A DNA stretch of 64,000 nt from the sequence record MT446392.1; one strand, written 5' to 3'. Under the pieces are notes generated by a model. The model ran no database searches, was not told where the DNA came from, and worked only from the letters and a program-made list of their open reading frames with translations. Shown here one piece after another: positions 1-64,000 of the stretch (the stretch's first letter is position 1; each line of letters starts with the position of its first letter). This stretch comes from Escherichia virus TH15. Made by a program: the position numbers and the translations under genes.

Positions 1-1205
1 GATAGTGAATCGACAACGTTTTCAGGTTTAGTCGGGTCTTGACGTTCTTCTTGTACTTCACCTGTGATTAATGCAAACACTTCACCATCAATTGAATCCA
101 TCTTATAACAAACAGCTTTTGGGTTGCCGCTTATTGTGCTAAAACCAGCTTCAAACAATTTTTCACCAAACGTTGGAGAGTTAGGGTCATTATCAATCGG
201 AGCATCAGAAGATTTAGCTTTGTACACGCGGTCACGGCCAGAAACGTAAATCATGGAATCAGTCGTAGTAATTGCTTCAGCAATTGTTGAGATATAAGCA
301 GGGAGTCTTGCATACGTGCCAAATATTTCAATATCGAATCCGAGATTGATATCCGAACCAATTTTTGCAAATGTTATATCCTGAGAACTGAATCGAACAT
401 CATCAGCAGACCATCTTACGTCACTTGATTTACGACCGTAAAAAATTCGGTCATACCCGAGCACATAAGTTGTCGTATCTGATTGATAATAAATTGTGCG
501 CGATACGGGGTTGCCGATACGGTCATTAAACAATTTCACATAATACCAGTTCTGTCCTTTATCATTGGAGACTTTGACAGTTGTCTGGAATCGTTCAAAC
601 AAATACAACACGCCACCAAGTTCAGCAATCATCGTACGATTAACATCGTTACACACTGGCTGAATGCTACCCTGAATTTCGTGATATTGGTCTTCCTTTA
701 ATACATAGTTTGAAATTGAAGACAAATGAGAATATGCAGGAGTAAAGCTAAAATCTTCGGACATCAACGATGCCGTAATCGCATCATTATTAAAGTTAAT
801 ATAAGCCTGGTTGTTGTTTGCGAATTTTTCTTCAATGAATTTATTTGTTAATGTAAACTCACGCATGTGTTCAAATGTGTATGCGTTAGTTGCAAAGGTT
901 TCAAATTCTTCGGTATAAACCCAATCAGATTGCTCAAAACCCATTGCTGCAACGGCAACACGCATTTTGTAAAATGATACTGGACGAATAAAATCTTGTT
1001 CGAACCATTCATTGTCTGGAGTATAACCTAAATTCCTCCATAACAGATTTTCTTCTGGAATAGCAACACCATTTTCTTTTGTCGGAGCAATCTCAACAAA
1101 ATAATAAAAGTTGGCGCCAACATTATCCCATTTTATGCTAACCTGGTTAGCAGATAGTTTATCAATCCGTAAGCTGGTTACATAAGGGGCTTTAACACTC
1201 ATCAT
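1..1205 (-). CDS. 7: baseplate wedge protein gp7, N-terminal part (gene runs past window start)
   Basis: Minus-strand ORF from ATG at 1205 (SD aagga upstream) open to the window edge, hand-translated; N-terminus MMSVKAPYVTSLRIDKLSANQV resembles T4 gp7; lies downstream of gene 6 as in T4. Confidence 0.6.
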   Translation of the reverse strand, partial: MMSVKAPYVTSLRIDKLSANQVSIKWDNVGANFYYFVEIAPTKENGVAIPEENLLWRNLGYTPDNEWFEQDFIRPVSFYKMRVAVAAMGFEQSDWVYTEEFETFATNAYTFEHMREFTLTNKFIEEKFANNNQAYINFNNDAITASLMSEDFSFTPAYSHLSSISNYVLKEDQYHEIQGSIQPVCNDVNRTMIAELGGVLYLFERFQTTVKVSNDKGQNWYYVKLFNDRIGNPVSRTIYYQSDTTTYVLGYDRIFYGRKSSDVRWSADDVRFSSQDITFAKIGSDINLGFDIEIFGTYARLPAYISTIAEAITTTDSMIYVSGRDRVYKAKSSDAPIDNDPNSPTFGEKLFEAGFSTISGNPKAVCYKMDSIDGEVFALITGEVQEERQDPTKPENVVDSL

Positions 1206-1233
1206 GGTTTCCTTAAAAAGCCTCCGAAGAGGC

Positions 1234-3180
1234 TTATAGTGTAATTGGTTCGAGGTCAATCTTTGTATATTGGGGACGAAGGTCATTCTCAAATACAATC
1301 AGCGAACCATCTTGCGTGTATATATTATCTTGGTTAGGACTTGCATAAAGTTCGATTGATTGAACCTCAAAGCGGTCGGAGGTCAATCCAATCGCAGCGA
1401 TATCCCAAAAAATATAATCAGAATAATAGTCAATTTCGCCGATTGCGTAATAAACTGTTTGGTCAGCCGGAGCTTCCATTTTATTAAAGTCATCTTGTAG
1501 ATAAGGCTGGATGTTTACGTTTTCGATAACATCGCCTTGACGGAATGGACCAATTACCATTTTACCATCACCACGAGAATCTTTATCGGTTGCAACAATG
1601 CGAACGTTATAGGCTTCACCTGTGGTCGGAACAAATTCAAATTCACTTGATTCGACAGAACGGTTGCCATACTGGTTATAGTATTTAATGCCGGATTCTG
1701 GTGTCTTAAAGAAGTTCAGGACTTCACGCACCATCGAAATAGTTGCAGACGAACCAAGAATACTATGATCAGTATTATCAACATATGTGAGCATTTTTGA
1801 CTTAGCAAAACTTCTGTTAAAGATTTCGACTTCATCGATATAATAACGGTCAATTTGATTAATGATTTGCGCTTGCAACCATTGTTCAGATTCTTGTAAT
1901 TTGTTCAGCGCATAAGATACTTTGATATTATGTCTAAGGAACAAATAATCTGGAGAAATAACCGATGGTGTAATTGTTGATACGTTGAAATCCGCCAGGT
2001 AGTTCTGTATGTCCTCACGCTGCACTGCAGTGAGATATAGGCCCGATTTAGGCTTAACTGATATAAACGCATACCCAGGTTTATTGGCGTCCGTAAACGT
2101 CTGTACGGCTTGCACGATTGAGCCGAATCTTTCAGATACGAAGGTATCATAATCCGTTCCGGTGACAGCACGCATCTGCGCTTCACGTTTAACAACAGCC
2201 AGTTCACGGATTCGTTCGATATCTTCCTGGTCCCCGCCACCATCGGCACCGACATAATCAGGGTCGTCATTGTAGTTTTCGGTAATCTTATCCACTGTGA
2301 TATAAGACAACGTATCAGCATAACTGAAATCTACTGCACCGTTAGCATCCGCTCCTGATGTACGAAGATACTCAATAACAATTGTCGAATCTTGTACAGG
2401 TTTAAGACCGCCAATATAGTTGGCTTCCATAACGCCGCCGGCTACAGATTTAGTAGATTCACCTTCACCGAAGAAAAATTCCGTATAACCATCGATTGTT
2501 TCACGCATATAAAATATGGTGGAAGTCGAACCAGCGTGAACCATTGATTTGTTCGTCCAGTCAACCCACTCAACGCCGTTCACGTATAACTTAACTTCTT
2601 TGCGGTCGATATCCGGGTCACGAATAAGAATAGGTTGTTTCGGGTCATATAAAAGTTCTGTACGAATAATACGACCTTGTGCCAGAGATACAATCGGAAG
2701 GTATTGGTTGTTAATATCTTTAACTGCGATAACATTTTCAGTGGTAACAAAAACATAAGGGTCAGCTGATGTATCCCGAGCATAAGCCAGGAACTTAGTT
2801 CCACGAGGTATTTCAATATTCGATGGTTGCAGAGCATGGGAACACGTCAACATAACAGAAGTCTTTGCAGCTGAGCGAGAAGATGGAAGATAGCCATTAT
2901 CCTGTGCCGCCTGAACAACCGAAGACCTTAAGTTTGCAGTTCCGATGAATGTTTCATAAACCGCTGTATTAGCAAACTGCTGCATATACAATGTATTATA
3001 TGCAAGCATATCAATCAGGATGTTCATTCGCGAACCTACGAAATCATAATCCTTAAATTCATCCTGGCTTGATAACCAGTCGATGATGTTCTTTTTAATT
3101 TCTTCAAACGTAGCTCCCACAAATACTTTTGGGATAGCGTTAACGGTTCTTGTTAATTGGTAATTCGTAGGAGTAGCCAT
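1234..3180 (-). CDS. 6: baseplate wedge protein gp6
   Basis: 648-aa ORF (T4 gp6 about 660 aa); position between 5.4 and 7 in the conserved baseplate operon. Confidence 0.75.
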   Translation of the reverse strand: MATPTNYQLTRTVNAIPKVFVGATFEEIKKNIIDWLSSQDEFKDYDFVGSRMNILIDMLAYNTLYMQQFANTAVYETFIGTANLRSSVVQAAQDNGYLPSSRSAAKTSVMLTCSHALQPSNIEIPRGTKFLAYARDTSADPYVFVTTENVIAVKDINNQYLPIVSLAQGRIIRTELLYDPKQPILIRDPDIDRKEVKLYVNGVEWVDWTNKSMVHAGSTSTIFYMRETIDGYTEFFFGEGESTKSVAGGVMEANYIGGLKPVQDSTIVIEYLRTSGADANGAVDFSYADTLSYITVDKITENYNDDPDYVGADGGGDQEDIERIRELAVVKREAQMRAVTGTDYDTFVSERFGSIVQAVQTFTDANKPGYAFISVKPKSGLYLTAVQREDIQNYLADFNVSTITPSVISPDYLFLRHNIKVSYALNKLQESEQWLQAQIINQIDRYYIDEVEIFNRSFAKSKMLTYVDNTDHSILGSSATISMVREVLNFFKTPESGIKYYNQYGNRSVESSEFEFVPTTGEAYNVRIVATDKDSRGDGKMVIGPFRQGDVIENVNIQPYLQDDFNKMEAPADQTVYYAIGEIDYYSDYIFWDIAAIGLTSDRFEVQSIELYASPNQDNIYTQDGSLIVFENDLRPQYTKIDLEPITL

Positions 3181-3188
3181 TTTATTTC

Positions 3189-3482
3189 CTATTTTATAAA
3201 GACTTTTGATGAGGCTTGAGCCACAGTATCACCACATGAAATCGGGTCTGCCATCTGGACGGCCTTTTTGCCTGTAACATACACCTTTGATGTTCTAGGT
3301 TGGGTTACTCCACCATGGGTTTCATATGGTTTTTTAATTTCTGTATGTTCGGTAATAGGGTCCCCGGCAACTAACACAGGAATTCCCCCTGTGAATACTT
3401 TACCTTGGGTTGCATTGATTACAGTCGGCGGCCATGCTTCGTGACCTGCTGTAACACATTGATTAAAACTTAATCCAGCCAT
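3189..3482 (-). CDS. 5.4: PAAR-repeat baseplate spike-tip protein gp5.4
   Basis: 97-aa ORF immediately upstream of gene 6, same size and position as T4 gp5.4. Confidence 0.6.
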
Positions 3483-4004
3483 TTAATCCCTCGCGTATAC
3501 GTATGAACGCAATTTATCTGCACATCGGCTCCAGTTACCGACGATAGTTTTTGTGTAAACTTTTGTCATTGTCTTTCTTACTGGGGCCGGAGGTGGGTCT
3601 GTCTCGTTGCCTGCCCGACTATTACTACCACCAGAGTTCCCTGTGTCTCCTCCAGAGCTCTCTTCTTGAAAGTCATAGGTTAGGGTTACTGTGTATGAAA
3701 AGACCTTCTGGAGGCTCGCTGGGGCCCTCCAGAGATACAATTGAGTGCTCTTATCCACAGGAAGTTCTTCCCATGAAGCAGCAGTTTTGAATTCATCATC
3801 AAGCCGATATTTAAGTGCATCATCTGCAAATCCGAACACGGATTCATAAACACCATAAAGATGATTGCCCTCAACATTAACGCCAGGGGTGGCCTCATAT
3901 TCAGTTATATTTATTTCGACTAATGTTTCGTTTGTTTCTAATTGAGCTGTAAACGTAACATCGATTGAGGCTCCTTCCATGGAGTCTCCTAGGTCAGTGC
4001 TCAT
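3483..4004 (-). CDS. 5.1: hypothetical protein, gp5.1-like by position
   Basis: ORF 3483..4064; start placed at internal Met 21 (4004) because the longer start overlaps gene 5; Ser/Gly/Pro-rich C-terminus. Confidence 0.4.
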   Translation of the reverse strand: MSTDLGDSMEGASIDVTFTAQLETNETLVEINITEYEATPGVNVEGNHLYGVYESVFGFADDALKYRLDDEFKTAASWEELPVDKSTQLYLWRAPASLQKVFSYTVTLTYDFQEESSGGDTGNSGGSNSRAGNETDPPPAPVRKTMTKVYTKTIVGNWSRCADKLRSYVYARD

Positions 4005-4014
4005 TGGGGTTATA

Positions 4015-5757
4015 TTAGCCAATGTCAATCCTCGAACCATCAATAGTATATTGTCCAGATGCAATAGAACTCATTGAAGCCATAGTCTCGGACCAAGCAC
4101 CTGCACAAGTCCAAGATACAGTACCATTTACAGTCCAGTTTAAATTACCATTAGTCGTGCGAGTTTCATTACCTTCTACTAAGGTAGTCGCATCACCCTT
4201 AACAGTAACATCAGCATTTCCTTCAACAATAACAGTAACGTTGCCTTTAACTCTGAGTGTTCCATTACCTTCTACAGTTTTCTCTTCGTTACCACGAATA
4301 TGGATGGTTTCGTTTCCATCGGTCTGACGACGAACGTTAGCCATATTGTAATAGGTTTCATCACCGCCAACGTTGACTTTATTATTACCACCGACATAAG
4401 TACTCGAATCGCCCTGGGTCATATAATAACCATCGGCTACCGTCTTCGAAGTCTTACGACCATCTGGTGCAACTTCCTCGTAGGAGCCAGTCGGGTGAAT
4501 CAGTCGATAACGTTCTTGCCCTGGAGTGTTATCGAATTCCTGAATATGTCCGCCTTCGGTTTGCATTGTCTGCACATAAGGATATTCGCCCTTGTAACTT
4601 GATTCTGGCTCTTTAAATAGAATCCTCGTATCTTCTGGAGTCCACGGGTCGGCCGGGTCAGAATTTGTAGGGGCCGCAAAGGTTTGAATCATCCTATATG
4701 AACGCCCTTTAAATTCCATTTCTTTAGGGGCCATTATACCATATGATTCCATATTACCGGTAAGGATAATCATTGATACCCTTGATGCACGCCCTTTAGT
4801 TTGGTTAAACCATACTGAATTACGAGCTTCCTCAAATGCCTTTTTATAATCGCCTATTAACATTGCACTAAGCATTCCACGGAATTTAGCAAGTCCACCT
4901 AATCCCATTTGGAAAGCCATGTTTTCAAGAGCCATTTGTCTCGAACGGTTTTCTTTATTGTAAACCGGACCTACAACACTATGCCTACCTATATCACTTT
5001 GTACTTTCTTAAGGTCTTCCTGGAATAATTTGGAAGCCTCGTCCATTGATATTGCGCCAGGGTTACCTTTAACTTCACGGCCTATTTGATTAGATAATAT
5101 TTTGTTTATCTGATTCATATCTCTAATAGGTTGTGGTGTAATAAGGTGGCCAATCCCGACAGTCGGATAACCTTCGGTGTCCCAATATACTTTCAGACGA
5201 AGCCCCTCATCACGGTGAAGCATATTTTCAATTGTGAAATTAGGGTTATCGTCTGGCTTAACCTGACTTAAATCAAGACCATCAGGGTTAATACCCAAAT
5301 CAAGGTTTGAATCCTGGATTACGTTTGAAGTGGCATCATAACCAACTTCACCCCCTCGGTTAAGCGCTGCAGCATCATTACCGACATAAAGTGGGTATTG
5401 TCCTGTGGGGTCAGAGAAACCTTCGTTAGGATTTGCTTTTTGCCTTGAGGCTGAACCGTATGTACCAATGACAAGACCGTTGAGCTTCCACTTGTCTAAA
5501 AAGTGACCATACACCTGAGTCCCTGGTACCATACCAGTCATGGCAGTTTGAATTCCAGAAACCGACGCAGATGATGTTGGCATCAGCACAGACATCCATG
5601 GTAGGTCTTCAGTTCTGATACCTTTTACAGGCCCTTGTGATTTCTCATATGGATGCATACCCCATACACGAACACGGACTCTACCTTGCTGAAGCGGGTC
5701 CATTCGGTCTTCAACCACACCGACGAACCAGCTTACACTATCTGACATATTAATCAT
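4015..5757 (-). CDS. 5: baseplate hub / tail lysozyme gp5
   Basis: 580 aa; central lysozyme-like segment (GYPTVGIGHLI, cf. T4 lysozyme [10 protein letters not shown]) and C-terminal VxGxxTxxVEGN beta-helix repeats. Confidence 0.85.
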   Translation of the reverse strand: MINMSDSVSWFVGVVEDRMDPLQQGRVRVRVWGMHPYEKSQGPVKGIRTEDLPWMSVLMPTSSASVSGIQTAMTGMVPGTQVYGHFLDKWKLNGLVIGTYGSASRQKANPNEGFSDPTGQYPLYVGNDAAALNRGGEVGYDATSNVIQDSNLDLGINPDGLDLSQVKPDDNPNFTIENMLHRDEGLRLKVYWDTEGYPTVGIGHLITPQPIRDMNQINKILSNQIGREVKGNPGAISMDEASKLFQEDLKKVQSDIGRHSVVGPVYNKENRSRQMALENMAFQMGLGGLAKFRGMLSAMLIGDYKKAFEEARNSVWFNQTKGRASRVSMIILTGNMESYGIMAPKEMEFKGRSYRMIQTFAAPTNSDPADPWTPEDTRILFKEPESSYKGEYPYVQTMQTEGGHIQEFDNTPGQERYRLIHPTGSYEEVAPDGRKTSKTVADGYYMTQGDSSTYVGGNNKVNVGGDETYYNMANVRRQTDGNETIHIRGNEEKTVEGNGTLRVKGNVTVIVEGNADVTVKGDATTLVEGNETRTTNGNLNWTVNGTVSWTCAGAWSETMASMSSIASGQYTIDGSRIDIG

Positions 5758-6386
5758 AGCGACTTCTCCATCTCACGAATAAGCGCCGAAATAAAAGATT
5801 CGATATCGTTAGGGTCGATTATCTTTATTTCTCGTTTGTATTCATTTTTGCGAATAGCATCTTCATAGATATCCACTGCGGCTAATGGACCTTCGTATTG
5901 TGGGTATAATTTGTTTTTATCGCCTTTATCGTACCAGGTGTATGGATTATCAGGATAAGAAACAAGGTTCCAGAATTTTTCACCATCTTCATTTACATGA
6001 TAAAGAACCTGATTGCCCCCGACATTCGAATATTTCTGAATTGATGCTTGATAAGATGCTTCTTGGGTACAAAGCCAACCATAATACGGGTCATAGATAT
6101 CATTGAGCATAAGGAGAACCCAATAGAGCTGAGTGTTGCCGTATAGCTGATATGCTAATTCTTCCGGGCGCGGAGCTCCGGCAATGTAATAGGTTTTTGG
6201 TGTATAATTGGCCGCGACTCTATCAAAGTAAGCACGATAATTTCTGAAGATGTCTGTCATTGGAATGCTTAAGACGTCTTCTTTCGTTAATGATGCCGAG
6301 TTTTTTCTGATTGTTTTAGCATCATAATCAATTGGGTTAAAAAATGAAAAAAGCATAAAGCCTCCATTTATAAATAAGTATATCAA
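5754..6386 (-). CDS. 53: baseplate wedge protein gp53
   Basis: 210-aa ORF upstream of gene 5 and divergent from gene 4, as in T4; true start may be the internal Met at 6356. Confidence 0.55.
   Translation of the reverse strand: MIYLFINGGFMLFSFFNPIDYDAKTIRKNSASLTKEDVLSIPMTDIFRNYRAYFDRVAANYTPKTYYIAGAPRPEELAYQLYGNTQLYWVLLMLNDIYDPYYGWLCTQEASYQASIQKYSNVGGNQVLYHVNEDGEKFWNLVSYPDNPYTWYDKGDKNKLYPQYEGPLAAVDIYEDAIRKNEYKREIKIIDPNDIESFISALIREMEKSL
6369..6376 (+). promoter_or_regulatory. putative late promoter TATAAATA upstream of gene 4
   Basis: Exact TATAAATA about 29 nt upstream of the gene 4 ATG, in the divergent 53/4 intergenic region. Confidence 0.4.
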
Positions 6387-6404
6387 TATTTATTAGGAGG
6401 CTAT

Positions 6405-6854
6405 ATGGCGTACTCCGGGAAATTTAAGCCCACTAATATAGAAAAATATAAGGGCGACTGGAAGAAAATACAATACAGGTCAAGTTGGGAGGCTTGGTTG
6501 ATGAGATGGCTTGACAACCATCCGAACGTTGTTCAATGGGGTTCTGAGACTGTTATCATCCCTTACTTTAGCAATGCTGATGGTAAAAAGCGCAGGTATT
6601 ATATGGATTTCTGGGTTAAGTTTGATACAGGACAACAGTTCTTTTTCGAAGTTAAGCCATTAAAAGAAACAAGGCCTCCAGCCAAACCGGTTAATAATAC
6701 CGCCGCGAGTAAAAAGAGATTTATTAACGAGATGTACACCTGGAGCGTTAACTCTGACAAATGGAAAGCTGCACAAGCTACCGCGGATAAGATGGGTATA
6801 ACGTTCAGGATAATCACTGAAAACTCACTGAAAAAATTAGGATGGAAAGGATGA
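6405..6854 (+). CDS. 4: head completion protein gp4
   Basis: 149 aa (T4 gp4 150 aa); conserved position and divergent orientation relative to gene 53. Confidence 0.7.
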
Positions 6855-7675
6855 GTATTTTTACATTTATCAATGAATCTGCAGATAAACCGGGTCCGAA
6901 ACCCAGTAAATCCGAACAACAATGGGTTGAGATAGGGGTTGAATTTTATACAGCAAAAGAAAAGGGAATGACCTCGAAGAAGTTTGCTGAAGAGAAGGGA
7001 ATCAACTATTCAACCTTTACCAAAAGCATGTCAAGATATCATTCGAGAATTCAGACTGCTTATAAAGTATCCAAACTCAAAAAGAAACCTGCTGGTAAAC
7101 TTACAAAGGCTGAACGCCAGCTGATAATGGTGAATAGCTTTAGGAAGAGCATAAGAGATAAAATTGCTAACGAAGGTGCTGCAAGCAACACCAAATCTGC
7201 CAGATGGTTCGCTGAGACAATTAAGAAAGCTGTCAGAGGGCACGTAACGGCTAAACCTCAACCAGGTAAGATTTATGCTTATATCTATGATGCAAAGCAT
7301 AAGGATACTCTTCCGTACTGGGACAAATATCCATTAATCATTTATCTTGGGTTAGGTAAGCACAATTTGATGTATGGTTTGAACTTGCACTATATTCCAC
7401 CGAAGGCACGTCAAGAGTTCCTTGAGGAACTTCTTAAGCAATATGCTAATACTCCTACGATTACGAACAAGACTCATCTGAAGATTGATTGGTCAAAGGT
7501 GAAGGGATTTAAAGGGGCTGACCAGATGATTAAAGCATATATACCTGGTAATATAAAAGGCACTATCACTGAAATCAAGCCCAGCGACTGGGCAAATGTG
7601 GTATTACTCCCCCTCCAACAATTTATGTCGAAAGGCAAAAGATTCTCTTCACAAAAAGTATGGAGAAATTCATAA
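6842..7675 (+). CDS. 2: DNA end protector protein gp2
   Basis: 277 aa (T4 gp2 274 aa); position between genes 4 and 3. Confidence 0.7.
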
Positions 7676-7760
7676 TCTATTATCGGTCAGTGTTATTGGT
7701 AAGGACAAAAGGTCTAGAACCATTATAACACTGATTGGTTTAAAGCAAACAAGGTGCACT

Positions 7761-8360
7761 ATGTCAGGTTTATATAATCAAACTAACACGACTAACTTTA
7801 TATTAGAGGTAAGCGATTCAAACCTCACACAGACTTTTAAACTCAACGTTCAAGACGTTACCCTCCCAGGAGTTCACATCCCTGTTACAGATGTCCCGGG
7901 TGGAACACAAGGCATAAATCGCTCCAGTCTTCCTGGTAGTACAATAGAATTCGACCCGCTGATTGTTAACTTTCTGTGTGACAAAGACCTAAGGGCATGG
8001 CTTGATATCTATAAATGGATGCTCTCGCTTAACAACTACATCACACACGAATCAAAGGCATGGCATCCAAAGGGTCGTCCCGAAGCGGTCACGCTTCATA
8101 TCTTAGATAACAACAAGGACAAAATTGTCATGTCAATCCATTACTATGGAGCATGGCCGTCCGACCTGTCAGAGATTCAGTATTCATATAAAGAAGATTC
8201 TGACCCTGCTATCAACGCAACAGCAACTTTTAACTTTAAGTCTTTTGCTGTGGAAATTGATGGTATAATAATAGAAGGTAGACCACAGATTGATAGTAAT
8301 GCAGCAATGCAACAGGAAATCAGGTCTAAGTCAATGCATCCATCTATGAGAAACGTATGA
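7761..8360 (+). CDS. 3: tail completion / sheath stabiliser protein gp3
   Basis: ORF 7596..8360; start placed at Met 56 (MSGLYNQ..., 7761) after the end of gene 2; position as in T4. Confidence 0.6.
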   Translation: MSGLYNQTNTTNFILEVSDSNLTQTFKLNVQDVTLPGVHIPVTDVPGGTQGINRSSLPGSTIEFDPLIVNFLCDKDLRAWLDIYKWMLSLNNYITHESKAWHPKGRPEAVTLHILDNNKDKIVMSIHYYGAWPSDLSEIQYSYKEDSDPAINATATFNFKSFAVEIDGIIIEGRPQIDSNAAMQQEIRSKSMHPSMRNV

Positions 8361-9033
8361 AATTAATTGCGATTGTGGGTAAAAAACGCAGTGGTAAAGA
8401 TACGACTGCTGATTATGTTATTAGTCAAAACGGAACAAAGTGGCAACTTGCTGGTCCAATTAAAGAAGCGCTTTATAAAGCGTGGGTTCGTCAAGACCTG
8501 CCACACAATTTGACCCTGGAAAATTTTGATGGACAAGGTTATGACCGTGAAAAAACATTGATAATGAACAACACCGAAGCTCATATTCTTCTGGTTGATG
8601 CTCTTGAATGGTTAAAACAACAATATAATCTTGACCTTCCGAATCCAGATATGGTTCGTAAAATCATTGAATTTCACACACTAAATAATGTTGAGCCCTG
8701 GACAGTTAGACGTTTCATGCAGACCCTTGGAACTGACATCGTTTGTACAGAGTTCGACAGCATGTTTTGGATTAAAACTTTTGCATGCGATTATCTTGAC
8801 AACCTCTATTCTGGATATAAATATTACGTTGTCCCAGATGTTCGCCAAAAGAACGAACTTGATTCGCTTCGGGCGATGGGTGCTACAATAATCTTTGTAG
8901 AGCGCGATGAAGCAAATCATTCTACTGATACACACATTACGGAAGCTGGACTTCCACCACTAGCTAGTGACATTGTTATTAAAAACGATGGCACACTCGA
9001 AGAACTTTTTGATAAAATTAATAAGGTAATATA

Positions 9034-9034
<1 letters not shown>
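8357..9034 (+). CDS. 1: deoxynucleoside monophosphate kinase gp1
   Basis: 225 aa; N-terminal P-loop GKKRSGKDT; position between genes 3 and 57A as in T4. Confidence 0.8.
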
Positions 9035-9724
<690 letters not shown>

Positions 9725-9725
<1 letters not shown>

Positions 9726-9764
9726 TGTACAAATGAGTGTAGGTGCAGTATTATGTTCCTACAC
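9725..9764 (+). promoter_or_regulatory. early promoter cassette: -35 GTGTAC, -10 TATTAT bracketed by inverted repeat GTGTAGG/CCTACAC
   Basis: GTGTAC, 18-nt spacer, TATTAT; 7-bp inverted repeat flanks the -10; the ATG at 9753 lies inside the -10. Confidence 0.55.
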
Positions 9765-9785
9765 CAACGAACAAACGGAGTTAAA

Positions 9786-10118
9786 ATGAACATCAAGACT
9801 TATAACGAGTTTTTAGTCGAATCCGCCATCAATGAGACCAAATCAATTGATGATAGTGAAGGCTCTCTGAAATTTGGTTTATCCAAAAATGCAGATGGTG
9901 TTTTCTTTCAGATTGGTAATGAACGTTTTCAAACGTCCAAATATTCCAAAGCTGCAGTTGAAGCTGTCCTGAAATCTGGTGGCAAGTGGAAAGGCAAAGA
10001 AGGTACTAAAGAAATTGGTATCGCTGTTGACGGCGGTATGGCTTATTTCAAAATTGGTGATGAACAATTCATTATGTCTGCTCGCGGACGTAAAGAACTT
10101 GCAAAACTTTATAAATAA
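9786..10118 (+). CDS. internal-protein-like protein with capsid targeting sequence (MNIKTYNEFLVE)
   Basis: Start placed at Met 12 of ORF 9753..10118 (SD acggag); N-terminus matches the T4 IP capsid-targeting motif M-K-T-Y/F-x-E-F-x-x-E. Confidence 0.6.
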   Translation: MNIKTYNEFLVESAINETKSIDDSEGSLKFGLSKNADGVFFQIGNERFQTSKYSKAAVEAVLKSGGKWKGKEGTKEIGIAVDGGMAYFKIGDEQFIMSARGRKELAKLYK

Positions 10119-10126
10119 GGTTTCTT

Positions 10127-10399
10127 ATGAAAACTTTCAATGAATTTTTCAACGAGTCCCAACTGAATGAAGAAGTAAAAATTAGTAAATCAGTCAAAGC
10201 TATGATTGACAATATCAATCACCTGTATAGCATTGACTTAACTGACCATATAACAATTGGCAACAAACGCAACTTTTTCGCGTTTGACATTTCAGAACTT
10301 GACCAGAACCAAATTAATAACATTGAGCGTTTTGCCAATGATAAGGGTCTCCGCCACGAGACAGCTGGTTATAAAAAATATGCAATTTATCTAAAATAG
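10127..10399 (+). CDS. internal-protein-like protein with capsid targeting sequence (MKTFNEFFNE)
   Basis: 90 aa; CTS-type N-terminus. Confidence 0.6.
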   Translation: MKTFNEFFNESQLNEEVKISKSVKAMIDNINHLYSIDLTDHITIGNKRNFFAFDISELDQNQINNIERFANDKGLRHETAGYKKYAIYLK

Positions 10400-10407
10400 G
10401 ATTTCAA

Positions 10408-10707
10408 ATGCAAACTTTTCATGAATTTTTGGTAGAAAACAATTACCTGGCGGAAGCAAAAACCTGGCCTCTGGGCCTTCAGAAGAAAAACACCTACAAA
10501 TGGGTTGACTTCAAAGGCAAAGGCGACGCTGAAGACTTTGACCAGCTGCGTAAAAATGGTTATACCTTCCTTGACTCTAACTATAATAAAATTACCTCAT
10601 TTGGTCAGAAATCCAGCATCGCATATATTGAAACTGGTAAAAACACCCCTAAGAACATCACTGACGACTTCGCAGCTTATGGCGTGATTCGCGGTTCAAA
10701 AATGTAA
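10408..10707 (+). CDS. internal-protein-like protein with capsid targeting sequence (MQTFHEFLVE)
   Basis: 99 aa; CTS-type N-terminus. Confidence 0.6.
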   Translation: MQTFHEFLVENNYLAEAKTWPLGLQKKNTYKWVDFKGKGDAEDFDQLRKNGYTFLDSNYNKITSFGQKSSIAYIETGKNTPKNITDDFAAYGVIRGSKM

Positions 10708-10742
10708 TGTACATGATGGGATAACTGCAGTATAATTATCCC
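10707..10742 (+). promoter_or_regulatory. early promoter cassette: -35 ATGTAC, -10 TATAAT inside palindrome GGGATA...TATCCC
   Basis: -35-like hexamer, 18-nt spacer, TATAAT; GGGATA(n6)TATAAT-TATCCC palindrome; leader ATCAACTACTGGAG. Confidence 0.6.
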
Positions 10743-10762
10743 ATCAACTACTGGAGCTACTA

Positions 10763-11041
10763 ATGAAAACTTATCAAGAATTTATTAACGAATCAATTAG
10801 TCACCCGGATATGCTGGAAGACCTGAAAGGACATCTGATGGTTAAGGCCAAACCGGTTGATGGTGGCGCATTTGAGTTGTTTCTTGTTAAAGGCGAAAAC
10901 GGTCCTGATAACAAGAAAGTTTCAGCAATGATGTTGACTAAAGGTTACAAAGTCAGTTCTTCCTGGAATGCTCCATTCACTTACGCGGTAAGCCCTCGTG
11001 AACTGAAAAAAGTTAAAGCTGGACAATATACAAAAATTTAG
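10763..11041 (+). CDS. internal-protein-like protein with capsid targeting sequence (MKTYQEFINE)
   Basis: 92 aa; N-terminus matches the T4 IPI/IPII/IPIII targeting peptide. Confidence 0.65.
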   Translation: MKTYQEFINESISHPDMLEDLKGHLMVKAKPVDGGAFELFLVKGENGPDNKKVSAMMLTKGYKVSSSWNAPFTYAVSPRELKKVKAGQYTKI

Positions 11042-11076
11042 TGTACGTGATGGGATAGTTGCAGTATAATTATCCC
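11041..11076 (+). promoter_or_regulatory. early promoter cassette: -35 GTGTAC, -10 TATAAT inside palindrome GGGATA...TATCCC
   Basis: Near-identical copy (about 85 bp) of the cassette at 10707 including the first codons of the downstream gene. Confidence 0.6.
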
Positions 11077-11096
11077 ATCAACTACTGGAGCTACTA

Positions 11097-11351
11097 ATGA
11101 AAACTTATCAAGAATTTATTAACGAAGCCGCAGATGCAAAAGTTGAGTTTGCTTACGTTGGTTCCCCGCGCGGCAGTTTTTCTAATGAAGAATTCCGTCG
11201 TTCACTGGACAATTTCATGCAGTTAAGTGCTGAAGTATCGCATGATGGCCGTTATGACATCGTTACTATTAGCGGTTCTGAAGACCTTATCAAAAAGTGG
11301 TACAAGCAGAAAGATGTTGAGATGCGTTACTATCGTATCCCTAAAAAATAA
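11097..11351 (+). CDS. internal-protein-like protein with capsid targeting sequence (MKTYQEFINE)
   Basis: 84 aa; CTS-type N-terminus. Confidence 0.65.
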   Translation: MKTYQEFINEAADAKVEFAYVGSPRGSFSNEEFRRSLDNFMQLSAEVSHDGRYDIVTISGSEDLIKKWYKQKDVEMRYYRIPKK

Positions 11352-11386
11352 GTGTACATTTGAATGGGATAGCGTATAATTATCCC
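11352..11386 (+). promoter_or_regulatory. early promoter cassette: -35 GTGTAC, -10 TATAAT inside palindrome GGGATA...TATCCC
   Basis: GTGTAC, 17-nt spacer, TATAAT; palindrome; leader ATCAACTACTGAGGAG. Confidence 0.6.
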
Positions 11387-11408
11387 ATCAACTACTGAGG
11401 AGAATAAA

Positions 11409-11594
11409 ATGAAACGTTGCGAATTAATTAGAAATGTTACTGCCATTGTTGCTGTTACCGCTTTTGGTTTTAGCATGTTTGCTGGCTTTATGTTGAATAT
11501 GCTTTCAACTTCTGAGAATATAATCTCTTTAGTAGTGGCATTCTTAATTGGTTCAATCTCTTTTGTTATGGATAAAATCTCTAAAGGTGAGTAA
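11409..11594 (+). CDS. small hydrophobic protein (two predicted TM segments)
   Basis: 61-aa ORF behind a promoter cassette with SD. Confidence 0.45.
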   Translation: MKRCELIRNVTAIVAVTAFGFSMFAGFMLNMLSTSENIISLVVAFLIGSISFVMDKISKGE

Positions 11595-11595
11595 A

Positions 11596-11976
11596 ATGTA
11601 TAAAGTGTACGCGGATTATCAGGCAAACCCATCTGACAAACCAGAATGTCAAATTGGGTGGGCGCATGACACCCTGCTTGAAGCGGTAGATAACGCCCAG
11701 AAATTAGGATATAGTTACGTAGATATTGTTCAACCATCTGGAACGGTTATTACTCTTGAAGAATTCAAGAATATCAAAACAAACTTTTTACTCTTTGCTG
11801 GCGATAGCTATTATCCCCGGGGCGGTTATGCAGACCTAATCGCAAAAGCCGCTACCGAAGATGAACTGCGTGATATCATTAAAGAAAACGAGAATAAGCC
11901 TCAATATGGTTCTAACCGTTTTGACTGGTGGCAGATTGTTAATGCCAATACTCATACTATTGTTGATGAAGGTTGA
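11596..11976 (+). CDS. hypothetical protein
   Basis: ORF 11548..11976; start placed at Met 17 (MYKVYADY...) directly after the stop of the upstream ORF. Confidence 0.45.
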   Translation: MYKVYADYQANPSDKPECQIGWAHDTLLEAVDNAQKLGYSYVDIVQPSGTVITLEEFKNIKTNFLLFAGDSYYPRGGYADLIAKAATEDELRDIIKENENKPQYGSNRFDWWQIVNANTHTIVDEG

Positions 11977-12455
11977 TTATGAATATTAAATTTGGTCAGA
12001 CCATCCCTAAAGGTTATGTGATTGAAATTGAAACCTGGGAAAATGATGGTGACAACTATAAAACCCAGACAATATTTGGTGTAGAAGAACAAGAAATCCA
12101 GCAGTACAAATATATCCTGGAACTTTTTCAAGGCTCTCATTGTAACTATCCAGATAAATGTGGTAATTCAGAATGGGACGTAGTTAAAGACTTTCTTATC
12201 GCACACATTGAATCTGGTGTAAAATCTGGTCAATTAACTCCTGAATTCATTAACAAAACACTTTGTATTGAAAATCTGGAAAACCTGGTTGAAGGTGACA
12301 ACGGCCAGGAATTTGAATTATTGTGTTCTCTCCAGGAATTGCTGGGCGAGCCGGTGGAATATGATAGCGTTTTGCGCGTAGTTTCGTGGGTAAAATTATA
12401 CATCATCGAAGAAGAAATCCAAATACCAAACGTTAAAGCACTTAATATGCTTTAA
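11973..12455 (+). CDS. hypothetical protein
   Basis: 160-aa ORF, start overlaps upstream stop (possible start at 11979). Confidence 0.45.
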   Translation: MIMNIKFGQTIPKGYVIEIETWENDGDNYKTQTIFGVEEQEIQQYKYILELFQGSHCNYPDKCGNSEWDVVKDFLIAHIESGVKSGQLTPEFINKTLCIENLENLVEGDNGQEFELLCSLQELLGEPVEYDSVLRVVSWVKLYIIEEEIQIPNVKALNML

Positions 12456-12533
12456 GAGTTATGTGTTATTATTAATAAGTACCCTCTATTACCAAAGGTT
12501 CTTCCCTCAAAGAACCTCTCATAATAGAATTAA

Positions 12534-12607
12534 GGCCCTGTAGCTGGACGGTCAAGCGAGCGACTCATAATCGCTGGATGGTGGTTCGATTCCACCCAGG
12601 GCCACCA
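12534..12607 (+). tRNA. tRNA with anticodon CAU (Met, or Ile if lysidine-modified)
   Basis: Hand-folded cloverleaf: acceptor GGCCCTG/CAGGGCC, anticodon stem AGCGA/TCGCT with loop CTCATAA, T-arm GGTGG-TTCGATT-CCACC, encoded CCA. Confidence 0.7.
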
Positions 12608-12741
12608 AACTTATTTTAAATTATCATGGCGATAGGTATTGTAGATGCGGTTCGATTCCGTCCGGGGTAAGTGCCCTAGCATGCTTGGAGCATGAGTGAC
12701 TTAATATTGGTGGTTCGAGTCCACCCCGCTATGAACAAACA
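12608..12741 (+). other. tRNA-like remnants or small structured RNA: two T-arm-like hairpins without a complete cloverleaf
   Basis: GCGG-TTCGATT-CCGT (about 12647-12661) and GGTGG-TTCGAGT-CCACC (about 12709-12725); no matching acceptor strands found by hand. Confidence 0.3.
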
Positions 12742-12817
12742 CGAGGCATAGCTCAGAAGGAAGAGCAAGGACCTTCTAAGTCCTAGGTCGTAGGTTCGAT
12801 TCCTACTGTCTCGACCA
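12742..12817 (+). tRNA. tRNA-Arg (anticodon UCU)
   Basis: Hand-folded cloverleaf: acceptor CGAGGCA/TGTCTCG (one G-U), D-arm GCTC/GAGC with GG loop, anticodon loop CTTCTAA, T-arm GTAGG-TTCGATT-CCTAC, encoded CCA. Confidence 0.75.
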
Positions 12818-13132
12818 AACAAGAAACCGGGTCGCTACCGGTAAGTCGTCGGACTGAAGTTCCCTGTTTAAGGACTGACATTAATAAATCTTTATGTTTT
12901 GTTAATGACCCCTTATCTCACAGCTGAAACGGCGCACCTAATTATCGATTCGAGGAAATATCTTTGCCGTAAGCCGAGTGGCGTTTTTGACGGAACGTTC
13001 GGATATGGTCGAGATATGGCCTTTTAAAAATATTGAGTAGCGTCAACTACTTGATAACCGGGTTCGAATCCCGGCGTATCGTACAAACACTTGCCTAGCA
13101 GGTGGAACCCCGACAAGGTTACCCTAGGTTAA

Positions 13133-13161
13133 AGCCCCTCCCGAAAGGTTGGGGCTTTTTT
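13133..13161 (+). terminator. rho-independent terminator after the tRNA/RNA cluster
   Basis: Hairpin AGCCCC-(12 nt loop)-GGGGCT followed by TTTTTT. Confidence 0.6.
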
Positions 13162-13168
13162 ATAAATA
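13161..13168 (+). promoter_or_regulatory. possible late promoter TATAAATA
   Basis: Exact TATAAATA about 27 nt upstream of the ATG at 13195. Confidence 0.3.
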
Positions 13169-13194
13169 TAACGTACCCATAACTAAGGAAATTT

Positions 13195-13749
13195 ATGAAA
13201 CTTTTAAAATATCTAAGCTGGATTCTGTTAGTGCCACTGGATTTCATTTCAATGATTCTGGCTGTTATCCTTGCACCATTTGTAGTGCCGTTCCATAACA
13301 AAAAGACTGGTAAGCTTCCGTTCGGATTTGACTGGATGATGACATACGATAATCCAATTGATGGTGACCGTGGTCATGTTAAACGTTGGGAAAAAATCAG
13401 AAAATGGCCGTTAGGTGTTTACTTCCAGCGAGTGGCCTGGCTCTGGCGAAATAAAGCCTACAATTTTGCTTATCATAAGCTGGGTCGCGATTGCGATTCT
13501 AAATTCCATTATAAAGGTAATCCTGATGTTGAATCGGGCTCCCCGGATAAAGCTCACCATGGCTGGCTCTGGATGTGGAATGATAATGCATGGGGCGTGT
13601 TCGCTTCCGTACCTTATCTTAAAGTTGGTGGAATCACCTTTTATCTGCGCGTGTATTGCGGTTGGAAGCTCAAAAGTCTTCTGTCCCGTCCTATCCCGAA
13701 AGCTATGTTAGCCTTTCATATCAATCCCTTCCGTTTTTATAAGAACTAA
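13195..13749 (+). CDS. hypothetical membrane-anchored protein
   Basis: 184 aa; N-terminal hydrophobic segment; SD ctaaggaaa upstream. Confidence 0.5.
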   Translation: MKLLKYLSWILLVPLDFISMILAVILAPFVVPFHNKKTGKLPFGFDWMMTYDNPIDGDRGHVKRWEKIRKWPLGVYFQRVAWLWRNKAYNFAYHKLGRDCDSKFHYKGNPDVESGSPDKAHHGWLWMWNDNAWGVFASVPYLKVGGITFYLRVYCGWKLKSLLSRPIPKAMLAFHINPFRFYKN

Positions 13750-13752
13750 TCG

Positions 13753-13777
13753 AACCCGCTCCGGCGGGTTTATTTTT
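13753..13777 (+). terminator. rho-independent terminator
   Basis: AACCCGC-TCCG-GCGGGTT followed by T-tract. Confidence 0.6.
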
Positions 13778-13796
13778 AATATTTCTTCAAAAAGTA

Positions 13797-13826
13797 GTGT
13801 ACATCCGGATTGACCGGGTGCATAAT
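13797..13826 (+). promoter_or_regulatory. early promoter cassette: -35 GTGTAC, -10 CATAAT, ACTGAGTTAC-type leader
   Basis: GTGTAC, 18-nt spacer, CATAAT; leader GATTCCATACTGAGTTAC shared with cassettes at 14864, 33166 and 33755. Confidence 0.5.
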
Positions 13827-13876
13827 GATTCCATACTGAGTTACACACTGAATCACAAAAACTTTGGAGAAATAAA

Positions 13877-14302
13877 ATGAACTTTCTGACCCTGACCTCT
13901 GCATTCTCTGTTACCCGCATCACTAACAAAATGGTTGCTGATGAAGTATGTGAAATCTGCATTCGTGAAGATGCACTTATCCATCTGACTTCAACCCAAA
14001 TTGTTGCCATCGCCAAGTCCCTTAATTCTGAACTGAAGGTAAACACCAAACAGTCAAAAGAATCCATCATTGAATTAATCCAAGCTGAAATGATTGAATT
14101 CCCAATTGAAGAAGTTAAAGAAGAAAAAATCCAGTCCAAATCTGGTAACGCCCGTGACATTTGCTTCCAGGCATTTGCAGAAATTGATATGAATGATAAT
14201 GCAGCTCGTCGCGCTCTGATTGATGACCTGGTTACTACCCATGATATCAAAAAGACTGTTGTTCAGTCTTATGCTTCCAACTTCCGCAAAGCTCAAAAAT
14301 AA
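13877..14302 (+). CDS. hypothetical protein; C-terminal domain shared with the next gene (...VVQSYASNFRKAQK)
   Basis: 141 aa; C-terminal 45 aa paralogous to the C-terminus of 14386..14829. Confidence 0.5.
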   Translation: MNFLTLTSAFSVTRITNKMVADEVCEICIREDALIHLTSTQIVAIAKSLNSELKVNTKQSKESIIELIQAEMIEFPIEEVKEEKIQSKSGNARDICFQAFAEIDMNDNAARRALIDDLVTTHDIKKTVVQSYASNFRKAQK

Positions 14303-14313
14303 TTGAGAAAAGT

Positions 14314-14349
14314 GTTTTACTTCCAAGTGGGATAGTGTATAATTATCCC
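14314..14349 (+). promoter_or_regulatory. early promoter cassette: -35 GTTTTAC, -10 TATAAT inside palindrome GGGATA...TATCCC
   Basis: 17-nt spacer; palindrome flanks the -10. Confidence 0.55.
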
Positions 14350-14385
14350 ATACTGAGTTACCAAATAAACAAACGGGATAATAAA

Positions 14386-14829
14386 ATGAAAACTTCAAAA
14401 CTGGTTAAGTACGTTAAACTGGCATTAAACAACTCTTCTGAAGCTGAAGCGCAATCCGCAGCGCGTATGTTCTTCAAACGTCTGACAGCTGAAGGTATTT
14501 CATTTAACCCGGCAGTATTTGGTATCACTCGTGGCGAAGCTGCTAAACTGGCAACTCTGGCAGGTAAAATTTTTAAAGGTCTGAATGATGGACAGGTTAA
14601 ACCAGAAGTTAAACCTACTCCTAAAGCTGAACCAAAAGCTGAGTGTAAGGCACCTAAACGCTCCGGTATGAGCAACAAAGATTTATGCTATGATATGTTC
14701 AAAACTGTTAATATGTCTAATGGTGCTGCTCGCAGAGCTGTTATTGATATGATTGTGCGTGAGTTTGGATTCAACAAAGCATCAGTTCAATCTTATGCTT
14801 CCAACTTCCGCAAAGAATTTGAAATTTAA
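14386..14829 (+). CDS. hypothetical protein; C-terminal domain shared with the previous gene (...SVQSYASNFRKEFEI)
   Basis: Start placed at Met 18 of ORF 14335..14829 (MKTSKL..., SD gggataa); earlier ATG lies inside the promoter. Confidence 0.5.
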   Translation: MKTSKLVKYVKLALNNSSEAEAQSAARMFFKRLTAEGISFNPAVFGITRGEAAKLATLAGKIFKGLNDGQVKPEVKPTPKAEPKAECKAPKRSGMSNKDLCYDMFKTVNMSNGAARRAVIDMIVREFGFNKASVQSYASNFRKEFEI

Positions 14830-14836
14830 TTCAAAA

Positions 14837-14861
14837 AGGGGGTATACAAGCCCCCTGCTTT
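14837..14861 (+). terminator. hairpin terminator whose loop carries the -35 of the next promoter
   Basis: AGGGGG-TATACAAG-CCCCCT then GCTTT; loop contains GTATAC positioned 18 nt upstream of CATAAT (14866-14871). Confidence 0.5.
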
Positions 14862-14910
14862 AAGGCATAATGATTCCATACTGAGTTACCAAATAAAACT
14901 GGAGAATAAA

Positions 14911-15216
14911 ATGAAATTCATCATCAACCTGGCGCTTGTTGACTTTGATAAAACTGGTAATTTCGCATCTGCTGAAAATATGATTCGCAACACTAAGTTC
15001 AAAGTGCAAGTCCAGCAGGCGGTAGCAAAAGAGTTCTTTACTGATAAATTAACCCACGTTGTCAATCACCTGAATGTGCAAGTTAAATTCACTCGTAAAG
15101 CAGAAACTACAGTTGAATTTGATTTTGAATGTCGTTACCATGATGAATATGTTCGCCGCATCCTTAATATTGTATCTGATGAACTTTACTATGGTGTGCA
15201 GGAAAACAAAATCTAA
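14911..15216 (+). CDS. hypothetical protein
   Basis: 101-aa ORF behind a promoter cassette; SD ctggagaa. Confidence 0.5.
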   Translation: MKFIINLALVDFDKTGNFASAENMIRNTKFKVQVQQAVAKEFFTDKLTHVVNHLNVQVKFTRKAETTVEFDFECRYHDEYVRRILNIVSDELYYGVQENKI

Positions 15217-15220
15217 ATCA

Positions 15221-15256
15221 GTGTACGCTTTAACGGGAACATGATAGTATGTTCCC
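15221..15256 (+). promoter_or_regulatory. early promoter cassette: -35 GTGTAC, -10 TAGTAT bracketed by inverted repeat GGGAACAT/ATGTTCCC
   Basis: 18-nt spacer; 8-bp perfect inverted repeat around the -10. Confidence 0.55.
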
Positions 15257-15292
15257 TGGATAATAAAACATTAACCAACTGAAGGAAATACC

Positions 15293-15886
15293 ATGAATAC
15301 TTTAAAGAAACTTGTTGAATTCATCCGCTCCAAACTGGGTACTGCAATGGCACAAAACCTGTCTATTGAAGACCAATATACTAAAGCGGCAACAACCCTG
15401 ATTGACAAGATTACTGAGCTCCAGACTGCCCACGTTAAGTCTGTTAATGAAGAAAAACGCATCCGCGAGTTAGCGAATGAAAAAGACCAGCTCGCTGCTT
15501 CAAAAGAGCGTGAAATCCGTAAACTGATTGCTGATGGTGCTGATGTTCAGGTCCATGCTAAACTAGGTCTCCTGTATCGCCACACGGCTAAACAACTTCG
15601 TAAGAAGGCAGATGATTATGTTGAAATGCGTAATGAAATTAAATTGAAAGTTAAAGAGCTGGATGATTCTCGTCAGGAACTAGCTGTTAAACTGGAATAC
15701 ATCCGCGAAACTCGTAAGGTATCTGCCCTGGGTATTGCGACTGCAGATGATGTTGTTGAAATCGCTGCATTGACTAAGATTGATATTGAAGACACTCTGA
15801 TGCGTGTTGAAACCTTCAAAGGCCCACAGGTTGGTGTGGATACCACATCCGCTGACATTGAAGAATACATCAATTCACTTAAGTAA
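15293..15886 (+). CDS. hypothetical coiled-coil protein
   Basis: 197 aa, charged and helical composition. Confidence 0.5.
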
Positions 15887-15893
15887 GATAAAA

Positions 15894-15908
15894 GGGGGCT
15901 TTGCCCCC
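15894..15908 (+). terminator. GC-rich hairpin (weak terminator)
   Basis: GGGGGC-TTT-GCCCCC, no clear T-tract. Confidence 0.3.
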
Positions 15909-15929
15909 TAATTGGGAGAGGAGAATATT

Positions 15930-16484
15930 ATGACTTCATACGATAATCTTATATCAAATGTAGAATGGTTTGGCGGCAGTGGTCTTGCCACTGAAACTAA
16001 TACAGTTCTTTATAGAATCCGTGGTGACCTAGGTTATTCCAATGATTTCTTAAGAAGAACAACTAGTCGGGGCGATACTACCAAATTACCTTTTATTTTT
16101 GCTTTGGCTGAAGACCTTTCTTTCGCAGATGCCTTGGAAATTATTGACGTGAATCTGGGCATTCAACGAGTGGAATTCGCTGGACTACGTTATTCAGTGT
16201 ATGCATTAAACGACCCTAGCGATTATAGACAACTTATTGATGCAGACGATGATTATCATTTAGTGTGTTATTTGATGTTAGAAAATGGTGACCACTTTGG
16301 AATGGTTGACCGCCGTCCAACTTACTCTGATATTAAAAATTATGATAAAGATGAGCTTACTATTTTGGCTGCTGAGTATACATCAGAGAGTCGTAAGCAA
16401 CAACGGAAGCTTAATCGTTTTATTACTGAATGTCGTGAATATGCTAAAGGGGTTCAAAATGCGAACGCTATATCTGCCAAGTAA
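15930..16484 (+). CDS. hypothetical protein, C-terminal FITECR motif
   Basis: Start at ATG 15930 (track ORF begins at TTG 15912); SD gagaggag; C-terminal ...NRFITECREYAKG. Confidence 0.5.
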   Translation: MTSYDNLISNVEWFGGSGLATETNTVLYRIRGDLGYSNDFLRRTTSRGDTTKLPFIFALAEDLSFADALEIIDVNLGIQRVEFAGLRYSVYALNDPSDYRQLIDADDDYHLVCYLMLENGDHFGMVDRRPTYSDIKNYDKDELTILAAEYTSESRKQQRKLNRFITECREYAKGVQNANAISAK

Positions 16485-16818
16485 ACCAGAAAAATTTGTA
16501 TACGCGGACAAGATTGATAAAGACCTTATGCCTCCATTTGGAGCTTTGTCCATGTGCATCGTTGGGGTTATAATGATGGTGCTTTGTGGGGATATGGATA
16601 TCATTAGTGTCGGAGTCGCCTGGACACTAATAATCGCAACTCCTTTTATTACAGTCCTGAGTATGATTTTGATAAATGTGTGGCATCAAAATCATATGAA
16701 TAAAGGATATCGTGGACGAGTTAAAGAGTGGGAACAAAAATGTGTTTCCCTACAAAAAGAGCACAAAATTAAATGTGCAGAAGAATTTATCAAGGAGGTT
16801 CGCAATGGAACGGCCTAG
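16459..16818 (+). CDS. small membrane protein, C-terminal FIKEV motif
   Basis: Start at Met 59 of ORF 16285..16818 (MRTLYLP...), overlapping upstream stop; two hydrophobic segments. Confidence 0.45.
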   Translation: MRTLYLPSKPEKFVYADKIDKDLMPPFGALSMCIVGVIMMVLCGDMDIISVGVAWTLIIATPFITVLSMILINVWHQNHMNKGYRGRVKEWEQKCVSLQKEHKIKCAEEFIKEVRNGTA

Positions 16819-17158
16819 TCTTGCACTACATGTTTATCAATTGGCTGAATATGATATTGGTGCCAATTTATTATTAGGGATTGTTACCGCTATGCTCGGG
16901 GGCTTGGTTGGCCTGGTAATGACCACAGTTATGGCTGCAATCGAGGGAGTCATGCCTATTGAGATGGGCTTCTTTATGATAATTGCTCCGGCTGTTGTAG
17001 CCTATTTTATCCCGGTTGTGTATGATATCTGTCACACAAACACCTTGAATGCTCCCATCCGTAAGAGATACGCTTTGGCAATGGCTGAGTATAATAAGTT
17101 CCTGGACAAAACAAAACGTAATGAACTTGAAACCTTTATTAAGGAATGTAAATCATGA
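16805..17158 (+). CDS. small membrane protein, C-terminal FIKECKS motif
   Basis: Start at Met 32 of ORF 16712..17158 (MERPSLALH...); two hydrophobic segments; stop overlaps next ATG (ATGA). Confidence 0.45.
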   Translation: MERPSLALHVYQLAEYDIGANLLLGIVTAMLGGLVGLVMTTVMAAIEGVMPIEMGFFMIIAPAVVAYFIPVVYDICHTNTLNAPIRKRYALAMAEYNKFLDKTKRNELETFIKECKS

Positions 17159-17445
17159 ATAAAATTGAAATCGCTATCCCTAAGTATTATGATGAGAAAT
17201 CTGCAGAAAAAGCTATCTATTCTCTTCTAAATAAGACTTCTGAAATTGAAACACATTGTGAAGAAATCGCTGATGAATATGGCATTGAATTCAGCACCGG
17301 CGATTACGGCACAGGTCGTACATACCACCCAGTCGGTTATGAATGCTCTGAATGGTTTACCCATCATATTGAAGCCAATGGCGGTCGGGTTGAAAATGGT
17401 GTTGTTACCGTTGGTGCTTGGGTCTCCTCTTCTGAGATGTGTTAA
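17155..17445 (+). CDS. W-SSS-x-C family small protein, member 1 (ends ...GAWVSSSEMC)
   Basis: 96 aa; shares the EEIADxY N-terminal helix and W-V-S-S-S-E-x-C C-terminus with the four downstream ORFs. Confidence 0.55.
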   Translation: MNKIEIAIPKYYDEKSAEKAIYSLLNKTSEIETHCEEIADEYGIEFSTGDYGTGRTYHPVGYECSEWFTHHIEANGGRVENGVVTVGAWVSSSEMC

Positions 17446-17454
17446 GGAAATGGT

Positions 17455-17736
17455 ATGATGAACGATTACAGTAAAAATAAAGAACTGGCCAACGCAGTAA
17501 ACGAAATCCATAAAGCTATTCGGCGCGCCGAGGAAATTGCAGACAAATATGAGACTCATTTTAATATATACCCTGCTCGCGGTATGGGCGGTGACTATTA
17601 TTCTCCTGGCGCCTTGAAAGCTGACCTTGCTCATTGGGAAAACTACGGTGAAGCCCAATACGCCATTGTTAACCAACATGACTACACAACGGACCTTGAA
17701 AAAGGTGGTTGGGTTTCCTCTTCTTCTGAATGTTAA
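17455..17736 (+). CDS. W-SSS-x-C family small protein, member 2 (ends ...GGWVSSSSEC)
   Basis: 93 aa; tandem paralogue; stop followed by TAAGGAA SD of the next gene. Confidence 0.55.
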   Translation: MMNDYSKNKELANAVNEIHKAIRRAEEIADKYETHFNIYPARGMGGDYYSPGALKADLAHWENYGEAQYAIVNQHDYTTDLEKGGWVSSSSEC

Positions 17737-17744
17737 GGAATTAT

Positions 17745-17942
17745 ATGTCCCGTGAATTAGATTGTGCAATCCGTACTGCTGCGGCAGCTATTGAAAACGT
17801 TATCCAGATTTGCAAAGAAGAACGCGAAGAAGCTGATATCTATATTGACGGTCAGCGTAATCTGGAACAACATATTACGCTTTATAATGGTTGTATTACT
17901 ATTAGTGGTACCTCTTGGGTGTCCTCCTCTTACGAATGCTAA
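17745..17942 (+). CDS. W-SSS-x-C family small protein, member 3 (ends ...TSWVSSSYEC)
   Basis: Start at Met 6 of ORF 17730..17942 (SD aaggaa); tandem paralogue. Confidence 0.5.
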   Translation: MSRELDCAIRTAAAAIENVIQICKEEREEADIYIDGQRNLEQHITLYNGCITISGTSWVSSSYEC

Positions 17943-17950
17943 GGAAATAA

Positions 17951-18178
17951 ATGACTACTAAAACTGTTAAAGAAATTGAAGACCAAATCCGTGCACTAAT
18001 CTGTGAAGGTGAACAGCTGGCCGATAAAACTGGTGAATACTTTCATGTATATGCTGACAGTCTTCAACGATATATTCCTGCGGGCTGTCCAGAATATGAA
18101 GAATATGACTGGATTCGCGGTGATTATGGTATCCCAGAAGGTAAAGGTTTCTGGTACACCTCCTCTATGTCTTGCTAA
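17951..18178 (+). CDS. W-SSS-x-C family small protein, member 4 (ends ...FWYTSSMSC)
   Basis: 75 aa; tandem paralogue. Confidence 0.5.
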   Translation: MTTKTVKEIEDQIRALICEGEQLADKTGEYFHVYADSLQRYIPAGCPEYEEYDWIRGDYGIPEGKGFWYTSSMSC

Positions 18179-18187
18179 GGAATAAAA

Positions 18188-18412
18188 ATGTCTGATATTA
18201 ATGAATTAGAAAAAGCAGCTCTTGAACTGGCTGCGCTGTATAAGAAAGTTAAAGATATGGCTTCTGCTCAAGATTTCGGTATTGAGCTCGATGATTATGA
18301 TGGCGAAGTTCGTCTTGAAGACTGGTTGAACAGCTCTTGTTATGGTGAAGAAGCTGGTCGAACCTTCGTTGCTCACCCGGATGGTAAAATCTGGTACCCG
18401 AGCAGCTGCTAA
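18188..18412 (+). CDS. W-SSS-x-C family small protein, member 5 (ends ...KIWYPSSC)
   Basis: 74 aa; tandem paralogue, most divergent. Confidence 0.5.
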   Translation: MSDINELEKAALELAALYKKVKDMASAQDFGIELDDYDGEVRLEDWLNSSCYGEEAGRTFVAHPDGKIWYPSSC

Positions 18413-18456
18413 AATTATCACAAGGATGTGATAGGAGGACTTATGCACAAGATTTA

Positions 18457-18486
18457 GTATACAAGTCTAAAGAAACATAGTATCAT
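18457..18486 (+). promoter_or_regulatory. early promoter-like element: -35 GTATAC, -10 TATCAT
   Basis: 18-nt spacer; leader CTCGTCAACTAATGAGGAAA precedes the ATG at 18515. Confidence 0.4.
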
Positions 18487-18514
18487 TATCTCGTCAACTA
18501 ATGAGGAAATCAAT

Positions 18515-18745
18515 ATGTGGTATTACGCCCCAATGGCTGATGAGCCTGTGAAAATTAGTCGCGCTAAGTTTACAAAGATTTACGGCCTCGTTTATAAGAA
18601 GTCTGATTACGGTGTTCGTTTTGAAGATGCACACTGTATCAACGACCCTTATAATGAAGACCTCTATGGCAAATTGGTTCCTATCGTTAAGGGGTCCGCC
18701 TCTGAGATGATAGATGAATCTAATATCTCTGCTGCTGAAATTTAA
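18515..18745 (+). CDS. hypothetical protein
   Basis: 76-aa ORF with SD. Confidence 0.45.
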   Translation: MWYYAPMADEPVKISRAKFTKIYGLVYKKSDYGVRFEDAHCINDPYNEDLYGKLVPIVKGSASEMIDESNISAAEI

Positions 18746-18763
18746 GTTACTGAGGAAAATATT

Positions 18764-19723
18764 ATGATGTTAGTTATTGGCTCTCGCGCATTACATAACG
18801 CCGGTCTGATTGAAAGTAAGAAAATTGAAAACTCTGATTGGGATTTTATCGCTGACCAGGGTTCCTGGAACAGCTTTAAAACCCAGATGATGGGGCAGCA
18901 TGTTCATGTGGATAACCCAGATGTGCAAGCTTTTAAATGTATGCACAATGGTAAAGAAACTTATTTTGAAGCGTACATCGTCCGCGCACTGACAAGTGTT
19001 CGTGAGTTGACTGATGAGTTGCAAGAGGAAGATTTTACTTCCAGTTATCGTCTGCTCAAATATGCAAAGGCAAATATTCAGAAAGACCGTCTATCTGGTT
19101 TTTACTGGGCGACCCCTGATATTTGTCTGGCAATTAAATTGTCTCATCGTTACCTGAAGAACAATCCATTCTTCCTGAAGACAATGAGCCATATTAATTA
19201 CCTTCGTAATAAGGGTGTTGTTCTTAATGATGAACTACAAAAAATCATGCAACAACGACAGGCAGAAACACTGTCATATAGTCACCCTAAACTAGACGTG
19301 GGCAAGAAAACTTTCTTTAATGATACAATCTATACCCTTGACCATGACTCCATCCACGAGGCCGTGGCGCTTGCTGATAAGCCTGCATATAAGTTCTATA
19401 TGAAGGATGATTCAGAAGTCATGACCTCACGTGAAAAATTTGAAGCACTCCCTGATGTTATTAAACTGGCAGGGGTTTATGAAGAAGCATGTGTGCTCGC
19501 TCTGGAGCGTTCGCAGGTTCCTAACGAGTTTAGTATCCCGGCCAGTCATAGCTTCCATATGGCTCTGGAAAAAGTCTGCACCTCCATTACTTCTGGATGG
19601 TTTCGTGAGTATGCCTGGGAACATTACCAGGATGTGGTTAATATGTACAACACCCTGGGTCGCGAAGACTATGTTAAACGTTTCAAGGCTAACCAGCATT
19701 TAATTCGTCCTTTTTCAAAATAA
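18764..19723 (+). CDS. Pol-beta-superfamily nucleotidyltransferase-like protein (function unknown)
   Basis: 319 aa; N-terminal VIGSRA ... SDWDF ... ETYFEAYIV arrangement fits the hG[GS]-x(9-13)-D-x-[DE] minimal NTase signature. Confidence 0.4.
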   Translation: MMLVIGSRALHNAGLIESKKIENSDWDFIADQGSWNSFKTQMMGQHVHVDNPDVQAFKCMHNGKETYFEAYIVRALTSVRELTDELQEEDFTSSYRLLKYAKANIQKDRLSGFYWATPDICLAIKLSHRYLKNNPFFLKTMSHINYLRNKGVVLNDELQKIMQQRQAETLSYSHPKLDVGKKTFFNDTIYTLDHDSIHEAVALADKPAYKFYMKDDSEVMTSREKFEALPDVIKLAGVYEEACVLALERSQVPNEFSIPASHSFHMALEKVCTSITSGWFREYAWEHYQDVVNMYNTLGREDYVKRFKANQHLIRPFSK

Positions 19724-19725
19724 GT

Positions 19726-19755
19726 GTGTACAACCAAATGGGGCTATGACATAAT
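19726..19755 (+). promoter_or_regulatory. early promoter cassette: -35 GTGTAC, -10 CATAAT
   Basis: 18-nt spacer. Confidence 0.5.
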
Positions 19756-19782
19756 GGTCCCACAATCAATGAGGAAAATATT

Positions 19783-20469
19783 ATGAACGGTCCTAAAACT
19801 TTTAATAGTCAAGCTCGTGCAGTTGGTGGTTTTGCACATAACGTACAAAATGACCAAATCAAAAATGAACCAATGTTCTTTAACTGTGATTTGAGTTTTG
19901 CTTGGGATAATGGTGGTCCAATCACTCGTAGCTTTATTGCCAATCTCCCAATTGATTGGACTAATCAACATGTTGTGTTTGATTCACGTGCGCATATGTT
20001 AATGCCAGGTTGGTATCCAGCTATCCCTGGCTATCATCATGATGATGTTCCTCGTCCACCCATTCCAACAGGACAACATTTTATTACTGCAGGACAACCT
20101 GATTATGACAATCCTCGCTATTTGTCTGAACACATTCTTGGTCTTGTTAACGCTGATGTGTGCCCTACCCATTTTGCTACAGGCGAAGCCACCTTTAGTG
20201 AAATCCCAGAAGGTGAACTGATTTATCGCCAATGGCATAAAGAAGTTCTGGCTAAAATTGAATCAGGTGAATTAGAGCAATGGGAAGCTCCTGACCGCAC
20301 ACTCCTGCAGTTTAATTGTCATACCTGGCATACTGGTTCCCAGACAGTGCGCAATGGCTGGCGTTGGTTTGGTCGTGTATCTCGTAACACTGACCGTGTT
20401 AAAAATATTACCAATGAAATCCGCGTTAATGCCCAAGTATATCTGGAATTCCCTATGGAGGGATGGTAA
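19783..20469 (+). CDS. hypothetical protein
   Basis: 228-aa ORF with SD gaggaaaa. Confidence 0.5.
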   Translation: MNGPKTFNSQARAVGGFAHNVQNDQIKNEPMFFNCDLSFAWDNGGPITRSFIANLPIDWTNQHVVFDSRAHMLMPGWYPAIPGYHHDDVPRPPIPTGQHFITAGQPDYDNPRYLSEHILGLVNADVCPTHFATGEATFSEIPEGELIYRQWHKEVLAKIESGELEQWEAPDRTLLQFNCHTWHTGSQTVRNGWRWFGRVSRNTDRVKNITNEIRVNAQVYLEFPMEGW

Positions 20470-21044
20470 TGATGTATGAACCCGGTTGCATGGGTGATAT
20501 GAAAGGTCCACAAGGATGTGCAGGTATTCCAGTTCCAAGAGATGAATTTATGATTACCAAAAGATATTGGGCAAACCTTGATGATGGTGATGAAGGAATC
20601 AAGGTGGAAAACGTTGATTGGTCGCACTGTAACCGTCATATGAAAGAGCTTTTGATTGAGGAATATAAAATGAAGCACATCGTTAAAGGTTGGCAACCAG
20701 AACCACATAAAGAACAAACACCTGACCCATTGATTTGTTATAGTGAAAAATATGGTTTTCGTACATGGAGCGATGAATATGACAAGTTGGTGTGCTCCAG
20801 GTTCTATGTTTGGATGGGAATACTATTTTTTCCAATCCTGTGGTTTTTCCTGACAACGAAAAATGACTTGCCAATTTGCGTATTCGGGGCAGCAGTATCT
20901 GCGGCCATTGCAGGTATTATCGCATCATTTTTGTGGACCTCTGTTATTGAAGTACCTTTTCGTATTTCTAAAGTTAAAAAGGTATATGACAATATCACAA
21001 AGAAAAATACATTAAACTCTTTTATTGAGGAATGTCGTAAATGA
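20463..21044 (+). CDS. membrane protein, C-terminal FIEECRK motif
   Basis: 193 aa; two C-terminal hydrophobic segments; tail matches the FIxEC family at 15930-17158; stop overlaps next ATG. Confidence 0.5.
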   Translation: MVMMYEPGCMGDMKGPQGCAGIPVPRDEFMITKRYWANLDDGDEGIKVENVDWSHCNRHMKELLIEEYKMKHIVKGWQPEPHKEQTPDPLICYSEKYGFRTWSDEYDKLVCSRFYVWMGILFFPILWFFLTTKNDLPICVFGAAVSAAIAGIIASFLWTSVIEVPFRISKVKKVYDNITKKNTLNSFIEECRK

Positions 21045-21277
21045 GTATTGCAATTTATATTAAATCAGAGTCATGTGATTCTTACCTGTATTCCTATGAT
21101 AAAGGTACGCCCGAAGTTGAAATCAAAGATGATTTAGAAATTGACCTGGACTTGTTCCGCCCGATTTCTGAATACAGAGTTCAAACTTCTAGTAGTGAAT
21201 CGCCATCAACAGAAACACGTATTGAAATTATTATGGCCGAAATCTTTAAAAAATCTTGGGAACGTGATGATGAGTAA
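21041..21277 (+). CDS. hypothetical acidic small protein
   Basis: 78-aa ORF translationally coupled on both sides. Confidence 0.45.
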   Translation: MSIAIYIKSESCDSYLYSYDKGTPEVEIKDDLEIDLDLFRPISEYRVQTSSSESPSTETRIEIIMAEIFKKSWERDDE

Positions 21278-21728
21278 GAAAAACGTGGTGAAAGAATTAT
21301 CTGCTGGCATTATTTTCATGACTGAAGATAAAGAGTTATTCATGGGTCGTGTGACTGGTTCTCGCAAACCGGGTATGCCTGCACATAAATGGGATATCCC
21401 TAAGGGTCATGTTGAAGCCGGCGAATCCCCGATTGAAGCGGCTATGCGTGAATGTGAAGAAGAAACAGGCTTTACCCAGTATGACCCGGCATTCTTAAAA
21501 GACCTAGGCGAGTTCCGTTATTCAGATAACAAAAACCTTCACCTGTTTTTGTACACGGTCCCGGTCGAGCATGAGCAATTCAGACATAGTAAATGCTCCG
21601 CATATCATACATTCCCGGATGGTAGTTCGGTCCCAGAGTTTGATGCATTTGCTCTGATTAAACCGAGTCAATGGCAATACGTAATGGGTAAATCGATGTA
21701 TAAGGTTTTGACTCAAATTTTCGGATAA
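21267..21728 (+). CDS. nudE: Nudix hydrolase NudE
   Basis: Start at Met 43 of ORF 21141..21728; Nudix box GHVEAGESPIEAAMRECEEETGF; lies immediately upstream of e as T4 nudE (e.1). Confidence 0.75.
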   Translation: MMSKKNVVKELSAGIIFMTEDKELFMGRVTGSRKPGMPAHKWDIPKGHVEAGESPIEAAMRECEEETGFTQYDPAFLKDLGEFRYSDNKNLHLFLYTVPVEHEQFRHSKCSAYHTFPDGSSVPEFDAFALIKPSQWQYVMGKSMYKVLTQIFG

Positions 21729-21739
21729 TAAATACACAT

Positions 21740-22495
21740 ATGAATTATCTAAAAATATATGAATCTTTAATAGTATCTGCTATTAAAAGACCTCTTACAC
21801 AAGGATACACCGAAAAACATCATATTTTACCGAAATCGATGGGTGGTAATGATTCTATTGATAATTTAGTTACCCTTACCGCCCGTGAACATTTTATTGC
21901 ACACTTATTATTGGCAAGAATTTTTAAGAATCGCGAAATGTGGTCCGCTGCATATATGATGGCTTCAACAAGTCTAACTAACTCGGATAGACATAGATGC
22001 TCGTCACATTTATATGAATTATTGCGTAAACAAGCGTCGGTATATAATTCAGGTGAAAATTCTCCAAATTGGGGAATAAAACGTTCTGAAGAAACACGAT
22101 TAAAAATGTCAATTTCAAAAATGGGTATCAGGAATCCAATGTACGGTATTCCACAATGTTTGGAACACTCTCATAAAATTAGCCTTGGTGTTACCGAAGC
22201 TTTTAAAAATCCAGAAATGAAAGAACGCCACCGTCAAAGTGTTTCTGGAGAGAATAATGGGTTTTATGGAAAAAAACATTCCGAAAAAAGTTTGGAAAAA
22301 CAGCGGAATACAAAACGGAAAGGATTTCCTTGGGACAATTATTTGGAATTGTACCCAATTTGGGTTTCATTAAATTGCCCCAAGCATCCAACATTCACAA
22401 ATGAACTTGTTAAATTGGGATACCCCAAAAAGAAGCTTGTTCGAATAGTGGAAGAGTTTAAAAATGAATATATTCGAAATGCTACGCATAGATGA
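21740..22495 (+). CDS. HNH homing endonuclease
   Basis: 251 aa; N-terminal [11 protein letters not shown]...[20 protein letters not shown] is the typical HNH core; NUMOD-like basic repeats at the C-terminus; overlaps start of e by 32 nt. Confidence 0.7.
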
Positions 22496-22952
22496 AGGTT
22501 GTAAATTAGATTTGTATAAAGATACCGAGGGGTACTATACCATTGGTATCGGGCAACTGATAACTAAGAACCCATCGAAAGATGTTGCTCGTGCCGAGCT
22601 CGACAAGCTCATGGGTCGCGTCTGTAATGGTCGCATAACCCAGCACGAAGCTGAAACATTGTTTAACCGTTCGGTCGAAAAAGCTAAAGCCGGAATATTG
22701 AGGCATCCTGTCTTAAAACCTGTTTATGATGTACTGGATGAAGTTCGTCGTTGTGCACTCATTAATATGGTATTCCAGATGGGTGTTGCCGGGGTTGCTG
22801 GTTTTCCTAAGGGACTGCGATTGCTCAAGGCCAAATCGTGGGAAGCTGCTGCTAAGGAACTGGCGGACTCAAGATGGTATAAAGTCCAGACTCCAAACCG
22901 GGCCAAACGAGTTATTGAAACTTTCCGTACTGGAACTTTTGACGCTTATTAG
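22464..22952 (+). CDS. e: endolysin (T4 lysozyme homologue, gene e)
   Basis: 162 aa; [12 protein letters not shown]...[11 protein letters not shown]...[13 protein letters not shown]...[13 protein letters not shown] closely parallels T4 lysozyme. Confidence 0.9.
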
Positions 22953-22989
22953 TTTACATCTCCAAACGATAGGGTTATAATGACCCTAT
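22952..22989 (+). promoter_or_regulatory. early promoter cassette: -35 GTTTAC, -10 TATAAT bracketed by inverted repeat ATAGGGT/ACCCTAT
   Basis: 18-nt spacer; 7-bp inverted repeat around the -10; leader ATCAACTACGGAG. Confidence 0.55.
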
Positions 22990-23007
22990 CAACTACGGAG
23001 AACAAAC

Positions 23008-23424
23008 ATGACTCGCATTAATTTAACCCTGGTATCTGAACTTGCTGACCAACACCTTATGGCTGAATACCGCGAGCTTCCTCGCGTGTTTGGTGCTGTT
23101 CGTAAGCATGTGCAAAATGGTAAAAAGGTGTCTGACTTTAAAATCCCATCATCTTTTCTTTTAGGAACTGGTCATGTCACCTTCTTTTATGATAAGCTTT
23201 TGTTCCTTAAAAACCGTCATCAAGAACTTATTGCTGAATGTTTAAAGCGAGGGTTTAATATAAAAGATATTTCTACCCAAGATTTAAATGATATTCCTGA
23301 TGAATGGAAGAATGATTATCAACCATCAATCTGGTCAATTGAAATCAGTCAATCCAGACTGAATGAGAAAATTTCTCAAAAGCCTACCTGGTACAAATAC
23401 TATGGGAAAGCTGTGTACGCTTAA
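23008..23424 (+). CDS. denV: endonuclease V (pyrimidine dimer DNA glycosylase) DenV
   Basis: 138 aa; [34 protein letters not shown]... closely parallels T4 DenV, same length. Confidence 0.9.
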
Positions 23425-23442
23425 CTAAAAAGGTTGTATAAT
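23413..23442 (+). promoter_or_regulatory. early promoter cassette inside the 3' end of denV: -35 GTGTAC, -10 TATAAT
   Basis: 18-nt spacer; -10 overlaps the denV stop region; the ATG at 23434 lies inside the element. Confidence 0.45.
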
Positions 23443-23472
23443 GATTTTATCAACCAAACAATGGAATATAAA

Positions 23473-23736
23473 ATGAAAACTTATCAAGAATTTATTACTG
23501 AATCTGCCAAAGCTCCTGCTGGTTCCTTTAAAGTCCGTGCCTTCGCTGGTGATGCTGAAGACTTTGGCTCACTGAAGCGCAACGGTTATTCTTTCTTTGG
23601 TGGTGATGGTAAAGAAATTGTTACCTATGCAAAACGTCGCGAAATCGCATTCGTGGTTGCTGGTAAGAAAGTATCCCCAGAAGATATTGAAGTTGACTTT
23701 GAGACCTTTGGTATTGTTTCTGGCGGTAAAGCTTAA
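23473..23736 (+). CDS. internal-protein-like protein with capsid targeting sequence (MKTYQEFITE)
   Basis: Start at Met 14 of ORF 23434..23736; CTS-type N-terminus; position matches T4 ipII/ipIII near denV. Confidence 0.6.
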   Translation: MKTYQEFITESAKAPAGSFKVRAFAGDAEDFGSLKRNGYSFFGGDGKEIVTYAKRREIAFVVAGKKVSPEDIEVDFETFGIVSGGKA

Positions 23737-23738
23737 CT

Positions 23739-23767
23739 GTTTACTTTATGATGGGATAGTGTATAAT
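23739..23767 (+). promoter_or_regulatory. early promoter cassette whose -10 overlaps the start codon of the next gene
   Basis: -35 GTTTAC, 17-nt spacer, GGGATA, TATAAT; the ATG at 23766 is formed by the last two bases of TATAAT plus G. Confidence 0.5.
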
Positions 23768-24065
23768 GTTAACTTATCAAGAATTTATCACAGAAGCCAA
23801 AGTTCCTAAAGCATTTCAAATTGGGGTTCAAGGCAATTTAGACCAACAATATGTTGATGCTATTGTAGCAAGCCTCGGTAAACAAGGGGTGCAAGTGGAT
23901 TTGGTTGATTTTACCAAAGGCAATACTTTTAATATTGTTACATCTAAAGGTTCTTTAGCTAAAGTTAAAAAGGCCTTTGGCGTAGCACAAGCATACGAAA
24001 TCGACCATTCTGAATTCGAAAATAAAGGTCGCCAGAACACAATTAAAGGCTCTGGTTCTTTTTAA
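23766..24065 (+). CDS. internal-protein-like protein with capsid targeting sequence (MLTYQEFITE); leader deleted
   Basis: 99 aa; CTS N-terminus with K2L change; no SD, ATG inside the upstream -10. Confidence 0.5.
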   Translation: MLTYQEFITEAKVPKAFQIGVQGNLDQQYVDAIVASLGKQGVQVDLVDFTKGNTFNIVTSKGSLAKVKKAFGVAQAYEIDHSEFENKGRQNTIKGSGSF

Positions 24066-24229
24066 TAAAGGCAAACCGACCCTCTCCTCATGAACGTCGT
24101 GTCCTCTGAGTGATGGACCTTTCCCTACCTGTAATAAGGTCGAGCCCGAGTGCGGTAAGGGGTTTACATTCGGATACATGGATGAATTAATGTGCCAAGG
24201 AATGGCCCCAAAACCTTAAGAGAAACAAT

Positions 24230-24775
24230 ATGAGAACTTTTTTAACTGGACCTTATCTATCCCTGATGAATGCTTTTACCCACCATTCTGATGCTCGAAT
24301 AGAAGAACTTTGTAAGACCGATTGTTATATTCCTCCAATGGAAGTCTTGCTCAAAGAATACTGCACACTCCGTATGGATGGCGGGCGACAATCAGGTAAA
24401 TCTACTGCAGTAACTAATTTTGCTGCTAACTGGATTTATGACGGAGGTACAGTAATTGTCCTGTCTAATACCTCGGCTTATGCAAGAATTTCATCCGATT
24501 CTATCAAAAATGATTTTATTCGTTTTAGCGCGGAAGATATTCGTTACCGGCTTTTCCATGATTCATTACGTAGCTTTATCGGTAATAAAGGTTCTAAATT
24601 CCGTGGCCTTGCGCTTTCACGCGTATTGTATATAATTGATGAACCTATTAAAGCTCCTGATATGGACAAGATTTACGATATCCATATGAAAACTGTACAA
24701 CACTGCTGCCATGCTCATTGTTTTAAAACGGGTGAAACAGTTCGTCCTCAATTTTTTGTGATTGGAATGCAATGA
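24230..24775 (+). CDS. P-loop NTPase-like protein
   Basis: 181 aa; Walker A-like GGRQSGKST about residue 50. Confidence 0.45.
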   Translation: MRTFLTGPYLSLMNAFTHHSDARIEELCKTDCYIPPMEVLLKEYCTLRMDGGRQSGKSTAVTNFAANWIYDGGTVIVLSNTSAYARISSDSIKNDFIRFSAEDIRYRLFHDSLRSFIGNKGSKFRGLALSRVLYIIDEPIKAPDMDKIYDIHMKTVQHCCHAHCFKTGETVRPQFFVIGMQ

Positions 24776-25128
24776 TGAATACTATCGAAGTTTTTGAATA
24801 TTGTTATAGCAGCTCCGCTTGTAATAAAAAGGCCCTCGTAGAAAACTATGAGATATTCCATTTTAAACCTAAACGGTATCGTTTGACTAAAGGTCCATTC
24901 AAGGGACAACAGGTTCTCTGTACCGCACCAAATGAACGTCTGATGAATATCATTCCATATTTCAAAATGGAATTCATTGGCAGACGTTATAAAGGGCTAA
25001 TCACTCAAAGCCTGATGGCTTATGGCTCTGATCCGATTTTGATGGAACAAACCGAATTTAAAAAGTTTTATACAGGTTCAGCCGTTTTAGCTGAACCTAA
25101 AGGCTTTACGGTGGCCCATCATGGCTAA
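24772..25128 (+). CDS. hypothetical protein
   Basis: 118-aa ORF, start overlaps upstream stop. Confidence 0.45.
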   Translation: MMNTIEVFEYCYSSSACNKKALVENYEIFHFKPKRYRLTKGPFKGQQVLCTAPNERLMNIIPYFKMEFIGRRYKGLITQSLMAYGSDPILMEQTEFKKFYTGSAVLAEPKGFTVAHHG

Positions 25129-25339
25129 ATTGATTATCGAAGGTTCTGATGAAGCCTTGAAAAGATTCGTTGAATGGTTTAATGGCCCGGGCGAACAAGA
25201 CTTTCTGGAAGTCTGGGACGGTGGTCAATGGAATGGTAAAGAAATGGTTTACCCAACTACCTATATCTCCGTGCAAGGGTGGACTGACAGACTTCGTTTG
25301 GTAGAATATGATATCGCAACTGGCGAGGAAGTGAAATGA
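25121..25339 (+). CDS. hypothetical protein
   Basis: 72-aa ORF, translationally coupled. Confidence 0.45.
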   Translation: MAKLIIEGSDEALKRFVEWFNGPGEQDFLEVWDGGQWNGKEMVYPTTYISVQGWTDRLRLVEYDIATGEEVK

Positions 25340-25599
25340 TTGAAGATATCAAAGGTTACAAGCCACATACCGACGATAAAATCGGTAAAGTGAACGCTAT
25401 TAAAGATGCAGAAGTTCGTCTTGGATTGATGTTTGATGCTCTGATTGAAGAAGCATATATCTTGAAAGAAAATGAAACAGAGCAACAAACCAAAGAAGAT
25501 ATGGATGCAGTGCAGGCTCTTAAGTATGCTAAGCAACATCTAAAAGAAGCCAGCATGTGGGCATGTCGTGCAGTATTTCGACCCGAGGAAAAATACTAA
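25336..25599 (+). CDS. hypothetical protein
   Basis: 87-aa ORF, translationally coupled. Confidence 0.45.
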
Positions 25600-25904
25600 T
25601 GGCGCAGATTAATTCTGGTTTTGGTTATGAGTTATCAACCGCTTCTCATCGCCGCATAAATGATTCCAATCCGTTTGGATTCACATCGAAACAGCCAAAA
25701 ATTCAAAGTCTAGACGATTTCCAGGAAGTTATTCGTAAGGCCTTTCAGGACTACGGGAACTATCTTAAAGAAGATTCAAACGACTGTCTTGAAGAAGATG
25801 AAATTGCTTACTACGAGCAACGCCTTGAACAGCTTAAGAATTTGCACGCTGTTCGTGCCGAAGTCTCACAATCATTAAATAAGCTAATTCGTTTTAAAGA
25901 ATAG
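25599..25904 (+). CDS. hypothetical protein
   Basis: Start at Met 15 of ORF 25557..25904 (TAATG overlap with upstream stop). Confidence 0.4.
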
Positions 25905-25939
25905 TGTACAAGCAGGTTGAAATGAGTTATGATTATCCC
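25904..25939 (+). promoter_or_regulatory. early promoter cassette: -35 GTGTAC, -10 TATGAT, half palindrome TATCCC
   Basis: 18-nt spacer; leader ATCAAACAAAAGGAG precedes regB. Confidence 0.45.
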
Positions 25940-25960
25940 ATCAAACAAAAGGAGATAATC

Positions 25961-26419
25961 ATGACTACTATCGATTCAAGTGTTTACATTCGCCGCAATA
26001 AACTTCGTCGTATTTTTGAAACGGAGTTCCTCAAAATTAATAATGCTATCAACAAGGCTTGTAAAGAAGCAGGCCTTGAAGCATTCTTCATTAAGTACAG
26101 TCCACACCTGTTGGACCGTGCAATCCAACGTGAAATTGACGAACAATATGTTTTTGACTTGTTTGGAAAAATCACACCACATGTAAAAGAAATTGTTGAA
26201 TTCCTGGAGATGAAACCACTCCCGGAAGTTGAAGCACAAATTGACCCGAATGTGAACTACCGTCCACTTCGTCTGGAAATCACAGACAAGAACCTATGGT
26301 TAGGAATGACAGTTAACCCAGCTCTTCCTGGGAAGTCTCCAACCATGTGTTGTCGTATGGCGTTTGTTAACTCTAATCGTCTGGAAGGAAAAATTAGCAC
26401 AAAAGTGATTTATATCTAA
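25961..26419 (+). CDS. regB: endoribonuclease RegB
   Basis: Start at Met 20 of ORF 25904..26419; ...YIRRNKLRR...HLLDRAIQREIDE...RPLRLEITDKNLWLG... parallels T4 RegB. Confidence 0.85.
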   Translation: MTTIDSSVYIRRNKLRRIFETEFLKINNAINKACKEAGLEAFFIKYSPHLLDRAIQREIDEQYVFDLFGKITPHVKEIVEFLEMKPLPEVEAQIDPNVNYRPLRLEITDKNLWLGMTVNPALPGKSPTMCCRMAFVNSNRLEGKISTKVIYI

Positions 26420-26429
26420 TGGGGAATTC

Positions 26430-26972
26430 ATGAAAAAAGTAATAGCCACTTTACTATTGACAGTTAGTATGTCTGCCCATAGCGTAGAGCCTACTTTCAG
26501 TAATGAACAGATGGAAAATCTTCAATATGCGTATGCATTTGGAGAACAGTTCCAGAAAAATGGTAAGTACAAAGAAAATCCGCACCAACATAATGGTTTG
26601 GGATATATCATGGCTGGATTAACCTGGCAGGAAAGTTCTGCCGGGGTTAATACAGGATTAAATAAAGATAAGCATCATGCATATGGTATATTCCAAAATT
26701 ATCTTCCAACCGTGCGCGAGCGCGTAAAACAGGTTGGGTGGACAATGACAGATAAAGAAATAATCAAGATGATAAGCAAGAGAGAGAACAGTGCACGCTG
26801 GGCTTATATTGAGCTTTCATACTGGTTGAACATTCACAAGGGGGACATAAGAAAAACACTATCATCATATAACGCAGGGTGGAATGTGAAAGCTGGAAAT
26901 ACGTATGCTTCACAGGTCCTAGAAAAAGCTAACTACTTAAAATCACGAGGCCTATTAAAAACGGTGGATTAA
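26430..26972 (+). CDS. secreted protein, possible lytic transglycosylase (SLT-like)
   Basis: 180 aa; N-terminal signal peptide; QESSAG ... AYGIFQ resembles the SLT catalytic ES ... G-h-M-Q pattern. Confidence 0.4.
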   Translation: MKKVIATLLLTVSMSAHSVEPTFSNEQMENLQYAYAFGEQFQKNGKYKENPHQHNGLGYIMAGLTWQESSAGVNTGLNKDKHHAYGIFQNYLPTVRERVKQVGWTMTDKEIIKMISKRENSARWAYIELSYWLNIHKGDIRKTLSSYNAGWNVKAGNTYASQVLEKANYLKSRGLLKTVD

Positions 26973-27332
26973 ATGGTAAGAGTCATAACTTTAGCCATAG
27001 GGTTAGTATTCAGCACGGGAGGAATAGCTTCAGTACAGAGCGATGATAATAATAGCATCATAGAATATGCAACGAGGACGGCCAAAGATTATTGTGCATC
27101 AAGCAATGTGGATTGTGTAATCCAGTTTAGTGCCAAACTCACTGCTGCATATAAAGACGGTCAAAATGATGTTGAACACACTCTTATGAAAAAGAGTATT
27201 TTATCCAACAAATATGAAAAGAAACTATTTGAAATGGATTGTATTCTGTCGAGTGCCAAATATAAAGCGGCCTGCACCAGTATGGTTGACAGGTTAGTCG
27301 ATTCCTATAACAGAGGATTGAACTCTAAATGA
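26973..27332 (+). CDS. secreted Cys-containing protein
   Basis: 119 aa; N-terminal signal-like hydrophobic segment. Confidence 0.45.
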   Translation: MVRVITLAIGLVFSTGGIASVQSDDNNSIIEYATRTAKDYCASSNVDCVIQFSAKLTAAYKDGQNDVEHTLMKKSILSNKYEKKLFEMDCILSSAKYKAACTSMVDRLVDSYNRGLNSK

Positions 27333-27793
27333 TTGTTAACTATATTAAGGGCGATATTGTCGCCCTTTTTCTCGAAGGAAACATCATAGCTCATGGCTGT
27401 AATTGTTTCCATACAATGGGTTCAGGCGTTGCTGGCCAACTGGCAAAGGCTTACCCAAAAATTTTAGAAATGGATAAGACATCAACTGAATACGGTTCCC
27501 GAGAAAAACTCGGTGATATGTCTATCGTTTTTAAACATAAACCAACTGGATTTGGTATGTGCTATAACCTTTATACCCAGTATGAACCGGGTCCAAATCT
27601 GGATTATGGTGCTTTAGTAAATTGCATGATAGAATTAAATCGACAAGCAGAATCCCTTTTGTTCAAGCCTGTGATTTATATTCCCAGGATTGGATGTGGT
27701 ATTGCAGGTGGTGATTGGGATAAGGTTTCCCGGTTAATTGATATGTTTACTCCTGACATTGATTTGATAGTGGTGGATTATGAGTCAAACTAG
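27329..27793 (+). CDS. macrodomain protein (ADP-ribose binding/processing fold)
   Basis: 154 aa; GDIV...NIIAHGCNC...GSGVAGQLA... and C-terminal IPRIGCGIAGGDW match the conserved macrodomain motif layout. Confidence 0.5.
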   Translation: MIVNYIKGDIVALFLEGNIIAHGCNCFHTMGSGVAGQLAKAYPKILEMDKTSTEYGSREKLGDMSIVFKHKPTGFGMCYNLYTQYEPGPNLDYGALVNCMIELNRQAESLLFKPVIYIPRIGCGIAGGDWDKVSRLIDMFTPDIDLIVVDYESN

Positions 27794-27986
27794 TATTCTT
27801 AAAAATGCTCACTGTGAAAAGTGTAAATGGCCAGTTGTTTTTGCTTTATGCAACGATGAAATGATATGTGATTTTGATTATTGGTGCTATTGTTCTAATA
27901 AAGGGTGTGTGAATCATGCAGGCGCCGGTTTCTATTCCGGGTTTCAACCGTATCCAGACTTTGTAAAACAAGGTGAACCGAAATGA
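27780..27986 (+). CDS. Cys-rich small protein (putative zinc-binding)
   Basis: 68 aa with CxxC ... CxxxxxxC ... CxC ... C pattern. Confidence 0.45.
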   Translation: MSQTSILKNAHCEKCKWPVVFALCNDEMICDFDYWCYCSNKGCVNHAGAGFYSGFQPYPDFVKQGEPK

Positions 27987-28168
27987 GTTTAAGTATTAGT
28001 CAGAAAAGTAGATTGTTTGAGCTTATCCATGAGCTTTTGGACGAGCATACGGAAGCGAACGCTTTTTATGATGAATACGGCCCGATAGATGCCGAACATC
28101 AGGAAGAATTTGCTAATCGGTTTGATGAGAAAGAAAACGAATTAATTGCTTATGTGAATACTCTTTAA
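27983..28168 (+). CDS. hypothetical acidic small protein
   Basis: 61-aa ORF, translationally coupled. Confidence 0.4.
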   Translation: MSLSISQKSRLFELIHELLDEHTEANAFYDEYGPIDAEHQEEFANRFDEKENELIAYVNTL

Positions 28169-28177
28169 GAAGGTGAT

Positions 28178-28750
28178 ATGGCGAGTTTAATTTATCATTA
28201 CGCAGCAATGAATGCAGGCAAAACAGCTTCATTGCTGACTGCAGCTTATTCCTATAAAGAGCGTGGAATGAGTGTGCTTTTGCTAAAACCTGTTATTGAT
28301 AATCGGGACTCGGAATCTGAAATTAAATCACGTATTGGTATTAGCCAGGAAGCAAACCTGGTAACGGCCGACATGAACCTGTTTGAATTCTATAAATGGG
28401 CCGAGTCTCAAAAGGATATCCATTGTGTCCTGGTTGATGAAGCTCAATTTTTGTTACCAGAGCAAATTGACCAGTTAGCACGAGTGGTTGATAATTACAA
28501 TATCCCCGTTATGTGTTACGGGTTAAGAACAGATTTTCGGGGTCAATTATTTCCCGGTTCAGCCAGACTTCTGGCTATTTCGGATAAACTGGTTGAATTA
28601 AAGGGCGTCTGCCATTGCGGCCGGAAAGCAACCATGACCGCTCGAGTAATCGACGGTGCTGCTGTAAAGGACGGCGAGCAAGTGTTAGTCGGTGGGAATG
28701 AATCGTACGTATCTTTATGCAGGAAACATTGGCTCGAATTGACAAGCTGA
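28178..28750 (+). CDS. tk: thymidine kinase
   Basis: 190 aa; P-loop NAGKTASL, VDEAQF and C-terminal CxCG...C zinc motif typical of type II thymidine kinase. Confidence 0.85.
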   Translation: MASLIYHYAAMNAGKTASLLTAAYSYKERGMSVLLLKPVIDNRDSESEIKSRIGISQEANLVTADMNLFEFYKWAESQKDIHCVLVDEAQFLLPEQIDQLARVVDNYNIPVMCYGLRTDFRGQLFPGSARLLAISDKLVELKGVCHCGRKATMTARVIDGAAVKDGEQVLVGGNESYVSLCRKHWLELTS

Positions 28751-28757
28751 GGTCCTT

Positions 28758-29033
28758 ATGATATATAAGATTTGGACGTATATCTCTATTTTTGTTATTG
28801 CTGGAATTGCATTTATCCCCACACAAACAGATAGCGAGAGATATGAAAGGGAAATTGAAATAGTAGCAAGCACGTACCATTCTGTTAATAAAGAATGCCC
28901 GAATAAAAATGGAATAAATTTACAAAAAGCACATTATATGCTGACTGTTACTAGCCCAGTGCAAAGAATATGGGTTGATAGACATTTTTCTGATTTATTT
29001 GCAATATATTGTTTCAAGTTTAAAAGATTATAA
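28758..29033 (+). CDS. small membrane protein
   Basis: 91 aa with N-terminal TM segment. Confidence 0.45.
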   Translation: MIYKIWTYISIFVIAGIAFIPTQTDSERYEREIEIVASTYHSVNKECPNKNGINLQKAHYMLTVTSPVQRIWVDRHFSDLFAIYCFKFKRL

Positions 29034-29107
29034 ATACAGTTACTAACTAGTATTCCGCTATGTTAAGGCTGCAAAGCGTAATCATGACCAACAATAAGGA
29101 GTCCTTT

Positions 29108-29404
29108 ATGGACCTTATTCGAGGACTTTCTCTAAGTCTATTACTAATGGGCTGTTTAGGCCCAAATCTGTCCTCTGCTACAGATGGTAAATTTACCCAG
29201 TATGCAGATAGTGCGATGCAAATCTATTCGCAATTCAAAGAACCCAGCGTCGAGCAGTCCGAACAATTTTGGGCTTTTATTAAAACCGAATGGAACAATA
29301 AGAGTCAATGTGTAAATGAAATCACATGTCAAATTGATGGCCGGGCTGCTGCAGTCGAATACGCTAAATTAATGAAGGTAAAATTGGAAGATGAAATTCG
29401 ATGA
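29108..29404 (+). CDS. putative lipoprotein
   Basis: Start at Met 17 of ORF 29060..29404 (strong SD aaggag); signal peptide with lipobox-like LLMGC. Confidence 0.45.
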   Translation: MDLIRGLSLSLLLMGCLGPNLSSATDGKFTQYADSAMQIYSQFKEPSVEQSEQFWAFIKTEWNNKSQCVNEITCQIDGRAAAVEYAKLMKVKLEDEIR

Positions 29405-29774
29405 TTTCGTAACAGGTCGTGGGTCTGAGGTGGATTCATACATTGGGTGGCTATTAACCTCTTTAGCATATTTTAAGTCCGCCCATCTTGAAACCAAAAG
29501 TTACGCCCGCCATAAAGCTTATGATTTCTACTTCACAGAAATCCAAGGTCCACTCGACCAGTTCAGTGAGCAATGGTTAGGTTACAGCGGGAAACAATAC
29601 AAAGCTGCATTACCGTCCGCCTCGGACTTGCCGAAAGATACAATTTTGTTTTTAGATGAAATGATTAAAAGCTCGGAAAGAGTCTATAAAGTTGTACCCA
29701 AGGCTATTCAATCGACTCTGGACGATATCGTTGGAGTTTTCTTTCAGACTAAGTATCTGTTAACACTAGAGTAA
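29391..29774 (+). CDS. hypothetical protein
   Basis: 127-aa ORF, translationally coupled. Confidence 0.45.
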   Translation: MKFDDFVTGRGSEVDSYIGWLLTSLAYFKSAHLETKSYARHKAYDFYFTEIQGPLDQFSEQWLGYSGKQYKAALPSASDLPKDTILFLDEMIKSSERVYKVVPKAIQSTLDDIVGVFFQTKYLLTLE

Positions 29775-29781
29775 TTCAAAA

Positions 29782-29807
29782 GGTCTGCCTTCGGGTGGAC
29801 CTTTTTT
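29782..29807 (+). terminator. rho-independent terminator (UUCG-loop hairpin)
   Basis: GGTCTGCC-TTCG-GGTGGACC followed by TTTTTT. Confidence 0.55.
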
Positions 29808-29816
29808 CATTTAGGG

Positions 29817-29852
29817 GTTTACATCCTCATAAAAAGGGTGTACTATTATCCC
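29817..29852 (+). promoter_or_regulatory. early promoter cassette: -35 GTTTAC, -10 TACTAT, TATCCC half-site
   Basis: 18-nt spacer; leader ATCAACTACTGAGGAG. Confidence 0.5.
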
Positions 29853-29874
29853 ATCAACTACTGAGGAGAACACA

Positions 29875-30078
29875 ATGAGAATTAAAAATATCAAGATTGA
29901 TGCAGTTAATACTGGTGATGAGGTTGTTATCTATCTTAATGATTATGCAATCTTTATGGACAGTGCCACTGATGAAGAAGTGGTTGAACTCTTACAGAAA
30001 GCTCCATTTGAACTGTGTGAAGAAGATGCTACTCATCTTTCATCAGCAATTTTCTCATTATCATATGTGGTGGAATAA
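29875..30078 (+). CDS. hypothetical small protein
   Basis: 67-aa ORF behind a promoter cassette. Confidence 0.45.
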   Translation: MRIKNIKIDAVNTGDEVVIYLNDYAIFMDSATDEEVVELLQKAPFELCEEDATHLSSAIFSLSYVVE

Positions 30079-30314
30079 TGAAACTTACAAATACCATGGT
30101 TTCATTGGAATATGAAACCAATAATCATATTCTTGAAATTAAGATATTTGATGACAGAAGCATATTTGCTGATTACAGGGGGTACAGAATCCGCTTGGAA
30201 AAGGAACAGCTTAAAGATGTTGAGCTTTTTAAAGAAACATTAAAAAGTTGCGGGTGTAAACTGAAAAATACTCAAGTCCAAGAATTAATTTCTACCATTA
30301 TCAAATACTGGTGA
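30078..30314 (+). CDS. hypothetical small protein
   Basis: 78-aa ORF, translationally coupled. Confidence 0.45.
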   Translation: MKLTNTMVSLEYETNNHILEIKIFDDRSIFADYRGYRIRLEKEQLKDVELFKETLKSCGCKLKNTQVQELISTIIKYW

Positions 30315-30317
30315 TAT

Positions 30318-30500
30318 ATGATTACTTTAGAACAAATTGAAAAAATTATTAAACTCGCTCGCGATATTGAAATTGACTCATATGAACTAGCTGTTGAACA
30401 TTGCGAAGGATATTCATATTCTGGGATAGAGCAGTGCAAACGTGATTTAAATGGTTCTAAAGAAAAATTAGTCGCTTATCTAAACGAGTTGAAAGCATAA
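30318..30500 (+). CDS. hypothetical small protein
   Basis: 60-aa ORF. Confidence 0.4.
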   Translation: MITLEQIEKIIKLARDIEIDSYELAVEHCEGYSYSGIEQCKRDLNGSKEKLVAYLNELKA

Positions 30501-30757
30501 TGGCTGTTGGATTTGCAAAAGATGGTGCTGAACAGTTAGAGATGGAAGCGGTTGTACAAGCCGCTATCACCCATGCGAGAGCACAGGTTTCAGTTGAAAG
30601 GGAGTCTGCTAAATTCTGTTTTGACTGCGATGAAAAAATTCCTGAAGCGCGGAGACAAGCGATTAAAGGTGTGATATATTGTGTTGGTTGCCAATCAATG
30701 CATGATAAAGTTTTTAAACGTGAGCCACGTAACTGTTGGCATAGGAGCATGAGATGA
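30500..30757 (+). CDS. TraR/DksA-family C4 zinc-finger protein
   Basis: 85 aa; CFDCDEKIPEARRQAIKGVIYCVGCQ matches the C4-type zinc finger of the TraR/DksA family. Confidence 0.5.
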   Translation: MAVGFAKDGAEQLEMEAVVQAAITHARAQVSVERESAKFCFDCDEKIPEARRQAIKGVIYCVGCQSMHDKVFKREPRNCWHRSMR

Positions 30758-30848
30758 TTTACTATCTTGAACCTTGGGCTTGGTTAATAATGGCTGTAGG
30801 GCCTGTTTTAATTGGTTTATTCTTTTCATGGTTAGCGAGGAAACTGTA

Positions 30849-31064
30849 ATGTTATACGACCCTAGTGGTAATTCTGAAAATGGTGTGATTGTTCTGGAGC
30901 CTGAGCATCCGACTGGTGATGTATACCGTACCGTTGAAGTGTGTGAATGTAATTTCGTTGAAGGAAATACCGGTGGGATTTCCATTGAGCAAGATGATGA
31001 TGTTATTTACCTGGATGCAAGCCAAGTAGAAGCTCTTTATAGTATTTTAAAACATAACCGTTAA
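30849..31064 (+). CDS. hypothetical small protein
   Basis: Start at Met 26 of ORF 30774..31064 (SD gaggaaa); a 31-aa hydrophobic peptide ORF lies just upstream. Confidence 0.4.
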   Translation: MLYDPSGNSENGVIVLEPEHPTGDVYRTVEVCECNFVEGNTGGISIEQDDDVIYLDASQVEALYSILKHNR

Positions 31065-31076
31065 GAGGAAATTAAA

Positions 31077-31631
31077 ATGATTATTGAAAAATCTGGGTTG
31101 TTTGGTGACCTGACTGCCGATGTAATTGATAATGCAATCGTGCTTAAACAAGAAGATGATACAGTCGTTTTGACCATTCAAGATATTCAGAACCTGTACG
31201 AGTTGTCTGTTATTGATGCAGAGCAGTATATTCGAACTCGTAATCGTGTCTTTAAAATTAACGATGAAGTTGTGGCTTGGTTGTATCGAGGTGAAAATGG
31301 CTTTAATCTGGAAACCGAATGGGCTTGTTTATCCATTAAAAACCGTTCAGAATTTTTAGAGAAAATTTTTAAACTCTTCCAAGAAGAGTGTGTACCTGAG
31401 CTCGAATGGAAAATCCCCGGTTGTGATGCTATTATACATTCAAGCGAAACCTTTGAAGGTGATGAAGAAGGTGATTATAATACTGAATTCAGTGTCTACC
31501 AATATCAAGGTCGCGATATGTTATCTATCATCCAGACCCACGGTGGTGAAGCTGAAGTAGTATTCACTAAAGACGAATTAAAAGTTCTGGTAAAATACCT
31601 GAACACTGTTATCCCAACTATGAACCCTTAA
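31077..31631 (+). CDS. hypothetical protein
   Basis: 184-aa ORF with SD gaggaaa. Confidence 0.5.
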   Translation: MIIEKSGLFGDLTADVIDNAIVLKQEDDTVVLTIQDIQNLYELSVIDAEQYIRTRNRVFKINDEVVAWLYRGENGFNLETEWACLSIKNRSEFLEKIFKLFQEECVPELEWKIPGCDAIIHSSETFEGDEEGDYNTEFSVYQYQGRDMLSIIQTHGGEAEVVFTKDELKVLVKYLNTVIPTMNP

Positions 31632-31641
31632 GGAAAATATT

Positions 31642-32094
31642 ATGATTATCAATACAAACTCTTGGCACGCTAAATTACACGACCGTTTTTATGACCGTCA
31701 TTCTCGACCACACTCTTTGTGTGCTTACTTCTGGAAAATTGTATGGGCCTGTTTTGTTTGTGCAGGTTTTATTGGCAGTACAGTCTTCTGCTTAACTGTT
31801 GCAGGTGCTGGTGTATTGGAGCAGTTCTTTGTATTAAGTATTCCGGTTGGTTTAGGGCTAGGGTTTATTTTAGGACTGGCTACAATGGCTATTATTCTGG
31901 CGGTAGTATTTGGTTTAATGTATGGTCTAATGAATTTATGGTCCTGGTATGATTTACGTAAAGAAGAAAAAGAATGGGAACGAATTAAAGCTGGGCGTGA
32001 AGGCCGAGAAACTAAAGAAAACGTTTTCATTCAATATATCAAAGCTCGTAAATCTAAGATGTGCCCGGTAATCCATTTTGAGGCGAAGAAATGA
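31642..32094 (+). CDS. membrane protein
   Basis: 150 aa; multiple hydrophobic segments. Confidence 0.5.
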   Translation: MIINTNSWHAKLHDRFYDRHSRPHSLCAYFWKIVWACFVCAGFIGSTVFCLTVAGAGVLEQFFVLSIPVGLGLGFILGLATMAIILAVVFGLMYGLMNLWSWYDLRKEEKEWERIKAGREGRETKENVFIQYIKARKSKMCPVIHFEAKK

Positions 32095-33101
32095 GAACAG
32101 TTATGAAGGGCTATTTTGGCTCACATCTTTATGGAACAAGTACTCCGGAATCTGATGTTGATTTTAAAGAAATCTTTGTTCCACACCCACGTGACATTCT
32201 GTTAGGTACGGCTATGAACCATACCAACTTGAACACGAATAATACGGCATCCAAAAACACTAAAGACGATGTTGACCACGAGCTTTATAGTCTGAAATAT
32301 TTCTTTAAACTGGCGGCTGAAGGCGAAACTGTTGCTCTGGACATGATTCACACTCCGGCTAACCTGGTAGTCAAATCCGATTTACCAGATGTATGGAAGT
32401 TTATCCAAGACAACCGTTCACGGTTCTATACGACCAACATGAAAGCATATTTGGGGTACGTCCGTAAGCAAGCTTCAAAATATGGTGTTAAAGGTTCTAG
32501 ACTGGCTGCTTTACGTGGTGTACTGGCAATTGTTAACCAGATTCCTGAACAGTGGGTTGACTACCAAGAAGATGGTTCGACTAAACAACGTCGCACTAAA
32601 GTTGAAGATATTAAGCATCGTCTCCCAGAGAACGAATTCTGTGAATGGGTATTCCATAACCATGAGAAAACTGGCCCTCAAACGTTTTATACTGTTCTCG
32701 GTCGCAAATACCAAACTACTTTGTCATTAATCGAGCTTAAGCAATCTCTGAATAAACTTGATGCTGAATATGGTGAACGTGCTCGTAAGGCTGAAGCTAA
32801 CGAAGGTATTGACTGGAAAGCTCTGAGCCACGCTTATCGTGCTGGATATCAGTTGAAGGAAATTTATATGACCGGTGACCTTCAATATCCTTTACGAACA
32901 GCCCCATTTATCCTTGAAATCAAACAAGGGCTACATGCTTTTAAAGATGTACAGGCTGAACTTGAAGCTATCGTTGATGAAGTCGAAACTAATGCCATCT
33001 GGGCTGCTAAGAACGGTATGCCCGATAAGGTAGACATGAAGTTCTGGGACAAGTTTGTTGAAGAGGTATATCTTGACAACCACAATTCCTATTATTGTTA
33101 A
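32091..33101 (+). CDS. nucleotidyltransferase (Pol-beta superfamily) domain protein
   Basis: 336 aa; N-terminal GSHLYGTSTPESDVDF is a clear G[GS]-x(9-13)-D-x-D NTase signature. Confidence 0.5.
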   Translation: MRTVMKGYFGSHLYGTSTPESDVDFKEIFVPHPRDILLGTAMNHTNLNTNNTASKNTKDDVDHELYSLKYFFKLAAEGETVALDMIHTPANLVVKSDLPDVWKFIQDNRSRFYTTNMKAYLGYVRKQASKYGVKGSRLAALRGVLAIVNQIPEQWVDYQEDGSTKQRRTKVEDIKHRLPENEFCEWVFHNHEKTGPQTFYTVLGRKYQTTLSLIELKQSLNKLDAEYGERARKAEANEGIDWKALSHAYRAGYQLKEIYMTGDLQYPLRTAPFILEIKQGLHAFKDVQAELEAIVDEVETNAIWAAKNGMPDKVDMKFWDKFVEEVYLDNHNSYYC

Positions 33102-33107
33102 ATTCTA

Positions 33108-33134
33108 AGGACCCTTCGGGGTCCTTTTTTATTT
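33108..33134 (+). terminator. rho-independent terminator (UUCG-loop hairpin)
   Basis: AGGACCC-TTCG-GGGTCCT followed by TTTTTT. Confidence 0.7.
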
Positions 33135-33143
33135 TAAAAAGTA

Positions 33144-33173
33144 GTGTACAACAAGATGGTCATGAGGCATAAT
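33144..33173 (+). promoter_or_regulatory. early promoter cassette: -35 GTGTAC, -10 CATAAT, ACTGAGTTACC leader
   Basis: 18-nt spacer; leader GATTCCATACTGAGTTACCAAATAAAAACGGGAG. Confidence 0.55.
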
Positions 33174-33213
33174 GATTCCATACTGAGTTACCAAATAAAA
33201 ACGGGAGAATAAA

Positions 33214-33420
33214 ATGTTAGAATTAATCAAAGCTGCTGGTGAAAAAGGTCTGATGGTTAACACTCGTGACCCTGAACAACGTCAAGCATTTGGTGAGTTA
33301 AAAGCCAAAGGTCTGGTTAAAGCATCCCTTGGTATTGGTAATGCTTTGCGTGTGACTTTGACCCCTGCAGGTAAAGCAATGTTCTTCCCTAAACCATTAC
33401 CAAAACGTCGTCGCAAGTGA
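33214..33420 (+). CDS. hypothetical basic small protein
   Basis: 68-aa ORF behind a promoter cassette. Confidence 0.45.
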   Translation: MLELIKAAGEKGLMVNTRDPEQRQAFGELKAKGLVKASLGIGNALRVTLTPAGKAMFFPKPLPKRRRK

Positions 33421-33426
33421 GGAATT

Positions 33427-33729
33427 ATGAAAAAGTATGAAATTGACATGATTGATGCATGTCTTAAATCTGCTGACCATTTTAAGTTGAAAATGCACAA
33501 GTTAAGAGGAATGGTCAAAACTCCAGAAGAGAAGAAACGTTATGCTCTGAAGGAGAAATGTAAAGCTCTTATCATGATGGATAAGATGCAAATGGTCGCC
33601 GCAGAAGCCCACAGGACAAGAAAAGCAGAGGCCCTTGGTGTTTATATGGCTGAACAGATTCATCGCGCACAGCAAGCCGTTAAGAGCGCCTGGTTCAGTG
33701 GCAGTGATGGTGAAAGAACTTTTAATTAA
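33427..33729 (+). CDS. hypothetical protein
   Basis: 100-aa ORF with SD. Confidence 0.45.
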   Translation: MKKYEIDMIDACLKSADHFKLKMHKLRGMVKTPEEKKRYALKEKCKALIMMDKMQMVAAEAHRTRKAEALGVYMAEQIHRAQQAVKSAWFSGSDGERTFN

Positions 33730-33731
33730 AT

Positions 33732-33761
33732 GTGTACACCAGTATGGGAGCGTGACATAAT
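33732..33761 (+). promoter_or_regulatory. early promoter cassette: -35 GTGTAC, -10 CATAAT, ACTGAGTTACC leader
   Basis: 18-nt spacer; same leader class as 33144. Confidence 0.55.
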
Positions 33762-33799
33762 GTTCCTATACTGAGTTACCAAACAAACGGGAGAATAAA

Positions 33800-34324
33800 A
33801 TGGAAGCCAAATCAATCTTTAATCTGATTAATTACAATAATGGTAATTTTAAATCAGAAGCACAAAGCAAGTTCTTTAATGATGTTGCTTGTGCAGGTGA
33901 GATTACAGTATCAGGCGGTCAAACTTATAAAAACGCCTGGAACTGGATTGTAAATGTTGATTCAGTTGGTATTGTTGATGTGTATAAAAACACCAACAAA
34001 AACCGCTCTTTGTTCTGGTCAAGAGAGACTAATGCTGAGTATCAGGCAACAAGAGCAAAGAAAAATATGCCTACTGAATCTGATGTACAGAACATCAAAT
34101 CAGATATCCAATATTATGATGGTCTGATTGCTGAACAACAAGCAGTGCTTGATAAGTTCAATGAAATCAAAGCATGTAAAGAGATTCCTGAATTCATGAG
34201 GGAATCAGTTAATGAACAATACAATCTCACTTCAGAGCGTATTGAAACCTATACCAAACAAAGAGCAGAGCGCCAGGTACTCCTTCAGAAGTTTGAAGAG
34301 CGTTTAAAGACGGTTCTCGCATAA
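33800..34324 (+). CDS. hypothetical protein
   Basis: 174-aa ORF with SD gggagaa. Confidence 0.5.
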   Translation: MEAKSIFNLINYNNGNFKSEAQSKFFNDVACAGEITVSGGQTYKNAWNWIVNVDSVGIVDVYKNTNKNRSLFWSRETNAEYQATRAKKNMPTESDVQNIKSDIQYYDGLIAEQQAVLDKFNEIKACKEIPEFMRESVNEQYNLTSERIETYTKQRAERQVLLQKFEERLKTVLA

Positions 34325-34387
34325 ACGCTTTATACCAAGGATGGTATAATGGTTCTGACCTTTGATTAATCTATTGAGGAAAATAAT

Positions 34388-34801
34388 ATGTCACAAGCAA
34401 TTAATGAAATTCGTTCTGAAGTTAAAAAAGCAGTTAAATTTAACAGTATTCCGAGCACTAAAGATGTGGTTTTAAATGTTTTATATATGATGTGGAATAA
34501 GTTCAATGTTTGTACTAATTCTGCTGAATTCACTAAAATCTTTAATAAAACAACGGGCTTGCTTACATTAGAAGACCGAGTCATGAAATCTCTTCATCGT
34601 TCAGGTATGTTGTCTCGTGCTAATGCCAAAATTTTACTTAAAAATTATAATAAAGGTTATGACCTTTATGGTCGTGCGATTAGCACCATGACATTTGATG
34701 AAGTGGTCAAAGACCTTCATACTAACCAACGCCGTTTATTGGCATTAGGTGCTCGTTTAGCAAGCGGTCAAGATAAACAAATGACCTTTAAAAACCAATA
34801 A
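34388..34801 (+). CDS. hypothetical protein
   Basis: 137-aa ORF with SD gaggaaa. Confidence 0.5.
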   Translation: MSQAINEIRSEVKKAVKFNSIPSTKDVVLNVLYMMWNKFNVCTNSAEFTKIFNKTTGLLTLEDRVMKSLHRSGMLSRANAKILLKNYNKGYDLYGRAISTMTFDEVVKDLHTNQRRLLALGARLASGQDKQMTFKNQ

Positions 34802-34910
34802 TTCTTTAGATTATAAACTATTTAATGTTATTAAAGGTCAAAATGAAGGCGAATACAGTATTTCTTCTTTTAGTGGATGTCAATACGAAAACTGGAAATT
34901 CCATCTTCGT

Positions 34911-35237
34911 TTGGCTTTGTCTGAACTCGAACATCATGGGGTTCTTACCTTCTATGATGTTAAAACTGGAGGCGTCCAGCGTATTAAACTATGTCAAATT
35001 AAAGACCGAGTTGTAGTTGATAGTCCTTCAGAACAAGCTCCTAAAATGGAACCTGTTCCAGTGCGAAGCAATGAAAAATATTCAGAGCAAATTGAGCTTT
35101 TCACTAAACAGATTGAAGAGCTTAACATCACCATCCAGCAGCAAGATGATGAAATTTTCCGTCTGTCAGGACTGAATAATGCAGCGAAAGCCGAACGTCA
35201 GAAACTGATGAACGTTATTAAATTGCTTAAGGATTAA
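34911..35237 (+). CDS. hypothetical coiled-coil protein (start uncertain, possible frameshift)
   Basis: Track ORF begins at TTG 34911; the frame is open from about 34785 without an ATG, while an overlapping frame carries ATGs at 34825 and 34843. Confidence 0.3.
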   Translation: MALSELEHHGVLTFYDVKTGGVQRIKLCQIKDRVVVDSPSEQAPKMEPVPVRSNEKYSEQIELFTKQIEELNITIQQQDDEIFRLSGLNNAAKAERQKLMNVIKLLKD

Positions 35238-35321
35238 TTATGGAATGGCTTGCTGTTCTTGGTTATGTATTCGTTGCCACAGGTATTCTGTGGCTGATAT
35301 TCTCAAATATTGTAGGTTAAT

Positions 35322-35537
35322 ATGGAAATTGTAGGTTTTATTCTCCTTTACTTTATGTTAGGATTCATGACGACCATTATCATTCATAAATCGGGTGATT
35401 GGAATCCAATCGAAATTGAATCAAGTTATGATGCAGTATTCATTACACTAGTATGGCCTCTGCTTTGGTTTGCTTTGGCAATTATGATGGTGTTTTGGCC
35501 TATTGCTAAATTCTATGAAAAATTATTTGGACTATGA
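35322..35537 (+). CDS. small membrane protein
   Basis: 71 aa, two hydrophobic segments. Confidence 0.5.
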   Translation: MEIVGFILLYFMLGFMTTIIIHKSGDWNPIEIESSYDAVFITLVWPLLWFALAIMMVFWPIAKFYEKLFGL

Positions 35538-35538
35538 T

Positions 35539-36438
35539 ATGAAAATTAAAACTCGCGCTGAATATGCTAGTAGTTATGAACCACATGACGGTCGTGTGAC
35601 TCGTCTTATCGCAATGAATTCTTTGGTTAACTTTGGCAAAATCAAATCAGGTTCTGCTACCCAGGGGTATGGTCAACGTATTGTAAGAATTAACTCTCTG
35701 AATGATTACTGCCGCCGCCCAGCGTTTTTGTTTGGTGCCACGGTTCGTAAGAGTATCAAGGAAATTCTGGCCGGCGGATTTCGTATTCGCAAAGCTCCGG
35801 TTAACATCAAGAACTATAATTTTAACTCTGACAACTTGATTATCAATATCAAGAATGATGGTGTACAGATTAAGTTCAAACCAACTACCAAGGGCGATGT
35901 TGCTCTTTGTCATAACTTTAAAGAGGTTATGGGTATTGCGCTGTTTTATATGCGCCATGCTGTTGAATCGTACACGTTTGATGAAGATACAAATTATATC
36001 CACCAAACGGAAAAATTCCTCAAAACTATAGTCATTGATATTAAATTAACTAAAGAATATCTTTTGTCTTATGCTCCTTATCAAGAGAAAAATGAACCAG
36101 AAGAGGAAAAGGAACCAGAAATGGAACGTATCCCTACCGCATCATATGGCCCAGCATTTGCAGGTCAGTTTAAATCTTACGACCAGACTAAAATTTCACC
36201 ACTGGAAGTTAAAAATATGTATCAATGGAAAATCCAGCCAAACAGCTCTCTTGAAATCTTTAACCCACCAATGAAGCCTATTGAGAGCTATCATGCTGAT
36301 GCTATCCGGGAATCAGTTAACCGCTTAAATGGTCTGATTGAAGATGAGAAAAAGGGTATCCAGGATGTTCTGAATCGCATCAAGAATATGGAAAAACAAC
36401 GCAATAAATTGCAAGCGGCAATCAAAGCATTAAAATAA
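35539..36438 (+). CDS. hypothetical protein
   Basis: Start at Met 13 of ORF 35503..36438, directly after the upstream stop. Confidence 0.5.
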   Translation: MKIKTRAEYASSYEPHDGRVTRLIAMNSLVNFGKIKSGSATQGYGQRIVRINSLNDYCRRPAFLFGATVRKSIKEILAGGFRIRKAPVNIKNYNFNSDNLIINIKNDGVQIKFKPTTKGDVALCHNFKEVMGIALFYMRHAVESYTFDEDTNYIHQTEKFLKTIVIDIKLTKEYLLSYAPYQEKNEPEEEKEPEMERIPTASYGPAFAGQFKSYDQTKISPLEVKNMYQWKIQPNSSLEIFNPPMKPIESYHADAIRESVNRLNGLIEDEKKGIQDVLNRIKNMEKQRNKLQAAIKALK

Positions 36439-36496
36439 TGTTTACTTCCAAGGATGGAGGGAGTATAATGAATTCCTACTTTATGAGGAGAACACT

Positions 36497-37489
36497 ATGA
36501 CACGTAATGAATATATCCAGGCCTTTAACTCAACTATCGACACAAAAGTAAAACCATTAATAGGTGAATCGGCTATCCTTTTAATTATCAATTTCTGGTT
36601 AAATCAGATTGACTCGACAATTGTTGCATCTGGACGCTTCAAGAAAGACATTGCAACTATTGCGAGTCGTGCTGGTAACGATGATATCAAGAAAACTTTT
36701 AAAAGTTCCCGAGTCCTGGCATACCTGGTTAATAAAGACCTTCTTAACAAGTTTGGTGTTGAATCCAGACGTGGTAAAGGTACAATTGGATATCATTGGT
36801 TTGGCGATGTTGAAAAATACTATCTTGATAAACAAGGCTATACTGCTTCTGAATTCGCAAATTGTTGGGCTCGTGAATTCAGAGATAACAAAATGTCTAT
36901 CATCAAATCAGCGACAAAATTGATGGGTGGTGATTTTCGCACTATCTCCCATTTGGCTGAGCACATGATAAATGTTAAAGATTCTGGTGAAAACCAGGTA
37001 ATTATTGCAGTTAAGTATGAATTCTTTACGCCAGTGGCTACTCCAGAAAATGTCAAAAAGTACCTTGATGTTGCCTGTACGCTTACTCATCAGCTGCAGT
37101 GTGCACTTAATTATATGCGCACTGTTGAAAAAATTAAAGTAGACCCTATCACCAGTGCTCATGGTTGGAAAGGTTGGAAAATTGTGGTGACATTACGCGA
37201 AGTTAAATGTGCAAAGCAACCAACTGTTGCAGAAATCTATAAAAAGAAAAGTGAGGAAATTATGAATGCTCCGCATGAAGTTACTACCCTTGAAGACCTG
37301 ATTGATAACCTGAATAATGAGCCAGTGAAACAAAAAGCGCCTGAAATTGTTGCCCTGGAAACAGCGTATAATGAAGCTCTTGCTGTTAATAAAAAGGCAA
37401 CTGAAGACTATACAAAAGCCAAGCGACTTTGGGAAGAATCAACCAATCGTCTGGATAAACTGGAACAGGCTCTGGAGCTGTTGAAATGA
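36497..37489 (+). CDS. hypothetical protein
   Basis: 330-aa ORF with SD gaggag. Confidence 0.5.
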   Translation: MTRNEYIQAFNSTIDTKVKPLIGESAILLIINFWLNQIDSTIVASGRFKKDIATIASRAGNDDIKKTFKSSRVLAYLVNKDLLNKFGVESRRGKGTIGYHWFGDVEKYYLDKQGYTASEFANCWAREFRDNKMSIIKSATKLMGGDFRTISHLAEHMINVKDSGENQVIIAVKYEFFTPVATPENVKKYLDVACTLTHQLQCALNYMRTVEKIKVDPITSAHGWKGWKIVVTLREVKCAKQPTVAEIYKKKSEEIMNAPHEVTTLEDLIDNLNNEPVKQKAPEIVALETAYNEALAVNKKATEDYTKAKRLWEESTNRLDKLEQALELLK

Positions 37490-37803
37490 AAAATCGTTTA
37501 AGAGAAGATATTGCTGCAGCCTCTAATACAGATTTATTGAAATTTATTAAAGAAGCCGAGCTCGATGAAATTAAATTGAATGGAAAAATTCATGGCTGTG
37601 ATGATTATAGCCGAGATATTCCTGATTGGAATGCTATTATTAAAATTGTCGAACGTCGTGAAAAAGCTTCTAAGAACGTTCCTAACTGTCCTATGTGTGG
37701 AACTGAACAAGTCCAGTTGATTCAATGGCGACATAATCCGCTTCAGTATAAATGTCGCATGTGTAAACACAAATTTGAGAGAGATGAAAATGGCAAAGCG
37801 TAA
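37486..37803 (+). CDS. zinc-ribbon protein
   Basis: 105 aa; CPMCG ... CRMC pair near the C-terminus. Confidence 0.45.
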
Positions 37804-38035
37804 AGAATATGTTGAGACCGCCGAAAGGGTGGTCCGTGAATTAACTCTGGCCTATTATAAAGAACACGGCAAATTTCCGGATAGTTATTCGGTATTGAAA
37901 TCCGCTTTAACCCGTTCGTATAATAATATCCTTACTGAAGTGCATGATATCAGAAATGCACACCTTAAAGAAACTGGAACAGAGCTTGACCGCTCTGAAG
38001 TATTCAAACAAGTATTAGGAATTCAAGATGTTTAA
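37790..38035 (+). CDS. hypothetical protein
   Basis: Start at Met 6 of ORF 37775..38035. Confidence 0.4.
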
Positions 38036-38291
38036 AGTATATGGCTATGATTCAAACATTCATCGTTGTGTTTTCTGCGACAATGCAAAACGTCTACTTG
38101 ACGTTAAAAAACAGCCTTACGAATTCATCAACGTGATGCCTGAAAAAGGTGTGTTTGATGATGAGAAGATTGCTCAACTCCTGGCTGCACTTGGTCGCGA
38201 ATCCCAAATTGGTTTGACTATGCCACAAGTGTTTGCTCCTGACGGAAGTCATATTGGTGGCTTCGACCAACTGCGAGAATATTTCAAATGA
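38028..38291 (+). CDS. nrdC: thioredoxin / glutaredoxin NrdC
   Basis: 87 aa; [24 protein letters not shown]...[25 protein letters not shown] closely parallels T4 NrdC including the CxxC site. Confidence 0.9.
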
Positions 38292-38477
38292 TTGAATTAA
38301 TGTTGGGTGTTTTGTATCTTATCATTGGTATTGGTTATGCTAAGACCCTAGCTAAATTAGATGATTTCGGTGCAGGTGATTTTTGTTGGTGGCTGACGTC
38401 TATGATTTGTTGGCCTTTATTTCTGGTTGGTGCTTCATTCTGGAACTTTAAATGATTGACGAATTTATGGTGGAATT

Positions 38478-38786
38478 ATGATTGGATTAAATGAACAGAC
38501 TATTTTTCTAGGTGATGGTACCGAAGATGACCTAGAATATAAACTCTATGAATACATGGTAGCCCTGGCGAAAGAAGAAGGTATTGACTTTGCTGTGGCT
38601 AATCCATATGGCGAGAACACCGTTGTAATCGGTGGCACTGCTTATGAAGTCCAATGGCAATACGTTGGGCTTGAATCTGAAGAATATGAAGAAGATAAGC
38701 ATGGCGATTGGCATCCGGTTGGTCCTTGGTATTGGGACGACGGCGAGCCTGATTTTGAAGTAAGTAGTTATTGGTGTGACCGTTAA
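38478..38786 (+). CDS. hypothetical acidic protein
   Basis: 102-aa ORF. Confidence 0.45.
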   Translation: MIGLNEQTIFLGDGTEDDLEYKLYEYMVALAKEEGIDFAVANPYGENTVVIGGTAYEVQWQYVGLESEEYEEDKHGDWHPVGPWYWDDGEPDFEVSSYWCDR

Positions 38787-38832
38787 GCCATGGTATACCG
38801 CTCGATGGGAAACTGTCGAGCCAGAGGAACCG

Positions 38833-38862
38833 GTTTACAACGGTTTCGAAACAGAGTATAAT
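38833..38862 (+). promoter_or_regulatory. early promoter cassette: -35 GTTTAC, -10 TATAAT, palindromic spacer GGTTTCGAAAC
   Basis: 18-nt spacer. Confidence 0.5.
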
Positions 38863-38902
38863 GAACCTTCAAACAATGATTTAATCGATATGGAGTTTGG
38901 AT

Positions 38903-39076
38903 ATGAGTACCAAAATTGAAGTTGGCCGTCACAAAGGCCGTTTAATTGAACATTCTCTTTACGAGTTGTCGGATTCTCGTAAGTTACCTGATGAAGAATC
39001 TGCTTTAATTTTTGCCGCGGCAGATTATATTCATTGGCTTGAAGCCCAACTTCGCTTTTCTGATGAGGTCTTTTAA
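38903..39076 (+). CDS. hypothetical small protein (57 aa, below the ORF-track cutoff)
   Basis: Hand-translated MSTKIEVGRHKGRLIEHSLYEL...; stop overlaps next ATG (TAATG). Confidence 0.35.
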   Translation: MSTKIEVGRHKGRLIEHSLYELSDSRKLPDEESALIFAAADYIHWLEAQLRFSDEVF

Positions 39077-39345
39077 TGTTTTTAGAAATTGTTAATATTC
39101 ATGCTGCTCAATCAGGTTTTATGAAAGAGCTTCAAGACGCGGGATTTAAAAATGGTGATGTTATCCAGGCGTTAAGACAACGTTTTGACCCTGATGTTGA
39201 ATGTAATGTTTGGGACGTTGTTGAAGCAGATGAATACCTTTTTGATACCATAGAAATTGAAGGGTCATGGACCTGTATCACTGAGTATATGATAATTGAT
39301 AATGGTAACGTTGAATGCCATTATCCTTGTTTTAGGATTGTTTAA
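39076..39345 (+). CDS. hypothetical small protein
   Basis: 89-aa ORF, translationally coupled. Confidence 0.45.
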   Translation: MFLEIVNIHAAQSGFMKELQDAGFKNGDVIQALRQRFDPDVECNVWDVVEADEYLFDTIEIEGSWTCITEYMIIDNGNVECHYPCFRIV

Positions 39346-39521
39346 TGAAAACTAAATTAGTCTATACTGAAAAATTAAATGGTGCCAAGGTCTGGAAACT
39401 TCTTATCAAAGGAAGTCCTACCGACCAGTTTATGGCCACCTGTGTGGGATTGTATACTCGTCCTACCAAAAAGATGATTCGTCAATTTAAACGGTTGCAT
39501 CGCTCTTTCTATAATATTTAA
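39345..39521 (+). CDS. hypothetical basic small protein (58 aa, below the ORF-track cutoff)
   Basis: Hand-translated MKTKLVYTEKLNGAKVWKLL...; TAATG coupling to the upstream ORF. Confidence 0.35.
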   Translation: MKTKLVYTEKLNGAKVWKLLIKGSPTDQFMATCVGLYTRPTKKMIRQFKRLHRSFYNI

Positions 39522-39557
39522 TAAATACCCTTATCTAATAATGGTAGGGGTTAAATT

Positions 39558-40634
39558 ATGCAAGATTATGGCCATTGGTCTGTATTTGAAGAAGTTGACA
39601 TTAAAAATTATATTGGGTTTGTGTACGTGATTACATTTGAAGACGGTCGCAAATATGTTGGTGCTAAAAAGATTTGGAAACGAATCAAAGCAGCTCCATG
39701 CACATTCAAGCGCGGTCCCAAAAAAGGTTTTGAAGAATCTGATTGGAAAACCTACACATCCTCATCAAATGAGTTAAACTCAATTCTGGAAAATGGTATA
39801 AAGCCAAAAGAAATGATTATCATGGGTTGGTATCCAACTTGGGGTAAAACACTTATGGCTGAAATGGAAATGCAACTAGCTAATGATGTTTTGCGAGACC
39901 CAATGTGGCTCAACAAACAGATTGGTGGTCATTTCAACCCCAACTGTTTTGATGATTTGACTCAAGATGATATTGCTCGATGGATTGAATTTGACAAAGG
40001 CAATGAACATGTTAATTGGCCTGTGATGTATAAAATGGGTCAGAAAACTAAATATGTTAAACCTGACGAAGTTGAAAATTATTTGGCGAAGGGTTGGCAG
40101 TTTGGGCGTTCTCGTTCAGAAAAGCATGGAATAATTACCAATTGTTCTTCGTATAAAATTTGGGATTACCAGACTGATACGGAAGTTGAAGTCGTTAACC
40201 AAACCGAGTTCGCGCAAGAAAATGAAATCTCTGCAAGTCATTTAACCAGACTGTTACAGGGTGATTTAGACCTAATTCAGGAACGTTGGGGCTTACCTCC
40301 GACCATTGCACGACAAAGATACAAATTTGCTTTGGCTGATGATAGTGTAAAATTTATATCGAACGCTGATGTTGAACAATATTTTGGTGTTGGTCGCGGT
40401 GGTTGTGCAAAAATATTAAAAGATGGAAAAATTAAAAAGTTGGTCGTGGAAGACAAAAAATCGCATAAAGCAAAACTTGCAACCATGGATTTAGTCAAAA
40501 CAGTTCGACATGAAAAAGTTTCACAAATGGAATTAAACTTTTTCAAAGATATGGTTAATCCGCTATCTCAAACTGAAAGAGATAACTTAACAGTATGGCT
40601 CGAAAGCTATATACAGTATTTAAAAAACAACTGA
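39558..40634 (+). CDS. possible GIY-YIG-type (Seg-like) endonuclease
   Basis: 358 aa; N-terminal YIGFVYVITFEDGRKYVGAKK resembles the GIY-(10 aa)-YIG module; remainder unassigned. Confidence 0.35.
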   Translation: MQDYGHWSVFEEVDIKNYIGFVYVITFEDGRKYVGAKKIWKRIKAAPCTFKRGPKKGFEESDWKTYTSSSNELNSILENGIKPKEMIIMGWYPTWGKTLMAEMEMQLANDVLRDPMWLNKQIGGHFNPNCFDDLTQDDIARWIEFDKGNEHVNWPVMYKMGQKTKYVKPDEVENYLAKGWQFGRSRSEKHGIITNCSSYKIWDYQTDTEVEVVNQTEFAQENEISASHLTRLLQGDLDLIQERWGLPPTIARQRYKFALADDSVKFISNADVEQYFGVGRGGCAKILKDGKIKKLVVEDKKSHKAKLATMDLVKTVRHEKVSQMELNFFKDMVNPLSQTERDNLTVWLESYIQYLKNN

Positions 40635-40772
40635 GGAAATCGCTCAAATGATTAATTTTTATGGCTACATATTTTATGCTTTAGCTGAATCTATGAATGA
40701 TATTATCCGCCGCATGGGTGACGAGTATCCTTCTCAATGGCTATTCCTCGTAACCAATACAGGACCTTTCTA

Positions 40773-40988
40773 ATGAATAATTTTCGCAATGCGGCGGCAG
40801 ATATCCTGGCAAACATAACGCTTGTGTTGTTCATCGTTTGTCTGCTTATTCTGGCTATCCCGTTTGGTTTGCTGTTTGTTATCATCGGTTGGTTAAGCAC
40901 TAATCCTGGCCTCGAAAGCTCTGAATTCAACAAAAGAATCCAGGCTATTCATAATACCATTGCAAAAATGCTGAAGGTGAAAGAATGA
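40773..40988 (+). CDS. small membrane protein
   Basis: Start at Met 13 of ORF 40737..40988, coupled (TAATG) to a 41-aa upstream ORF at about 40648-40772. Confidence 0.4.
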   Translation: MNNFRNAAADILANITLVLFIVCLLILAIPFGLLFVIIGWLSTNPGLESSEFNKRIQAIHNTIAKMLKVKE

Positions 40989-41284
40989 AACGTTTTGAAG
41001 AATATGTAGCTACTAATTGGACCGCATGGGACAAGTTCGGTGATGAATGGTACTTCCATGACTGTGACTTGGACCCGAAATTCTTTGCTGATAAAGAAGA
41101 AGACCTTAAAGATATCTATGCTCTATCTGAGATTCATGGAATCAAACCGACGGTTTATTTCTCTTTCGACGACACTGGTTTCCTTGTACAGGTTTATGTC
41201 CCGTATGCAACCGCCAGCGATGAAGAAGTTATTAAAACCTGGAACTACCAAGGAGTGATTTCCTGTGGGCCAAAACTCGACTAA
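40985..41284 (+). CDS. hypothetical protein
   Basis: 99-aa ORF, translationally coupled. Confidence 0.45.
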   Translation: MKRFEEYVATNWTAWDKFGDEWYFHDCDLDPKFFADKEEDLKDIYALSEIHGIKPTVYFSFDDTGFLVQVYVPYATASDEEVIKTWNYQGVISCGPKLD

Positions 41285-41582
41285 GATTGAAATCTATGGT
41301 ATCCCCGAAGAAGTCGGTCGATGCCCTGGTTGTATGCACGTCAGGAGCCTTCTGGGCTCCTTAAACCTTCCTTATACATTCTATTCAGTCCTTAACAAAC
41401 AAGGCTCTGAAATCGCTTATGACAGGCCATTAATCGTGTCTTTGGCTAAGCGTGCTGGATATCCTACCCTTAACATTCGTTACCCAGTGATTTTTGTCAA
41501 TGATGAAAAAATGACCAATATTCCTGCCTTTAAAACAAAACTGATATCCCTGGGGTATGACCAGGACTTAATTGAAGATTAA
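41265..41582 (+). CDS. thioredoxin-fold (glutaredoxin-like) protein
   Basis: 105 aa; CPGC motif near the N-terminus in an NrdC-like context. Confidence 0.4.
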   Translation: MGQNSTKIEIYGIPEEVGRCPGCMHVRSLLGSLNLPYTFYSVLNKQGSEIAYDRPLIVSLAKRAGYPTLNIRYPVIFVNDEKMTNIPAFKTKLISLGYDQDLIED

Positions 41583-41584
41583 AA

Positions 41585-41618
41585 AGGGGTGTACAAGCCC
41601 CTTTGAATGATGTATCAT
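41585..41618 (+). promoter_or_regulatory. overlapping terminator hairpin and early promoter (-35 GTGTAC in the hairpin loop, -10 TATCAT)
   Basis: AGGGG-TGTACAAG-CCCCT hairpin; GTGTAC, 18-nt spacer, TATCAT; ATGAT/ATCAT inverted repeat around the -10. Confidence 0.5.
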
Positions 41619-41649
41619 TATCCCATCAACTACTGATGAGGAAAACAAA

Positions 41650-41832
41650 ATGGTTATTCAAGATAAAGAAATTAAAGTTGACCGGTATTATTCTGTAAAT
41701 GGCTATCCTGTACAGGTAACCAAAGTGACTGACCAAGATGTATGGTATCGTCCTTTGAAATGGCCTGATGCTCCGTTGATGGTGTGTGACCGTAGCTTGT
41801 TCAATACAGTTGCAAAAGGACCTAAATTATGA
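41650..41832 (+). CDS. hypothetical small protein
   Basis: 60-aa ORF with SD gaggaaa. Confidence 0.45.
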   Translation: MVIQDKEIKVDRYYSVNGYPVQVTKVTDQDVWYRPLKWPDAPLMVCDRSLFNTVAKGPKL

Positions 41833-42077
41833 GCCTTAAATTGCACGCAATGAAAAATATCATTACCCTTAATCTGGATGATGAGCGTCTGATTTTTCTC
41901 ACCATCACTGATAAGAATATTGAAATTGCAAATGGTCCTAAGACTTATTGTTGCCCAGTAAAAAATTGGAAGCATGTAACCTTTTTGTCCCTGGGCGAAC
42001 GTCTGGAAGACCTTAAGTTGGATTTGGGTATCAAAGATATCCAGTATATCAAAAATCTTATTGACGCTAACTGCTGA
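41829..42077 (+). CDS. hypothetical small protein
   Basis: 82-aa ORF, translationally coupled. Confidence 0.45.
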   Translation: MSLKLHAMKNIITLNLDDERLIFLTITDKNIEIANGPKTYCCPVKNWKHVTFLSLGERLEDLKLDLGIKDIQYIKNLIDANC

Positions 42078-42084
42078 GGTAACT

Positions 42085-42378
42085 ATGGGTAAAACTATTC
42101 GTCGCAAAGAATTGTCTGTAAAAGATTTTTATTATTCAGGGCGTCGTCAGGCGCGCTGTGGTGTAAGTCAGGAACAAGTTGAAGAAAATATCTTCCGTTC
42201 AGACAAATGGAAGCGTATGCGTGGTGTTGATTCAGAAGTTAAGAATGAGATGAATCGTCAACTGCGTAAAGAAGTTCGTCAGTTGAAAAAAGATGTGTAC
42301 GTTGAGGATGATTTTGATTATAATACTTCTCATCGTGTTGCAAAGCGTAAATCAAATGAATGTTACCGTTATAGCTGA
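42085..42378 (+). CDS. hypothetical basic protein
   Basis: Start at Met 9 of ORF 42061..42378 (SD gaggt). Confidence 0.45.
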   Translation: MGKTIRRKELSVKDFYYSGRRQARCGVSQEQVEENIFRSDKWKRMRGVDSEVKNEMNRQLRKEVRQLKKDVYVEDDFDYNTSHRVAKRKSNECYRYS

Positions 42379-42517
42379 GGAAAATATGAATATCAAACGA
42401 ATGTTTTTTAAGCAGGGGTTATACACTTTAAATGCTACTCCAAAGGGTGATACAACTAAGTGGTCAGTAAATGACTGGATTAAATTCATTGATGAAAATG
42501 GCAATTGGAAAATTTAA

Positions 42518-42715
42518 ATGAATCCTGAATCTAAATTATCACAGCGAATTGCCGAATCTCGTCGTCAGTTCTTTGAAAATATGATGGCCCAAGGTATTGA
42601 TGACGAAGTTTTTCTGAACTGGTTTTGGAATCACAAATATTCAAGCTGTTCAGGAGCAATATTAATATCCGTCGCATTGATGTATGAAGGATGGAAAGCC
42701 GCTAAAGCGCAGTAA
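42518..42715 (+). CDS. hypothetical small protein
   Basis: 65-aa ORF. Confidence 0.4.
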   Translation: MNPESKLSQRIAESRRQFFENMMAQGIDDEVFLNWFWNHKYSSCSGAILISVALMYEGWKAAKAQ

Positions 42716-42723
42716 AAACCAAC

Positions 42724-42745
42724 GGGGTCATGGTATAATGACCCC
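42724..42745 (+). promoter_or_regulatory. -10 TATAAT inside perfect palindrome GGGGTCAT...ATGACCCC
   Basis: 8-bp inverted repeat arms flank the -10; no good -35 seen. Confidence 0.4.
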
Positions 42746-42782
42746 AAGGATAATAAAATTTTAATTGAATGAGGAATATATC

Positions 42783-43109
42783 ATGACTGCATCTATCACT
42801 AACACCATCGCTAATTTCGCATTTGCTAAAGTCAACACTCTGATGAAATCTGGTTTCGTTACTCCTGAGATTCTGGACCAGTGGGAAGGTGATGTACAGA
42901 AGTTGATTATTGCAGAAGGTCAGACAATGGGTAAAGCACGTATTCGTGAAAGCCTTGTTCAGTATATCCTGAATGAATTTGATGTAGTAGCGTTTGGTCT
43001 GCCGCTCCCACGTGAAAACAAAGAAGTTTCTGACAAAGCCATCAAGCGCATGAATTCCCAGCGCAAGAAAGGTTTTGTTGACCTGAAAATTGTTAAGGGC
43101 GAGAAATGA
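42783..43109 (+). CDS. hypothetical protein
   Basis: Start at Met 7 of ORF 42765..43109 (SD gaggaa). Confidence 0.45.
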   Translation: MTASITNTIANFAFAKVNTLMKSGFVTPEILDQWEGDVQKLIIAEGQTMGKARIRESLVQYILNEFDVVAFGLPLPRENKEVSDKAIKRMNSQRKKGFVDLKIVKGEK

Positions 43110-43372
43110 TTAAAATTAAACTCTCTCATTATGAGAAAAACCTGGAAATGATTACTATGAAAGAAGAACTCCTAAATGATATCCGCTTTACGGGTTACGC
43201 AGTTCAATTTAATGATGTTGGTGTCCTCCAGATTGAAGGCGACCACTTTATTATTGAATATGAATTCAAGCAGTATTGGTTGTATGCCAAAGATGAAGTT
43301 GGCGGGATTGATTATGTTGACCAGTTTGATAAGCTTGATGATGTTTTAGAAGCTGCCCAATTGGTGCACTGA
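43106..43372 (+). CDS. hypothetical small protein
   Basis: 88-aa ORF, translationally coupled. Confidence 0.45.
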   Translation: MIKIKLSHYEKNLEMITMKEELLNDIRFTGYAVQFNDVGVLQIEGDHFIIEYEFKQYWLYAKDEVGGIDYVDQFDKLDDVLEAAQLVH

Positions 43373-43638
43373 TGCACATCAATCATACAATGATATCCGT
43401 CCAGGACCTGGGAACGTTTTGGGTGGATGAATTCATGAAAATAACATTCTTCCCACACGCAGAAGGGTATGGCTCCTGGGAATCTCATATCAGCATGTTG
43501 AATGAAGGTCAATACCGCAACGAGCATGACCGGCTGATGGAATTCATTAGTGATGCTGAGGTTATCCCTTATATTGACATCCACGAATTTAAGGCAATTA
43601 TGGAGAAGGTCTTCCAGGCTTACTGTTTACTTCGCTAA
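43372..43638 (+). CDS. hypothetical small protein
   Basis: 88-aa ORF, translationally coupled. Confidence 0.45.
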   Translation: MHINHTMISVQDLGTFWVDEFMKITFFPHAEGYGSWESHISMLNEGQYRNEHDRLMEFISDAEVIPYIDIHEFKAIMEKVFQAYCLLR

Positions 43639-43686
43639 CGCTTTGTATCAAGGATGATATAATATTCATATACTAAGTGAGGCGAT

Positions 43687-44244
43687 ATGAACGAAATTAA
43701 ATTAACCAAGAATAACTATGTAAATAATAAAGAGCTTCTGAAAGCTATTTCGGAGTGGAAACAGAAGCTGAATGCGAACACCGACCCAAATAAAATTATT
43801 CGCCAGAACGATGTTATTGGTCTGGCAATTATGCTTATAGCCGAAGGTCTTAGCAAACGTTTCAACTTTTCAGGATATACCCAATCTTGGAAGCAGGAAA
43901 TGATAGCGGACGGAATTGAGGCCGCAATAAAAGGTCTTCATAACTTCGACGAAACAAAATACGATAATCCACATGCTTACATAACAATGGCTTGCTTCAA
44001 TGCTTTCGTTCAGCGTATCAAAAAAGAACGTAAAGAAATGGCAAAGAAATATAGCTACTTCGTCCATAACGTGTACGATTCACGTGACGACGATATGGTG
44101 GCTCTGGCTGACGAAACATTTATCCAGGACATCTATGACAAAATGACACAGTACGAATCCTCCTTAGTTAAAGCGCCAGGGTCTGATAAGAGCGCCAAAG
44201 ATAAAGAAGGTGATTTGGATTTTTTATATGGAACATCAATTTGA
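43687..44244 (+). CDS. 55: late-transcription sigma factor gp55
   Basis: 185 aa; ...NYVNNKELL...[40 protein letters not shown]... closely parallels T4 gp55, same length. Confidence 0.9.
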
Positions 44245-44461
44245 TATTACCGATTTTTTAGATAAAATCGAGGAAGACTTTACAGCGCTCCCATATTTCA
44301 TTAAACTTTATCTGCGAGACATAAAAGGTCTTCCAATTGATATCGACCCTTTAAACGTCCGGAATCTGGAATTTACTTCACCGGATAATAACGTTGATTA
44401 CCGTTATCATGTGGATAATGCTAATCTATATTTTACAATTGAGTTAACTCCCAAGGATTAA
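44228..44461 (+). CDS. hypothetical small protein
   Basis: Start at Met 7 of ORF 44210..44461, overlapping the end of gene 55. Confidence 0.4.
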
Positions 44462-44462
44462 T

Positions 44463-44774
44463 ATGCAAGCTCCAGATATTTCTCAACTGACCGATAAGCA
44501 GATTGAAGAAGCACAGGAACGTCTCGAAGAAGCGAACGCACTCGAAGCTACCAGCCAGGCAGCAAAGATTCTGAAAAAGAATGCTCGTGAAATTGAACGC
44601 CTGAATAAGCATGCTCAAGGGGCAGTGCTGGAAAACAATTTTGAAGCATACAAATATGCTTTAGTTAAACTGCGTGGAATTTACCGCCAACCAGTTACGG
44701 AAGACCTGATTAAGTTGATGTGGGAAACTACTCGCAAGCAAATTTGGGAAATCGTAAATGGCATTAGTAAATAA
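44463..44774 (+). CDS. hypothetical protein
   Basis: 103-aa ORF. Confidence 0.45.
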   Translation: MQAPDISQLTDKQIEEAQERLEEANALEATSQAAKILKKNAREIERLNKHAQGAVLENNFEAYKYALVKLRGIYRQPVTEDLIKLMWETTRKQIWEIVNGISK

Positions 44775-44958
44775 ACCTTTTAAACGGCTTCTTGTTGGAG
44801 CCGCTTTCAGACTTCGCTCATATGGTAATATCTGTATTAAGCAGACTGAAACCGAATACAAAATGATTGGCCAGTATTCTGACGGTATTTTTCAGATTGA
44901 GCCAGTAGCGAAGGTGTGGGTTGATTCACATCAACTTAAGAAATGGTGGCAAAGGTGA
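44758..44958 (+). CDS. hypothetical small protein
   Basis: 66-aa ORF. Confidence 0.4.
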   Translation: MALVNKPFKRLLVGAAFRLRSYGNICIKQTETEYKMIGQYSDGIFQIEPVAKVWVDSHQLKKWWQR

Positions 44959-45214
44959 TAACATGGACGGCGGGCTAATGAAAGACGAACATCCAGATTT
45001 TTAAGAGGTCATATGAATGACGAGTACGAAAAAGTTTAAGAGACTACGTTATGATGAATTCGACGGATTTTGATAAGATTAAATCTGACAAAAATGAGAT
45101 GATGCTTCAATTTGAAGCCGCTCGTATTAAAGCAGAAAATGAAGGTACTATTACCTATAAACCCATCAAGTTCAAGTCTTCTCATGAACCTCTGTATGGT
45201 GTATTAATTGGAAA

Positions 45215-45237
45215 GGAAGCCTAGTGCTTCCTTTTTT
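45215..45237 (+). terminator. rho-independent terminator
   Basis: GGAAGC-CTAGT-GCTTCC followed by TTTTTT. Confidence 0.65.
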
Positions 45238-45264
45238 GCTTTATAGTCGGGATGATAAAATGAA
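45232..45264 (+). promoter_or_regulatory. possible MotA-type middle promoter (TTTGCTTTA box, about 12-nt spacer, TAAAAT)
   Basis: MotA-box-like TGCTTTA overlapping the terminator T-tract, -10-like GATAAAAT downstream. Confidence 0.3.
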
Positions 45265-45281
45265 CCAACTGAGGAGAACAT

Positions 45282-45425
45282 ATGGAATTATTTTTAGGAT
45301 ATGTCGTGTTATTCATGGCATTCTACACATTCACACGAACTTGTTGGATAGGATTCTTTTCTACTCCTGACGGGTTCATCTCATTAATTTTATTTTGCAT
45401 TGCGATAACGGCGCTTGGCTTATGA
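45282..45425 (+). CDS. small hydrophobic peptide (47 aa, below the ORF-track cutoff)
   Basis: Hand-translated MELFLGYVVLFMAFYTF...; strong SD gaggagaa; stop overlaps gene 47 start (ATGA). Confidence 0.4.
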   Translation: MELFLGYVVLFMAFYTFTRTCWIGFFSTPDGFISLILFCIAITALGL

Positions 45426-46441
45426 AAATTTTAAATTTAGGTGATTGGCACTTAGGTGTCAAAGCTGACGACCCATGGGCTCAAAACATTCAACGCGATG
45501 GTATTTTACAGGCGATTGCATATTCCAAGGCAAATGGGATTAAAGTCTGGATTCAATATGGTGATATTTTTGACGTCCGTAAGGCCGTAACGCATAAGAC
45601 GATGGAATTCAGCCGCGAGATTATGGAACTCCTTCGTGAAGCAGGAATTACTATGCACACGATAGTCGGGAACCATGACATGAATCTGAAGAATAAGATT
45701 CATCCTAATGCTATCACTGAACTCCTGAATAAGTATGACCATGTTAAAATCTACGACAAGCCAACGACTGTTGATTTTGACGGTTGTCAGATTGATATGA
45801 TTCCATGGATGTGTGACGAGAACGCGACTGACATTCATCAACACATCAAAACTTCTGGTGCCGAATATTGCATCGGTCATTGGGAATTAACTGGGTTTTA
45901 TTTCTATAAAGGATTGAAATCTCACGGACTTGAGCCTGATTTCCTTAAGAAGTACAAGCAAGTTTGGTCTGGTCACTTTCACACCATTTCAGAAGCTGCA
46001 AACGTTAAGTACATCGGTACACCATGGACATTAACAGCAGGTGATGAGAATGACCCGCGCGGATTCTGGGAATTTGATACCGAAACCGAAGAGATGAAAT
46101 TTATTCCGAATGAAACCACCTGGCATCGGAAGATTTTCTATCCAAACGAAACTATTAACTACGACGACTTCAAAGACTTATCAGTCCGTGTTATTGTAGA
46201 AAAAGTCGATAAAGACCTGACCAAGTTCGAATCTGAATTAGAAAAGCGTGTGCATGAATTGCGTGTTGTCAATAAGGTTGATAACAGTGTTGATACATCA
46301 GATTCCGAAGAAGAGTTAGACATAAAACGCTTAACTGATATGATGGCAGAATATATCGATGCATTACCTGATGCCAATGAGAAAGAATCAAAAGCTCTCA
46401 AAGCATTGGCCAACAAATTATATCTTGAGGTGCAACCGTGA
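45422..46441 (+). CDS. 47: recombination nuclease subunit gp47 (Mre11/SbcD-like)
   Basis: Start at Met 10 of ORF 45395..46441 gives 339 aa as in T4 gp47; N-terminal LNLGDWHLG metallophosphoesterase motif. Confidence 0.85.
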   Translation: MKILNLGDWHLGVKADDPWAQNIQRDGILQAIAYSKANGIKVWIQYGDIFDVRKAVTHKTMEFSREIMELLREAGITMHTIVGNHDMNLKNKIHPNAITELLNKYDHVKIYDKPTTVDFDGCQIDMIPWMCDENATDIHQHIKTSGAEYCIGHWELTGFYFYKGLKSHGLEPDFLKKYKQVWSGHFHTISEAANVKYIGTPWTLTAGDENDPRGFWEFDTETEEMKFIPNETTWHRKIFYPNETINYDDFKDLSVRVIVEKVDKDLTKFESELEKRVHELRVVNKVDNSVDTSDSEEELDIKRLTDMMAEYIDALPDANEKESKALKALANKLYLEVQP

Positions 46442-46701
46442 GACTTTATGATTTTAATGAAGCGGGACTTGAACATATCCGCGAATGTGATGTGGTTGAC
46501 GATGATAACCAACCGAATACGATTAAGTATTGGTTTGAAGCCATTACTGACCGGGAAACCGGCCAACTTATCAAAGTCTATGTAGTCACTGATTGGGCTG
46601 TAGAATTTAGCTTTAATGTAATGGAAGATGATACTCCAGAGACATTAATTCATATGGCTGAATCATGTATCAAGGATGCTTATTACGATGAAGACTTTTA
46701 A
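46438..46701 (+). CDS. hypothetical acidic small protein
   Basis: 87-aa ORF between genes 47 and 46. Confidence 0.45.
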   Translation: MRLYDFNEAGLEHIRECDVVDDDNQPNTIKYWFEAITDRETGQLIKVYVVTDWAVEFSFNVMEDDTPETLIHMAESCIKDAYYDEDF

Positions 46702-48370
46702 GCTAAAGAAAGTTATCTATAAAAATATCATGTCAGTTGGAGCGCAAGCAATTACGGTTCAACTTGATAAAGTCCAGAAAACTCTGGTGACCGGTAAGAA
46801 CGGTGCAGGTAAATCAACCTTCCTTGAAGCCGTTACATTTGCATTGTTTGGTAAGCCTTTTCGTGATGTTAAGAAAGGGCAGTTGATTAACTCGAGCAAC
46901 AAAAAAGATATGCTCGTTGAATTGTGGATGGAATATGATGGAAAAGAATACTATATCAAGCGTGGGCAAAAACCCAATGTTTTTGAAATCTCTTGTGGCG
47001 GTGAACGTCTTGATGAATCTGCCAGCAGTAAAGACTTCCAAGCAGAATTTGAACAGCTTATCGGAATGTCATACGCCAGTTTCAAACAGATTGTCGTGCT
47101 CGGCACAGCTGGATATACCCCTTTCATGGGCCTATCCACTCCTGCAAGAAGAAAACTTGTCGAAGACCTGTTAGAGGTTTCTGTACTGGCGGATATGGAT
47201 AAGCTGAACAAATCTCTTATCCGTGAAGTCAACAGTCAAATCCAGGTGATTGATGTTCAGCATGATGGTGTTGTGCAACAGATTAAAATCTACCAGGACA
47301 ACGTTGAAAAGCAGAAAAAATTATCAGGTGATAATCTGCTGCGGTTGCAAACGATGTATGATGATTTGGCTTCAGAAGCTCGTGATATCAAATCAACGAT
47401 TGATGAAGCAACGACAAGATTGACCGAGATTATTTTGGGCGAAGACCCTGAACAGGAACTGACGAAAGTCAAGCAAGAATCGTTCCTGATTAAATCGAAA
47501 ATCGATAGCTTCCGTAAAGTAATCGGTTTGTACGAGAAAGGCGGTTGTTGCCAAACGTGTTTGAGTCAATTGTCGCCAGGAGACTCCATAGTCCCCAGGA
47601 TTGAGACAAAGATTGAAGAGTATAATCGTGAGTCTGATAGCCATAAAGCTCTCCAGGCCTCCATTCAGGAGCGATTTGATGCGTACGCTGAAGCAAGACA
47701 AAACCAACGTACAATAGCTCAAGAGATTCAAACTAAGAAACAAACATTAATCCAGACTGTGGATAAAGCTAAAAAGGTTAAGACGTTAATTGAACAAGCT
47801 AAGTCTGAATTCATTGACCATGCCGATGATATTAAAACGCTTCAAGACCAGCTTGATAAAATAGTCAAACAGAAATCTGACCTTGTTATGGAAAAATATC
47901 AACGTGGTATCTTAACTGATATGTTGAAAGATTCTGGAATCAAAGGCGCGATTATTAAGAAATATATTCCTATCTTTAATAAGCAAATTAATGCTTATCT
48001 GAAAGTTATGGAAGCTGATTATAGTTTTACGCTTGATGAAGAATTCAACGAAACAATTAAATCTCGTGGGCGTGAAGACTTTAGCTATGCATCATTTAGC
48101 CAGGGTGAAAAAGCTCGTATCGATATTGCATTGTTGTTTACATGGCGTGATATTGCTGCGAAAGTATCTGGTGTGCAAATTAGTACGTTGATTCTGGATG
48201 AGGTCATGGATTCAGCCACTGACGCCGAAGGCATCAAAGCTATCCAGGCAATTATCAATAAATTAGAAGGTCAAAACGTGTTTATCATTAGCCATCGTGA
48301 ACACGACCCAGAAGCATATGGGCAGCATCTTCAAATGAAAAAAGTTGGTCGATTTACTGTTCTGGAATGA
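46688..48370 (+). CDS. 46: recombination nuclease ATPase subunit gp46 (Rad50/SbcC-like)
   Basis: Start at Met 5 of ORF 46676..48370 gives 560 aa as in T4 gp46; Walker A GKNGAGKST; closely parallels T4 gp46. Confidence 0.9.
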   Translation: MKTFKLKKVIYKNIMSVGAQAITVQLDKVQKTLVTGKNGAGKSTFLEAVTFALFGKPFRDVKKGQLINSSNKKDMLVELWMEYDGKEYYIKRGQKPNVFEISCGGERLDESASSKDFQAEFEQLIGMSYASFKQIVVLGTAGYTPFMGLSTPARRKLVEDLLEVSVLADMDKLNKSLIREVNSQIQVIDVQHDGVVQQIKIYQDNVEKQKKLSGDNLLRLQTMYDDLASEARDIKSTIDEATTRLTEIILGEDPEQELTKVKQESFLIKSKIDSFRKVIGLYEKGGCCQTCLSQLSPGDSIVPRIETKIEEYNRESDSHKALQASIQERFDAYAEARQNQRTIAQEIQTKKQTLIQTVDKAKKVKTLIEQAKSEFIDHADDIKTLQDQLDKIVKQKSDLVMEKYQRGILTDMLKDSGIKGAIIKKYIPIFNKQINAYLKVMEADYSFTLDEEFNETIKSRGREDFSYASFSQGEKARIDIALLFTWRDIAAKVSGVQISTLILDEVMDSATDAEGIKAIQAIINKLEGQNVFIISHREHDPEAYGQHLQMKKVGRFTVLE

Positions 48371-48375
48371 GCCTC

Positions 48376-49092
48376 TTATTGAGGCTTCATTTTGCAGTTA
48401 TCAAAATGCCAACGTTTCATATTAGCTGGTGTACCGACTACATTACAGTGTGGACACTGAATTTTGGGGTCCACCTTTTTCTTCCGGTTTGGATTGGATT
48501 TGCAGAATTGTCGGTGAGTGGATATAACACACTTTTTACCTTCAATACCACAAAATTCACAAGTTAAAATTTCATGTTTAGCTTGTTTTAATCCTACTGA
48601 AATTTTTTGCTTTCGTTCTTCTGAAATAGTATGAACAACCTTGTTTGGACCTTTGGAACAGTTATCAAAATGCCAACGATTCATATTGCCAACGAGACCG
48701 GTTTTTCCACAATGTGGACATTCAACTCTCGGTTTTAATTTGGCAGATTCTGACATTTTCTTTCTGGTTTCATCGGAGAAAATTTTATTTTGTTGAGCTT
48801 CCAAGTTTTTACGACGAAGCCATCCAAATAATTTGTTTTTGCTTCTGTCGGTGTTTGGTGCAGAAACTGTCATCATGCGTGCGGCATAGACCAAAGAAGC
48901 ATTATTTGGATGCATTTTGACCAACAGTTGATGACAAACGAAATGTTCCTCGGGAGTTAAATCAACAAGATTTGAAGCGTCGTCTGCCCCACCCATACAA
49001 CGGGGTATAATGTGATGACTTTCAGAGTATGTGGTTAATTTGCGATTCAATGCTCTGCTAATAAGCTTTTGGTAAATGATGTTATAATTCAT
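48376..49092 (-). CDS. HNH homing endonuclease with repeated C-terminal zinc-finger-like motifs
   Basis: Start at Met 68 of minus ORF 48376..49293: MNYNIIYQKLISRA...ESHHIIPRCMGG is the typical HNH start; three CPHCG...NMxRWHFDNC-type repeats follow. Confidence 0.7.
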   Translation of the reverse strand: MNYNIIYQKLISRALNRKLTTYSESHHIIPRCMGGADDASNLVDLTPEEHFVCHQLLVKMHPNNASLVYAARMMTVSAPNTDRSKNKLFGWLRRKNLEAQQNKIFSDETRKKMSESAKLKPRVECPHCGKTGLVGNMNRWHFDNCSKGPNKVVHTISEERKQKISVGLKQAKHEILTCEFCGIEGKKCVISTHRQFCKSNPNRKKKVDPKIQCPHCNVVGTPANMKRWHFDNCKMKPQ

Positions 49093-49329
49093 ATCAGACC
49101 CTTGTTTGATACTGCAACGGATAATATTATTTATGAGCAATTTTTTAACCGGGCAGCATTTACTGGCTGTCCCCGAAATTAAACGATATGTGTTAGTTAA
49201 TACCTTTTCGAAAGATGAACACCTAGTTACTGAACGTGACTTACAAAACGCTTTCGGTGAAGAATATGTTAAAATAATCGCGAACAGACACAAAGCCTGG
49301 TTCGCATATGAATACTTTGATTAATTGAA

Positions 49330-49755
49330 TTGAATAGAGAGAATATTATGAACAACGTAACTGCTAAAGATATCCAAGTTAAAACCATCCGCACCGACGC
49401 TAACCCACATAACCAAAACCGCATCCGTAAATCCTGGGTCCTGGCATGTGATGAAGTATCTGCCACCCGTCTGAAATCACTTCCTCAAGAAGTTAAATTT
49501 ATGTTGTATGGTGTTATTGATACTGATGTATCTGATAAGTGGATTGAACTGATGCAACGTCATTACACCGAATCTCTGGCAGCTGGTGCTAAACTGGTTA
49601 TCGACCGTGACGGCTCCGAACGTCTAGAAGATGATTACTGTGTTGACTTCGATGACCACCTGGTCCAAGCTGGTTCTATTATTGCTGCGCAACTTCCAGA
49701 GTATATTGAATCTCTTCCGGAAGCTATCCGCAAACAAATGGCAGTTGTTGCGTGA
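49330..49755 (+). CDS. hypothetical protein (position corresponds to T4 rpbA/45.2)
   Basis: 141-aa ORF upstream of the gene 45 cluster. Confidence 0.4.
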   Translation: MNRENIMNNVTAKDIQVKTIRTDANPHNQNRIRKSWVLACDEVSATRLKSLPQEVKFMLYGVIDTDVSDKWIELMQRHYTESLAAGAKLVIDRDGSERLEDDYCVDFDDHLVQAGSIIAAQLPEYIESLPEAIRKQMAVVA

Positions 49756-50639
49756 ATTTGATTTATAAAATAACCTTTATAACAAGGGAACAAAATAACG
49801 AATTCCCTTGTTATTATATTGGTTCAAAGGTTGATGCGACATTTAACGGTCAAAATATTCTCGACAAAAATAATAAAATTTATACAGGTTCTCCGAATTC
49901 AAAATACACTAAGCTGTATAATGAATTGATTGATAGAGGTGACTATATTGTTACTATCATTGGAGAAACAAAGCAGGACCCAAGAAAAATAGAAAATATT
50001 TTTCAAATGTCAGTTAAAGCTGTAACCAATGAGAAGTACTTTAATAAAACGTATGCTCACGACCAAAGCCGGTATGATGCTCCTGGATATGCTCCATACC
50101 GAAACTTGAAAACAGGTAAAGTCGTTAAATTGCATCCATCTGAACTTACATCTGATTATGTTGGTGTTCGTAAAGACTGCTCAATTTCGGATAAGCACAT
50201 TCAAGCAATTAAAGACTTTCAAAAAGAATATTGGACTGCCGAAGCTCGACAAGCAAGGTCTATTGAAGTCAAAAATCGTTATAAAGATGCCGAGTATGCT
50301 TTAAAATTCAAAGTTATAATGAATACATCTGAAGTATACGAAAAATATTTAAAATCAATTACTGAATATTGGAATAATTCAGATAATAGAATAAAGGCTT
50401 CAAAACGAGCAACTGAAAGAAATGCTAGTCCTGAGTTTAAAGAAAAATTTAGGAAATCCAAAGCAAGGGGAACCTGGTTGCAGTATGAAGATGAACTTAA
50501 AACATTGTGGAATGCTTTAGGTCAACCGGGGTATATTAAGTTTAGAAAACACGCCATTGAACATGGGTTTAATGATGAAAATTATCAGGGTGCAATCCGG
50601 TCCTGGTCAAATTATTATGTTAATAGGAAAATGAAATGA
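49752..50639 (+). CDS. GIY-YIG homing endonuclease (Seg-like)
   Basis: 295 aa; N-terminal LIYKITFITREQNNEFPCYYIGSK is a GIY-(13 aa)-YIG module; lysine-rich repeats follow. Confidence 0.6.
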   Translation: MNLIYKITFITREQNNEFPCYYIGSKVDATFNGQNILDKNNKIYTGSPNSKYTKLYNELIDRGDYIVTIIGETKQDPRKIENIFQMSVKAVTNEKYFNKTYAHDQSRYDAPGYAPYRNLKTGKVVKLHPSELTSDYVGVRKDCSISDKHIQAIKDFQKEYWTAEARQARSIEVKNRYKDAEYALKFKVIMNTSEVYEKYLKSITEYWNNSDNRIKASKRATERNASPEFKEKFRKSKARGTWLQYEDELKTLWNALGQPGYIKFRKHAIEHGFNDENYQGAIRSWSNYYVNRKMK

Positions 50640-51331
50640 AATTTAGTCGTGACACCATCGCAGTTCTGAAAAACTTCACCTCCATCTACTCTGGCATTAT
50701 GCTTAAGCCGGGTAATACCATCTTGACTCGTTCCGTAACTGGAGCGTCATATGGCGAAGCCGAAATCAATGATACAATTGACTTTGAAGCTGCGATTTAT
50801 GACCTGAACGGCTTCTTAAGTATCCTGGGCCTGGTAACTGACCAAGCTGAAGTATCTCTAGCTGAAGACGCATCAAACATCATTATCAAAGACCAACGTT
50901 CAACGATTCACTGGCCTGCAGCAGACCCGAGCACTATCGTGTTCCCTGCTAAGAAGATTCCTTTCCCGGTAGCTAAGGTTATCTTCGACCTGAAAGGCAG
51001 TGACCTGCAGCAGCTTCTGCGTGTGGCTGGTGGTTTGTCTCTGGATACTTTTGCAATCACCAACAAAGACGGTAAGATTGTTATCCATGGTTATAACCAG
51101 CTCGAAGATAAAGAATTAGCGCGTCCATTGTATTCCCTGGTGTGTGGTGATTACGAAGGTGATGCAGCGTTTAAATTTATCATTAACAAACTGAACATGA
51201 AAATGATTCCGGCTGATTACCGTGTTATGCTTTGGGCGAAAGATGATAAATTTGCTACGAAGTTTGAAGGCACACAAGCAAGTTATGTGATTGCAATGGA
51301 ACAAGGCTCTAGCCACGAATTCCAAGATTAA
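50636..51331 (+). CDS. 45: sliding clamp gp45
   Basis: 231 aa; MKFSRDTIAVLKNFTSIYSGIMLKPG...IHWPAADPSTIVFP... closely parallels T4 gp45. Confidence 0.9.
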   Translation: MKFSRDTIAVLKNFTSIYSGIMLKPGNTILTRSVTGASYGEAEINDTIDFEAAIYDLNGFLSILGLVTDQAEVSLAEDASNIIIKDQRSTIHWPAADPSTIVFPAKKIPFPVAKVIFDLKGSDLQQLLRVAGGLSLDTFAITNKDGKIVIHGYNQLEDKELARPLYSLVCGDYEGDAAFKFIINKLNMKMIPADYRVMLWAKDDKFATKFEGTQASYVIAMEQGSSHEFQD

Positions 51332-51385
51332 TAAATGGGGCTTCGGCCCCATGGAGTATTGAGTAGAAACTAATGAGGAAAATAT

Positions 51386-52345
51386 ATGTTAACGGTTAAT
51401 GACAAAGAATTCATGTGGGAACAAAAATACCGCCCAGGTACATTATCAGAGTGTATTCTGCCGGCTCATGATAAAGAAACATTAGAGGCGATTGTTAAAA
51501 AAGGTTTGATTCCTAACTTGATTCTGGTCAGTAGTTCCCCTGGTACTGGTAAGACAACAGTTGCGAAAGCTATGTGCGCGGATACGAATTCTGATATGCT
51601 GTTTGTTAACGGCTCCGATTGCCGAATTGACTTTGTGCGTAATGAATTGACTCGCTTTGCATCATCCAAATCAATCGAAGGACGCCGTAAGGTAATCGTG
51701 ATTGACGAGTTCGACCGCGCGGGTCTGGCGGAATCCCAGCGACACCTCCGTAGTTTCATGGAAGCTTATTCAAGCAACTGTTCTATCATTATGACCGCGA
51801 ACAACATCGATGGTATCATCACTCCATTGCAGTCCCGTTGTCGTGTGATTAAATTCGGTGAGTCAACCGATGAAGACCGCACCTCCATGCTTAAGCAGAT
51901 GATTCATCGTTCAGTGGCTATCTGTAAGAACGAAGGTGTTGAAATCGAAGACCTGAAAGTTGTTGCTGCCCTGGTTAAGCATAACTTCCCGGACTTGCGT
52001 AAGACAATTAACGAGCTTGACCGTTACTCTGCGAAGGGTGTTATCGATTCTGGTATCTTAAGTATCGTGACAAATAATCGCACTCCAATCGATGATGTGA
52101 TTGATGCCCTTAAAGACCGTAACTTTAAAGTTCTTCGTGGTCTGGCACCGAAATTTGCAAACGATTATTCAAACTTCATTGCCAAGCTCGCTGATGAAAT
52201 GTATGGCAAACTGACTGGTGCAAGCATCATCCGTATGTATGAAATTGTGGGTGAGAACAATCAGTATCACGGGCTGGCAGCGAACACCGAAGTTCACCTG
52301 ACCTACTTGTTTGCTCAACTGGCTGGGGAAATGAAATGGCTGTAA
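51386..52345 (+). CDS. 44: clamp loader large subunit gp44
   Basis: 319 aa as in T4 gp44; Walker A SSPGTGKTT; conserved position. Confidence 0.85.
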   Translation: MLTVNDKEFMWEQKYRPGTLSECILPAHDKETLEAIVKKGLIPNLILVSSSPGTGKTTVAKAMCADTNSDMLFVNGSDCRIDFVRNELTRFASSKSIEGRRKVIVIDEFDRAGLAESQRHLRSFMEAYSSNCSIIMTANNIDGIITPLQSRCRVIKFGESTDEDRTSMLKQMIHRSVAICKNEGVEIEDLKVVAALVKHNFPDLRKTINELDRYSAKGVIDSGILSIVTNNRTPIDDVIDALKDRNFKVLRGLAPKFANDYSNFIAKLADEMYGKLTGASIIRMYEIVGENNQYHGLAANTEVHLTYLFAQLAGEMKWL

Positions 52346-52914
52346 GTCTCTTTGATGATGACGTTCAATTAAACGAACATGAGGTTGCGTGGAAATCACG
52401 CGACTTTAACAAAATTCAGGAATTGTCTGATTCATACAAAGAGAAAGCCGAAAATGAATTGTTTGCGATTCTTAATGATGTCACCGTGAGTAAAAAGCCT
52501 CGGTGTCTGATTCAATCGGAAAACTATAATAAATTTTGGTTGGACAATGCCCTGAGCCAACATGTTGATTGTATTATGCAGGTCAATGTGATGAACTTAA
52601 TCGGGGCCGGGTTAACAGACCAGCAGCATTACAATTATCTGTTGCATGCAGTTCCACAAGGCAAGCGTTATGGCAAATGGGCGAAGGCTGAGCCGGATGT
52701 AGTCAGCGTCCAGCTTGTGTTAAAGCTTTTAATGAAATATTATACAATTAATGCAGATGATGCTTTGATGTATATGGAAACATTGAAAGTCAAAGGTAGT
52801 CTTAAAGATGTTTTGAAAAAGACAAAGGGTCTGGTGACGGATGAATTCTTAAAGACCGTTACCAGTAATGTGAAAGAACAAAAAGAAATTAAAAAACAAA
52901 TATTGGAATGGTAA
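52336..52914 (+). CDS. 62: clamp loader small subunit gp62
   Basis: 192 aa (T4 gp62 about 187 aa); overlaps the gene 44 stop; conserved position. Confidence 0.8.
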   Translation: MAVSLFDDDVQLNEHEVAWKSRDFNKIQELSDSYKEKAENELFAILNDVTVSKKPRCLIQSENYNKFWLDNALSQHVDCIMQVNVMNLIGAGLTDQQHYNYLLHAVPQGKRYGKWAKAEPDVVSVQLVLKLLMKYYTINADDALMYMETLKVKGSLKDVLKKTKGLVTDEFLKTVTSNVKEQKEIKKQILEW

Positions 52915-52915
52915 A

Positions 52916-53284
52916 ATGATTGAAATTACATTAAAGCAACCTGAAGACTTCCTGAAAGTTAAAGAAACTCTGACCCGTATGGGCATCGCAAATAATAAAG
53001 ACCGTGTGCTGTACCAGAGCTGTCACATCCTCCAAAAGCAAGGTCGTTACTATATTGTTCACTTCAAAGAAATGCTGCGCATGGATGGCCGCCAGGTGGA
53101 TATTGATGGCGAAGACTATCAGCGCCGTGATTCCATCGCTCAACTGCTCGAAGACTGGGGCTTAATCGCTATCAAAGAAGAAGAGCATAATGAATTGTTC
53201 GCAGTAACAAATAACTTCCGTGTTATCTCATTCAAACAAAAAGACGACTGGAAGCTCGTGGCCAAATATACAATTGGAAATTAA
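52916..53284 (+). CDS. regA: translational repressor RegA
   Basis: 122 aa; MIEITLKQPEDFLKVKETLTRMGIANNKDRVLYQSCHILQK... closely parallels T4 RegA, same length. Confidence 0.9.
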   Translation: MIEITLKQPEDFLKVKETLTRMGIANNKDRVLYQSCHILQKQGRYYIVHFKEMLRMDGRQVDIDGEDYQRRDSIAQLLEDWGLIAIKEEEHNELFAVTNNFRVISFKQKDDWKLVAKYTIGN

Positions 53285-53285
53285 T

Positions 53286-53504
53286 ATGAATACTGAAATT
53301 AAACAAGAATTGATGAATGACATTAAAGTTGCTTATGGATTGACTGAAGACCAGACCGTATTTGACCTTGATGAAGATTTACAGCTAGAATTCCAAAAAG
53401 AATTTGAAAGGGCTGTTAATCCAAACTGCAAAGTTTTCCAAGCCGTTATTAAAACTATTACATCCGAAGGCGTAAGGTATACTCGTCATGCGGTAGAAAT
53501 TTAA
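53286..53504 (+). CDS. hypothetical small protein
   Basis: Start at Met 23 of ORF 53220..53504, right after the regA stop. Confidence 0.4.
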   Translation: MNTEIKQELMNDIKVAYGLTEDQTVFDLDEDLQLEFQKEFERAVNPNCKVFQAVIKTITSEGVRYTRHAVEI

Positions 53505-53509
53505 AGCAA

Positions 53510-53529
53510 AGGGACTTCGGTCCCTTTTG
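53510..53529 (+). terminator. UUCG-loop hairpin / weak terminator upstream of gene 43
   Basis: AGGGAC-TTCG-GTCCCT followed by TTTGT; then TAGTATAAT -10-like element at 53531-53538. Confidence 0.45.
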
Positions 53530-53589
53530 TAGTATAATAGCGTCAAGTCATAAAACAAAAGTCAATCACTCGACTATAAAGGAAACCAA

Positions 53590-55113
53590 ATGCAAGAATT
53601 TTATTTAACTATCGAACAAATCGGTGACAACCTGCTCGAACGGTACATTGACAAGAATGGTCATGAACGTGTTCGTGAAATCCCTTATGCTCCATGCTTG
53701 TTTATGCATGCTCGCGAAGACCAGGCTGCAAAGTATACAGACATCTATAATAAAGGTTGTGTGAAAAAAGAATTCGATTCCATGCGTGATGCATCCCAGT
53801 GGATGAAGCGCATGAACGATATGGGCCTCGAAGCTATGGGTATGGACGATTTCAAACTCGCGTACCTGAGCGACCGTTACCCACATGAAATCAAATACGA
53901 TTCAAGTAAAATCCGTGTGGCTAACTTCGATATCGAGGTGACATCTCCTGATGGGTTCCCTGAGCCGTCTGAAGCACGTCACCCTATCGATGCCCTGACG
54001 CACTATGATTCGGTAGACGATAAATTCTATGTCTTTGACCTTTTGAGCTCGCCATACGCCACTGTGGAGCAATGGTCTATTGATATTGCTGCTAAGCTGC
54101 AGGAAGATGGCGGTGATGAAGTCCCCGAAGAAATCCTGGAAAAAATTGTTTATATGGCTTTCGATTCAGAAGAAGAAATGCTCCAGCAGTATTTGGTATT
54201 CTGGAACGAGAAAACTCCGGTTATGTTAACTGGTTGGAACATCGAGAAATTTGATATTCCGTATATCTACAACCGCATTAAAAATGTATTTGGTGAAGCT
54301 ACGGCCAAACGTCTGAGCCCACATCGTCGTACAAAAGTTAAAGTCATTAACAACGGCTTTGGTGAAGAACAAGAAATCATTCAGATTCTGGGTATCTCTG
54401 TTCTGGATTATCTGGACCTGTACAAAAAGTTCAGCTTCACAAACCAACCGTCTTACTCGTTGGACTATGTTGCGGAATCTGAGCTGGGTGTTGGTAAACT
54501 TCCGTATGATGGCCCGATTTCTAAATTACGTGAATCCAATCACCAGCGATACATCAGCTATAACATCATTGACGTTTATCGTGTTGTGCAGATTGACCGT
54601 AAGCGACAGTTCATTAACCTGAGCCAATCGATGGGTTATTATGCAAAGATGCAGATTCAGTCTGTATTCAGCCCAATCAAAACTTGGGATGCGATTATCT
54701 TTAACAGTCTGAAGACTCAAAACAAGGTTATCCCTGAAACCAAATCACATGTTCGTCAATCGTTCCCTGGTGCATTTGTTAAGGAACCGATTCCGAACGC
54801 ATACAAATATGTAATGAGCTGTGACTTAACATCTCTGTATCCGAGCATCATCCGACAGATTAACATCAGTCCAGAAACGATTGCCGGGTCATTTGCACCA
54901 GCCCAGATGCACGAATACATCGCAGGAACTGCTGACCGTCCATCTGATGCATTTAGTTGTGCGCCAAATGGTATGATGTATTTTAAAGATGTTGCGGGTA
55001 TTATTCCGACAGAAGTTGAGAAAGTTTTTAATCAACGAAAAACCGAAAAGAAAAAGATGTTGGCGGCACAACGTAATAGTGAATTGATTAAAGAAATTTT
55101 ACATGGAAAATAA
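53590..55113 (+). CDS. 43: DNA polymerase gp43, N-terminal segment (exonuclease and N-terminal domains)
   Basis: 507-aa ORF ending in a stop; contains B-family polymerase N-terminal and 3'-5' exonuclease regions (e.g. FDIEV); continues in ORF 55791..56966. Confidence 0.85.
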   Translation: MQEFYLTIEQIGDNLLERYIDKNGHERVREIPYAPCLFMHAREDQAAKYTDIYNKGCVKKEFDSMRDASQWMKRMNDMGLEAMGMDDFKLAYLSDRYPHEIKYDSSKIRVANFDIEVTSPDGFPEPSEARHPIDALTHYDSVDDKFYVFDLLSSPYATVEQWSIDIAAKLQEDGGDEVPEEILEKIVYMAFDSEEEMLQQYLVFWNEKTPVMLTGWNIEKFDIPYIYNRIKNVFGEATAKRLSPHRRTKVKVINNGFGEEQEIIQILGISVLDYLDLYKKFSFTNQPSYSLDYVAESELGVGKLPYDGPISKLRESNHQRYISYNIIDVYRVVQIDRKRQFINLSQSMGYYAKMQIQSVFSPIKTWDAIIFNSLKTQNKVIPETKSHVRQSFPGAFVKEPIPNAYKYVMSCDLTSLYPSIIRQINISPETIAGSFAPAQMHEYIAGTADRPSDAFSCAPNGMMYFKDVAGIIPTEVEKVFNQRKTEKKKMLAAQRNSELIKEILHGK

Positions 55114-55801
55114 ATTGCATTTTGTGTATAAAATTACAAATAACATTAATGGTAAAATTTACATCGGTGTTCACAGCACCGATGATATTAATGATGGATA
55201 TTTGGGCAAAGGTACTTTAATTCAGAAAGCTATTAAAAAATATGGGAAATCTAATTTTAAAAAGGAAATTTTGGAATTTTTCGAGGACCGCACTTCAGCC
55301 TTTGACAAAGAGCGAGAGCTTGTAACCAGAGAATTTGTCAGTTTGACAACAAACTATAATTTAAAAACTGGCGGCGAAGGTGGTGCAATGTATGGTAAAA
55401 CCAATCCGATGTATGGTCGAACATATAGGAAGTCGGAATCAGAGAAGACCCAAATTTCGTTGCGATTTAAAAATGTTCCCAAAACCAACCAGCACAAACA
55501 AAACCTATCCAATTCATTACTCGGTAAACCCAGACCGGACATCGCTGAGAGACAGCGCGGATTGTTACCCTGGAATGTTAATTCTATTCGCAATAACAAA
55601 ACCAGACTAAGAAAATTCGCCGACCTGGATATTATTTTCGATTATTGGTCTAGTCATAAATGTGGTGTTAAAGCATTAGCGAATTGGTATCAACTGGCGA
55701 CGTATAATGAATTAGCATCCGTTATGCGATTCATTAAAAAGTATGGTGACCCGCGACTGAATGGTGATTGGAAAAAATTTAAGGCTGACTATGAATATTG
55801 A
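55103..55801 (+). CDS. GIY-YIG homing endonuclease inserted within gene 43
   Basis: 232 aa; HFVYKITNNINGKIYIGVHS is a GIY-(10 aa)-YIG module; MYGKTNPMYGRT repeats; overlaps both polymerase ORFs by about 11 nt. Confidence 0.75.
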   Translation: MENKLHFVYKITNNINGKIYIGVHSTDDINDGYLGKGTLIQKAIKKYGKSNFKKEILEFFEDRTSAFDKERELVTREFVSLTTNYNLKTGGEGGAMYGKTNPMYGRTYRKSESEKTQISLRFKNVPKTNQHKQNLSNSLLGKPRPDIAERQRGLLPWNVNSIRNNKTRLRKFADLDIIFDYWSSHKCGVKALANWYQLATYNELASVMRFIKKYGDPRLNGDWKKFKADYEY

Positions 55802-56966
55802 TTATAATGCTGATTTTACAGAAGAACAAATCGAATACTTAAAAACTTTGTCTAAAGATGAATTGGAACACCATTTATACAATTCTCAAATGGCTGAAGT
55901 AGCTGCAAACACCGCGCAGATTAACCGTAAACTGCTTATCAATAGCTGTTATGGTGCTCTGGGCAATATCTGGTTCCGTTACTTTGACCTGCGAAATGCA
56001 ACTGCGATTACATCTTTCGGGCAACTTGCATTGCAGTGGATTGAGCGTAAAGTTAACGAATACTTCGATAGTGTTTGTGGTACAAGTGGTGAGACTTACG
56101 TATTCTATGGCGATACTGACTCCATTTATATCCAGTGCGATAACCTGATTAAAAAGGTTGGTGGTGAATCTAAATTCCGCGATACAAACCACCTGGTTGA
56201 CTTCATGGACAAGTTTGCAAAAGACCGTCTGGAACCGGCAATTGATAAAGCTTTCCGTGAACTGGCCGAATACATGAACAATAAACAGCACCTTATGTTT
56301 ATGGACCGTGAAGCGATTGCATGTCCTCCGCTGGGTTCTAAAGGCGTGGGTGGATTCTGGACGGCGAAGAAGCGTTATGCGTTGAACGTGTATGATATGG
56401 AAGGCACACGATATGCTGTTCCGAAACTGAAAATTATGGGTCTGGAAACTCAAAAGTCGAGCACTCCAAAAGCATGTCAGAAAGCTCTGAAAGAATGTAT
56501 CCGTCGCATGCTGCAAGAAGGTGAAGAATCTCTGCAGACATACTTCAAGGAATTCAATAAGGAATTTAATGAGCTTAACTACATGACCATCGCAGGTGTA
56601 TCATCGGTTAACAACATCCAGAAATATAATGAGGGCGGTTTCCCTGGATTTAAGTGCCCGGCTCATATCAAAGGTGTGCTTGCATATATGCGTGCAACTA
56701 AAGGGCTGAAGACTGTTCCGCAAATCATGGAAGGGGAAAAGGTGTATGTGCTTCCTCTTAAAGTTGGTAATCCGTTTGGCGAAACCGTGATTGCGTGGCC
56801 ATCAGGGATTGAACTCCCGATTGAAATTCGTGACCAAGTCTTGCAGTGGATGGACTACAACACACTGTTCCAGAAGACTTTTGTTAAGCCATTGACAGGG
56901 TTCTCTGAAGCAGCTAAGGTTGATTACGAGAAAAAAGCATCTCTTTTTGATATGTTTGATTTTTAA
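55791..56966 (+). CDS. 43: DNA polymerase gp43, C-terminal segment (palm/thumb, motif C YGDTDS)
   Basis: Start at Met 11 of ORF 55761..56966; INSCYGALGN and YGDTDSIY polymerase motifs. Confidence 0.85.
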   Translation: MNIDYNADFTEEQIEYLKTLSKDELEHHLYNSQMAEVAANTAQINRKLLINSCYGALGNIWFRYFDLRNATAITSFGQLALQWIERKVNEYFDSVCGTSGETYVFYGDTDSIYIQCDNLIKKVGGESKFRDTNHLVDFMDKFAKDRLEPAIDKAFRELAEYMNNKQHLMFMDREAIACPPLGSKGVGGFWTAKKRYALNVYDMEGTRYAVPKLKIMGLETQKSSTPKACQKALKECIRRMLQEGEESLQTYFKEFNKEFNELNYMTIAGVSSVNNIQKYNEGGFPGFKCPAHIKGVLAYMRATKGLKTVPQIMEGEKVYVLPLKVGNPFGETVIAWPSGIELPIEIRDQVLQWMDYNTLFQKTFVKPLTGFSEAAKVDYEKKASLFDMFDF

Positions 56967-57038
56967 GTGTTTACAATGGCAAAGGATTGCCGTATGATTA
57001 CTCCATCAATTACTGATGATTAACTTAAGGATATTAAA

Positions 57039-57281
57039 ATGGAAACATTAATTGCGGGTACTGTTGTTCTTGGTGCTGGTTCTTTCTTCTTGGCTGCACT
57101 GACCTATTTTCTACCGTGGATTATCGCGCTACTGCGTGGAACCAAAAGTAATTGCGGAATCTTCTTTGTTAACCTTCTGTTAGGTTGGACAATGGTTGGG
57201 TGGTTTATTGCGTTTATTTGGGCACTCGTTGCTGAACGTAAATCAAACGCACAGTTAATTATCATCAAGGAAACCAAATGA
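57039..57281 (+). CDS. imm: superinfection immunity membrane protein Imm
   Basis: 80 aa with two TM helices, downstream of gene 43 as in T4. Confidence 0.6.
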   Translation: METLIAGTVVLGAGSFFLAALTYFLPWIIALLRGTKSNCGIFFVNLLLGWTMVGWFIAFIWALVAERKSNAQLIIIKETK

Positions 57282-57421
57282 AGATAATTACAATTATTGT
57301 ACTGATTGCATTTTTTAGTATGTCAATCTATTGGGCAATAATGACTCCGCATATGATTCCAACTTTAATTTTGGGTTGGATATTTTTGGGACTCCAAGCC
57401 CGTTATGAATGTTTTAATTGA
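57278..57421 (+). CDS. small hydrophobic peptide (47 aa, imm.1-like by position)
   Basis: Hand-translated MKIITIIVLIAFFSMSIYWAIM...; ATGA overlap with imm. Confidence 0.4.
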   Translation: MKIITIIVLIAFFSMSIYWAIMTPHMIPTLILGWIFLGLQARYECFN

Positions 57422-57431
57422 GGAAAATACA

Positions 57432-57935
57432 ATGAAAAAGTTAGCTATCGCAGCTGTTATGCTGCTATCTGGTTGTGCTTACCAGGGTGATGTAGTTAAT
57501 GTCAGTGAAATTGGTAAAGCGCGAATTGCTGCAGACCGTCAGGTGCATAATGGTTCCTTTGATTTCAAAGGTGGTACTGGGCTTATCTACAAACGCGACA
57601 ATAGTCAGTGTGGAAATAACTGCGCGAAATATGCTCAACAAGAAATTGAGTACAAACGCGAGCAAGCTGCGAAGCATGATGAAGTAATCGCTAAATTAGA
57701 AGCAGAAACTAAGCGACAAAATGACTTGGATACTGTTAACCAGATTTCACAGGTCTGCATGTCTTACATCAATATGCAGATAAACATCATGCGCGCGGAA
57801 GCTTATCAGGCAGCGGAGACTGGTTCTCCAAAAGCCAATGAGTATCGCGATATGTATCAGCGTTCTGCTCAAAATCGTCTGAGCTATATTAATAAATGTG
57901 TGGCTAAAGAGAAAGCCCGCCAAGGTATTAACTAA
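57432..57935 (+). CDS. lipoprotein (candidate superinfection-exclusion factor)
   Basis: Start at Met 10 of ORF 57405..57935; signal peptide plus lipobox LLSGC; occupies the interval where T4 has genes 42 and beta-gt. Confidence 0.5.
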   Translation: MKKLAIAAVMLLSGCAYQGDVVNVSEIGKARIAADRQVHNGSFDFKGGTGLIYKRDNSQCGNNCAKYAQQEIEYKREQAAKHDEVIAKLEAETKRQNDLDTVNQISQVCMSYINMQINIMRAEAYQAAETGSPKANEYRDMYQRSAQNRLSYINKCVAKEKARQGIN

Positions 57936-57942
57936 CATTAAT

Positions 57943-57969
57943 TGCTCTAAAAATACAGTGATATAATTA
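57943..57969 (+). promoter_or_regulatory. possible MotA-type middle promoter upstream of uvsX
   Basis: MotA-box-like TTGCTCTA, about 13 nt, then TATAAT (57964-57969). Confidence 0.3.
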
Positions 57970-58020
57970 TCCTATCTTAAACCTGTGAGAAAAATATAAT
58001 GGTGCCTATGGAAAAAATGA

Positions 58021-59199
58021 ATGTCTATTGCAGATTTGAAATCCCGTTTGATTAAAGCTTCTACATCCAAAATGACCGCGACTCTTACCAAGTCCAAGTT
58101 TTTTAATGATAAAGATGTAGTTCGTACAAAAATCCCGATGCTGAACATTGCAATCAGCGGTGCACTAGATGGTGGTATGCAGTCAGGTTTGACTATTTTT
58201 GCTGGTCCGTCAAAACACTTTAAATCCAATATGGGTTTAACGATGGTCTCTGCATATATGAACAAATACCCCGAAGCAATCTGTTTGTTCTATGATTCAG
58301 AATTTGGTATCACAGAAGCCTATCTGCGTGCAATGAAAGTAGACCCGGAACGTGTTATTCATACACCAATCCAGTCGGTTGAACAATTGAAAGTTGATAT
58401 GGTTAACCAGCTTGAAGCAATTGAGCGTGGTGAAAAAGTCATTATCTTTATTGACTCAATCGGTAACATGGCGTCGAAAAAAGAAACAGAAGATGCGATG
58501 AACGAAAAAGTCGTTGGTGATATGACTCGCGCTAAATCCCTGAAATCTCTGTTCCGTATTGTTACCCCATATTTTAGTATCAAGGATATTCCTTGTGTCG
58601 CGGTTAACCATACAATTGAGACGATTGAGATGTATAGCAAAACCGTTATGACCGGTGGTACAGGTGTTATGTATTCTGCGGACACCGTATTCATTATCGG
58701 CAAACGCCAGATTAAAGAAACCGGTAAAGAGCTTGAAGGTTTCCAATTTGTACTGAACGCCGAAAAATCTCGTATGGTCAAAGAGAAAAGTAAATTCTTC
58801 ATTGATGTAAAATTCGATGGTGGTATTGACCCGTATTCTGGCCTGCTTGATATGGCAATGGAAATTGGATTTGTGGTGAAGCCGAAAGTTGGTTGGTATA
58901 ACCGTGAATATCTTGATGTTGAGACCGGTGAAATGGTCCGCGAAGAAAAATCATGGCGAGCAAAAGATACTAACTGCACTGAATTCTGGGGCCCGCTGTT
59001 CAAGCACGAACCTTTCCGTGATGCAATCAAACGTCATTACCAACTGGGTGCAATCGATAGCAATGCTGTTGTTGATGCCGAAGTTGATGAGCTTATTAGT
59101 TCGAAAGTTGAAAAATACTCTGCACCAGAAGGCAAATCAAAACCATCTGCGGCAGACATCGAAAACGATTTAGATATGATGGAAGACCTTGATGAGTGA
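58021..59199 (+). CDS. uvsX: recombinase UvsX (RecA-like)
   Basis: 392 aa; ...LKSRLIKASTSKMTA...KIPMLNIAISGALDGGMQSGLTIFAGPSKHFKSN... closely parallels T4 UvsX. Confidence 0.9.
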   Translation: MSIADLKSRLIKASTSKMTATLTKSKFFNDKDVVRTKIPMLNIAISGALDGGMQSGLTIFAGPSKHFKSNMGLTMVSAYMNKYPEAICLFYDSEFGITEAYLRAMKVDPERVIHTPIQSVEQLKVDMVNQLEAIERGEKVIIFIDSIGNMASKKETEDAMNEKVVGDMTRAKSLKSLFRIVTPYFSIKDIPCVAVNHTIETIEMYSKTVMTGGTGVMYSADTVFIIGKRQIKETGKELEGFQFVLNAEKSRMVKEKSKFFIDVKFDGGIDPYSGLLDMAMEIGFVVKPKVGWYNREYLDVETGEMVREEKSWRAKDTNCTEFWGPLFKHEPFRDAIKRHYQLGAIDSNAVVDAEVDELISSKVEKYSAPEGKSKPSAADIENDLDMMEDLDE

Positions 59200-59533
59200 T
59201 ATCGATTTATCTGATTTAGATAATTTCGAGAAAGATGCGGAGGGAGCTAAGGCTCCTTCTGTGCCTTACTACGAAAAAAGTTTGGAGATTATCCGGCAAT
59301 CCATGGGAACTGTACGACAGGAAATTCTGTTATCACTTCCCGATGGGTCCAGTCACATCGTGTACGTAACCGGAATTAAAATTGAACCATCTGGAAAAGT
59401 TTCAGTTGATTTCGGCACCCCTTCTGAAGACCGCAAAGCGGAGCTTGCAGTGCATGTAGAAAAGTGTGTTACAATGCAAATACAAGATGAAATTGATAAG
59501 ATTAAAATGAAAAAGAGGTGGTGGAAGTGGTAG
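59189..59533 (+). CDS. 40: gp40-like protein
   Basis: 114-aa ORF between uvsX and gene 41 as in T4. Confidence 0.5.
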   Translation: MMSDIDLSDLDNFEKDAEGAKAPSVPYYEKSLEIIRQSMGTVRQEILLSLPDGSSHIVYVTGIKIEPSGKVSVDFGTPSEDRKAELAVHVEKCVTMQIQDEIDKIKMKKRWWKW

Positions 59534-60957
59534 AAACTATTTTATCCCAGCTACTCTTTAACAAGGAATATTTTGTTAAAGTCTGGCCATATCTGAATAA
59601 TACATATTTTGAAAAGGGTCCTGCGAAGACCCTTTTTAATACGATTAACGAACATGTAAAAGAATATCAAGCAGTGCCAACTAAGACTGCACTTGATATC
59701 GCGCTCGACGGTTCTGACCTTTCTGAAGTTGAATATGAAGGCACAAAGAAACTCTTAGGAGTCCTGGCCGATACTCCAGAAGACCAGGAATGGTTGGTCA
59801 GAGAAACCGAGAAGTATGTACAGAAGTCTGCGATGTTCAATGCCACATCCAGGATTATCGAAATCCAGAGTAATGCCGAACTTCCGAAAGATAAGCGTGA
59901 TAAACGAATCCCGGATATCGGGGCTATCCCTGACATTATGCGCGATGCATTGTCTATTTGTTTTGACTCTGCTCTGGGCCATGACTGGTTAAACGATTAC
60001 GAAGCTCGATTCCAGACTTATCTGAACAAATCGAAGAAAGTTCCGTTCCGTATTAACATCCTGAATAAAATTACGAAGGGTGGAGTTGAGTACGGTACAG
60101 AGAACGTTTTACTAGCCGGGACAAACGTCGGGAAATCCCTTGGACTCTGTTCATTAGCCGCTGACTATCTTCAGACTGGTCATAACGTTCTTTATATAAG
60201 CATGGAAATGGCTGAAGAAGTATGTGCCAAACGTATTGATGCCAACTTGCTGGATGTGTCTCTGGATGATATTGATGAAGGTCATATATCATGGGCGGAA
60301 TATAAAGCTAAGATGGAAAAATGGCGTGCTTCCGGGACTCTCGGGACTCTGAAGATAAAACAATATCCAACTGGGGGCGCGCATGCGGATACCTTCCGTG
60401 CATTACTGAACGAGTACAAACTGAAGCAAGGATTTGTACCAGATGTGATTATTGTTGACTACCTGGCAATCTGCGCAAGCTCAAGACTGAAAACGTTTAC
60501 CGAAAACAGTTACGGCCTGATTAAGATGGTTGCAGAAGAACTTCGTGGTCTGGCGGTCGAGAAAAATGTGGTCCTATGGACCGCGGCGCAGACAACCAGG
60601 GGCGCGAACGTTGCAGCTGAGATTGATATGGCTGACATCGCAGAATCCTTTGGTATTGCTCACACGGCTGACTTTATGTTGGGTGTTGTTGAGACCGAAG
60701 AATTCGCTCAAATGGGACTGCAGTTAATCAAACAGCTTAAGTCTCGTTATGGCGATAAGAACTACTATAATAAATTCAAGATGGGTGTTAAGAAAGGTAA
60801 TCAACGCTGGTATGAGGTTGATGATGATTCAGCTCCTAAACAAGGCCCTACGGTGAAAGAAGCCACTGGTGAGATGAATCGTCAGGCTGAAATGAATAGA
60901 CAAACCAGGGTCAACAGGAGCGACCTGGATGACCTTGCCGCTCAAATGAAATTTTAA
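59518..60957 (+). CDS. 41: replicative DNA helicase gp41
   Basis: 479 aa with GTG start (59518 or 59527); ...LFNKEYFVKVWPYLNNTYFE...GTNVGKSLGLCSLAADYLQTGHNVLYISMEMAEE... closely parallels T4 gp41. Confidence 0.9.
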   Translation: MVEVVETILSQLLFNKEYFVKVWPYLNNTYFEKGPAKTLFNTINEHVKEYQAVPTKTALDIALDGSDLSEVEYEGTKKLLGVLADTPEDQEWLVRETEKYVQKSAMFNATSRIIEIQSNAELPKDKRDKRIPDIGAIPDIMRDALSICFDSALGHDWLNDYEARFQTYLNKSKKVPFRINILNKITKGGVEYGTENVLLAGTNVGKSLGLCSLAADYLQTGHNVLYISMEMAEEVCAKRIDANLLDVSLDDIDEGHISWAEYKAKMEKWRASGTLGTLKIKQYPTGGAHADTFRALLNEYKLKQGFVPDVIIVDYLAICASSRLKTFTENSYGLIKMVAEELRGLAVEKNVVLWTAAQTTRGANVAAEIDMADIAESFGIAHTADFMLGVVETEEFAQMGLQLIKQLKSRYGDKNYYNKFKMGVKKGNQRWYEVDDDSAPKQGPTVKEATGEMNRQAEMNRQTRVNRSDLDDLAAQMKF

Positions 60958-60968
60958 AATATTTTAAA

Positions 60969-60989
60969 AGGGGCTTACAGCCCCTTTTT
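60969..60989 (+). terminator. rho-independent terminator after gene 41
   Basis: AGGGGC-TTACA-GCCCCT followed by TTTTTC. Confidence 0.65.
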
Positions 60990-61002
60990 CTTATGTTATA
61001 AT
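60973..61002 (+). promoter_or_regulatory. early promoter overlapping the terminator loop (-35 GCTTAC, -10 TATAAT)
   Basis: 18-nt spacer; leader GACCCTATCAACTACTGGAG. Confidence 0.45.
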
Positions 61003-61028
61003 GACCCTATCAACTACTGGAGAATAAA

Positions 61029-61346
61029 ATGAAAACTATTGATTGCAAAGCGGAATACAAAGTTTATTATCATGGCTCAAGCTCTAATGCTGGAATCCAA
61101 AATATGCTTTGCCCTCCTGATGCAACTGGTGTTCTGTCAGAAGTTGGGCGCAAGAAAAATTTAGGGCGTGTGTTTTTTACTGAAGATATTGGTTTGGCAC
61201 GTATCTATGCAGGAAGAGCAGCTCGTTCAGTGGGAGGAGAACCCCGTCTTTATCGTGTGATTGCACCTGTTGATGTGGTTTGTTTAAATGATACTAAAGG
61301 CGCAACAGTTTATCACGCAGACTGGGCGTTTTGTGAGGAAATCTAA
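61029..61346 (+). CDS. small protein with ADP-ribosyltransferase-fold-like H-G-S motif (tentative)
   Basis: 105 aa; KVYYHGSSSNAGIQNML...GRVFFTEDIGLARIYA resembles the H-G-S ... aromatic ... acidic layout of PARP/Tpt1-type folds. Confidence 0.3.
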   Translation: MKTIDCKAEYKVYYHGSSSNAGIQNMLCPPDATGVLSEVGRKKNLGRVFFTEDIGLARIYAGRAARSVGGEPRLYRVIAPVDVVCLNDTKGATVYHADWAFCEEI

Positions 61347-61559
61347 ATGTATAAATTAGAGAACGTAGTGTTTATTGGTTGGTTTGAAAATGGTAATATG
61401 TTTACCAAAGAAACCGCGCTGGATGTTAGTGACCAAAAAATGATTGAATGGGTTACGGTGCAGTATGCAGAGGTGAATAATGCGCTGGTGAAAGCCTTTG
61501 TTAATGACAATAAAGTTTTTGAATGTGATTATCGTATCCACTTATCTGAGGAAATCTAA
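61347..61559 (+). CDS. hypothetical small protein, paralogue of 61560..61901
   Basis: 70 aa; shares the ...NNALVKAFVNDNKVFECD block with the next ORF; junction GAGGAAATCTAAATG on both sides. Confidence 0.45.
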   Translation: MYKLENVVFIGWFENGNMFTKETALDVSDQKMIEWVTVQYAEVNNALVKAFVNDNKVFECDYRIHLSEEI

Positions 61560-61901
61560 ATGGCTTTTAATCCAGAAGACCGCGTAAAAGTAACAATCAA
61601 AGTGAGTGCTGTTGGCGTTCCATCTTTTGAGCGCTCAAGTATGTTCCATCCCGCAGGTATTCACTGGTATGTTCAGAAGACTGCTGATAACTATAATGCG
61701 CTTGTTGAAGCTTTTGTTGATGACAAGCTAATTCATAAAGTAGACATGCGTAAGGGTACCGCATTGCGTAATCTGATTTTGACCGTTGAAGCGCAACTGT
61801 TAAATGAAGAAATCTGCCTTACTGATATTGAAGCAGCTCTTCATATTGCACGTGCTGAATATTACAACTTGACCGGTTTTTCAGTTGAAGGCGAAAAATA
61901 A
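61560..61901 (+). CDS. hypothetical protein, paralogue of 61347..61559
   Basis: 113 aa; shares the ...YNALVEAFVDDKLIHKVD block. Confidence 0.45.
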   Translation: MAFNPEDRVKVTIKVSAVGVPSFERSSMFHPAGIHWYVQKTADNYNALVEAFVDDKLIHKVDMRKGTALRNLILTVEAQLLNEEICLTDIEAALHIARAEYYNLTGFSVEGEK

Positions 61902-61936
61902 GTGTACAACAAAGGGATAATGCAGTATATTATCCC
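61902..61936 (+). promoter_or_regulatory. early promoter cassette: -35 GTGTAC, -10 TATATT inside palindrome GGGATAA...TATCCC
   Basis: 18-nt spacer; leader ATCAACTACTGAGGAG. Confidence 0.55.
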
Positions 61937-61959
61937 TATCAACTACTGAGGAGATTGAA

Positions 61960-62253
61960 ATGAAAAAGTTATTAATCGCGGCAATTCTTACCGTAGCATC
62001 ATGTGGTACAGCTCCTGTAACCGCTGGACTTGATAAAGACCTTTGTGAGTGGTCTATGACTGCTGACCAGACTGATGTTGAACATCAGATTTATGCTGAT
62101 ATCATGAATATTACTAAACGTGACCGCCCAGATATGGTTAAAGAAGTATCTGACCAACTGGCTTCTGGCGACGTTATGCAGTATAACTATGTTCTGTATT
62201 GCGATGCTTCATTTGACAACAGCAAGATTGTTCAATGGGTTACAGGTGAATAA
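61960..62253 (+). CDS. putative lipoprotein
   Basis: 97 aa; signal peptide with lipobox TVASC. Confidence 0.5.
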   Translation: MKKLLIAAILTVASCGTAPVTAGLDKDLCEWSMTADQTDVEHQIYADIMNITKRDRPDMVKEVSDQLASGDVMQYNYVLYCDASFDNSKIVQWVTGE

Positions 62254-62254
62254 A

Positions 62255-62695
62255 ATGATTAACAGAAATTTAGTTATCAAAAAACTTCGTTGTAAAAATC
62301 AAAATGCACAGGCATACAGGATGTTTTGGAGCGACGACCCCATCCAATACCTGGGTTATTTTCTTGTTGATAGTGATAATAGAATTACGTTTGCTCATAA
62401 ACTTCTTAACAAAGAATTAAACCATTGGCAAGAACTTATTGCGGTCAAGTCTAAATTATTTTCGCGCAATACAATGCACCAATTGGTTTATTTTTTCGCT
62501 GATGGTATTCCTGACAAGGTTGAATTTGATGGGTTTGAATTTAAAGACATCAACCCTGATAATGAATTGAATGACAGTATTGTTAATATGGGTATCCCGG
62601 GTAAGTACATCAAAAACAGTCTTTTGAAACTTCTGGAAACTCCTGTATATTCAGTTGACGACCAAATTTTTAATGCCTTCATGAAGCGAGATTAA
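62255..62695 (+). CDS. hypothetical protein, C-terminal DDQIFNAFMKRD tail
   Basis: Start at Met 46 of ORF 62120..62695, directly after the upstream stop; C-terminal tail shared with the next gene. Confidence 0.45.
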   Translation: MINRNLVIKKLRCKNQNAQAYRMFWSDDPIQYLGYFLVDSDNRITFAHKLLNKELNHWQELIAVKSKLFSRNTMHQLVYFFADGIPDKVEFDGFEFKDINPDNELNDSIVNMGIPGKYIKNSLLKLLETPVYSVDDQIFNAFMKRD

Positions 62696-62696
62696 T

Positions 62697-63056
62697 ATGA
62701 GTTATTATAATTTTCTGAATTTTGAACTGGTGAGCAATAATGATGGTAATGCCCGTTATGAATTTCGTGAGCCTCGGTTTAATCAGGCGATTGGTTATAT
62801 TATCGTTAAAGATGATGTTATCATAAAGGCTCGCTCATTTATGGTAATGAGTGGACCTTATGAAGATACTCGTGGCTATCCATTTGATAAAAAGAATGTA
62901 CGCGATTGTGCAGCATGGATAACCGGAAACCCTGAAATTGGGGTCATGATATCTACTGAAGCAAATGACATTCTGGAAGGGGCTTGGGTTAAAGCTCAAG
63001 AACTGCCTACTGATATTGATGACCAGATTTTTAATGCCTTCATGAAGCGAGGTTAA
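62697..63056 (+). CDS. hypothetical protein, C-terminal DDQIFNAFMKRG tail
   Basis: 119 aa; the last 12 codons plus stop/start junction are near-identical to those of the preceding gene. Confidence 0.45.
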   Translation: MSYYNFLNFELVSNNDGNARYEFREPRFNQAIGYIIVKDDVIIKARSFMVMSGPYEDTRGYPFDKKNVRDCAAWITGNPEIGVMISTEANDILEGAWVKAQELPTDIDDQIFNAFMKRG

Positions 63057-63057
63057 T

Positions 63058-63279
63058 ATGTTTGTTTTGACCCAATTCTCTAAAGCAATATATAGTTACT
63101 CTTGTCAGTGGGAAGTCTTTATTGATACTCCTTCGCCTAAGTATGGTGTTTTTGGACGAGTAACTACACAAGCTTACGTTGCGCGACCGACTAAACGTCA
63201 GATTCGTAAGCTTAAAAAGGCACATCGTCAATTGATTAAAAGAAGGGAACAATATGAGTGCAATGTGTACGGGCTCTAA
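63058..63279 (+). CDS. hypothetical basic small protein
   Basis: 73-aa ORF, translationally coupled. Confidence 0.4.
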   Translation: MFVLTQFSKAIYSYSCQWEVFIDTPSPKYGVFGRVTTQAYVARPTKRQIRKLKKAHRQLIKRREQYECNVYGL

Positions 63280-63445
63280 GATTTCGGTCTTCCAGATTTT
63301 TGAAGAATATGAAATCGTGTCGCAAGACCAAGAAGCAATCCATGTTATCGCTGATGATGGTGTTACCTGGATTATTCCATTGTATCATGAAGACACTTAT
63401 GAAGTGACTGATGCAAATGGTGATAAAGCTATCTTCGTTGTATAA
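63254..63445 (+). CDS. hypothetical small protein
   Basis: 63-aa ORF. Confidence 0.4.
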   Translation: MSAMCTGSKISVFQIFEEYEIVSQDQEAIHVIADDGVTWIIPLYHEDTYEVTDANGDKAIFVV

Positions 63446-63447
63446 AT
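63440..63447 (+). promoter_or_regulatory. putative late promoter TATAAATA
   Basis: Exact TATAAATA about 17 nt upstream of the ATG at 63464. Confidence 0.4.
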
Positions 63448-63463
63448 AGCGGAAAGGGGGTGT

Positions 63464-63631
63464 TATGAAAACATTCAAAGATTTTATAAACGAAGATATG
63501 GTTGCAGGTGATGCAGGTGGAAACCCAACTAATATCGCAACAGGTACCACTTCCGGGGCAGTTGTCAATAAAGGCCCTGAACAAATCCCATCAAAAAAGC
63601 GTAAGAATAAAGACGATAAACCTACAGTATA
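63464..63631 (+). CDS. small protein with capsid-targeting-type N-terminus (MKTFKDFINE; 55 aa, below the ORF-track cutoff)
   Basis: Hand-translated MKTFKDFINEDMVAGDAGGNPTNIATGTTSGAVVNKGPEQIPSKKRKNKDDKPTV; SD aaaggggg; preceded by a late-promoter motif. Confidence 0.45.
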
Positions 63632-63664
63632 ATGGTCCTTCGGGGCCATTGAAATGAGGAAACT

Positions 63665-64000
63665 ATGTCATATATTGATAGAGAATTTGCAATCAGAGCT
63701 TTATCGTATCAACCACGTTATAGAGAAGTCACCGGGAGCACATTTAAGGCAAACTGTCGTTGTAAGGTTTGCGGTGACTCCCAGAAAGATTCACACAAGG
63801 CCCGATTCTGGGCGTATACCAATCCGTCTGATGGTGCGGTTTACGTGAAATGTTTTAACTGTGACTACTCCACGCATATAAGCAAATACATAAAAGAGTT
63901 TGAGCCGGATTTGCACCGGGAATATATGGTTGAGAAGTACAAGGAAAACGCCTTCGGTCGACAACGTAATGAAGTTGCAGAAGCTCCGAAAGAACAAGAA
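63665..64000 (+). CDS. 61: DNA primase gp61, N-terminal part (gene runs past window end)
   Basis: Hand-translated open frame from ATG 63665 to the window edge: ...CRCKVCGDSQKDSHKARFWAY...VKCFNCDYSTHISKYIKEFEPDLHREY... resembles the T4 gp61 zinc-binding N-terminus. Confidence 0.75.
   Translation, partial: MSYIDREFAIRALSYQPRYREVTGSTFKANCRCKVCGDSQKDSHKARFWAYTNPSDGAVYVKCFNCDYSTHISKYIKEFEPDLHREYMVEKYKENAFGRQRNEVAEAPKEQE

Follow-up and report, generated by a model that had tools for sequence, protein, structure and literature searches.

Predicted early promoter cassettes in the TH15 genome

The window analysed here, a 64,000-nt stretch of phage TH15 DNA taken as a whole, belongs to a Gaprivervirus, a T4-like phage of the VR7/SP18 group with about 97% identity to VR7. 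The early and hyperplastic region, which extends from gp57B through gene 61, is entirely on the + strand and contains about two dozen compact cassettes between genes, each a predicted early promoter on which a small stem-loop is superimposed. The gap that holds each cassette measures 55-130 bp and directly precedes a small early gene. The cassettes are listed below.

9713..9788, +: -35 GTGTAC 9725; -10 TATTAT 9749 in the loop of stem 9737-9743/9758-9764 (z=-3.1); ATG 9786
10695..10765, +: -35 ATGTAC; -10 TATAAT 10731 in the loop of stem 10715-10745 (10-11 bp, dG -11.4); leader ATCAACTACTGGAG; ATG 10763 of an IP-like gene
11029..11099, +: -35 GTGTAC 11041; -10 11065; stem 11048-11080 (10 bp Watson-Crick, 13-14 with G.U, dG -16.9); ATG 11097
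11339..11411, +: -35 GTGTAC 11352; -10 11375; stem ATGGGATA/TATCCCAT 11364-11388 (dG -9.5); leader ATCAACTACTGAGGAG; ATG 11409
13752..13879, +: terminator hairpin 13752-13771 and T-run upstream; -35 GTGTAC; spacer stem 13802-13820 (dG -9.4); -10 CATAAT 13821; long leader CCATACTGAGTTAC; ATG 13877
14302..14388, +: -35 TTTTAC; -10 14338 in the loop of stem 14327-14351 (dG -12.2); long leader; ATG 14386
14830..14913, +: -35 in the loop of GC hairpin 14837-14856 (GGGGG-TATACAA-GCCCCC, dG -12.4); -10 CATAAT 14866; long leader; ATG 14911
15209..15295, +: -35 GTGTAC 15221; -10 TAGTAT 15245; stem 15235-15256 (dG -11.0); third leader class; ATG 15293
18445..18517, +: no convincing stem; -35 GTATAC; -10 TATCAT 18481; ATG 18515
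19714..19785, +: -35 GTGTAC; -10 CATAAT 19750; stem UGGGGCUAU/AUGGUCCCA 19739-19762 (two G.U); ATG 19783
22940..23010, +: before denV; -35 GTTTAC 22952; -10 22976; stem GATAGGGT/ACCCTATC 22968-22990 (dG -12.1); ATG 23008
23401..23475, +: weak A/T stem only; -35 GTGTAC 23413; -10 23437; ATG 23473 of an IP-like gene
23726..23768, +: degraded half cassette; -35 GTTTAC 23739; 5' arm GGGATA 23753; -10 23762 running straight into ATG 23766
25892..25963, +: before regB; -35 GTGTAC 25904; -10 TATGAT 25928; 3' arm TATCCC only; ATG 25961
29779..29877, +: terminator hairpin 29779-29804 (UUCG loop, dG -15.2, 6 T in next 8); -35 GTTTAC 29817; spacer stem 29820-29842; -10 TACTAT 29841; ATG 29875
33107..33216, +: terminator hairpin 33107-33126 (dG -13.3, 7 T in next 8); -35 GTGTAC; -10 CATAAT 33168; weak imperfect stem 33156-33181; long leader; ATG 33214
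33720..33802, +: -35 GTGTAC; -10 CATAAT 33756; stem 33742-33771 (dG -15.4); long leader; ATG 33800
34309..34390, +: extended -10 promoter (TGGTATAAT 34345); AGGA-tetraloop stem 34331-34348 overlapping the -10; ATG 34388
36428..36499, +: -35 GTTTAC 36440; AGGA-loop stem 36447-36458; weak -10-centred stem 36459-36477; -10 36464; ATG 36497
41577..41652, +: -35 GTGTAC in the loop of GC hairpin 41583-41604 (dG -11.3); -10 TATCAT 41613; 3' arm TATCCC only; ATG 41650
42698..42785, +: extended -10 promoter (TGGTATAAT 42734, without GTKTAC -35) inside stem 42724-42745 (dG -13.8); third leader class; ATG 42783
43622..43689, +: before gene 55; extended -10 promoter (TGATATAAT 43658); AGGA-tetraloop stem 43644-43661
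53497..53592, +: before gene 43; terminator hairpin 53506-53530 (UUCG loop), followed at once by -10 TATAAT 53533
56957..57041, +: before imm; -35 GTTTAC 56969; AGGA-tetraloop spacer stem 56976-56993 (dG -6.7); -10 TATGAT 56993; ATG 57039
60961..61031, +: terminator hairpin 60966-60988 (dG -13.8, T-run), its loop with -35-like CTTACA; -10 60997; 3' arm ACCCTAT only; leader ATCAACTACTGGAG; ATG 61029
61890..61962, +: -35 GTGTAC 61902; -10 TATATT 61926; stem AGGGATAAT/ATTATCCCT 61913-61937 (dG -10.4); ATG 61960

Promoters and leaders

We aligned 28 promoter-like intergenic sites of the window. A predicted T4-type early promoter, in which an A-rich stretch precedes GT(G/T)TAC and a spacer of 17-18 nt leads to a TATAAT-like -10, was found at 22 of them. 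As claimed in the original prediction, GTGTAC or GTTTAC recurs at this spacing from a TATAAT-like -10, and it does so on the + strand only (16 strict matches compared to 3 poor ones on the - strand). The two leader classes described at the same time are also present, ATCAACTAC in 8 copies on the + strand and 1 on the - strand and CATACTGAG in 4 and 0 copies, respectively, together with direct-repeat families D1-D3; a third class, GGATAATAAAA, has 2 copies. Paralogous cassette copies are found in families D1-D3, D5 and D9, and a 96-nt repeat including cassette 10695..10765 is 95% identical to 11031-11126 (family D5).

Position and frequency of the stems

Four inverted repeats named beforehand were located exactly at their predicted places: GTGTAGG 9737/CCTACAC 9758, GGGAACAT 15235/ATGTTCCC 15249, ATAGGGT 22969/ACCCTAT 22983 and GGGGTCAT 42724/ATGACCCC 42738. 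The proposal of about 20 copies sharing one architecture overcounts the inverted repeat, as the -10 lies in a hairpin loop at 13 of the 28 sites, about 11 of these stems being strong (7-14 bp) and 2 weak. Similarly, GGGATA...TATCCC is the most frequent arm pair within the stem-bearing subset but not overall, with only five pairs (10718/10737, 11052/11071, 11366/11381, 14329/14344 and 61914/61931). The stems are often longer than first reported, TGATGGGATAA/TTATCCCATCA reaching 11 bp and 33742-33771 reaching 12-14 bp including G.U. At other promoters, designated here by their -10, the stem is in the spacer (13821, 34345, 43658, 56993 and 29841) or around the -35 (14866, 41613 and 60997), or it stands upstream as a terminator (hairpins starting at 13752, 29779, 33107 and 53506). 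A single arm was found at 23762, 25928, 41613 and 60997, and no stem, or no convincing one, at 18481 and 23437 (weak A/T only at the latter). The register shifts from the -10 to the spacer to the -35, the loop length varies from 5 to 14 nt, and about half of otherwise identical promoters are without the -10-bracketing repeat.

The -10-centred stems have dG values between -9.5 and -16.9, and no more than 3 of the 8 nt that follow them are T. Compared to dinucleotide shuffles, folding of the 28 sites gave a mean z of -1.68, with z<-2 at 12 sites. The -10 is enclosed by a Watson-Crick stem of 7 bp or more in 9/28 cassettes versus 18/881 of the other -10-like hexamers of the window (Fisher p=2e-8). 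As regards the possibility that the repeats merely follow from the shared sequence, a partner-swap control, in which left and right halves were exchanged between cassettes and the shared sequence was kept, gave p=0.005 when stems of 6 bp or more were counted and p=0.00025 when mean stem length was compared. Stems centred on the -10 exceed chance by far.

Covariation and wobble pairs

Covariation was tested on 8 core pairs of the GGGNNCAT/ATGNNCCC subfamily. Standard pairs occupy 80/80 cells, with double changes at two core pairs (AU/GC and CG/UA/AU); the covariation values were reached by 0/500 shuffles and pairing was 89% versus 37-50% in slid controls, on a base of about 4-6 independent loci and for a structure that came from the same sequences. 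Double and wobble-only changes were seen at both orthologous and paralogous sites. Cassette 13752..13879 shows a double compensatory change in TH41, cassette 19714..19785 has a perfect 10-bp stem GTGGGACCAT/ATGGTCCCAC in TH44 and TH41, stem 33742-33771 is all Watson-Crick in VR7, and stem 43644-43661 differs from the paralogous stem 34331-34348 by a C-G to T-A change. Cassette 36428..36499 is identical in 5/5 relatives.

A finder blind to mismatch type returned 10 G.T, 0 A.C and 2 other mismatches. Over all predicted pairs, 11 substitutions exchanged Watson-Crick and G.U pairs versus 5 leading to A.C, the latter mostly at helix ends; within the -10-centred stems, reading of the list gave 10 versus 1. 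At least six different arm sequences occur, each self-complementary. Since covariation is accompanied by a far better tolerance of G.U than of A.C, these comparisons point to a fold of the sense strand rather than a protein-binding palindrome. The earlier argument for a structure and against a single protein site is thus supported by covariation, by wobble-type substitutions at orthologous sites and by the variable loop length and register.

Breakpoints at the cassettes

Indel breakpoints were scored against five relatives, the cassette windows representing 7.6% of the sequence. These windows contain 18 of the 81 unique indel edges (p=3e-5), the other 63 lying elsewhere; among junction edges, the cassette share is 36% versus 21% expected (p=0.009). 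The insertions inspected correspond to a homing-endonuclease gene and to genes without their own cassette. A deletion, the best-resolved event of the window, arose by recombination in repeated N-terminal coding sequence and did not use the stem. Compared with TH44, half cassette 23726..23768 lacks the 3' arm, the leader and one IP-like ORF. The suggested module shuffling is therefore only modestly supported: breakpoints are modestly enriched at cassettes, but most lie elsewhere and the clearest cases involve either homing endonucleases or coding repeats that recombined, so that the role of the cassettes in recombination is associative only.

A probable composite regulatory cassette

We consider it quite probable that these elements are composite regulatory cassettes of the PeSL type, combining promoter, leader and stem-loop, with a role in read-through RNA and as recombination homology. 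Such a cassette comprises the stop codon of the upstream gene within an A-rich UP-like stretch, a predicted early promoter of the T4 type to be read by host sigma70 RNA polymerase (GT(G/T)TAC, 17-18 nt, TATAAT-like), a short conserved leader carrying a GAGG or GGAG Shine-Dalgarno, and a stem-loop over the promoter in variable register, on the -10 (13 sites), the spacer or the -35, or immediately before it, as a terminator. Because its own transcript is predicted to start at or just beyond the 3' arm, about 7 nt past the -10, the stem would form only in read-through RNA that started at promoters farther upstream, or else in the + strand of the DNA once displaced. The GC-rich hairpins with a T-run may be intrinsic terminators or attenuators, whereas the -10-centred stems, without a T-run, would most likely function as attenuators, or else block 3' exonucleases so that the upstream message has a stable 3' end. 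Each unit of promoter and small gene would thereby be self-contained. Because they are repeated (up to 96 nt at 95% identity), the cassettes could also serve as homologous tracts through which recombination gains, loses or exchanges small genes.

It is unlikely that the stems act only at the DNA level, as + strand hairpins or cruciforms that serve in replication or recombination as template-switch sites moving cassette-ORF modules, possibly via mini-circles, with no RNA role. Stems of 6-10 bp with loops of 5-14 nt are poor cruciform formers in duplex DNA, and the best-resolved event used coding sequence, although single-stranded DNA tolerates G.T pairs too and the cassettes are enriched for breakpoints. 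In published work, stems blocked sequencing reactions on single-stranded template and one crossover was mapped inside a loop, but other crossovers lay between the -10 and the ATG and also upstream of the stem, which fits plain homology (Arbiol et al. 2010, PMC2839356).

We give very little credence to a translational switch, in which upstream sequence would hide the ribosome-binding site in read-through RNA while RNA from the embedded promoter is translated. The arrangement recalls T4 genes e, soc and 49, reportedly with a promoter embedded in structure (work of McPheeters in 1986 and related studies), and at a few sites (13821, 14338, 22976, 36464 and 56993) pairing of the Shine-Dalgarno is predicted for read-through RNA alone. 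However, the 3' arm ends 10-40 nt ahead of the Shine-Dalgarno, and its pairing in read-through RNA over 27 cassettes (0.64) showed no excess over shuffled (0.60, p=0.14) or foreign (0.62, p=0.34) upstream sequence.

Operators, at which a dimeric phage or host DNA-binding protein would switch early promoters off (or on), appear just as improbable: a repressor could naturally sit at a repeat centred on the -10, the GGGATA/TATCCC arms are common to five cassettes and GGG...CCC is kept in most arms, but the arms vary between cassettes while remaining complementary, loop length and register move, the repeat is absent from about half of the promoters, and a preference for G.T over A.C mismatches is meaningless for recognition of double-stranded DNA. 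Finally, inheritance through duplication of one ancestral cassette palindromic by chance, without selected function, would account for the paralogous copies and for the similar substitution density of paired (18/600) and unpaired (30/856) cassette columns, but is hardly credible given the partner-swap control, the distinct self-complementary arms, the double and wobble-only changes and the recurrence in other phages described below.

Comparison with PeSL cassettes of other T4-type phages

The PeSL cassettes named in the original prediction are indeed published, and their definition, namely the stop codon of the upstream gene in an AT-rich stretch, a sigma70-type -35/-10, a variable-register stem-loop, and a Shine-Dalgarno and start codon (Arbiol et al. 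2010, PMC2839356; Comeau et al. 2014, PMC4122927), matches the TH15 cassettes point by point. Five subclasses were distinguished by stem position, one of them 'overlapping the -10', and terminator and promoter activity were each assayed (Arbiol et al. 2010, PMC2839356). The TH15 cassettes are a further example of this already-described element and not a new kind of element. In RB49/phi1, terminator activity was shown for one stem, whereas the -10-centred stems of TH15 are without U-tracts, so that this activity is not simply transferable to them; in T4, the 3' ends of early transcripts are taken to represent the ends of stable RNA rather than sites of termination (PMC6024815). T4 also has the ATCAACTACTGA leader, and 3 of the 13 T4 early promoters scanned have a -10-centred stem. 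Other T4-like phages combine the same leader as TH15 with different complementary arms (AGGGTA/TACCCT and GGGGTA/TACCCT), and the feature recurs in JS98-like contigs and in T4 with unrelated arm sequences.

Predicted early promoters of the window

Promoter-early stem-loop cassettes (PeSLs) were described by Arbiol et al. 2010 in phages RB49 and phi1, in which the stop codon of the upstream gene lies in an AT-rich region and is followed by sigma70-like -35/-10 boxes, a stem-loop, a Shine-Dalgarno and an ATG (PMC2839356). Five subclasses were distinguished by stem position (upstream, across the -35, between the two boxes, across the -10 and downstream); stems between the two boxes or across the -10 were the most common, and attention was drawn to G-T pairs in the stems (PMC2839356). 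For RB49/phi1, terminator activity of one stem and strong promoter activity were measured, and recombination of one PeSL with its neighbour was found to yield mini-circles (PMC2839356). Comeau et al. 2014 extended the PeSLs to PST/T4 and, as PmSL/PeSLs, to nt-1/KVP40, gave TTTACW N17 TAYWAT as the PST/T4 promoter consensus, reported 'half' PeSLs in a degraded state and connected the cassettes with the shuffling of internal-protein genes (PMC4122927). Our literature search found no paper on PeSLs, promoters or stem-loops of the VR7/SP18 group.

A 10-kb piece of the window matched 838 phage records, with the Escherichia phages TH40 and VR7 as top matches (about 97% identity), followed by VR26, VR25, VR20, SP18 and others, all belonging to Gaprivervirus among the T4-like Tevenvirinae. 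According to the VR7 annotation, the + strand starts with genes 4, 2, 3, 1 and 57A/B, the ip genes and the tRNA cluster, continues with e, denV, vs, regB, tk, rI, mobD, nrdC, 49 and 55, and then carries 47/46, 45/44/62, regA, 43, imm, uvsX, 41, dmd, sp and gene 61; beyond 6.4 kb of the window, transcription runs from left to right. It represents the classical arm of T4-type genomes that holds the early and 'hyperplastic' regions. Two tRNA genes were detected at 12534-12607 and 12742-12817 (Met-CAT and Arg-TCT), only tRNA-Met being annotated in the VR7 record, and the tRNA cluster is among the segments most rearranged between relatives, with breaks at 12527-13164.

All intergenic gaps of at least 40 nt were read, and 28 promoter-like sites, named here by their -10 coordinate, were aligned on the -10 hexamer. 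At 22 of these sites, all on the coding strand, an A-rich stretch is followed by GT(G/T)TAC (at most one mismatch) and, after a spacer of 17-18 nt, by a TATAAT-like -10, and AAAA(G/A)TA precedes the -35 in the alignment. The predicted promoters thus have the sigma70-type -35 and -10 boxes about 17 nt apart that characterise PeSLs. Three sites are of the extended -10 type (34345, 42734 and 43658), one (53533) consists of a terminator immediately followed by a -10, and one (63628) of a -10-like hexamer followed by a UUCG hairpin. Upstream of uvsX, 57962 (TGCTCTA, 12 nt, TATAAT) resembles a MotA-type middle promoter and was omitted from the cassette list as such; the TGCTTTA at 14866 was rejected as a MotA box, lying only 3 nt from the -10. 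The strict pattern GT[GT]TAC, 15-19 nt, TAnnnT gave 16 matches on the + strand and three poor ones on the - strand. A generic sigma70/terminator consensus scan was non-discriminating (69 promoter-like sites compared to 57.5 expected), the cassettes being among its top + strand matches.

Stop codons (TAA/TAG) abut or overlap the -35, as where GTGTAC begins at the end of ORF 9270-9725, and a Shine-Dalgarno (GAGG, GGAG or AGGA) is found 5-10 nt before the ATG at 27 of the 28 sites. Both leader classes of the original prediction were found on the + strand, ATCAACTAC in eight copies and CATACTGAG in four (direct-repeat families D1-D3), together with two copies of a third leader, GGATAATAAAA. The latter, (T/A)GGATAATAAAA(C/T)-TTAA...GAAGGAA/GAGGAA, is located at 15257-15292 and 42747-42782, after both stems of the GGGNNCAT/ATGNNCCC type; GATAATAAA is also present upstream of the ATG at 14386. 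Regarding their distribution, 22 of the 28 sites lie within 9.7-43.7 kb, among the ip, tRNA, e, vs, tk, mobD, nrdC and 55.x small genes; few are associated with the replication genes and none of the 28 with the late genes at 6.4-9.7 kb.

Stems occupy several registers and exceed chance

About 20 cassettes had been predicted to carry an inverted repeat around the -10. The element is real, and the four inverted repeats that had been named were each found exactly where they had been placed, but a stem with the -10 in its loop is present at only 13 of the 28 sites. These -10-centred stems comprise 7-11 Watson-Crick bp and up to 14 bp with G.U, longer than originally seen, and the free energies of the ten strong ones that were computed range from -9.5 to -16.9 kcal/mol; GGGATA...TATCCC pairs occur five times in the window. 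In addition to the 13 stems over the -10, about five lie in the spacer, three over the -35, four are upstream terminators and one is downstream (63628), half a stem or none being found at four to five sites. The stem register varies within the same cassette families and is not tied to the -10.

Stems in registers other than the -10, and sites with one arm or no stem
13802-13820, spacer stem
29820-29842, spacer stem
34331-34348, spacer stem
43644-43661, spacer stem
56976-56993, spacer stem
14837-14856, GC hairpin with the -35 hexamer as loop
41583-41604, GC hairpin with the -35 hexamer as loop
60966-60988, GC hairpin with the -35 hexamer as loop
13752-13771, upstream canonical terminator with T-run
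29779-29804, upstream canonical terminator with T-run
33107-33126, upstream canonical terminator with T-run
53506-53530, upstream canonical terminator with T-run
23762, one arm only
25928, one arm only
41613, one arm only
60997, one arm only
18481, no stem
23437, no stem

Stems of at least 7 bp around the -10 were found at 9 of the 28 cassettes compared to 18 of 881 other -10-like hexamers in the window (odds ratio 23, p=2e-8). As a partner-swap control, the left half of each cassette was paired with the right half of another. Native pairing exceeded the swaps both in how many stems reached 6 bp (p=0.005) and in mean stem length (p=0.00025), so the repeats are more frequent than the shared sequence predicts, contrary to the condition under which the original prediction would have been refuted; this test is conservative because several cassettes share arms. 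Folds of 78 nt per site gave a mean z of -1.68 relative to dinucleotide shuffles, with z<-2 at 12 of the 28 sites. When the whole window was searched with Rfam 15, only the two tRNAs reached the gathering score, and no family was found over the stems or leaders.

Arm sequences covary and mismatches are biased to wobble pairs

As originally proposed, the arms vary while remaining complementary (GTGTAGG, GATGGGATAA, GGGAACAT, GGGGTCAT, GATAGGGT, AGGGATAAT and GTATGGGAGCGT), the stem types including GGGATA...TATCCC, GGGAACAT...ATGTTCCC and an AGGA-tetraloop. A subfamily of constant geometry, in which GGGNNCAT and ATGNNCCC are separated by 6 nt, is represented by four loci and their orthologous variants. 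In this subfamily, standard pairs occupy 80 of the 80 cells of the eight core pairs, with double changes at two pairs (A-U/G-C; C-G/U-A/A-U) and G.U variants at four; none of 500 shuffles reached the observed values, and slid registers paired at only 37-50%. Covariation in the arms, which the original prediction had put forward as a check, is thus observed, with the caveat that the independent loci are few and that the structure was derived from the same sequences.

At orthologous sites of the five relatives (VR7, TH22, TH41, TH44 and TH55), most of the substitutions in the arms are transitions by which Watson-Crick and G.U pairs are interchanged. At 19750, the arms are a perfect GTGGGACCAT/ATGGTCCCAC in TH44 and TH41, with GGGGCTAT in the window; at 33756, VR7 has CCC where the window has CCT; TATCCC is changed to TATCTC in TH41 and TH55; two wobbles are found in TH41 at 22976, the denV cassette; and in the spacer stem of 13821, TH41 shows a double change from G-C to A-T. 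A helix search that ignored the type of mismatch returned ten G.T, no A.C and two other mismatches. This bias is weakened when every predicted pair is counted, with 11 Watson-Crick/G.U interchanges compared to five A.C, the A.C being mostly at helix ends; for the -10-centred stems alone the values are ten and one. Paired columns are no more conserved than unpaired ones. Since a G.T pair is without meaning for duplex DNA, the structure under selection would be a fold of the + (sense) strand, either as RNA or, less likely, as single-stranded DNA.

An operator at which a dimeric protein binds the palindrome is very unlikely, as at least six arm sequences occur without one conserved half-site or fixed spacing, the mismatches are biased to G.T, and loops of 5-14 nt and the other registers in sister cassettes are hard to reconcile with it.

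Related cassettes in T4 and other T4-like phages

The GenBank record of T4 carries no promoter features, and its early promoters were predicted by pattern. Within the first 50 kb of T4, -10-centred stems were found at 3 of 13 such predicted promoters (upstream of motB, motB.2 and dmd), and the ATCAACTACTGA leader is also present in T4 at several Pe sites. A leader-only scan of viral contigs identified other T4-like phages with the same layout but with other complementary arms, AGGGTA/TACCCT and GGGGTA/TACCCT. The cassette feature, as predicted in these genomes, is not genus-specific. No specific map of T4 start sites or 3' ends was found in our literature search.

Hairpins with an AGGA loop are present in the window at 18416-18433, 34331-34348, 36447-36458, 43644-43661 and 56976-56993, in T4 (locus L003, between rIIA.1 and gene 60) and at the further loci L005, L008, L010, L011, L030 and L035, and are conserved in at least three genera. 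Around a constant CA-AGGA-TG centre, the outer stems covary (TATCACA/TGTGATA, TTATACCA/TGGTATAA, TATCA/TGATA, GGCAA/TTGCC, CCACA/TGTGG and CATCCA/TGGATG). The hairpin usually lies in the early-promoter spacer, its 3' arm touching the -10, and none was found on the minus strand of the window.

Cassettes at module borders

Chained BLAST alignments with the five relatives, which covered 0-50 kb of the window, were used to place indel or replacement edges of at least 40 bp; such edges are approximate, and each cassette was represented by the segment from -75 to +80 nt of its -10. These segments, which make up 7.6% of the sequence, contain 18 of the 81 unique breakpoint edges (p=3e-5), the other 63 lying elsewhere. 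Likewise, 36% of the junction edges are at cassette-bearing junctions compared to 21% expected (p=0.009). This modest enrichment agrees with the PeSL papers, and the cassettes mark module borders. Regarding the module shuffling mentioned in the original prediction, the enrichment speaks in its favour, but cassette-to-cassette recombination scars were seen in none of the four events inspected.

The insertions inspected near cassettes involve a homing endonuclease, genes without a cassette of their own and recombination in repeated coding sequence. TH44 has an extra gene for an 89-aa IP-like protein, the right border of which is exactly the -35 of the denV cassette. In VR7, a 216-aa putative homing-endonuclease gene is inserted just before the 19750 cassette and two extra ORFs just before the 33107 terminator. 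At 23726-23768, where only half a cassette is left in the window and in VR7, TH44 carries an intact one together with a 65-aa IP-like gene; the deletion used the repeated N-terminal 'MKTYQEFI' coding sequence (repeat family D4) and a short repeat at the -10. At this site, the ATG of a 99-aa IP-like ORF overlaps the -10 (TATAATG), which leaves the gene without leader and Shine-Dalgarno. Candidate substrates for mini-circles are present, as judged by sequence, for example the repeats at 10697 and 11031 (96 nt, 95% identity).

Family D4 comprises six small genes with an 'MKT(Y/F)QEFI'-type N-terminus (10125, 10761, 11095, 23471, 23764 and 63463) that resembles the capsid-targeting sequences of T4 internal proteins; through this repeat, the homology between cassettes continues into the genes themselves, and at least one deletion had its crossover there. 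A 45-nt direct repeat (D10; 62655-62699 and 63016-63060, 93% identical) covers the 3' ends of two adjacent ORFs, including the stop/start overlap TAATATG, and suggests a tandem gene duplication near gene 61.2.

Other rearrangements were observed in the window. Gene 43 (53590-56966) is split into an ORF of 507 aa (53590-55113), with the PolB exonuclease domain and the N-terminal part of the polymerase domain, and one of 401 aa (55761-56966), with the remainder of the polymerase domain, owing to about 0.8 kb of inserted DNA in which a GIY-YIG (SegE-like) endonuclease is encoded (ORF 55103-55801); the gene is uninterrupted in VR7, and no group I intron was detected at the split with Rfam. Directly before the lysozyme gene e lies an insertion of 728 bp (21735-22464) that none of the five relatives has; its ORF 21740-22495 encodes a homing-endonuclease-like protein of 251 aa with HNH and NUMOD3. 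Between genes 46 and 45, the window has two insertions relative to VR7 and TH44, 48368-49142 and 49758-50630; the ORFs found there are a minus-strand ORF of 305 aa (48376-49293) with a weak zinc-ribbon match only and one of 295 aa (49752-50639) with no Pfam match. Finally, each of the relatives examined has other DNA in place of the segment with a 358-aa SegE-type GIY-YIG endonuclease gene (39558-40634).

Proposed role of the stems

Sigma70-RNA polymerase would initiate about 7 nt downstream of the -10, on the A of ATCAAC or ATACTG, and this putative start lies at or just past the 3' arm of the stem. With such a start, the transcript of the cassette itself could not form the stem, which only RNA from upstream promoters could do. 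Four to six hairpins combine a GC stem with a T-run, and such hairpins would terminate or attenuate read-through, as tested for one RB49/phi1 stem. By contrast, the -10-centred stems are unlikely to be intrinsic terminators because at most three T are found in the 8 nt that follow them. The best-fitting reading is that they would serve as an attenuator or as a 3'-exonuclease barrier fixing the stable 3' end of the upstream message. Such a role is in line with the view that, for the early transcripts of T4, mapped 3' ends represent stable RNA ends rather than sites of termination (PMC6024815). That stem and promoter overlap would be most simply explained as compaction, since one message has to end and the next to begin within 55-60 bp.

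More specifically, it is possible, if doubtful, that the -10 stems are dedicated RNA 3'-exonuclease barriers or processing signals at the next start, the AGGA hairpins in the promoter spacers of the window, T4 and JS98-like phages being a second, family-wide signal of this sort. If so, polycistronic early RNA would be trimmed into per-gene units, each 3' end coinciding with the 5' end of the next primary transcript, and the modules of promoter and gene, each autonomous in its synthesis and its decay, could as a result be exchanged freely. Masking of translation as in T4 gene e was rejected as a general mechanism, since the predicted Shine-Dalgarno pairing in read-through RNA (0.64) did not exceed that with shuffled (0.60) or foreign (0.62) upstream sequence.

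Comparison with known systems

The early promoters of phage N4 are DNA hairpins read by the virion RNA polymerase, this phage's own enzyme, which recognises a stem of 5-7 bp with a 3-nt loop. There, as in the window, an inverted repeat coincides with the promoter, whereas the hexamers of the window match sigma70 and about half of its promoters have no repeat. T4 genes e, soc, 49 and I-TevI have a hairpin-embedded promoter, and their longer transcripts mask the ribosome-binding site; this promoter is late and the Shine-Dalgarno is in the 3' arm. The proposed likeness is that the promoter sits within a fold restricted to read-through RNA; the differences are that the window promoters are early and that Shine-Dalgarno sequestration does not exceed the control.

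The T4 early promoter (Pe) consensus of Wilkens and Rueger reportedly has an A-rich UP region, GTTTAC at -35 and TATAAT at -10. These three elements and the ATCAACTACTGA leader are shared with the window, but the classical consensus is a linear motif without the overlaid stem-loop of the cassettes. The Pe class is also cited in PMC6024815.

Like the integron cassettes with which Arbiol et al. compared PeSLs, those of the window associate small genes with a structured, recombination-prone repeat and supply a promoter (PMC2839356); unlike them, they have no integrase or attC-type site-specific chemistry, their exchange being presumably homologous.

The PST/T4 PeSLs share the promoter consensus of the window cassettes and the link to internal-protein gene shuffling, and their 'half' PeSLs resemble 23726-23768, whereas their stems are 'just upstream of the promoter' and those of the window mainly around the -10 (PMC4122927). 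With the RB49/phi1 PeSLs, the window cassettes share G-T pairs in the stems, a 3' end that carries the Shine-Dalgarno and ATG, a high copy number among the small genes of hyperplastic regions and proximity to indels (PMC2839356). They differ in the -35 (T-even GT(G/T)TAC instead of TTGACA), in the arms (GGGATA/TATCCC-like instead of long polyG/polyC) and in the leaders, T-even ATCAACTACTGAGG and genus-specific CCATACTGAGTTACC; the terminator, promoter and mini-circle assays concern RB49/phi1, and the window cassettes are known from their sequence.

Taken together, the original observation was real yet over-generalised, and its interpretation was right. The PeSL concept is extended to Gaprivervirus (VR7, SP18 and the TH isolates), which is outside both PeSL papers, with support new to both in the excess over chance, the covariation and the G.U-over-A.C bias; the presence of the -10-centred register in T4 as well is also new here. 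The cassettes would indicate early transcription units and places where genes are probably gained and lost, and may be useful for the annotation and engineering of therapeutic T4-like phages. All the sequence-level features that define PeSLs, the class named in the original prediction, are present, and the cassettes, as predicted, are PeSLs in a further genus and not a new kind of element.

Follow-up and report, generated by a model that had tools for sequence, protein, structure and literature searches.

An ipI-Locus Array of Five Probable Internal-Protein Genes in a VR7/SP18-Type T4-Like Phage

The internal proteins (Ips) of T-even phages are a diverse group in which the capsid targeting sequence (CTS) alone is conserved. 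This leader is sufficient by itself for packaging and processing, the same ten residues being able to package foreign proteins in T4, and mutagenesis of IPIII has defined the four critical positions that govern its targeting and processing. T4 Ip1, Ip2 and Ip3 are injected, leader-tagged and mutually unrelated small proteins, each of which blocks a different GmrSD enzyme (Bair et al. 2007; Silas et al. 2025, PMC12373910). Genes of this kind are recognized by their place in T4-type genomes, either between 57B and trna.4, the classical ipI locus, or in the region from e/denV to vs.8.

A promoter-early stem-loop (PeSL) consists of a stem-loop with an early promoter inside it. Published PeSL cassettes (Arbiol et al. 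2010, PMC2839356; Comeau et al. 2014, PMC4122927) flank the variable genes of hyperplastic regions, and the breakpoints of gene gain and loss fall within them. A comparable picture of the polymorphic ip loci goes back to Repoila, Tetart, Bouet and Krisch (1994, EMBO J 13:4181), to which we compare our data as that work is represented in citing papers and GenBank notes: the ip genes vary in number, order and identity, and have no more in common than a leader and a conserved upstream segment (PMC3012670, PMC12373910, PMC4122927). Here we describe a locus in which these known features occur together, and which is already-described biology of a long-known, fast-shuffling locus rather than a new pattern.

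The stretch of DNA analysed (64 kb, hereafter the window) belongs to a Gaprivervirus, a VR7/SP18-like T4-type phage. At positions 9786-11351 it contains five tandem open reading frames (ORFs), all on the plus strand and all with a T4-type CTS at the N-terminus, as a sequence-only reading of this DNA had stated. The block occupies the classical ipI locus, with 57B/Acb1 (9270-9725) on one side and tRNA.4 (11409-11594) on the other, and its gene order (1, 57A, 57B, ipI, trna.4) is shared with T4, although five genes stand here at the ipI position compared with one in T4. Across the locus, VR7 and the window share 97% identity. A second ip pair, at 23473 and 23766, is placed after denV, such that both loci fall at the positions recognized for T4-type ip genes. 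The window itself does not contain the genes for the gp21 prohead protease and the leader-binding core (gp22/gp67/gp68), but VR7 encodes gp20, gp67, gp68, gp21, gp22 and gp23, such that protease and core are present in the lineage. An Rfam scan of the window returned two tRNAs and nothing else.

To find leaders systematically, the six-frame translation of the window was scanned with the motif [KQL]T[FY].[ED]F[FLI].E. All eight occurrences lie directly after an initiator methionine on the plus strand, and none was found in 200 shuffles. These eight sites, which include the ORFs at 23473, 23766 and 63465 (the last given as 63464 in the earlier count), agree with the proposal that the window holds at least eight CTS-led ORFs. 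The leaders share up to nine of ten residues with that of T4 IPII/IPIII (MKTYQEFIAE). The aromatic residue at position 4, Phe 7, the hydrophobic residue at position 8 and Glu 10 are kept in all five block members and in the three further ORFs, with a slight deviation in ipB, where position 8 is Phe instead of Ile or Leu. Together with the position at the ipI locus and the Ip names used in relatives, the match of these leaders to IPII/IPIII bears out the reading of the block as ipI-type internal-protein genes.

The first gene, ipA (9786..10118, plus strand; 110 aa, leader MNIKTYNEFLVE), corresponds to VR7 gp156, a 'hypothetical' protein (99%), and to PHROG 3966. We place its start at the ATG at 9786 and not at the ORF-list start at 9753, on the grounds that a GGAG lies 5 nt upstream and that the homologues of other phages start at MKTY without any extension. 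An AlphaFold2 model of the protein (pLDDT 75, pTM 0.62) shows a beta-beta-beta-beta-alpha order twice in tandem, in keeping with an internal sequence repeat visible in the alignment, and is structurally similar to several members of the Whirly / PUR-alpha / MRP1-MRP2 fold. The model therefore predicts a Whirly/PUR-like fold, a fold class typical of nucleic-acid binders. A 'profilin' label given to this gene in the EAWsc9 record is supported by none of the searches, and we treat it as spurious.

The second gene, ipB (10127..10399, plus strand; 90 aa, leader MKTFNEFFNE), belongs to the Ip9 family (VR7 Ip9, 98%) and matches PHROG 7673, 'internal head protein' (2e-56). It is followed by ipC (10408..10707, plus strand; 99 aa, leader MQTFHEFLVE; PHROG 2667, 'internal head protein'), for which the same EAWsc9 record gives the label 'homing endonuclease', likewise unsupported by the searches and treated as spurious. 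The last two genes begin with an identical leader, MKTYQEFINE: ipD (10763..11041, plus strand; 92 aa; VR7 gp153, 'hypothetical'; PHROG 15565), whose homologues all fall in one cluster, formed at 90% identity, out of 5.8 billion proteins, and ipE (11097..11351, plus strand; 84 aa; PHROG 8111, 'internal virion protein'), a distant Ip6 relative with 45% identity to the VR7/T6-type Ip6. Close relatives thus label three of the five block genes Ip9, Ip6-like or 'internal head protein', leaving ipA and ipD, whose PHROG families are of unknown function, as 'hypothetical' only. Scans of all candidates against Pfam and NCBIfam gave nothing above noise, with no model for any of them, and a sequence search of solved structures gave no match for any of the five block members.

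Beyond the leader, the resemblance to T4 IPI, IPII and IPIII is one of general design. The ten-residue leader with its critical residues, the two genomic loci, the promoter-in-hairpin arrangement, and the protease and scaffold genes of the lineage are common to both, and the mature proteins (8-11 kDa, pI 8-9.6) resemble the small, mostly basic T4 proteins, with the exception of ipB, whose mature part is near-neutral. In contrast, no mature part is similar to a T4 protein by sequence or profile: blastp matches to IPI, IPII and IPIII extend over no more than the first 10-17 residues, hhalign comparisons of the mature regions with the same three proteins remain below 1% probability, and no sequence match to 2JUB was found. 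The likeness to anti-restriction proteins that might have been looked for in the mature sequences was therefore not found for IPI, IPII or IPIII, and as no solved structure is similar to any of the five by sequence either, no function can be transferred. The block proteins had also been described as unrelated to one another past the leader. Within the block this holds by blastp and by profile-profile comparison, in which all pairs of mature regions score below 4% probability; outside it, ipC has a paralogue in the gene at 23473 (blastp 5e-16; hhalign 98%).

Further differences from the T4 proteins are found in the leader region itself. The ipA leader carries a two-residue N-terminal extension, and ipA, ipB and ipC each have a second L/I-x-E candidate cleavage site 5-6 residues further in (LNE at residues 13-15 of ipB and LAE at residues 14-16 of ipC). 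The prohead protease had been expected to cut after the leader glutamate in every case; these second sites make cleavage at Glu 10 uncertain for ipA, ipB and ipC.

The DNA between the genes is as characteristic as the leaders. A PeSL identified by promoter scan, folding and a PeSL census precedes ipA (9725..9766, plus strand; GTGTAC, 18 nt, TATTAT), with a stem, GUGUAGG/CCUACAC, that brackets the -10 box (-14.8 kcal/mol, z -2.0). Two copies of a 96-nt direct repeat, 95% identical, lie on the plus strand at 10697..10792 and 11031..11126. Copy 1 comprises a stop codon, a PeSL (TGTACA-17-TATAAT, stem GAUGGGAUAA/UUAUCCCAUC), the Shine-Dalgarno sequence GGAG and the 30 nt with which the CTS-coding sequence of ipD begins; copy 2 contains a PeSL (-20.7 kcal/mol, z -4.0), a Shine-Dalgarno sequence and the CTS-coding start of ipE. 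A further PeSL (11352..11395, plus strand) closes the array upstream of tRNA.4; in its 3' half it hardly differs from the upstream region of T4 trna.4. A -10 box lies within a stem-loop in the elements at 9725, 10708, 11041 and 11352, and more weakly in those at 23413 and 23739. About ten PeSL-like sites were counted on the plus strand, of which the two ip loci account for six, against none on the minus strand and 0.3 in shuffles. The hairpins fold well and have the same architecture with unlike stem sequences, and an upstream region of this design is also found at the ip genes of T4 itself. As promoters, these elements are predicted from consensus matches and computed folds.

No PeSL lies upstream of ipB or ipC. 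An exact match to the T4 late-promoter motif, TATAAATA, was sought before every ip gene and found for ipB and gene 61.1 only; the former copy (10110..10117, plus strand) overlaps the ipA stop codon and ends 9 nt before the ipB ATG. Compared with published PeSLs, the early promoter is likewise nested in a stem-loop, but the local consensus (GTGTAC/TGTACA-17-TATAAT with a GGGATA/TATCCC stem) differs from the RB49- or T4-type sequences, and the repeat reaches into the coding leader, such that the CTS-coding DNA belongs to the recombining unit.

The consequences of this arrangement can be followed among relatives. Ten phages that are 94-97% identical hold three to six ip genes each, drawn from six families, and all nine pairwise comparisons break inside a PeSL or the adjoining CTS-coding DNA. 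Phage TH54 lacks exactly the 334-bp ipD unit, a loss that is explained by recombination between copies 1 and 2 of the 96-nt repeat. In each cassette, an early promoter within a stem-loop is combined with a ribosome-binding site and with the 30 nt that encode the CTS, and we propose that these repeats act as substrates for homologous recombination by which whole genes, or the mature-coding body alone, could be added, deleted or swapped; recombination at the cassette repeats would thus account for the presence of three to six genes here in closely related phages. The pattern is the same as that of the polymorphic ip loci in the sources that cite Repoila and colleagues. The named families Ip5, Ip6, Ip7, Ip9 and Ip10 recur here or in sister phages, and the names are in use in the records of relatives. 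The ipA (VR7 gp156) and ipD (VR7 gp153) families differ in having no Ip name in the records examined.

Since leader DNA lies inside the recombining 96-nt repeat, and early-type promoters stand before most of the genes, the common N-terminus might be a mere by-product of a mobile DNA cassette, with the proteins being ordinary early cytoplasmic accessories that are never packaged. We consider this very improbable. The leader DNA of ipA, ipB and ipC is just 16-21 of 27 nt identical and still encodes the four targeting and cleavage residues, a sign that selection has acted at the level of the peptide; ipB and ipC keep the leader with no PeSL upstream; ipA homologues in Edwardsiella and Salmonella phages keep MKTY-EF-TE; and in T4 these ten residues are all that a foreign protein needs to be packaged.

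Very probably, then, the block is an ipI-locus array of Ip genes of a VR7/SP18-type T4-like phage, encoding packaged and injected effectors that are shuffled as cassettes. Each Ip would be a small, mostly basic protein of 74-98 aa once processed, with its first ~10 residues serving as CTS. By analogy with T4 IPIII, the leader would bind the prohead scaffolding core and gp21 would cut after the L/I-x-E glutamate, after which the freed protein may stay in the head with the DNA, be injected at the next infection and act ahead of any phage gene expression, its most likely role being to neutralise host defence against incoming DNA. Supply during head assembly would have to come from read-through or from long-lived protein, as an exact late promoter stands immediately in front of ipB alone, the others having early-type promoters ahead of them. 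That the block proteins are packaged, cleaved and injected, and that they act against any defence, is here inferred from T4; a literature search for virion proteomics or N-terminal data on these proteins or on VR7-type phages returned nothing relevant.

Two other views of these proteins deserve consideration. Mostly basic mature parts and the fold predicted for ipA, along with the binding of T4 IPs to DNA at low salt and the head-assembly defects of IPIII/IP0 mutants, would suit generic DNA-associated or head-assembly components (for charge neutralisation, DNA condensation or core assembly) rather than specific inhibitors of defence. Such a role is unlikely to be the main one, as genes that come and go among phages of 94-97% identity fit poorly with a needed structural function, the mature sequences are mutually unrelated, and all three T4 IPs are specific GmrSD inhibitors. 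A second view is that the proteins have a dual role, in that the parental virion would inject them and the PeSL promoters would also drive their early production, with much of the effect due to new synthesis in the infected cell. Immediately before ipA, ipD, ipE and the 23473 gene there are predicted early promoters of the sigma-70 type, and wild-type T4 needed extra plasmid-borne Ip2 against one GmrSD (Silas et al., PMC12373910), which makes this a serious possibility, if one somewhat short of an even chance; it is compatible with injected effectors and not opposed to them, and the promoters involved are predicted ones.

The three CTS-led ORFs outside the block are of two kinds. At the second locus, an early-promoter element with a weak stem (23413..23442, plus strand; GTGTAC-18-TATAAT) precedes the gene at 23473..23736 (plus strand; 87 aa, MKTYQEFITE; VR7 ORF127c, 'internal head protein'), in front of whose counterpart VR7 has an inserted ip10, with the breakpoint inside a 33-nt CTS-coding repeat. 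In the neighbouring Ip7 gene (23766..24065, plus strand; 99 aa, MLTYQEFITE; T2 Ip7 family), the ATG and the -10 box of a truncated PeSL at 23739-23767 overlap. The third ORF (63465..63632, plus strand; 55 aa), preceded by TATAAATA at 63441-63448, begins with MKTFKDFINE and continues into a conserved MVAGD...KKRK peptide. Its inclusion in a diversified set was justified with regard to its CTS-like leader, but it is orthologous to T4 gene 61.1, which is widely conserved, and is not a variable cassette. The gene 61.1 peptide is absent from published T4 head inventories. The idea that the core protein gp68 might correspond to a long form found in the gp61.1 family was rejected, as direct comparison showed no relation to T4 gp67, gp68 or gp22.

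The nature of the defences that might be countered depends on the chemistry of the phage DNA. No homologues of gp42 or beta-glucosyltransferase were found in the window or in ~125 of the 169 kb of VR7, a search that took in part of the VR7 structural-gene region, and VR7 DNA has been reported as modified but unglycosylated. The GmrSD enzymes that act on glucosyl-hmC, which are the only target class understood in any depth, may therefore not be relevant to this lineage, and the analogy drawn earlier with IPI* and type IV restriction needs care. The block shares with the T4 GmrSD inhibitors the leader tag, the mutual unrelatedness of its small proteins and the same two hotspots, with injection being predicted by analogy; it differs in showing no homology to them and in a lineage that appears to be without glucosyl-hmC DNA. 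VR7 is fully blocked by BREX, which indicates that its Ips do not cover that system. The phages treated in a 2026 paper on 5-hydroxycytosine do not include this group. As a speculative and rather doubtful proposal, the array might be aimed at defences other than the GmrSD enzymes specific for glucosyl-hmC, in a lineage that appears to have no hydroxymethylase/glucosyltransferase pathway, with at least one member (ipA) binding nucleic acid through its Whirly/PUR-like fold, for example by shielding entering DNA, and not acting on a nuclease; in a related manner, the CTS route might also serve the conserved gene 61.1 cargo.

That T4-type phages have hotspots of injected proteins with a shared leader tag, and that these evolve as cassettes are exchanged, is textbook biology, and the new details are modest: the fold prediction for ipA, the lack of gp42 and glucosyltransferase homologues in the DNA searched, and the assignment of 63465 as gene 61.1. 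The clean breakpoints provide a worked example of a coding leader that doubles as a recombination site. In addition, the array offers seven candidate injected effectors, two of which (ipA and ipD) were never labelled as such before, in a phage group that differs from T4 in DNA chemistry, and on it the published view that GmrSD-type enzymes are the targets of all Ip-locus proteins could be fairly tested.

Five consecutive leader-bearing open reading frames (ORFs), here called ipA to ipE, were found on the plus strand exactly where the sequence-only reading had placed them: ipA (9786-10118), ipB (10127-10399), ipC (10408-10707), ipD (10763-11041) and ipE (11097-11351). A mechanical ORF list starts ipA at 9753; translation probably begins instead at the ATG at 9786, given a GGAG 5 nt upstream and homologues from other phages whose first residues are MKTY. 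When the 64 kb window, translated in six frames, was searched with the leader regular expression [KQL]T[FY].[ED]F[FLI].E, it gave eight matches, all on the plus strand and all directly after an initiator methionine, against none in 200 shuffled windows. The leader pattern is real and well above chance expectation, and the eight matches include the further leader-bearing ORFs proposed at 23473, 23766 and 63465 (first given as 63464).

These N-termini had been read as capsid targeting sequences (CTS) of the T4 type, and the comparison bears this out. T4 internal proteins (Ips) IPII and IPIII both start MKTYQEFIAE, and the window leaders share as many as 9 of these 10 residues, the critical ones included. 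According to a review of Black's work, residues 1-10 of IPIII are enough for packaging, residues 4 and 7 weigh most in targeting, residues 8 and 10 matter in processing, and Asp at position 10 prevents cleavage; in all eight window leaders position 4 is aromatic, position 7 is Phe, position 8 is hydrophobic and position 10 is Glu. Because the leader DNA of ipA, ipB and ipC has diverged (just 16-21 of 27 nt shared with the other leaders) while these residues are kept, the sequences argue for selection on the leader peptide, beyond mere copying of a DNA repeat. The further claim that the cut follows the leader glutamate holds only with qualification: position 8 of ipB is Phe, not Ile or Leu, a second L/I-x-E site is present in ipA (INE at residue 17), ipB (LNE at 15) and ipC (LAE at 16), and T4 IPI is cut after residue 19, the solved chain of its processed form IPI* (2JUB) comprising residues 20-95. 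If processed, the mature proteins would have computed masses of 8-11 kDa and pI values of 8-9.6, similar to the T4 Ips, except that ipB differs with a pI of 6.8. Genes 20, 67, 68, 21, 22 and 23, for protease and core, lie beyond the window and are found in the related phage VR7 (NC_014792). An internal-protein-like block is thus confirmed as an observation and supported as an interpretation; packaging, cleavage, injection and function of its products are what we infer.

The proteins match VR7 gp156 ('hypothetical', 99% identity; PHROG 3966, unknown function) for ipA, VR7 Ip9 (98%; PHROG 7673, 'internal head protein') for ipB, VR7 gp154 (99%; PHROG 2667, 'internal head protein') for ipC, and VR7 gp153 ('hypothetical', 100%; PHROG 15565, unknown function) for ipD. 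The ipE protein (PHROG 8111, 'internal virion protein') is 95-96% identical to the fifth gene product of UPEC01 and EAWsc9 and 45% identical to VR7 Ip6 (E 1e-16). The 23766 gene is Ip7, of the T2 Ip7 family, and the 23473 gene matches VR7 ORF127c. Pfam and NCBIfam hold no family for ipA-ipE, the 23473 gene or Ip7. The ipA family is small, with 11 clusters that include Edwardsiella phage PEi20 and Salmonella phage STP4-a; the ipC family comprises six clusters, and for ipD 5.8 billion proteins yielded just one cluster at 90% identity. Automated labels on EAWsc9 orthologs, 'profilin' for ipA (2591-2923) and 'homing endonuclease' for ipC (3213-3512), were backed by no search run and look spurious. 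The five proteins had been called unrelated downstream of the leader, and this stands within the block: blastp of post-leader sequences gave no match between members, and profile-profile comparison of mature regions gave less than 4% probability for every pair, including comparisons with T4 IPI*, IPII* and IPIII*. It fails beyond the block: the 23473 gene is a paralogue of ipC (blastp 5e-16; hhalign 98%).

Across this region the window shares 94-97% identity with Gaprivervirus phages (VR7, VR20, SP18, UPEC01 and others), T4-type myoviruses that infect E. coli and Shigella. Upstream lie gp1 (8357-9034), 57A (9034-9270) and, directly before the block, 57B/Acb1 (9270-9725); tRNA.4 (11409-11594) follows directly, then tRNA.3. 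Since this order matches T4 (1, 57A, 57B, ipI, trna.4, trna.3), the five-gene block stands where T4 has ipI alone. The second leader-bearing pair (23473, 23766) comes after e and denV, the ipII/ipIII position of T4. Downstream of tRNA.3 are two tRNA genes (12534-12604 and 12742-12814), a set that differs among sister phages (one in VR7, three in SP18, two in EAWsc9).

One element type precedes ipA, ipD, ipE and tRNA.4, running from a stop codon through GTGTAC/TGTACA, a 16-18 nt spacer, TATAAT, ATCAAC and a Shine-Dalgarno sequence to the ATG, and predicted to fold into a hairpin with the -10 box in its loop. The stems differ (GUGUAGG/CCUACAC at ipA, GAUGGGAUAA/UUAUCCCAUC at ipD and ipE) but share one design. 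By sequence and predicted fold these elements are the published promoter-early stem-loop (PeSL; PMC2839356; PMC4122927), a layout likewise seen upstream of T4 ipI, ipII, ipIII and trna.4. A simple census gave about 10 PeSL-like elements on the plus strand, none on the minus strand and 0.3 in shuffles; 6 of the roughly 10 fall at the two ip loci. The 8-nt gaps between ipA and ipB and between ipB and ipC hold no PeSL. The ipA stop codon is overlapped by an exact copy of the T4 late-promoter motif, TATAAATA, whose end lies 9 nt short of the ipB ATG; near the other ip genes all promoters are of the early type. Exact copies number six in the window, all on the plus strand (6369, 8816, 10110, 13161, 29029 and 63441), a total with no excess over chance.

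Ahead of ipD and ipE, the PeSL is part of a 96-nt direct repeat whose two copies are 95% identical; each runs from the stop codon of the gene before into the coding sequence, of which it includes the first 30 nt. Across ten phages of the VR7/SP18-like group, ipA and ipB are always present, while ipC, ipD, an Ip5-like gene and ipE/Ip6 vary, for totals of 3 to 6 genes, and all breakpoints fall inside repeats. TH54 is missing precisely the 334-bp ipD unit flanked by the two 96-nt repeats; SP18 lacks ipE, the gap being bounded by two PeSLs; Ip5 replaces ipD in EAWsc9 and ECML-359, and in TH44 is inserted with ipC on one side and ipD on the other; the UPEC07 breakpoint lies 14 nt inside the ipC leader; and in VR7 and VR25 the sole departure from the window is the stretch of the fifth gene that codes for the body of the mature protein (11144-11337). 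At the second locus, VR7 carries an ip10 insertion whose breakpoint is a 33-nt CTS-coding repeat. The ATG of Ip7 (23766) shares bases with the -10 box of a truncated PeSL (23739-23768; GTTTAC-17-TATAAT); the protein has MLTYQEF in place of MKTYQEF at its start, and there is no clear Shine-Dalgarno sequence. VR7 shows the identical arrangement, which is hence conserved and looks like an old deletion that joined hairpin loop to leader. After Ip7, the intergenic stretch 24066-24180 is G+C-rich and structured-looking; an Rfam scan at gathering thresholds found no family there.

The 63465 ORF had been counted with the internal-protein-like ORFs. It has the leader motif but is orthologous to T4 gene 61.1 (100% identity to VR7 61.1, 75% to that of T4), a conserved gene rather than a variable cassette, since it is present in more than 1,400 T4-like phage records. 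With its promoter it spans 63441-63632 on the plus strand and encodes 55 aa starting MKTFKDFINE (T4 gp61.1, MKTFKEFIKE), with the exact late-promoter motif upstream. In short family members the CTS-like leader is followed directly by a conserved MVAGDSGG...KKKK peptide; in long members of 140-165 aa (annotated 61.1 in Aeromonas phage Aeh1; distant T4-like phages) this peptide lies at the C-terminus, after L/I/V-x-E. A published T4 head-component table does not include gp61.1, and no relation to gp67, gp68 or gp22 was found. As a lead, gp61.1 may be a peptide that is packaged and processed. Separately, gp2, the head-internal DNA-end protector (6851-7675), starts MSIFTFINE|S (T4 gp2, MAIFQIINE|S), a conserved F-x-[FI]-I-N-E-S that resembles a CTS end plus gp21 cleavage site. 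Elsewhere in the window, DNA polymerase gene 43 (53590-56966) is in two ORFs (53590-55113, 507 aa; 55761-56966, 401 aa), between which lies a 232-aa ORF (55103-55801) whose N-terminus resembles a GIY-YIG homing endonuclease; in VR7, gene 43 is intact (2715 nt).

T4 Ip1, Ip2 and Ip3 (IPI, IPII and IPIII) each inhibit their own GmrSD type IV enzyme, and the same activity has been proposed for all proteins of both Ip loci (PMC12373910). The window proteins show no relation to Ip1, Ip2 or Ip3, therefore no target is transferable to them. Homologues of T4 gp42 and beta-glucosyltransferase were not found in the window, including the interval between uvsX and imm (57039-59199), or in about 125 of the 169 kb of VR7, whose annotation at the T4 positions lacks gp42, beta-glucosyltransferase and alpha-gt; VR7 retains gp56, Alc, DenA and DenB. 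VR7 cytosines are reported to be modified yet unglycosylated, and BREX to block this phage completely (Gordeeva et al.); no pathway for the modification is evident in the VR7-type lineage. With no gp42 or beta-glucosyltransferase homologue found over that span, a presumed GmrSD target class for the window Ips calls for caution. Leader-tagged diversity at ip loci was already known in 1994, and GenBank records of near-identical phages annotate part of it; our additions are small, namely the unlabelled members ipA and ipD, an ipA fold prediction, precise recombination breakpoints and the caution over target class. Our best guess, by analogy, is that the Ips would inhibit defences that see the VR7-type lineage's own DNA.

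Follow-up and report, generated by a model that had tools for sequence, protein, structure and literature searches.

Near-identical promoter, leader, and targeting-codon repeats bracket a predicted internal-protein cassette in Escherichia virus TH15

We analysed a stretch of 64,000 nucleotides from Escherichia virus TH15 (sequence record MT446392.1; hereafter, the window), which was 96% identical to Gaprivervirus genomes (VR7, SP18, UPEC01 group; Straboviridae, Tevenvirinae). Between a 57B homologue and trna.4, i.e., at the ipI position of T4, the window carries an array of small genes, and ip5, ip6, ip8, and ip9 are annotated at this locus in relatives. The internal-protein (IP) cassettes found here and in relatives were labelled A to H, where F, G, and H are Ip6, Ip5, and Ip8, respectively (Table 1). 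Five consecutive ORFs at 9783-11351 (A to E) begin with N-termini resembling the capsid-targeting sequence (CTS), whose consensus, MKTYQEFI-x-E, closes with (L/I)-x-E, the site at which the gp21 prohead protease cuts in T4. Cassettes B, C, and E matched PHROG families annotated as 'internal head/virion protein'; in addition, C was paralogous to the gene at 23473 in a second IP locus (38% over 61 aa, E=6e-16), and E was a distant homologue of Ip6 (37% amino-acid identity, E=1e-8). Cassette D was an ORFan that occurred only in Gaprivervirus (17 records, all with amino-acid identities of at least 97.6%). Pfam and PDB sequence searches with D and E returned no match, and the mature parts of these two proteins were unrelated to each other (best blastp match, E=1.4 over 8 aa). 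Cassettes A, B, and C were tightly packed, without promoter copies of their own. In T4, the CTS and IPI* (PMC3012670) and the N-terminal packaging signal of internal proteins (PMC12373910) have been described, and Ip1, Ip2, and Ip3 each inhibit a distinct GmrSD type IV restriction enzyme (PMC12373910).

Table 1. Features of the array and of related sites in the window.
Feature	Position	Strand	Description
57B homologue	9270..9725	+	RNA ligase/Acb1-like annotation; conserved left boundary; phrog_755
Cassette A	9783..10118	+	CTS-like N-terminus (MNIKTYNEFLVE); homologue of VR7 ORF156c; phrog_3966
Cassette B (Ip9)	10127..10399	+	MKTFNEFFNE...; internal head protein; phrog_7673, E=2e-56
Cassette C	10408..10707	+	MQTFHEFLVE...; phrog_2667
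Repeat copy 1	10697..10792	+	A-tract, -35, -10, inverted repeat, leader, SD, ATG, CTS codons to Glu10
Copy 1, -35 (A)TGTAC	10707-10713	+	From the sequence
Copy 1, inverted repeat	10714-10724 / 10736-10746		11 bp, TGATGGGATAA/TTATCCCATCA; straddles -10
Copy 1, -10 TATAAT	10731-10736	+	From the sequence
Copy 1, SD GGAG	10753-10756	+	From the sequence
Copy 1, ATG; Glu10 codon	10763; 10790-10792	+	From the sequence
Cassette D	10763..11041	+	92 aa, MKTYQEFINE|SISHPD...; bracketed gene; VR7 ORF153c; phrog_15565
Repeat copy 2	11031..11126	+	91/96 identical to copy 1
Copy 2, -35 GTGTAC; -10	11042-11047; 11065-11070	+	
Copy 2, hairpin	11048-11061/11067-11080		14 bp
Copy 2, SD GGAG; ATG	11087-11090; 11097	+	
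Cassette E	11097..11351	+	84 aa, MKTYQEFINE|AADAKV...; phrog_8111
Partial repeat copy 3	11352..11408	+	Promoter, hairpin, leader; fused to trna.4 SD and ATG; no CTS
Copy 3, hairpin	11365-11372/11380-11387		Promoter TGTACA-16-TATAAT
trna.4-like gene	11409..11594	+	Small membrane protein; conserved right boundary; phrog_1692
tRNA-Met (CAT)	12534-12607		Just 3' of locus, as in T4 tRNA region
tRNA-Arg (TCT)	12742-12817		Just 3' of locus, as in T4 tRNA region
Second IP locus	23434..24065	+	Beside denV and e; two CTS-bearing genes
Second locus, gene 1	23473-23736	+	MKTYQEFITE...; CTS-bearing
Second locus, gene 2	23766-24065	+	MLTYQEFITE...; CTS-bearing
Remote -10/leader core	29840..29863	+	2 mismatches; 5' of unrelated 67-aa ORF
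Remote -10/leader core	41612..41635	+	1 mismatch; preceded by GGGG...CCCC hairpin enclosing -35; PeSL-like layout
TATCCCATCAACTACTG, exact	10737, 11071, 11381, 29847, 41619		
TATCCCATCAACTACTG, 3 mismatches	18487, 56999, 61003		

The original prediction was that near-identical direct repeats (10707-10790 and 11041-11125) bracket the gene at 10763..11041. A repeat search and direct comparison showed the repeat to be real and 96 nt long (91/96 identical, spacing 334 nt); the predicted span was correctly located as a slightly short subset of this unit, with its 3' end off by one, and the ORF expected between the copies is that of D. The five mismatches (10704, 10707, 10713, and 10724-10725) all lie in the 5' third, and the copies share a perfect run of 67 nt (10726-10792 and 11060-11126). 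Similarity is lost at both sides, namely 5' of an A-tract and directly past the GAA codon of Glu10. A 24-nt core, GTATAATTATCCCATCAACTACTG, occurs in three exact copies at 10730, 11064, and 11374, compared with 0.00 expected in shuffles. The full unit was confined to Gaprivervirus (33 records, 2-5 places each); other Tevenvirinae matched only its 31-nt CTS-coding part. Copy 3, the CTS-like starts on five ORFs, the second IP locus, and the remote leader copies described below had not been part of the prediction.

Each full copy of the repeat is organised as a module. Its A-rich 5' end holds the final codons and the stop of the upstream gene within the A-tract (CAAAAATNTAN), followed by a -35-like (A/G)TGTAC, a 17-bp spacer, the -10 hexamer TATAAT, and TATCCC. 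The 3' part consists of the leader ATCAACTACTG, a GGAG Shine-Dalgarno (SD) sequence, a six-base CTACTA spacer, and ATG with nine further codons (MKTYQEFINE); ATCAACTACTGGAG is present in each full copy, 5' of the ATG. The arrangements TGTACA-17-TATAAT and TGTACA-16-TATAAT scored 10/12 and are predicted strong sigma70-like early promoters. Under the usual 7-nt rule from the -10, transcription would start near 10743 and 11077, inside the 3' arm of a hairpin, and the hairpin could therefore form only in transcripts reading through from upstream. For copy 3, the predicted start is near 11387.

The -10 had been described as palindromic, and an 11-bp inverted repeat does enclose most of the TATAAT in copy 1; the stem of copy 2 reaches 14 bp because of an AC-to-GT change. 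The RNA folds of copies 1, 2, and 3 had energies of -15.6, -22.0, and -11.9 kcal/mol, respectively (z = -2.6, -4.4, and -2.0). No U-tract was present 3' of the hairpins in copies 1-3, and a terminator scan did not pick them up; a terminator role for these hairpins is not supported by the sequence. Among relatives, no compensatory changes were observed in the hairpin, where variants were G-U pairs or mismatches, and any importance of the stem may lie at the DNA level, or there may be none at all. An Rfam scan of 9000-13200 (E<=1) found nothing in the repeat, the two tRNAs being its only matches. Separately, the C-to-G junction in TH44 (L002, 1605-1660) and EAWsc9 (L007) carries a perfect palindrome, GGGGATAATTATCCCC, followed by TTTTT. 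This palindrome has the shape of an intrinsic terminator (-14.7 kcal/mol) and contains the arm sequence of the promoter hairpin around a loop without the -10, which suggests that the two structures are related.

Elements of the module were also found far from the array. The leader TATCCCATCAACTACTG has eight sites in the window, versus 0.15 expected. As TATCCCATCAACTACTG(A)GGAG, comprising the discriminator and 5' UTR, it precedes small, unrelated early ORFs throughout the window and resembles a promoter/leader module for early genes used genome-wide. GGAG, the SD of the module, is in addition the sequence that RegB of T4 cleaves. Canonical PeSL-like layouts (PeSLs, early-promoter/stem-loop elements) were observed at 41585-41650 and 60960-61030: the -35 (GTGTAC or GCTTAC) lies inside a GGGG(N)CCCC hairpin, and a T-run, a -10, the shared leader, and a small ORF come next. 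The second IP locus was polymorphic in length (23380-24120), spanning 741 bp in the window and approximately 448 bp in MN01, P8, and UPEC07; in VR7, VR25, and TH41, it spanned approximately 1069-1305 bp and contained an extra ip10/ip7 cassette. At the second gene of this locus (23735-23800), the start codon lies partly within the -10 hexamer (TATAATG). The segment from TATCCC through the leader and SD, together with the first codons, appears to have been deleted relative to the other copies, and there is no SD; a transcript from that promoter would consequently start inside the ORF. This gene may be decaying or expressed only by read-through.

The locus was compared across the window and 14 related phages, i.e., 15 genomes, of which 14 are Gaprivervirus and one, VR5, is a Dhakavirus. 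The original prediction had proposed such a comparison among related isolates, and the arrangement was not the same in all of them: 11 arrangements of 8 cassette types were found. These were A-B-C-D-E (window and UPEC01), A-B-C-G-D-E (TH44), A-B-C-D-F (VR7 and TH57), A-B-C-E (TH54), A-B-C-D (PSD2001 and SP18), A-B-C-G-E (EAWsc9), A-B-C-F (VR25), A-B-G-F (VR26), A-B-G-E-H (MN01 and RZ), A-B-C-G-F (TH22), and H-B (VR5). Removing 334 bp between repeats 1 and 2 from the window, i.e., losing D, gives the arrangement of TH54, to which it aligned as one gapless block (1617 nt, 96.4% identity). Likewise, removing 310 bp between repeats 2 and 3, i.e., losing E, gives that of PSD2001, again without gaps (1641 nt, 96.4% identity); loss and gain are not distinguishable for any single event in this 15-genome comparison. 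In TH44, an extra cassette (Ip5) is inserted, and in VR7 and TH57, Ip6 occupies the slot of E. The repeats had been expected to allow deletion, duplication, or replacement of the intervening cassette. Deletion-type differences are borne out by TH54 and PSD2001 and insertion differences by TH44, but no tandem cassette duplication, the reciprocal product of unequal exchange, was seen in the 15 genomes; replacement is borne out in the E slot, within the limit that the cassettes exchanged there, E and Ip6, are distant homologues. Cassette order was strictly collinear in the 14 Gapriverviruses (A, B, C, G, D, E or F, H), and the differences among the sequences compared are therefore of presence/absence and of allelic exchange, not of free reshuffling. 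One further candidate, DCP80 (PQ671644.1, a 141-kb 'complete genome' record; L015, 2190-2252), was considered as a foreign context for D and rejected: an N-run immediately 5' of the IP locus, which joins it to rnlA-side genes, is a scaffold gap, and there is no real rearrangement.

Sequence variants at the cassette junctions point to where exchange may have occurred. The stop codon and -35 side always go with the upstream cassette and the 3' end of the CTS with the downstream cassette, and the segments in between assort independently. The spacer between SD and ATG exists as ctacta, acaac, accac, actat, gcaac, and acagc among the genomes, independently of the cassette body. D is preceded by ctacta (window, UPEC01, PSD2001, SP18, and TH57) or acaac (VR7 and TH44); E is preceded by ctacta, accac, acaac, gcaac, or actat and has two alleles of the CTS (INEAA and ITESA). 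With G or D upstream alike, ITESA goes together with the gta-GTATGAT loop/-10 variant. At the D-to-trna.4 junction, PSD2001 carries window-type and SP18 UPEC01-type markers; these two phages thus differ in their D-E junction markers, which implies at least two independent events. The inferred exchange points fall into at least three zones (from the -35 to the loop, the -10/leader core, and the CTS codons), a spread that fits general homologous recombination rather than a fixed site. Less than 50 bp of homology is sufficient for T4 recombination (Arbiol et al., PMC2839356), and the 67-nt perfect run exceeds this requirement. A four-gamete argument based on SNPs in the -35/hairpin region was dropped: two adjacent positions show all four combinations, which makes recurrent transitions likely. 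Homogenisation of the spacer within genomes (concerted evolution) gave no clear signal either; the spacer is the same in both copies in the window, VR7, TH22, and EAWsc9 and differs in UPEC01, TH57, MN01, and RZ.

We consider it very probable that the repeats are adjacent copies of an IP expression-and-targeting module that doubles as portable homology for general recombination. The module would supply an early promoter with an A-rich element, a short fixed 5' UTR with GGAG, and the ten codons of MKTYQEFINE. In T4, the ten-residue capsid-targeting sequence directs the protein into the prohead core, where the gp21 protease cuts after Glu10. D and E would presumably be packaged and cleaved in the same way, leaving Ser11 and Ala11, respectively, as N-termini, and the variable remainder after Glu10 would be injected with the DNA, as in T4. 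Repeated at the nucleotide level between unrelated bodies, the module would offer the general recombination machinery of the phage, probably of the UvsX type, a portable stretch of homology; unequal or inter-genome crossovers within it would then remove, add, or swap whole self-expressed cassettes and leave their neighbours undisturbed. The anatomy of the module, the limitation of homology to it, and the existence of relatives that are the exact predicted recombination products come directly from the comparisons above, and general homologous recombination within the promoter/leader/CTS module is the most likely mechanism. By analogy with T4 Ip1-3, which act against GmrSD, the cassettes may have anti-defence functions. 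Since each T4 IP disarms a different GmrSD enzyme (PMC12373910), cassette turnover probably tunes host range. The locus is also useful for annotation, as A, C, and D are 'hypothetical' in most records despite bearing the targeting signal, and it helps in picking candidate anti-defence genes.

The bracketed cassette itself showed low diversity. The body of D (10793-11030, 238 nt) was identical in the window, UPEC01, VR7, and TH57, against differences of 2-8% in flanking genes. In the seven genomes with D, 4 of 238 sites (1.7%) were segregating, versus 74 of 1251 (5.9%) in the pooled flanks (57B, A, B, and trna.4) of the same genomes (Fisher p=0.004) and 43 of 270 (15.9%) in the adjacent C, the most diverse gene of the array (p=6e-9). 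The simplest reading is that D has a shallower genealogy and that the cassette has recently spread laterally through its flanks; alternatively, the low diversity could reflect unusual constraint. A bolder proposal, to which we assign a low probability, is that the module itself mobilises IP cassettes as a dedicated element, excising them as packaged mini-circles and driving horizontal sweeps. If this were true, the near-invariant D (1.7% vs 5.9-15.9%) would be a sweep caught in progress, and new injected anti-defence proteins would spread rapidly among co-circulating phages.

The copies could instead be alike simply because all the genes depend on one type of promoter, ribosome-binding site, and targeting peptide, with recombination playing no real part. 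Each sub-element of the repeat has a plausible function, and the leader recurs at unlinked early genes (29847 and 41619), as if it were itself under constraint. However, the identity goes beyond functional need: the spacer between SD and ATG is free to vary and yet is the same in the two copies of the window, and the ten CTS codons are synonymously identical, whereas relatives use ACA or ACG for Thr3 and AAT for Asn9. Moreover, natural relatives are exact repeat-to-repeat deletion products, and shared function without recombination is accordingly a distinctly unlikely account. We regard as very unlikely a dedicated site-specific exchange in which the promoter hairpin is the site for a recombinase or DNA-binding protein, as in integron attC sites or as has been suggested for PeSLs. 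The conserved inverted repeat of 11-14 bp in every copy would suit such a role, and Arbiol et al. raise the possibility of a protein that binds the stem-loop and report PeSL mini-circles in RB49/phi1 (PMC2839356). Against it, the exchange points are not at a single position, the collinear cassette order is what homology-guided exchange predicts, and no integrase-like gene is among the ORFs listed beside the locus. That D and E are paralogues from a tandem duplication and have diverged everywhere except at their 5' ends and upstream regions is scarcely credible: they are adjacent, similar in size (92 and 84 aa), and identical at their starts, but their mature parts are dissimilar (E=1.4 over 8 aa), the 95-100% identity of the flanks ends abruptly at codon 10, and the two occur independently in relatives.

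The repeated IP module has close counterparts in known systems. Repoila, Tetart, Bouet, and Krisch (EMBO J, 1994) reportedly described segments of roughly 70 bp and an 11-aa leader, and the capsid-targeting sequence of T4 is said to have been described by Mullaney and Black in 1996 (reviewed in PMC3012670). In the window, promoter-bearing repeats likewise lie on both sides of an ORF (10697-10792, 11031-11126, and 11352-11408), and the leader of D and E, MKTYQEFINE, as well as related leaders elsewhere, has the expected 10-11 aa ending in (L/I)-x-E. The N-terminus MKTYQEFI-x-E is that of the CTS of IPI, IPII, and IPIII of T4, with Asn or Thr at position 9 here versus Ala in T4. As summarised by Arbiol et al. 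(PMC2839356) and repeated by Comeau et al. 2014 (PMC4122927), Repoila et al. 1994 saw PeSL-like early-promoter/stem-loop elements at both variable T-even IP loci. According to these accounts, the T-even loci occupy the same slots (the 57B-side ipI and the denV/e side), every ORF has a conserved N-terminal leader, the promoter repeat lies up- and downstream of each ORF, the number and identity of the ORFs are polymorphic, and the repeats were likewise proposed to mediate exchange. The locus described here differs in being the Gaprivervirus version, in which cassettes A, C, and D fall outside the numbered Ip1-Ip10.

The analogous shuffling model for PeSLs (Arbiol 2010, PMC2839356; Comeau 2014, PMC4122927) likewise involves small non-essential ORFs flanked by an intergenic early promoter and stem-loop, and recombination between copies leads to insertion, deletion, and replacement among close relatives; crossovers have been mapped between the -10 and the SD or ATG (PMC2839356, PMC4122927). 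Recombination-based indels were also found here (TH54 and PSD2001, both gapless). In contrast to the GC-rich (polyG/polyC) terminator stem-loop that characterises PeSLs, the IP-locus stems (-11.9 to -22 kcal/mol) are AT-rich (GGGATAA/TTATCCC) and enclose the -10, with no G4...C4 terminator or U-tract, and the repeat runs 30 nt into coding sequence. Arbiol et al. regard the IP elements as analogues, not homologues, of PeSLs (PMC2839356), and, judging from their structure, the copies would work like PeSLs without being members.

Integron cassettes are similar in that small adaptive genes, unrelated and individually mobile, are arrayed with a repeated hairpin-forming element between them. Unlike integrons, which have an integrase, a fixed crossover in the hairpin, and a single Pc, the array in the window has its exchange points spread over at least three zones, no recombinase in the neighbouring ORFs, and an own promoter per cassette. 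The flanking-repeat cassette system is thus already known (Repoila et al. 1994) and ordinary for T4-type genomes; what is mildly new is limited to details, namely natural relatives that are exact recombination products, exchange zones mapped within the repeat, and the scarcity of variation in D. Overall, the window represents a clean, well-resolved example of an established mechanism rather than a new one.
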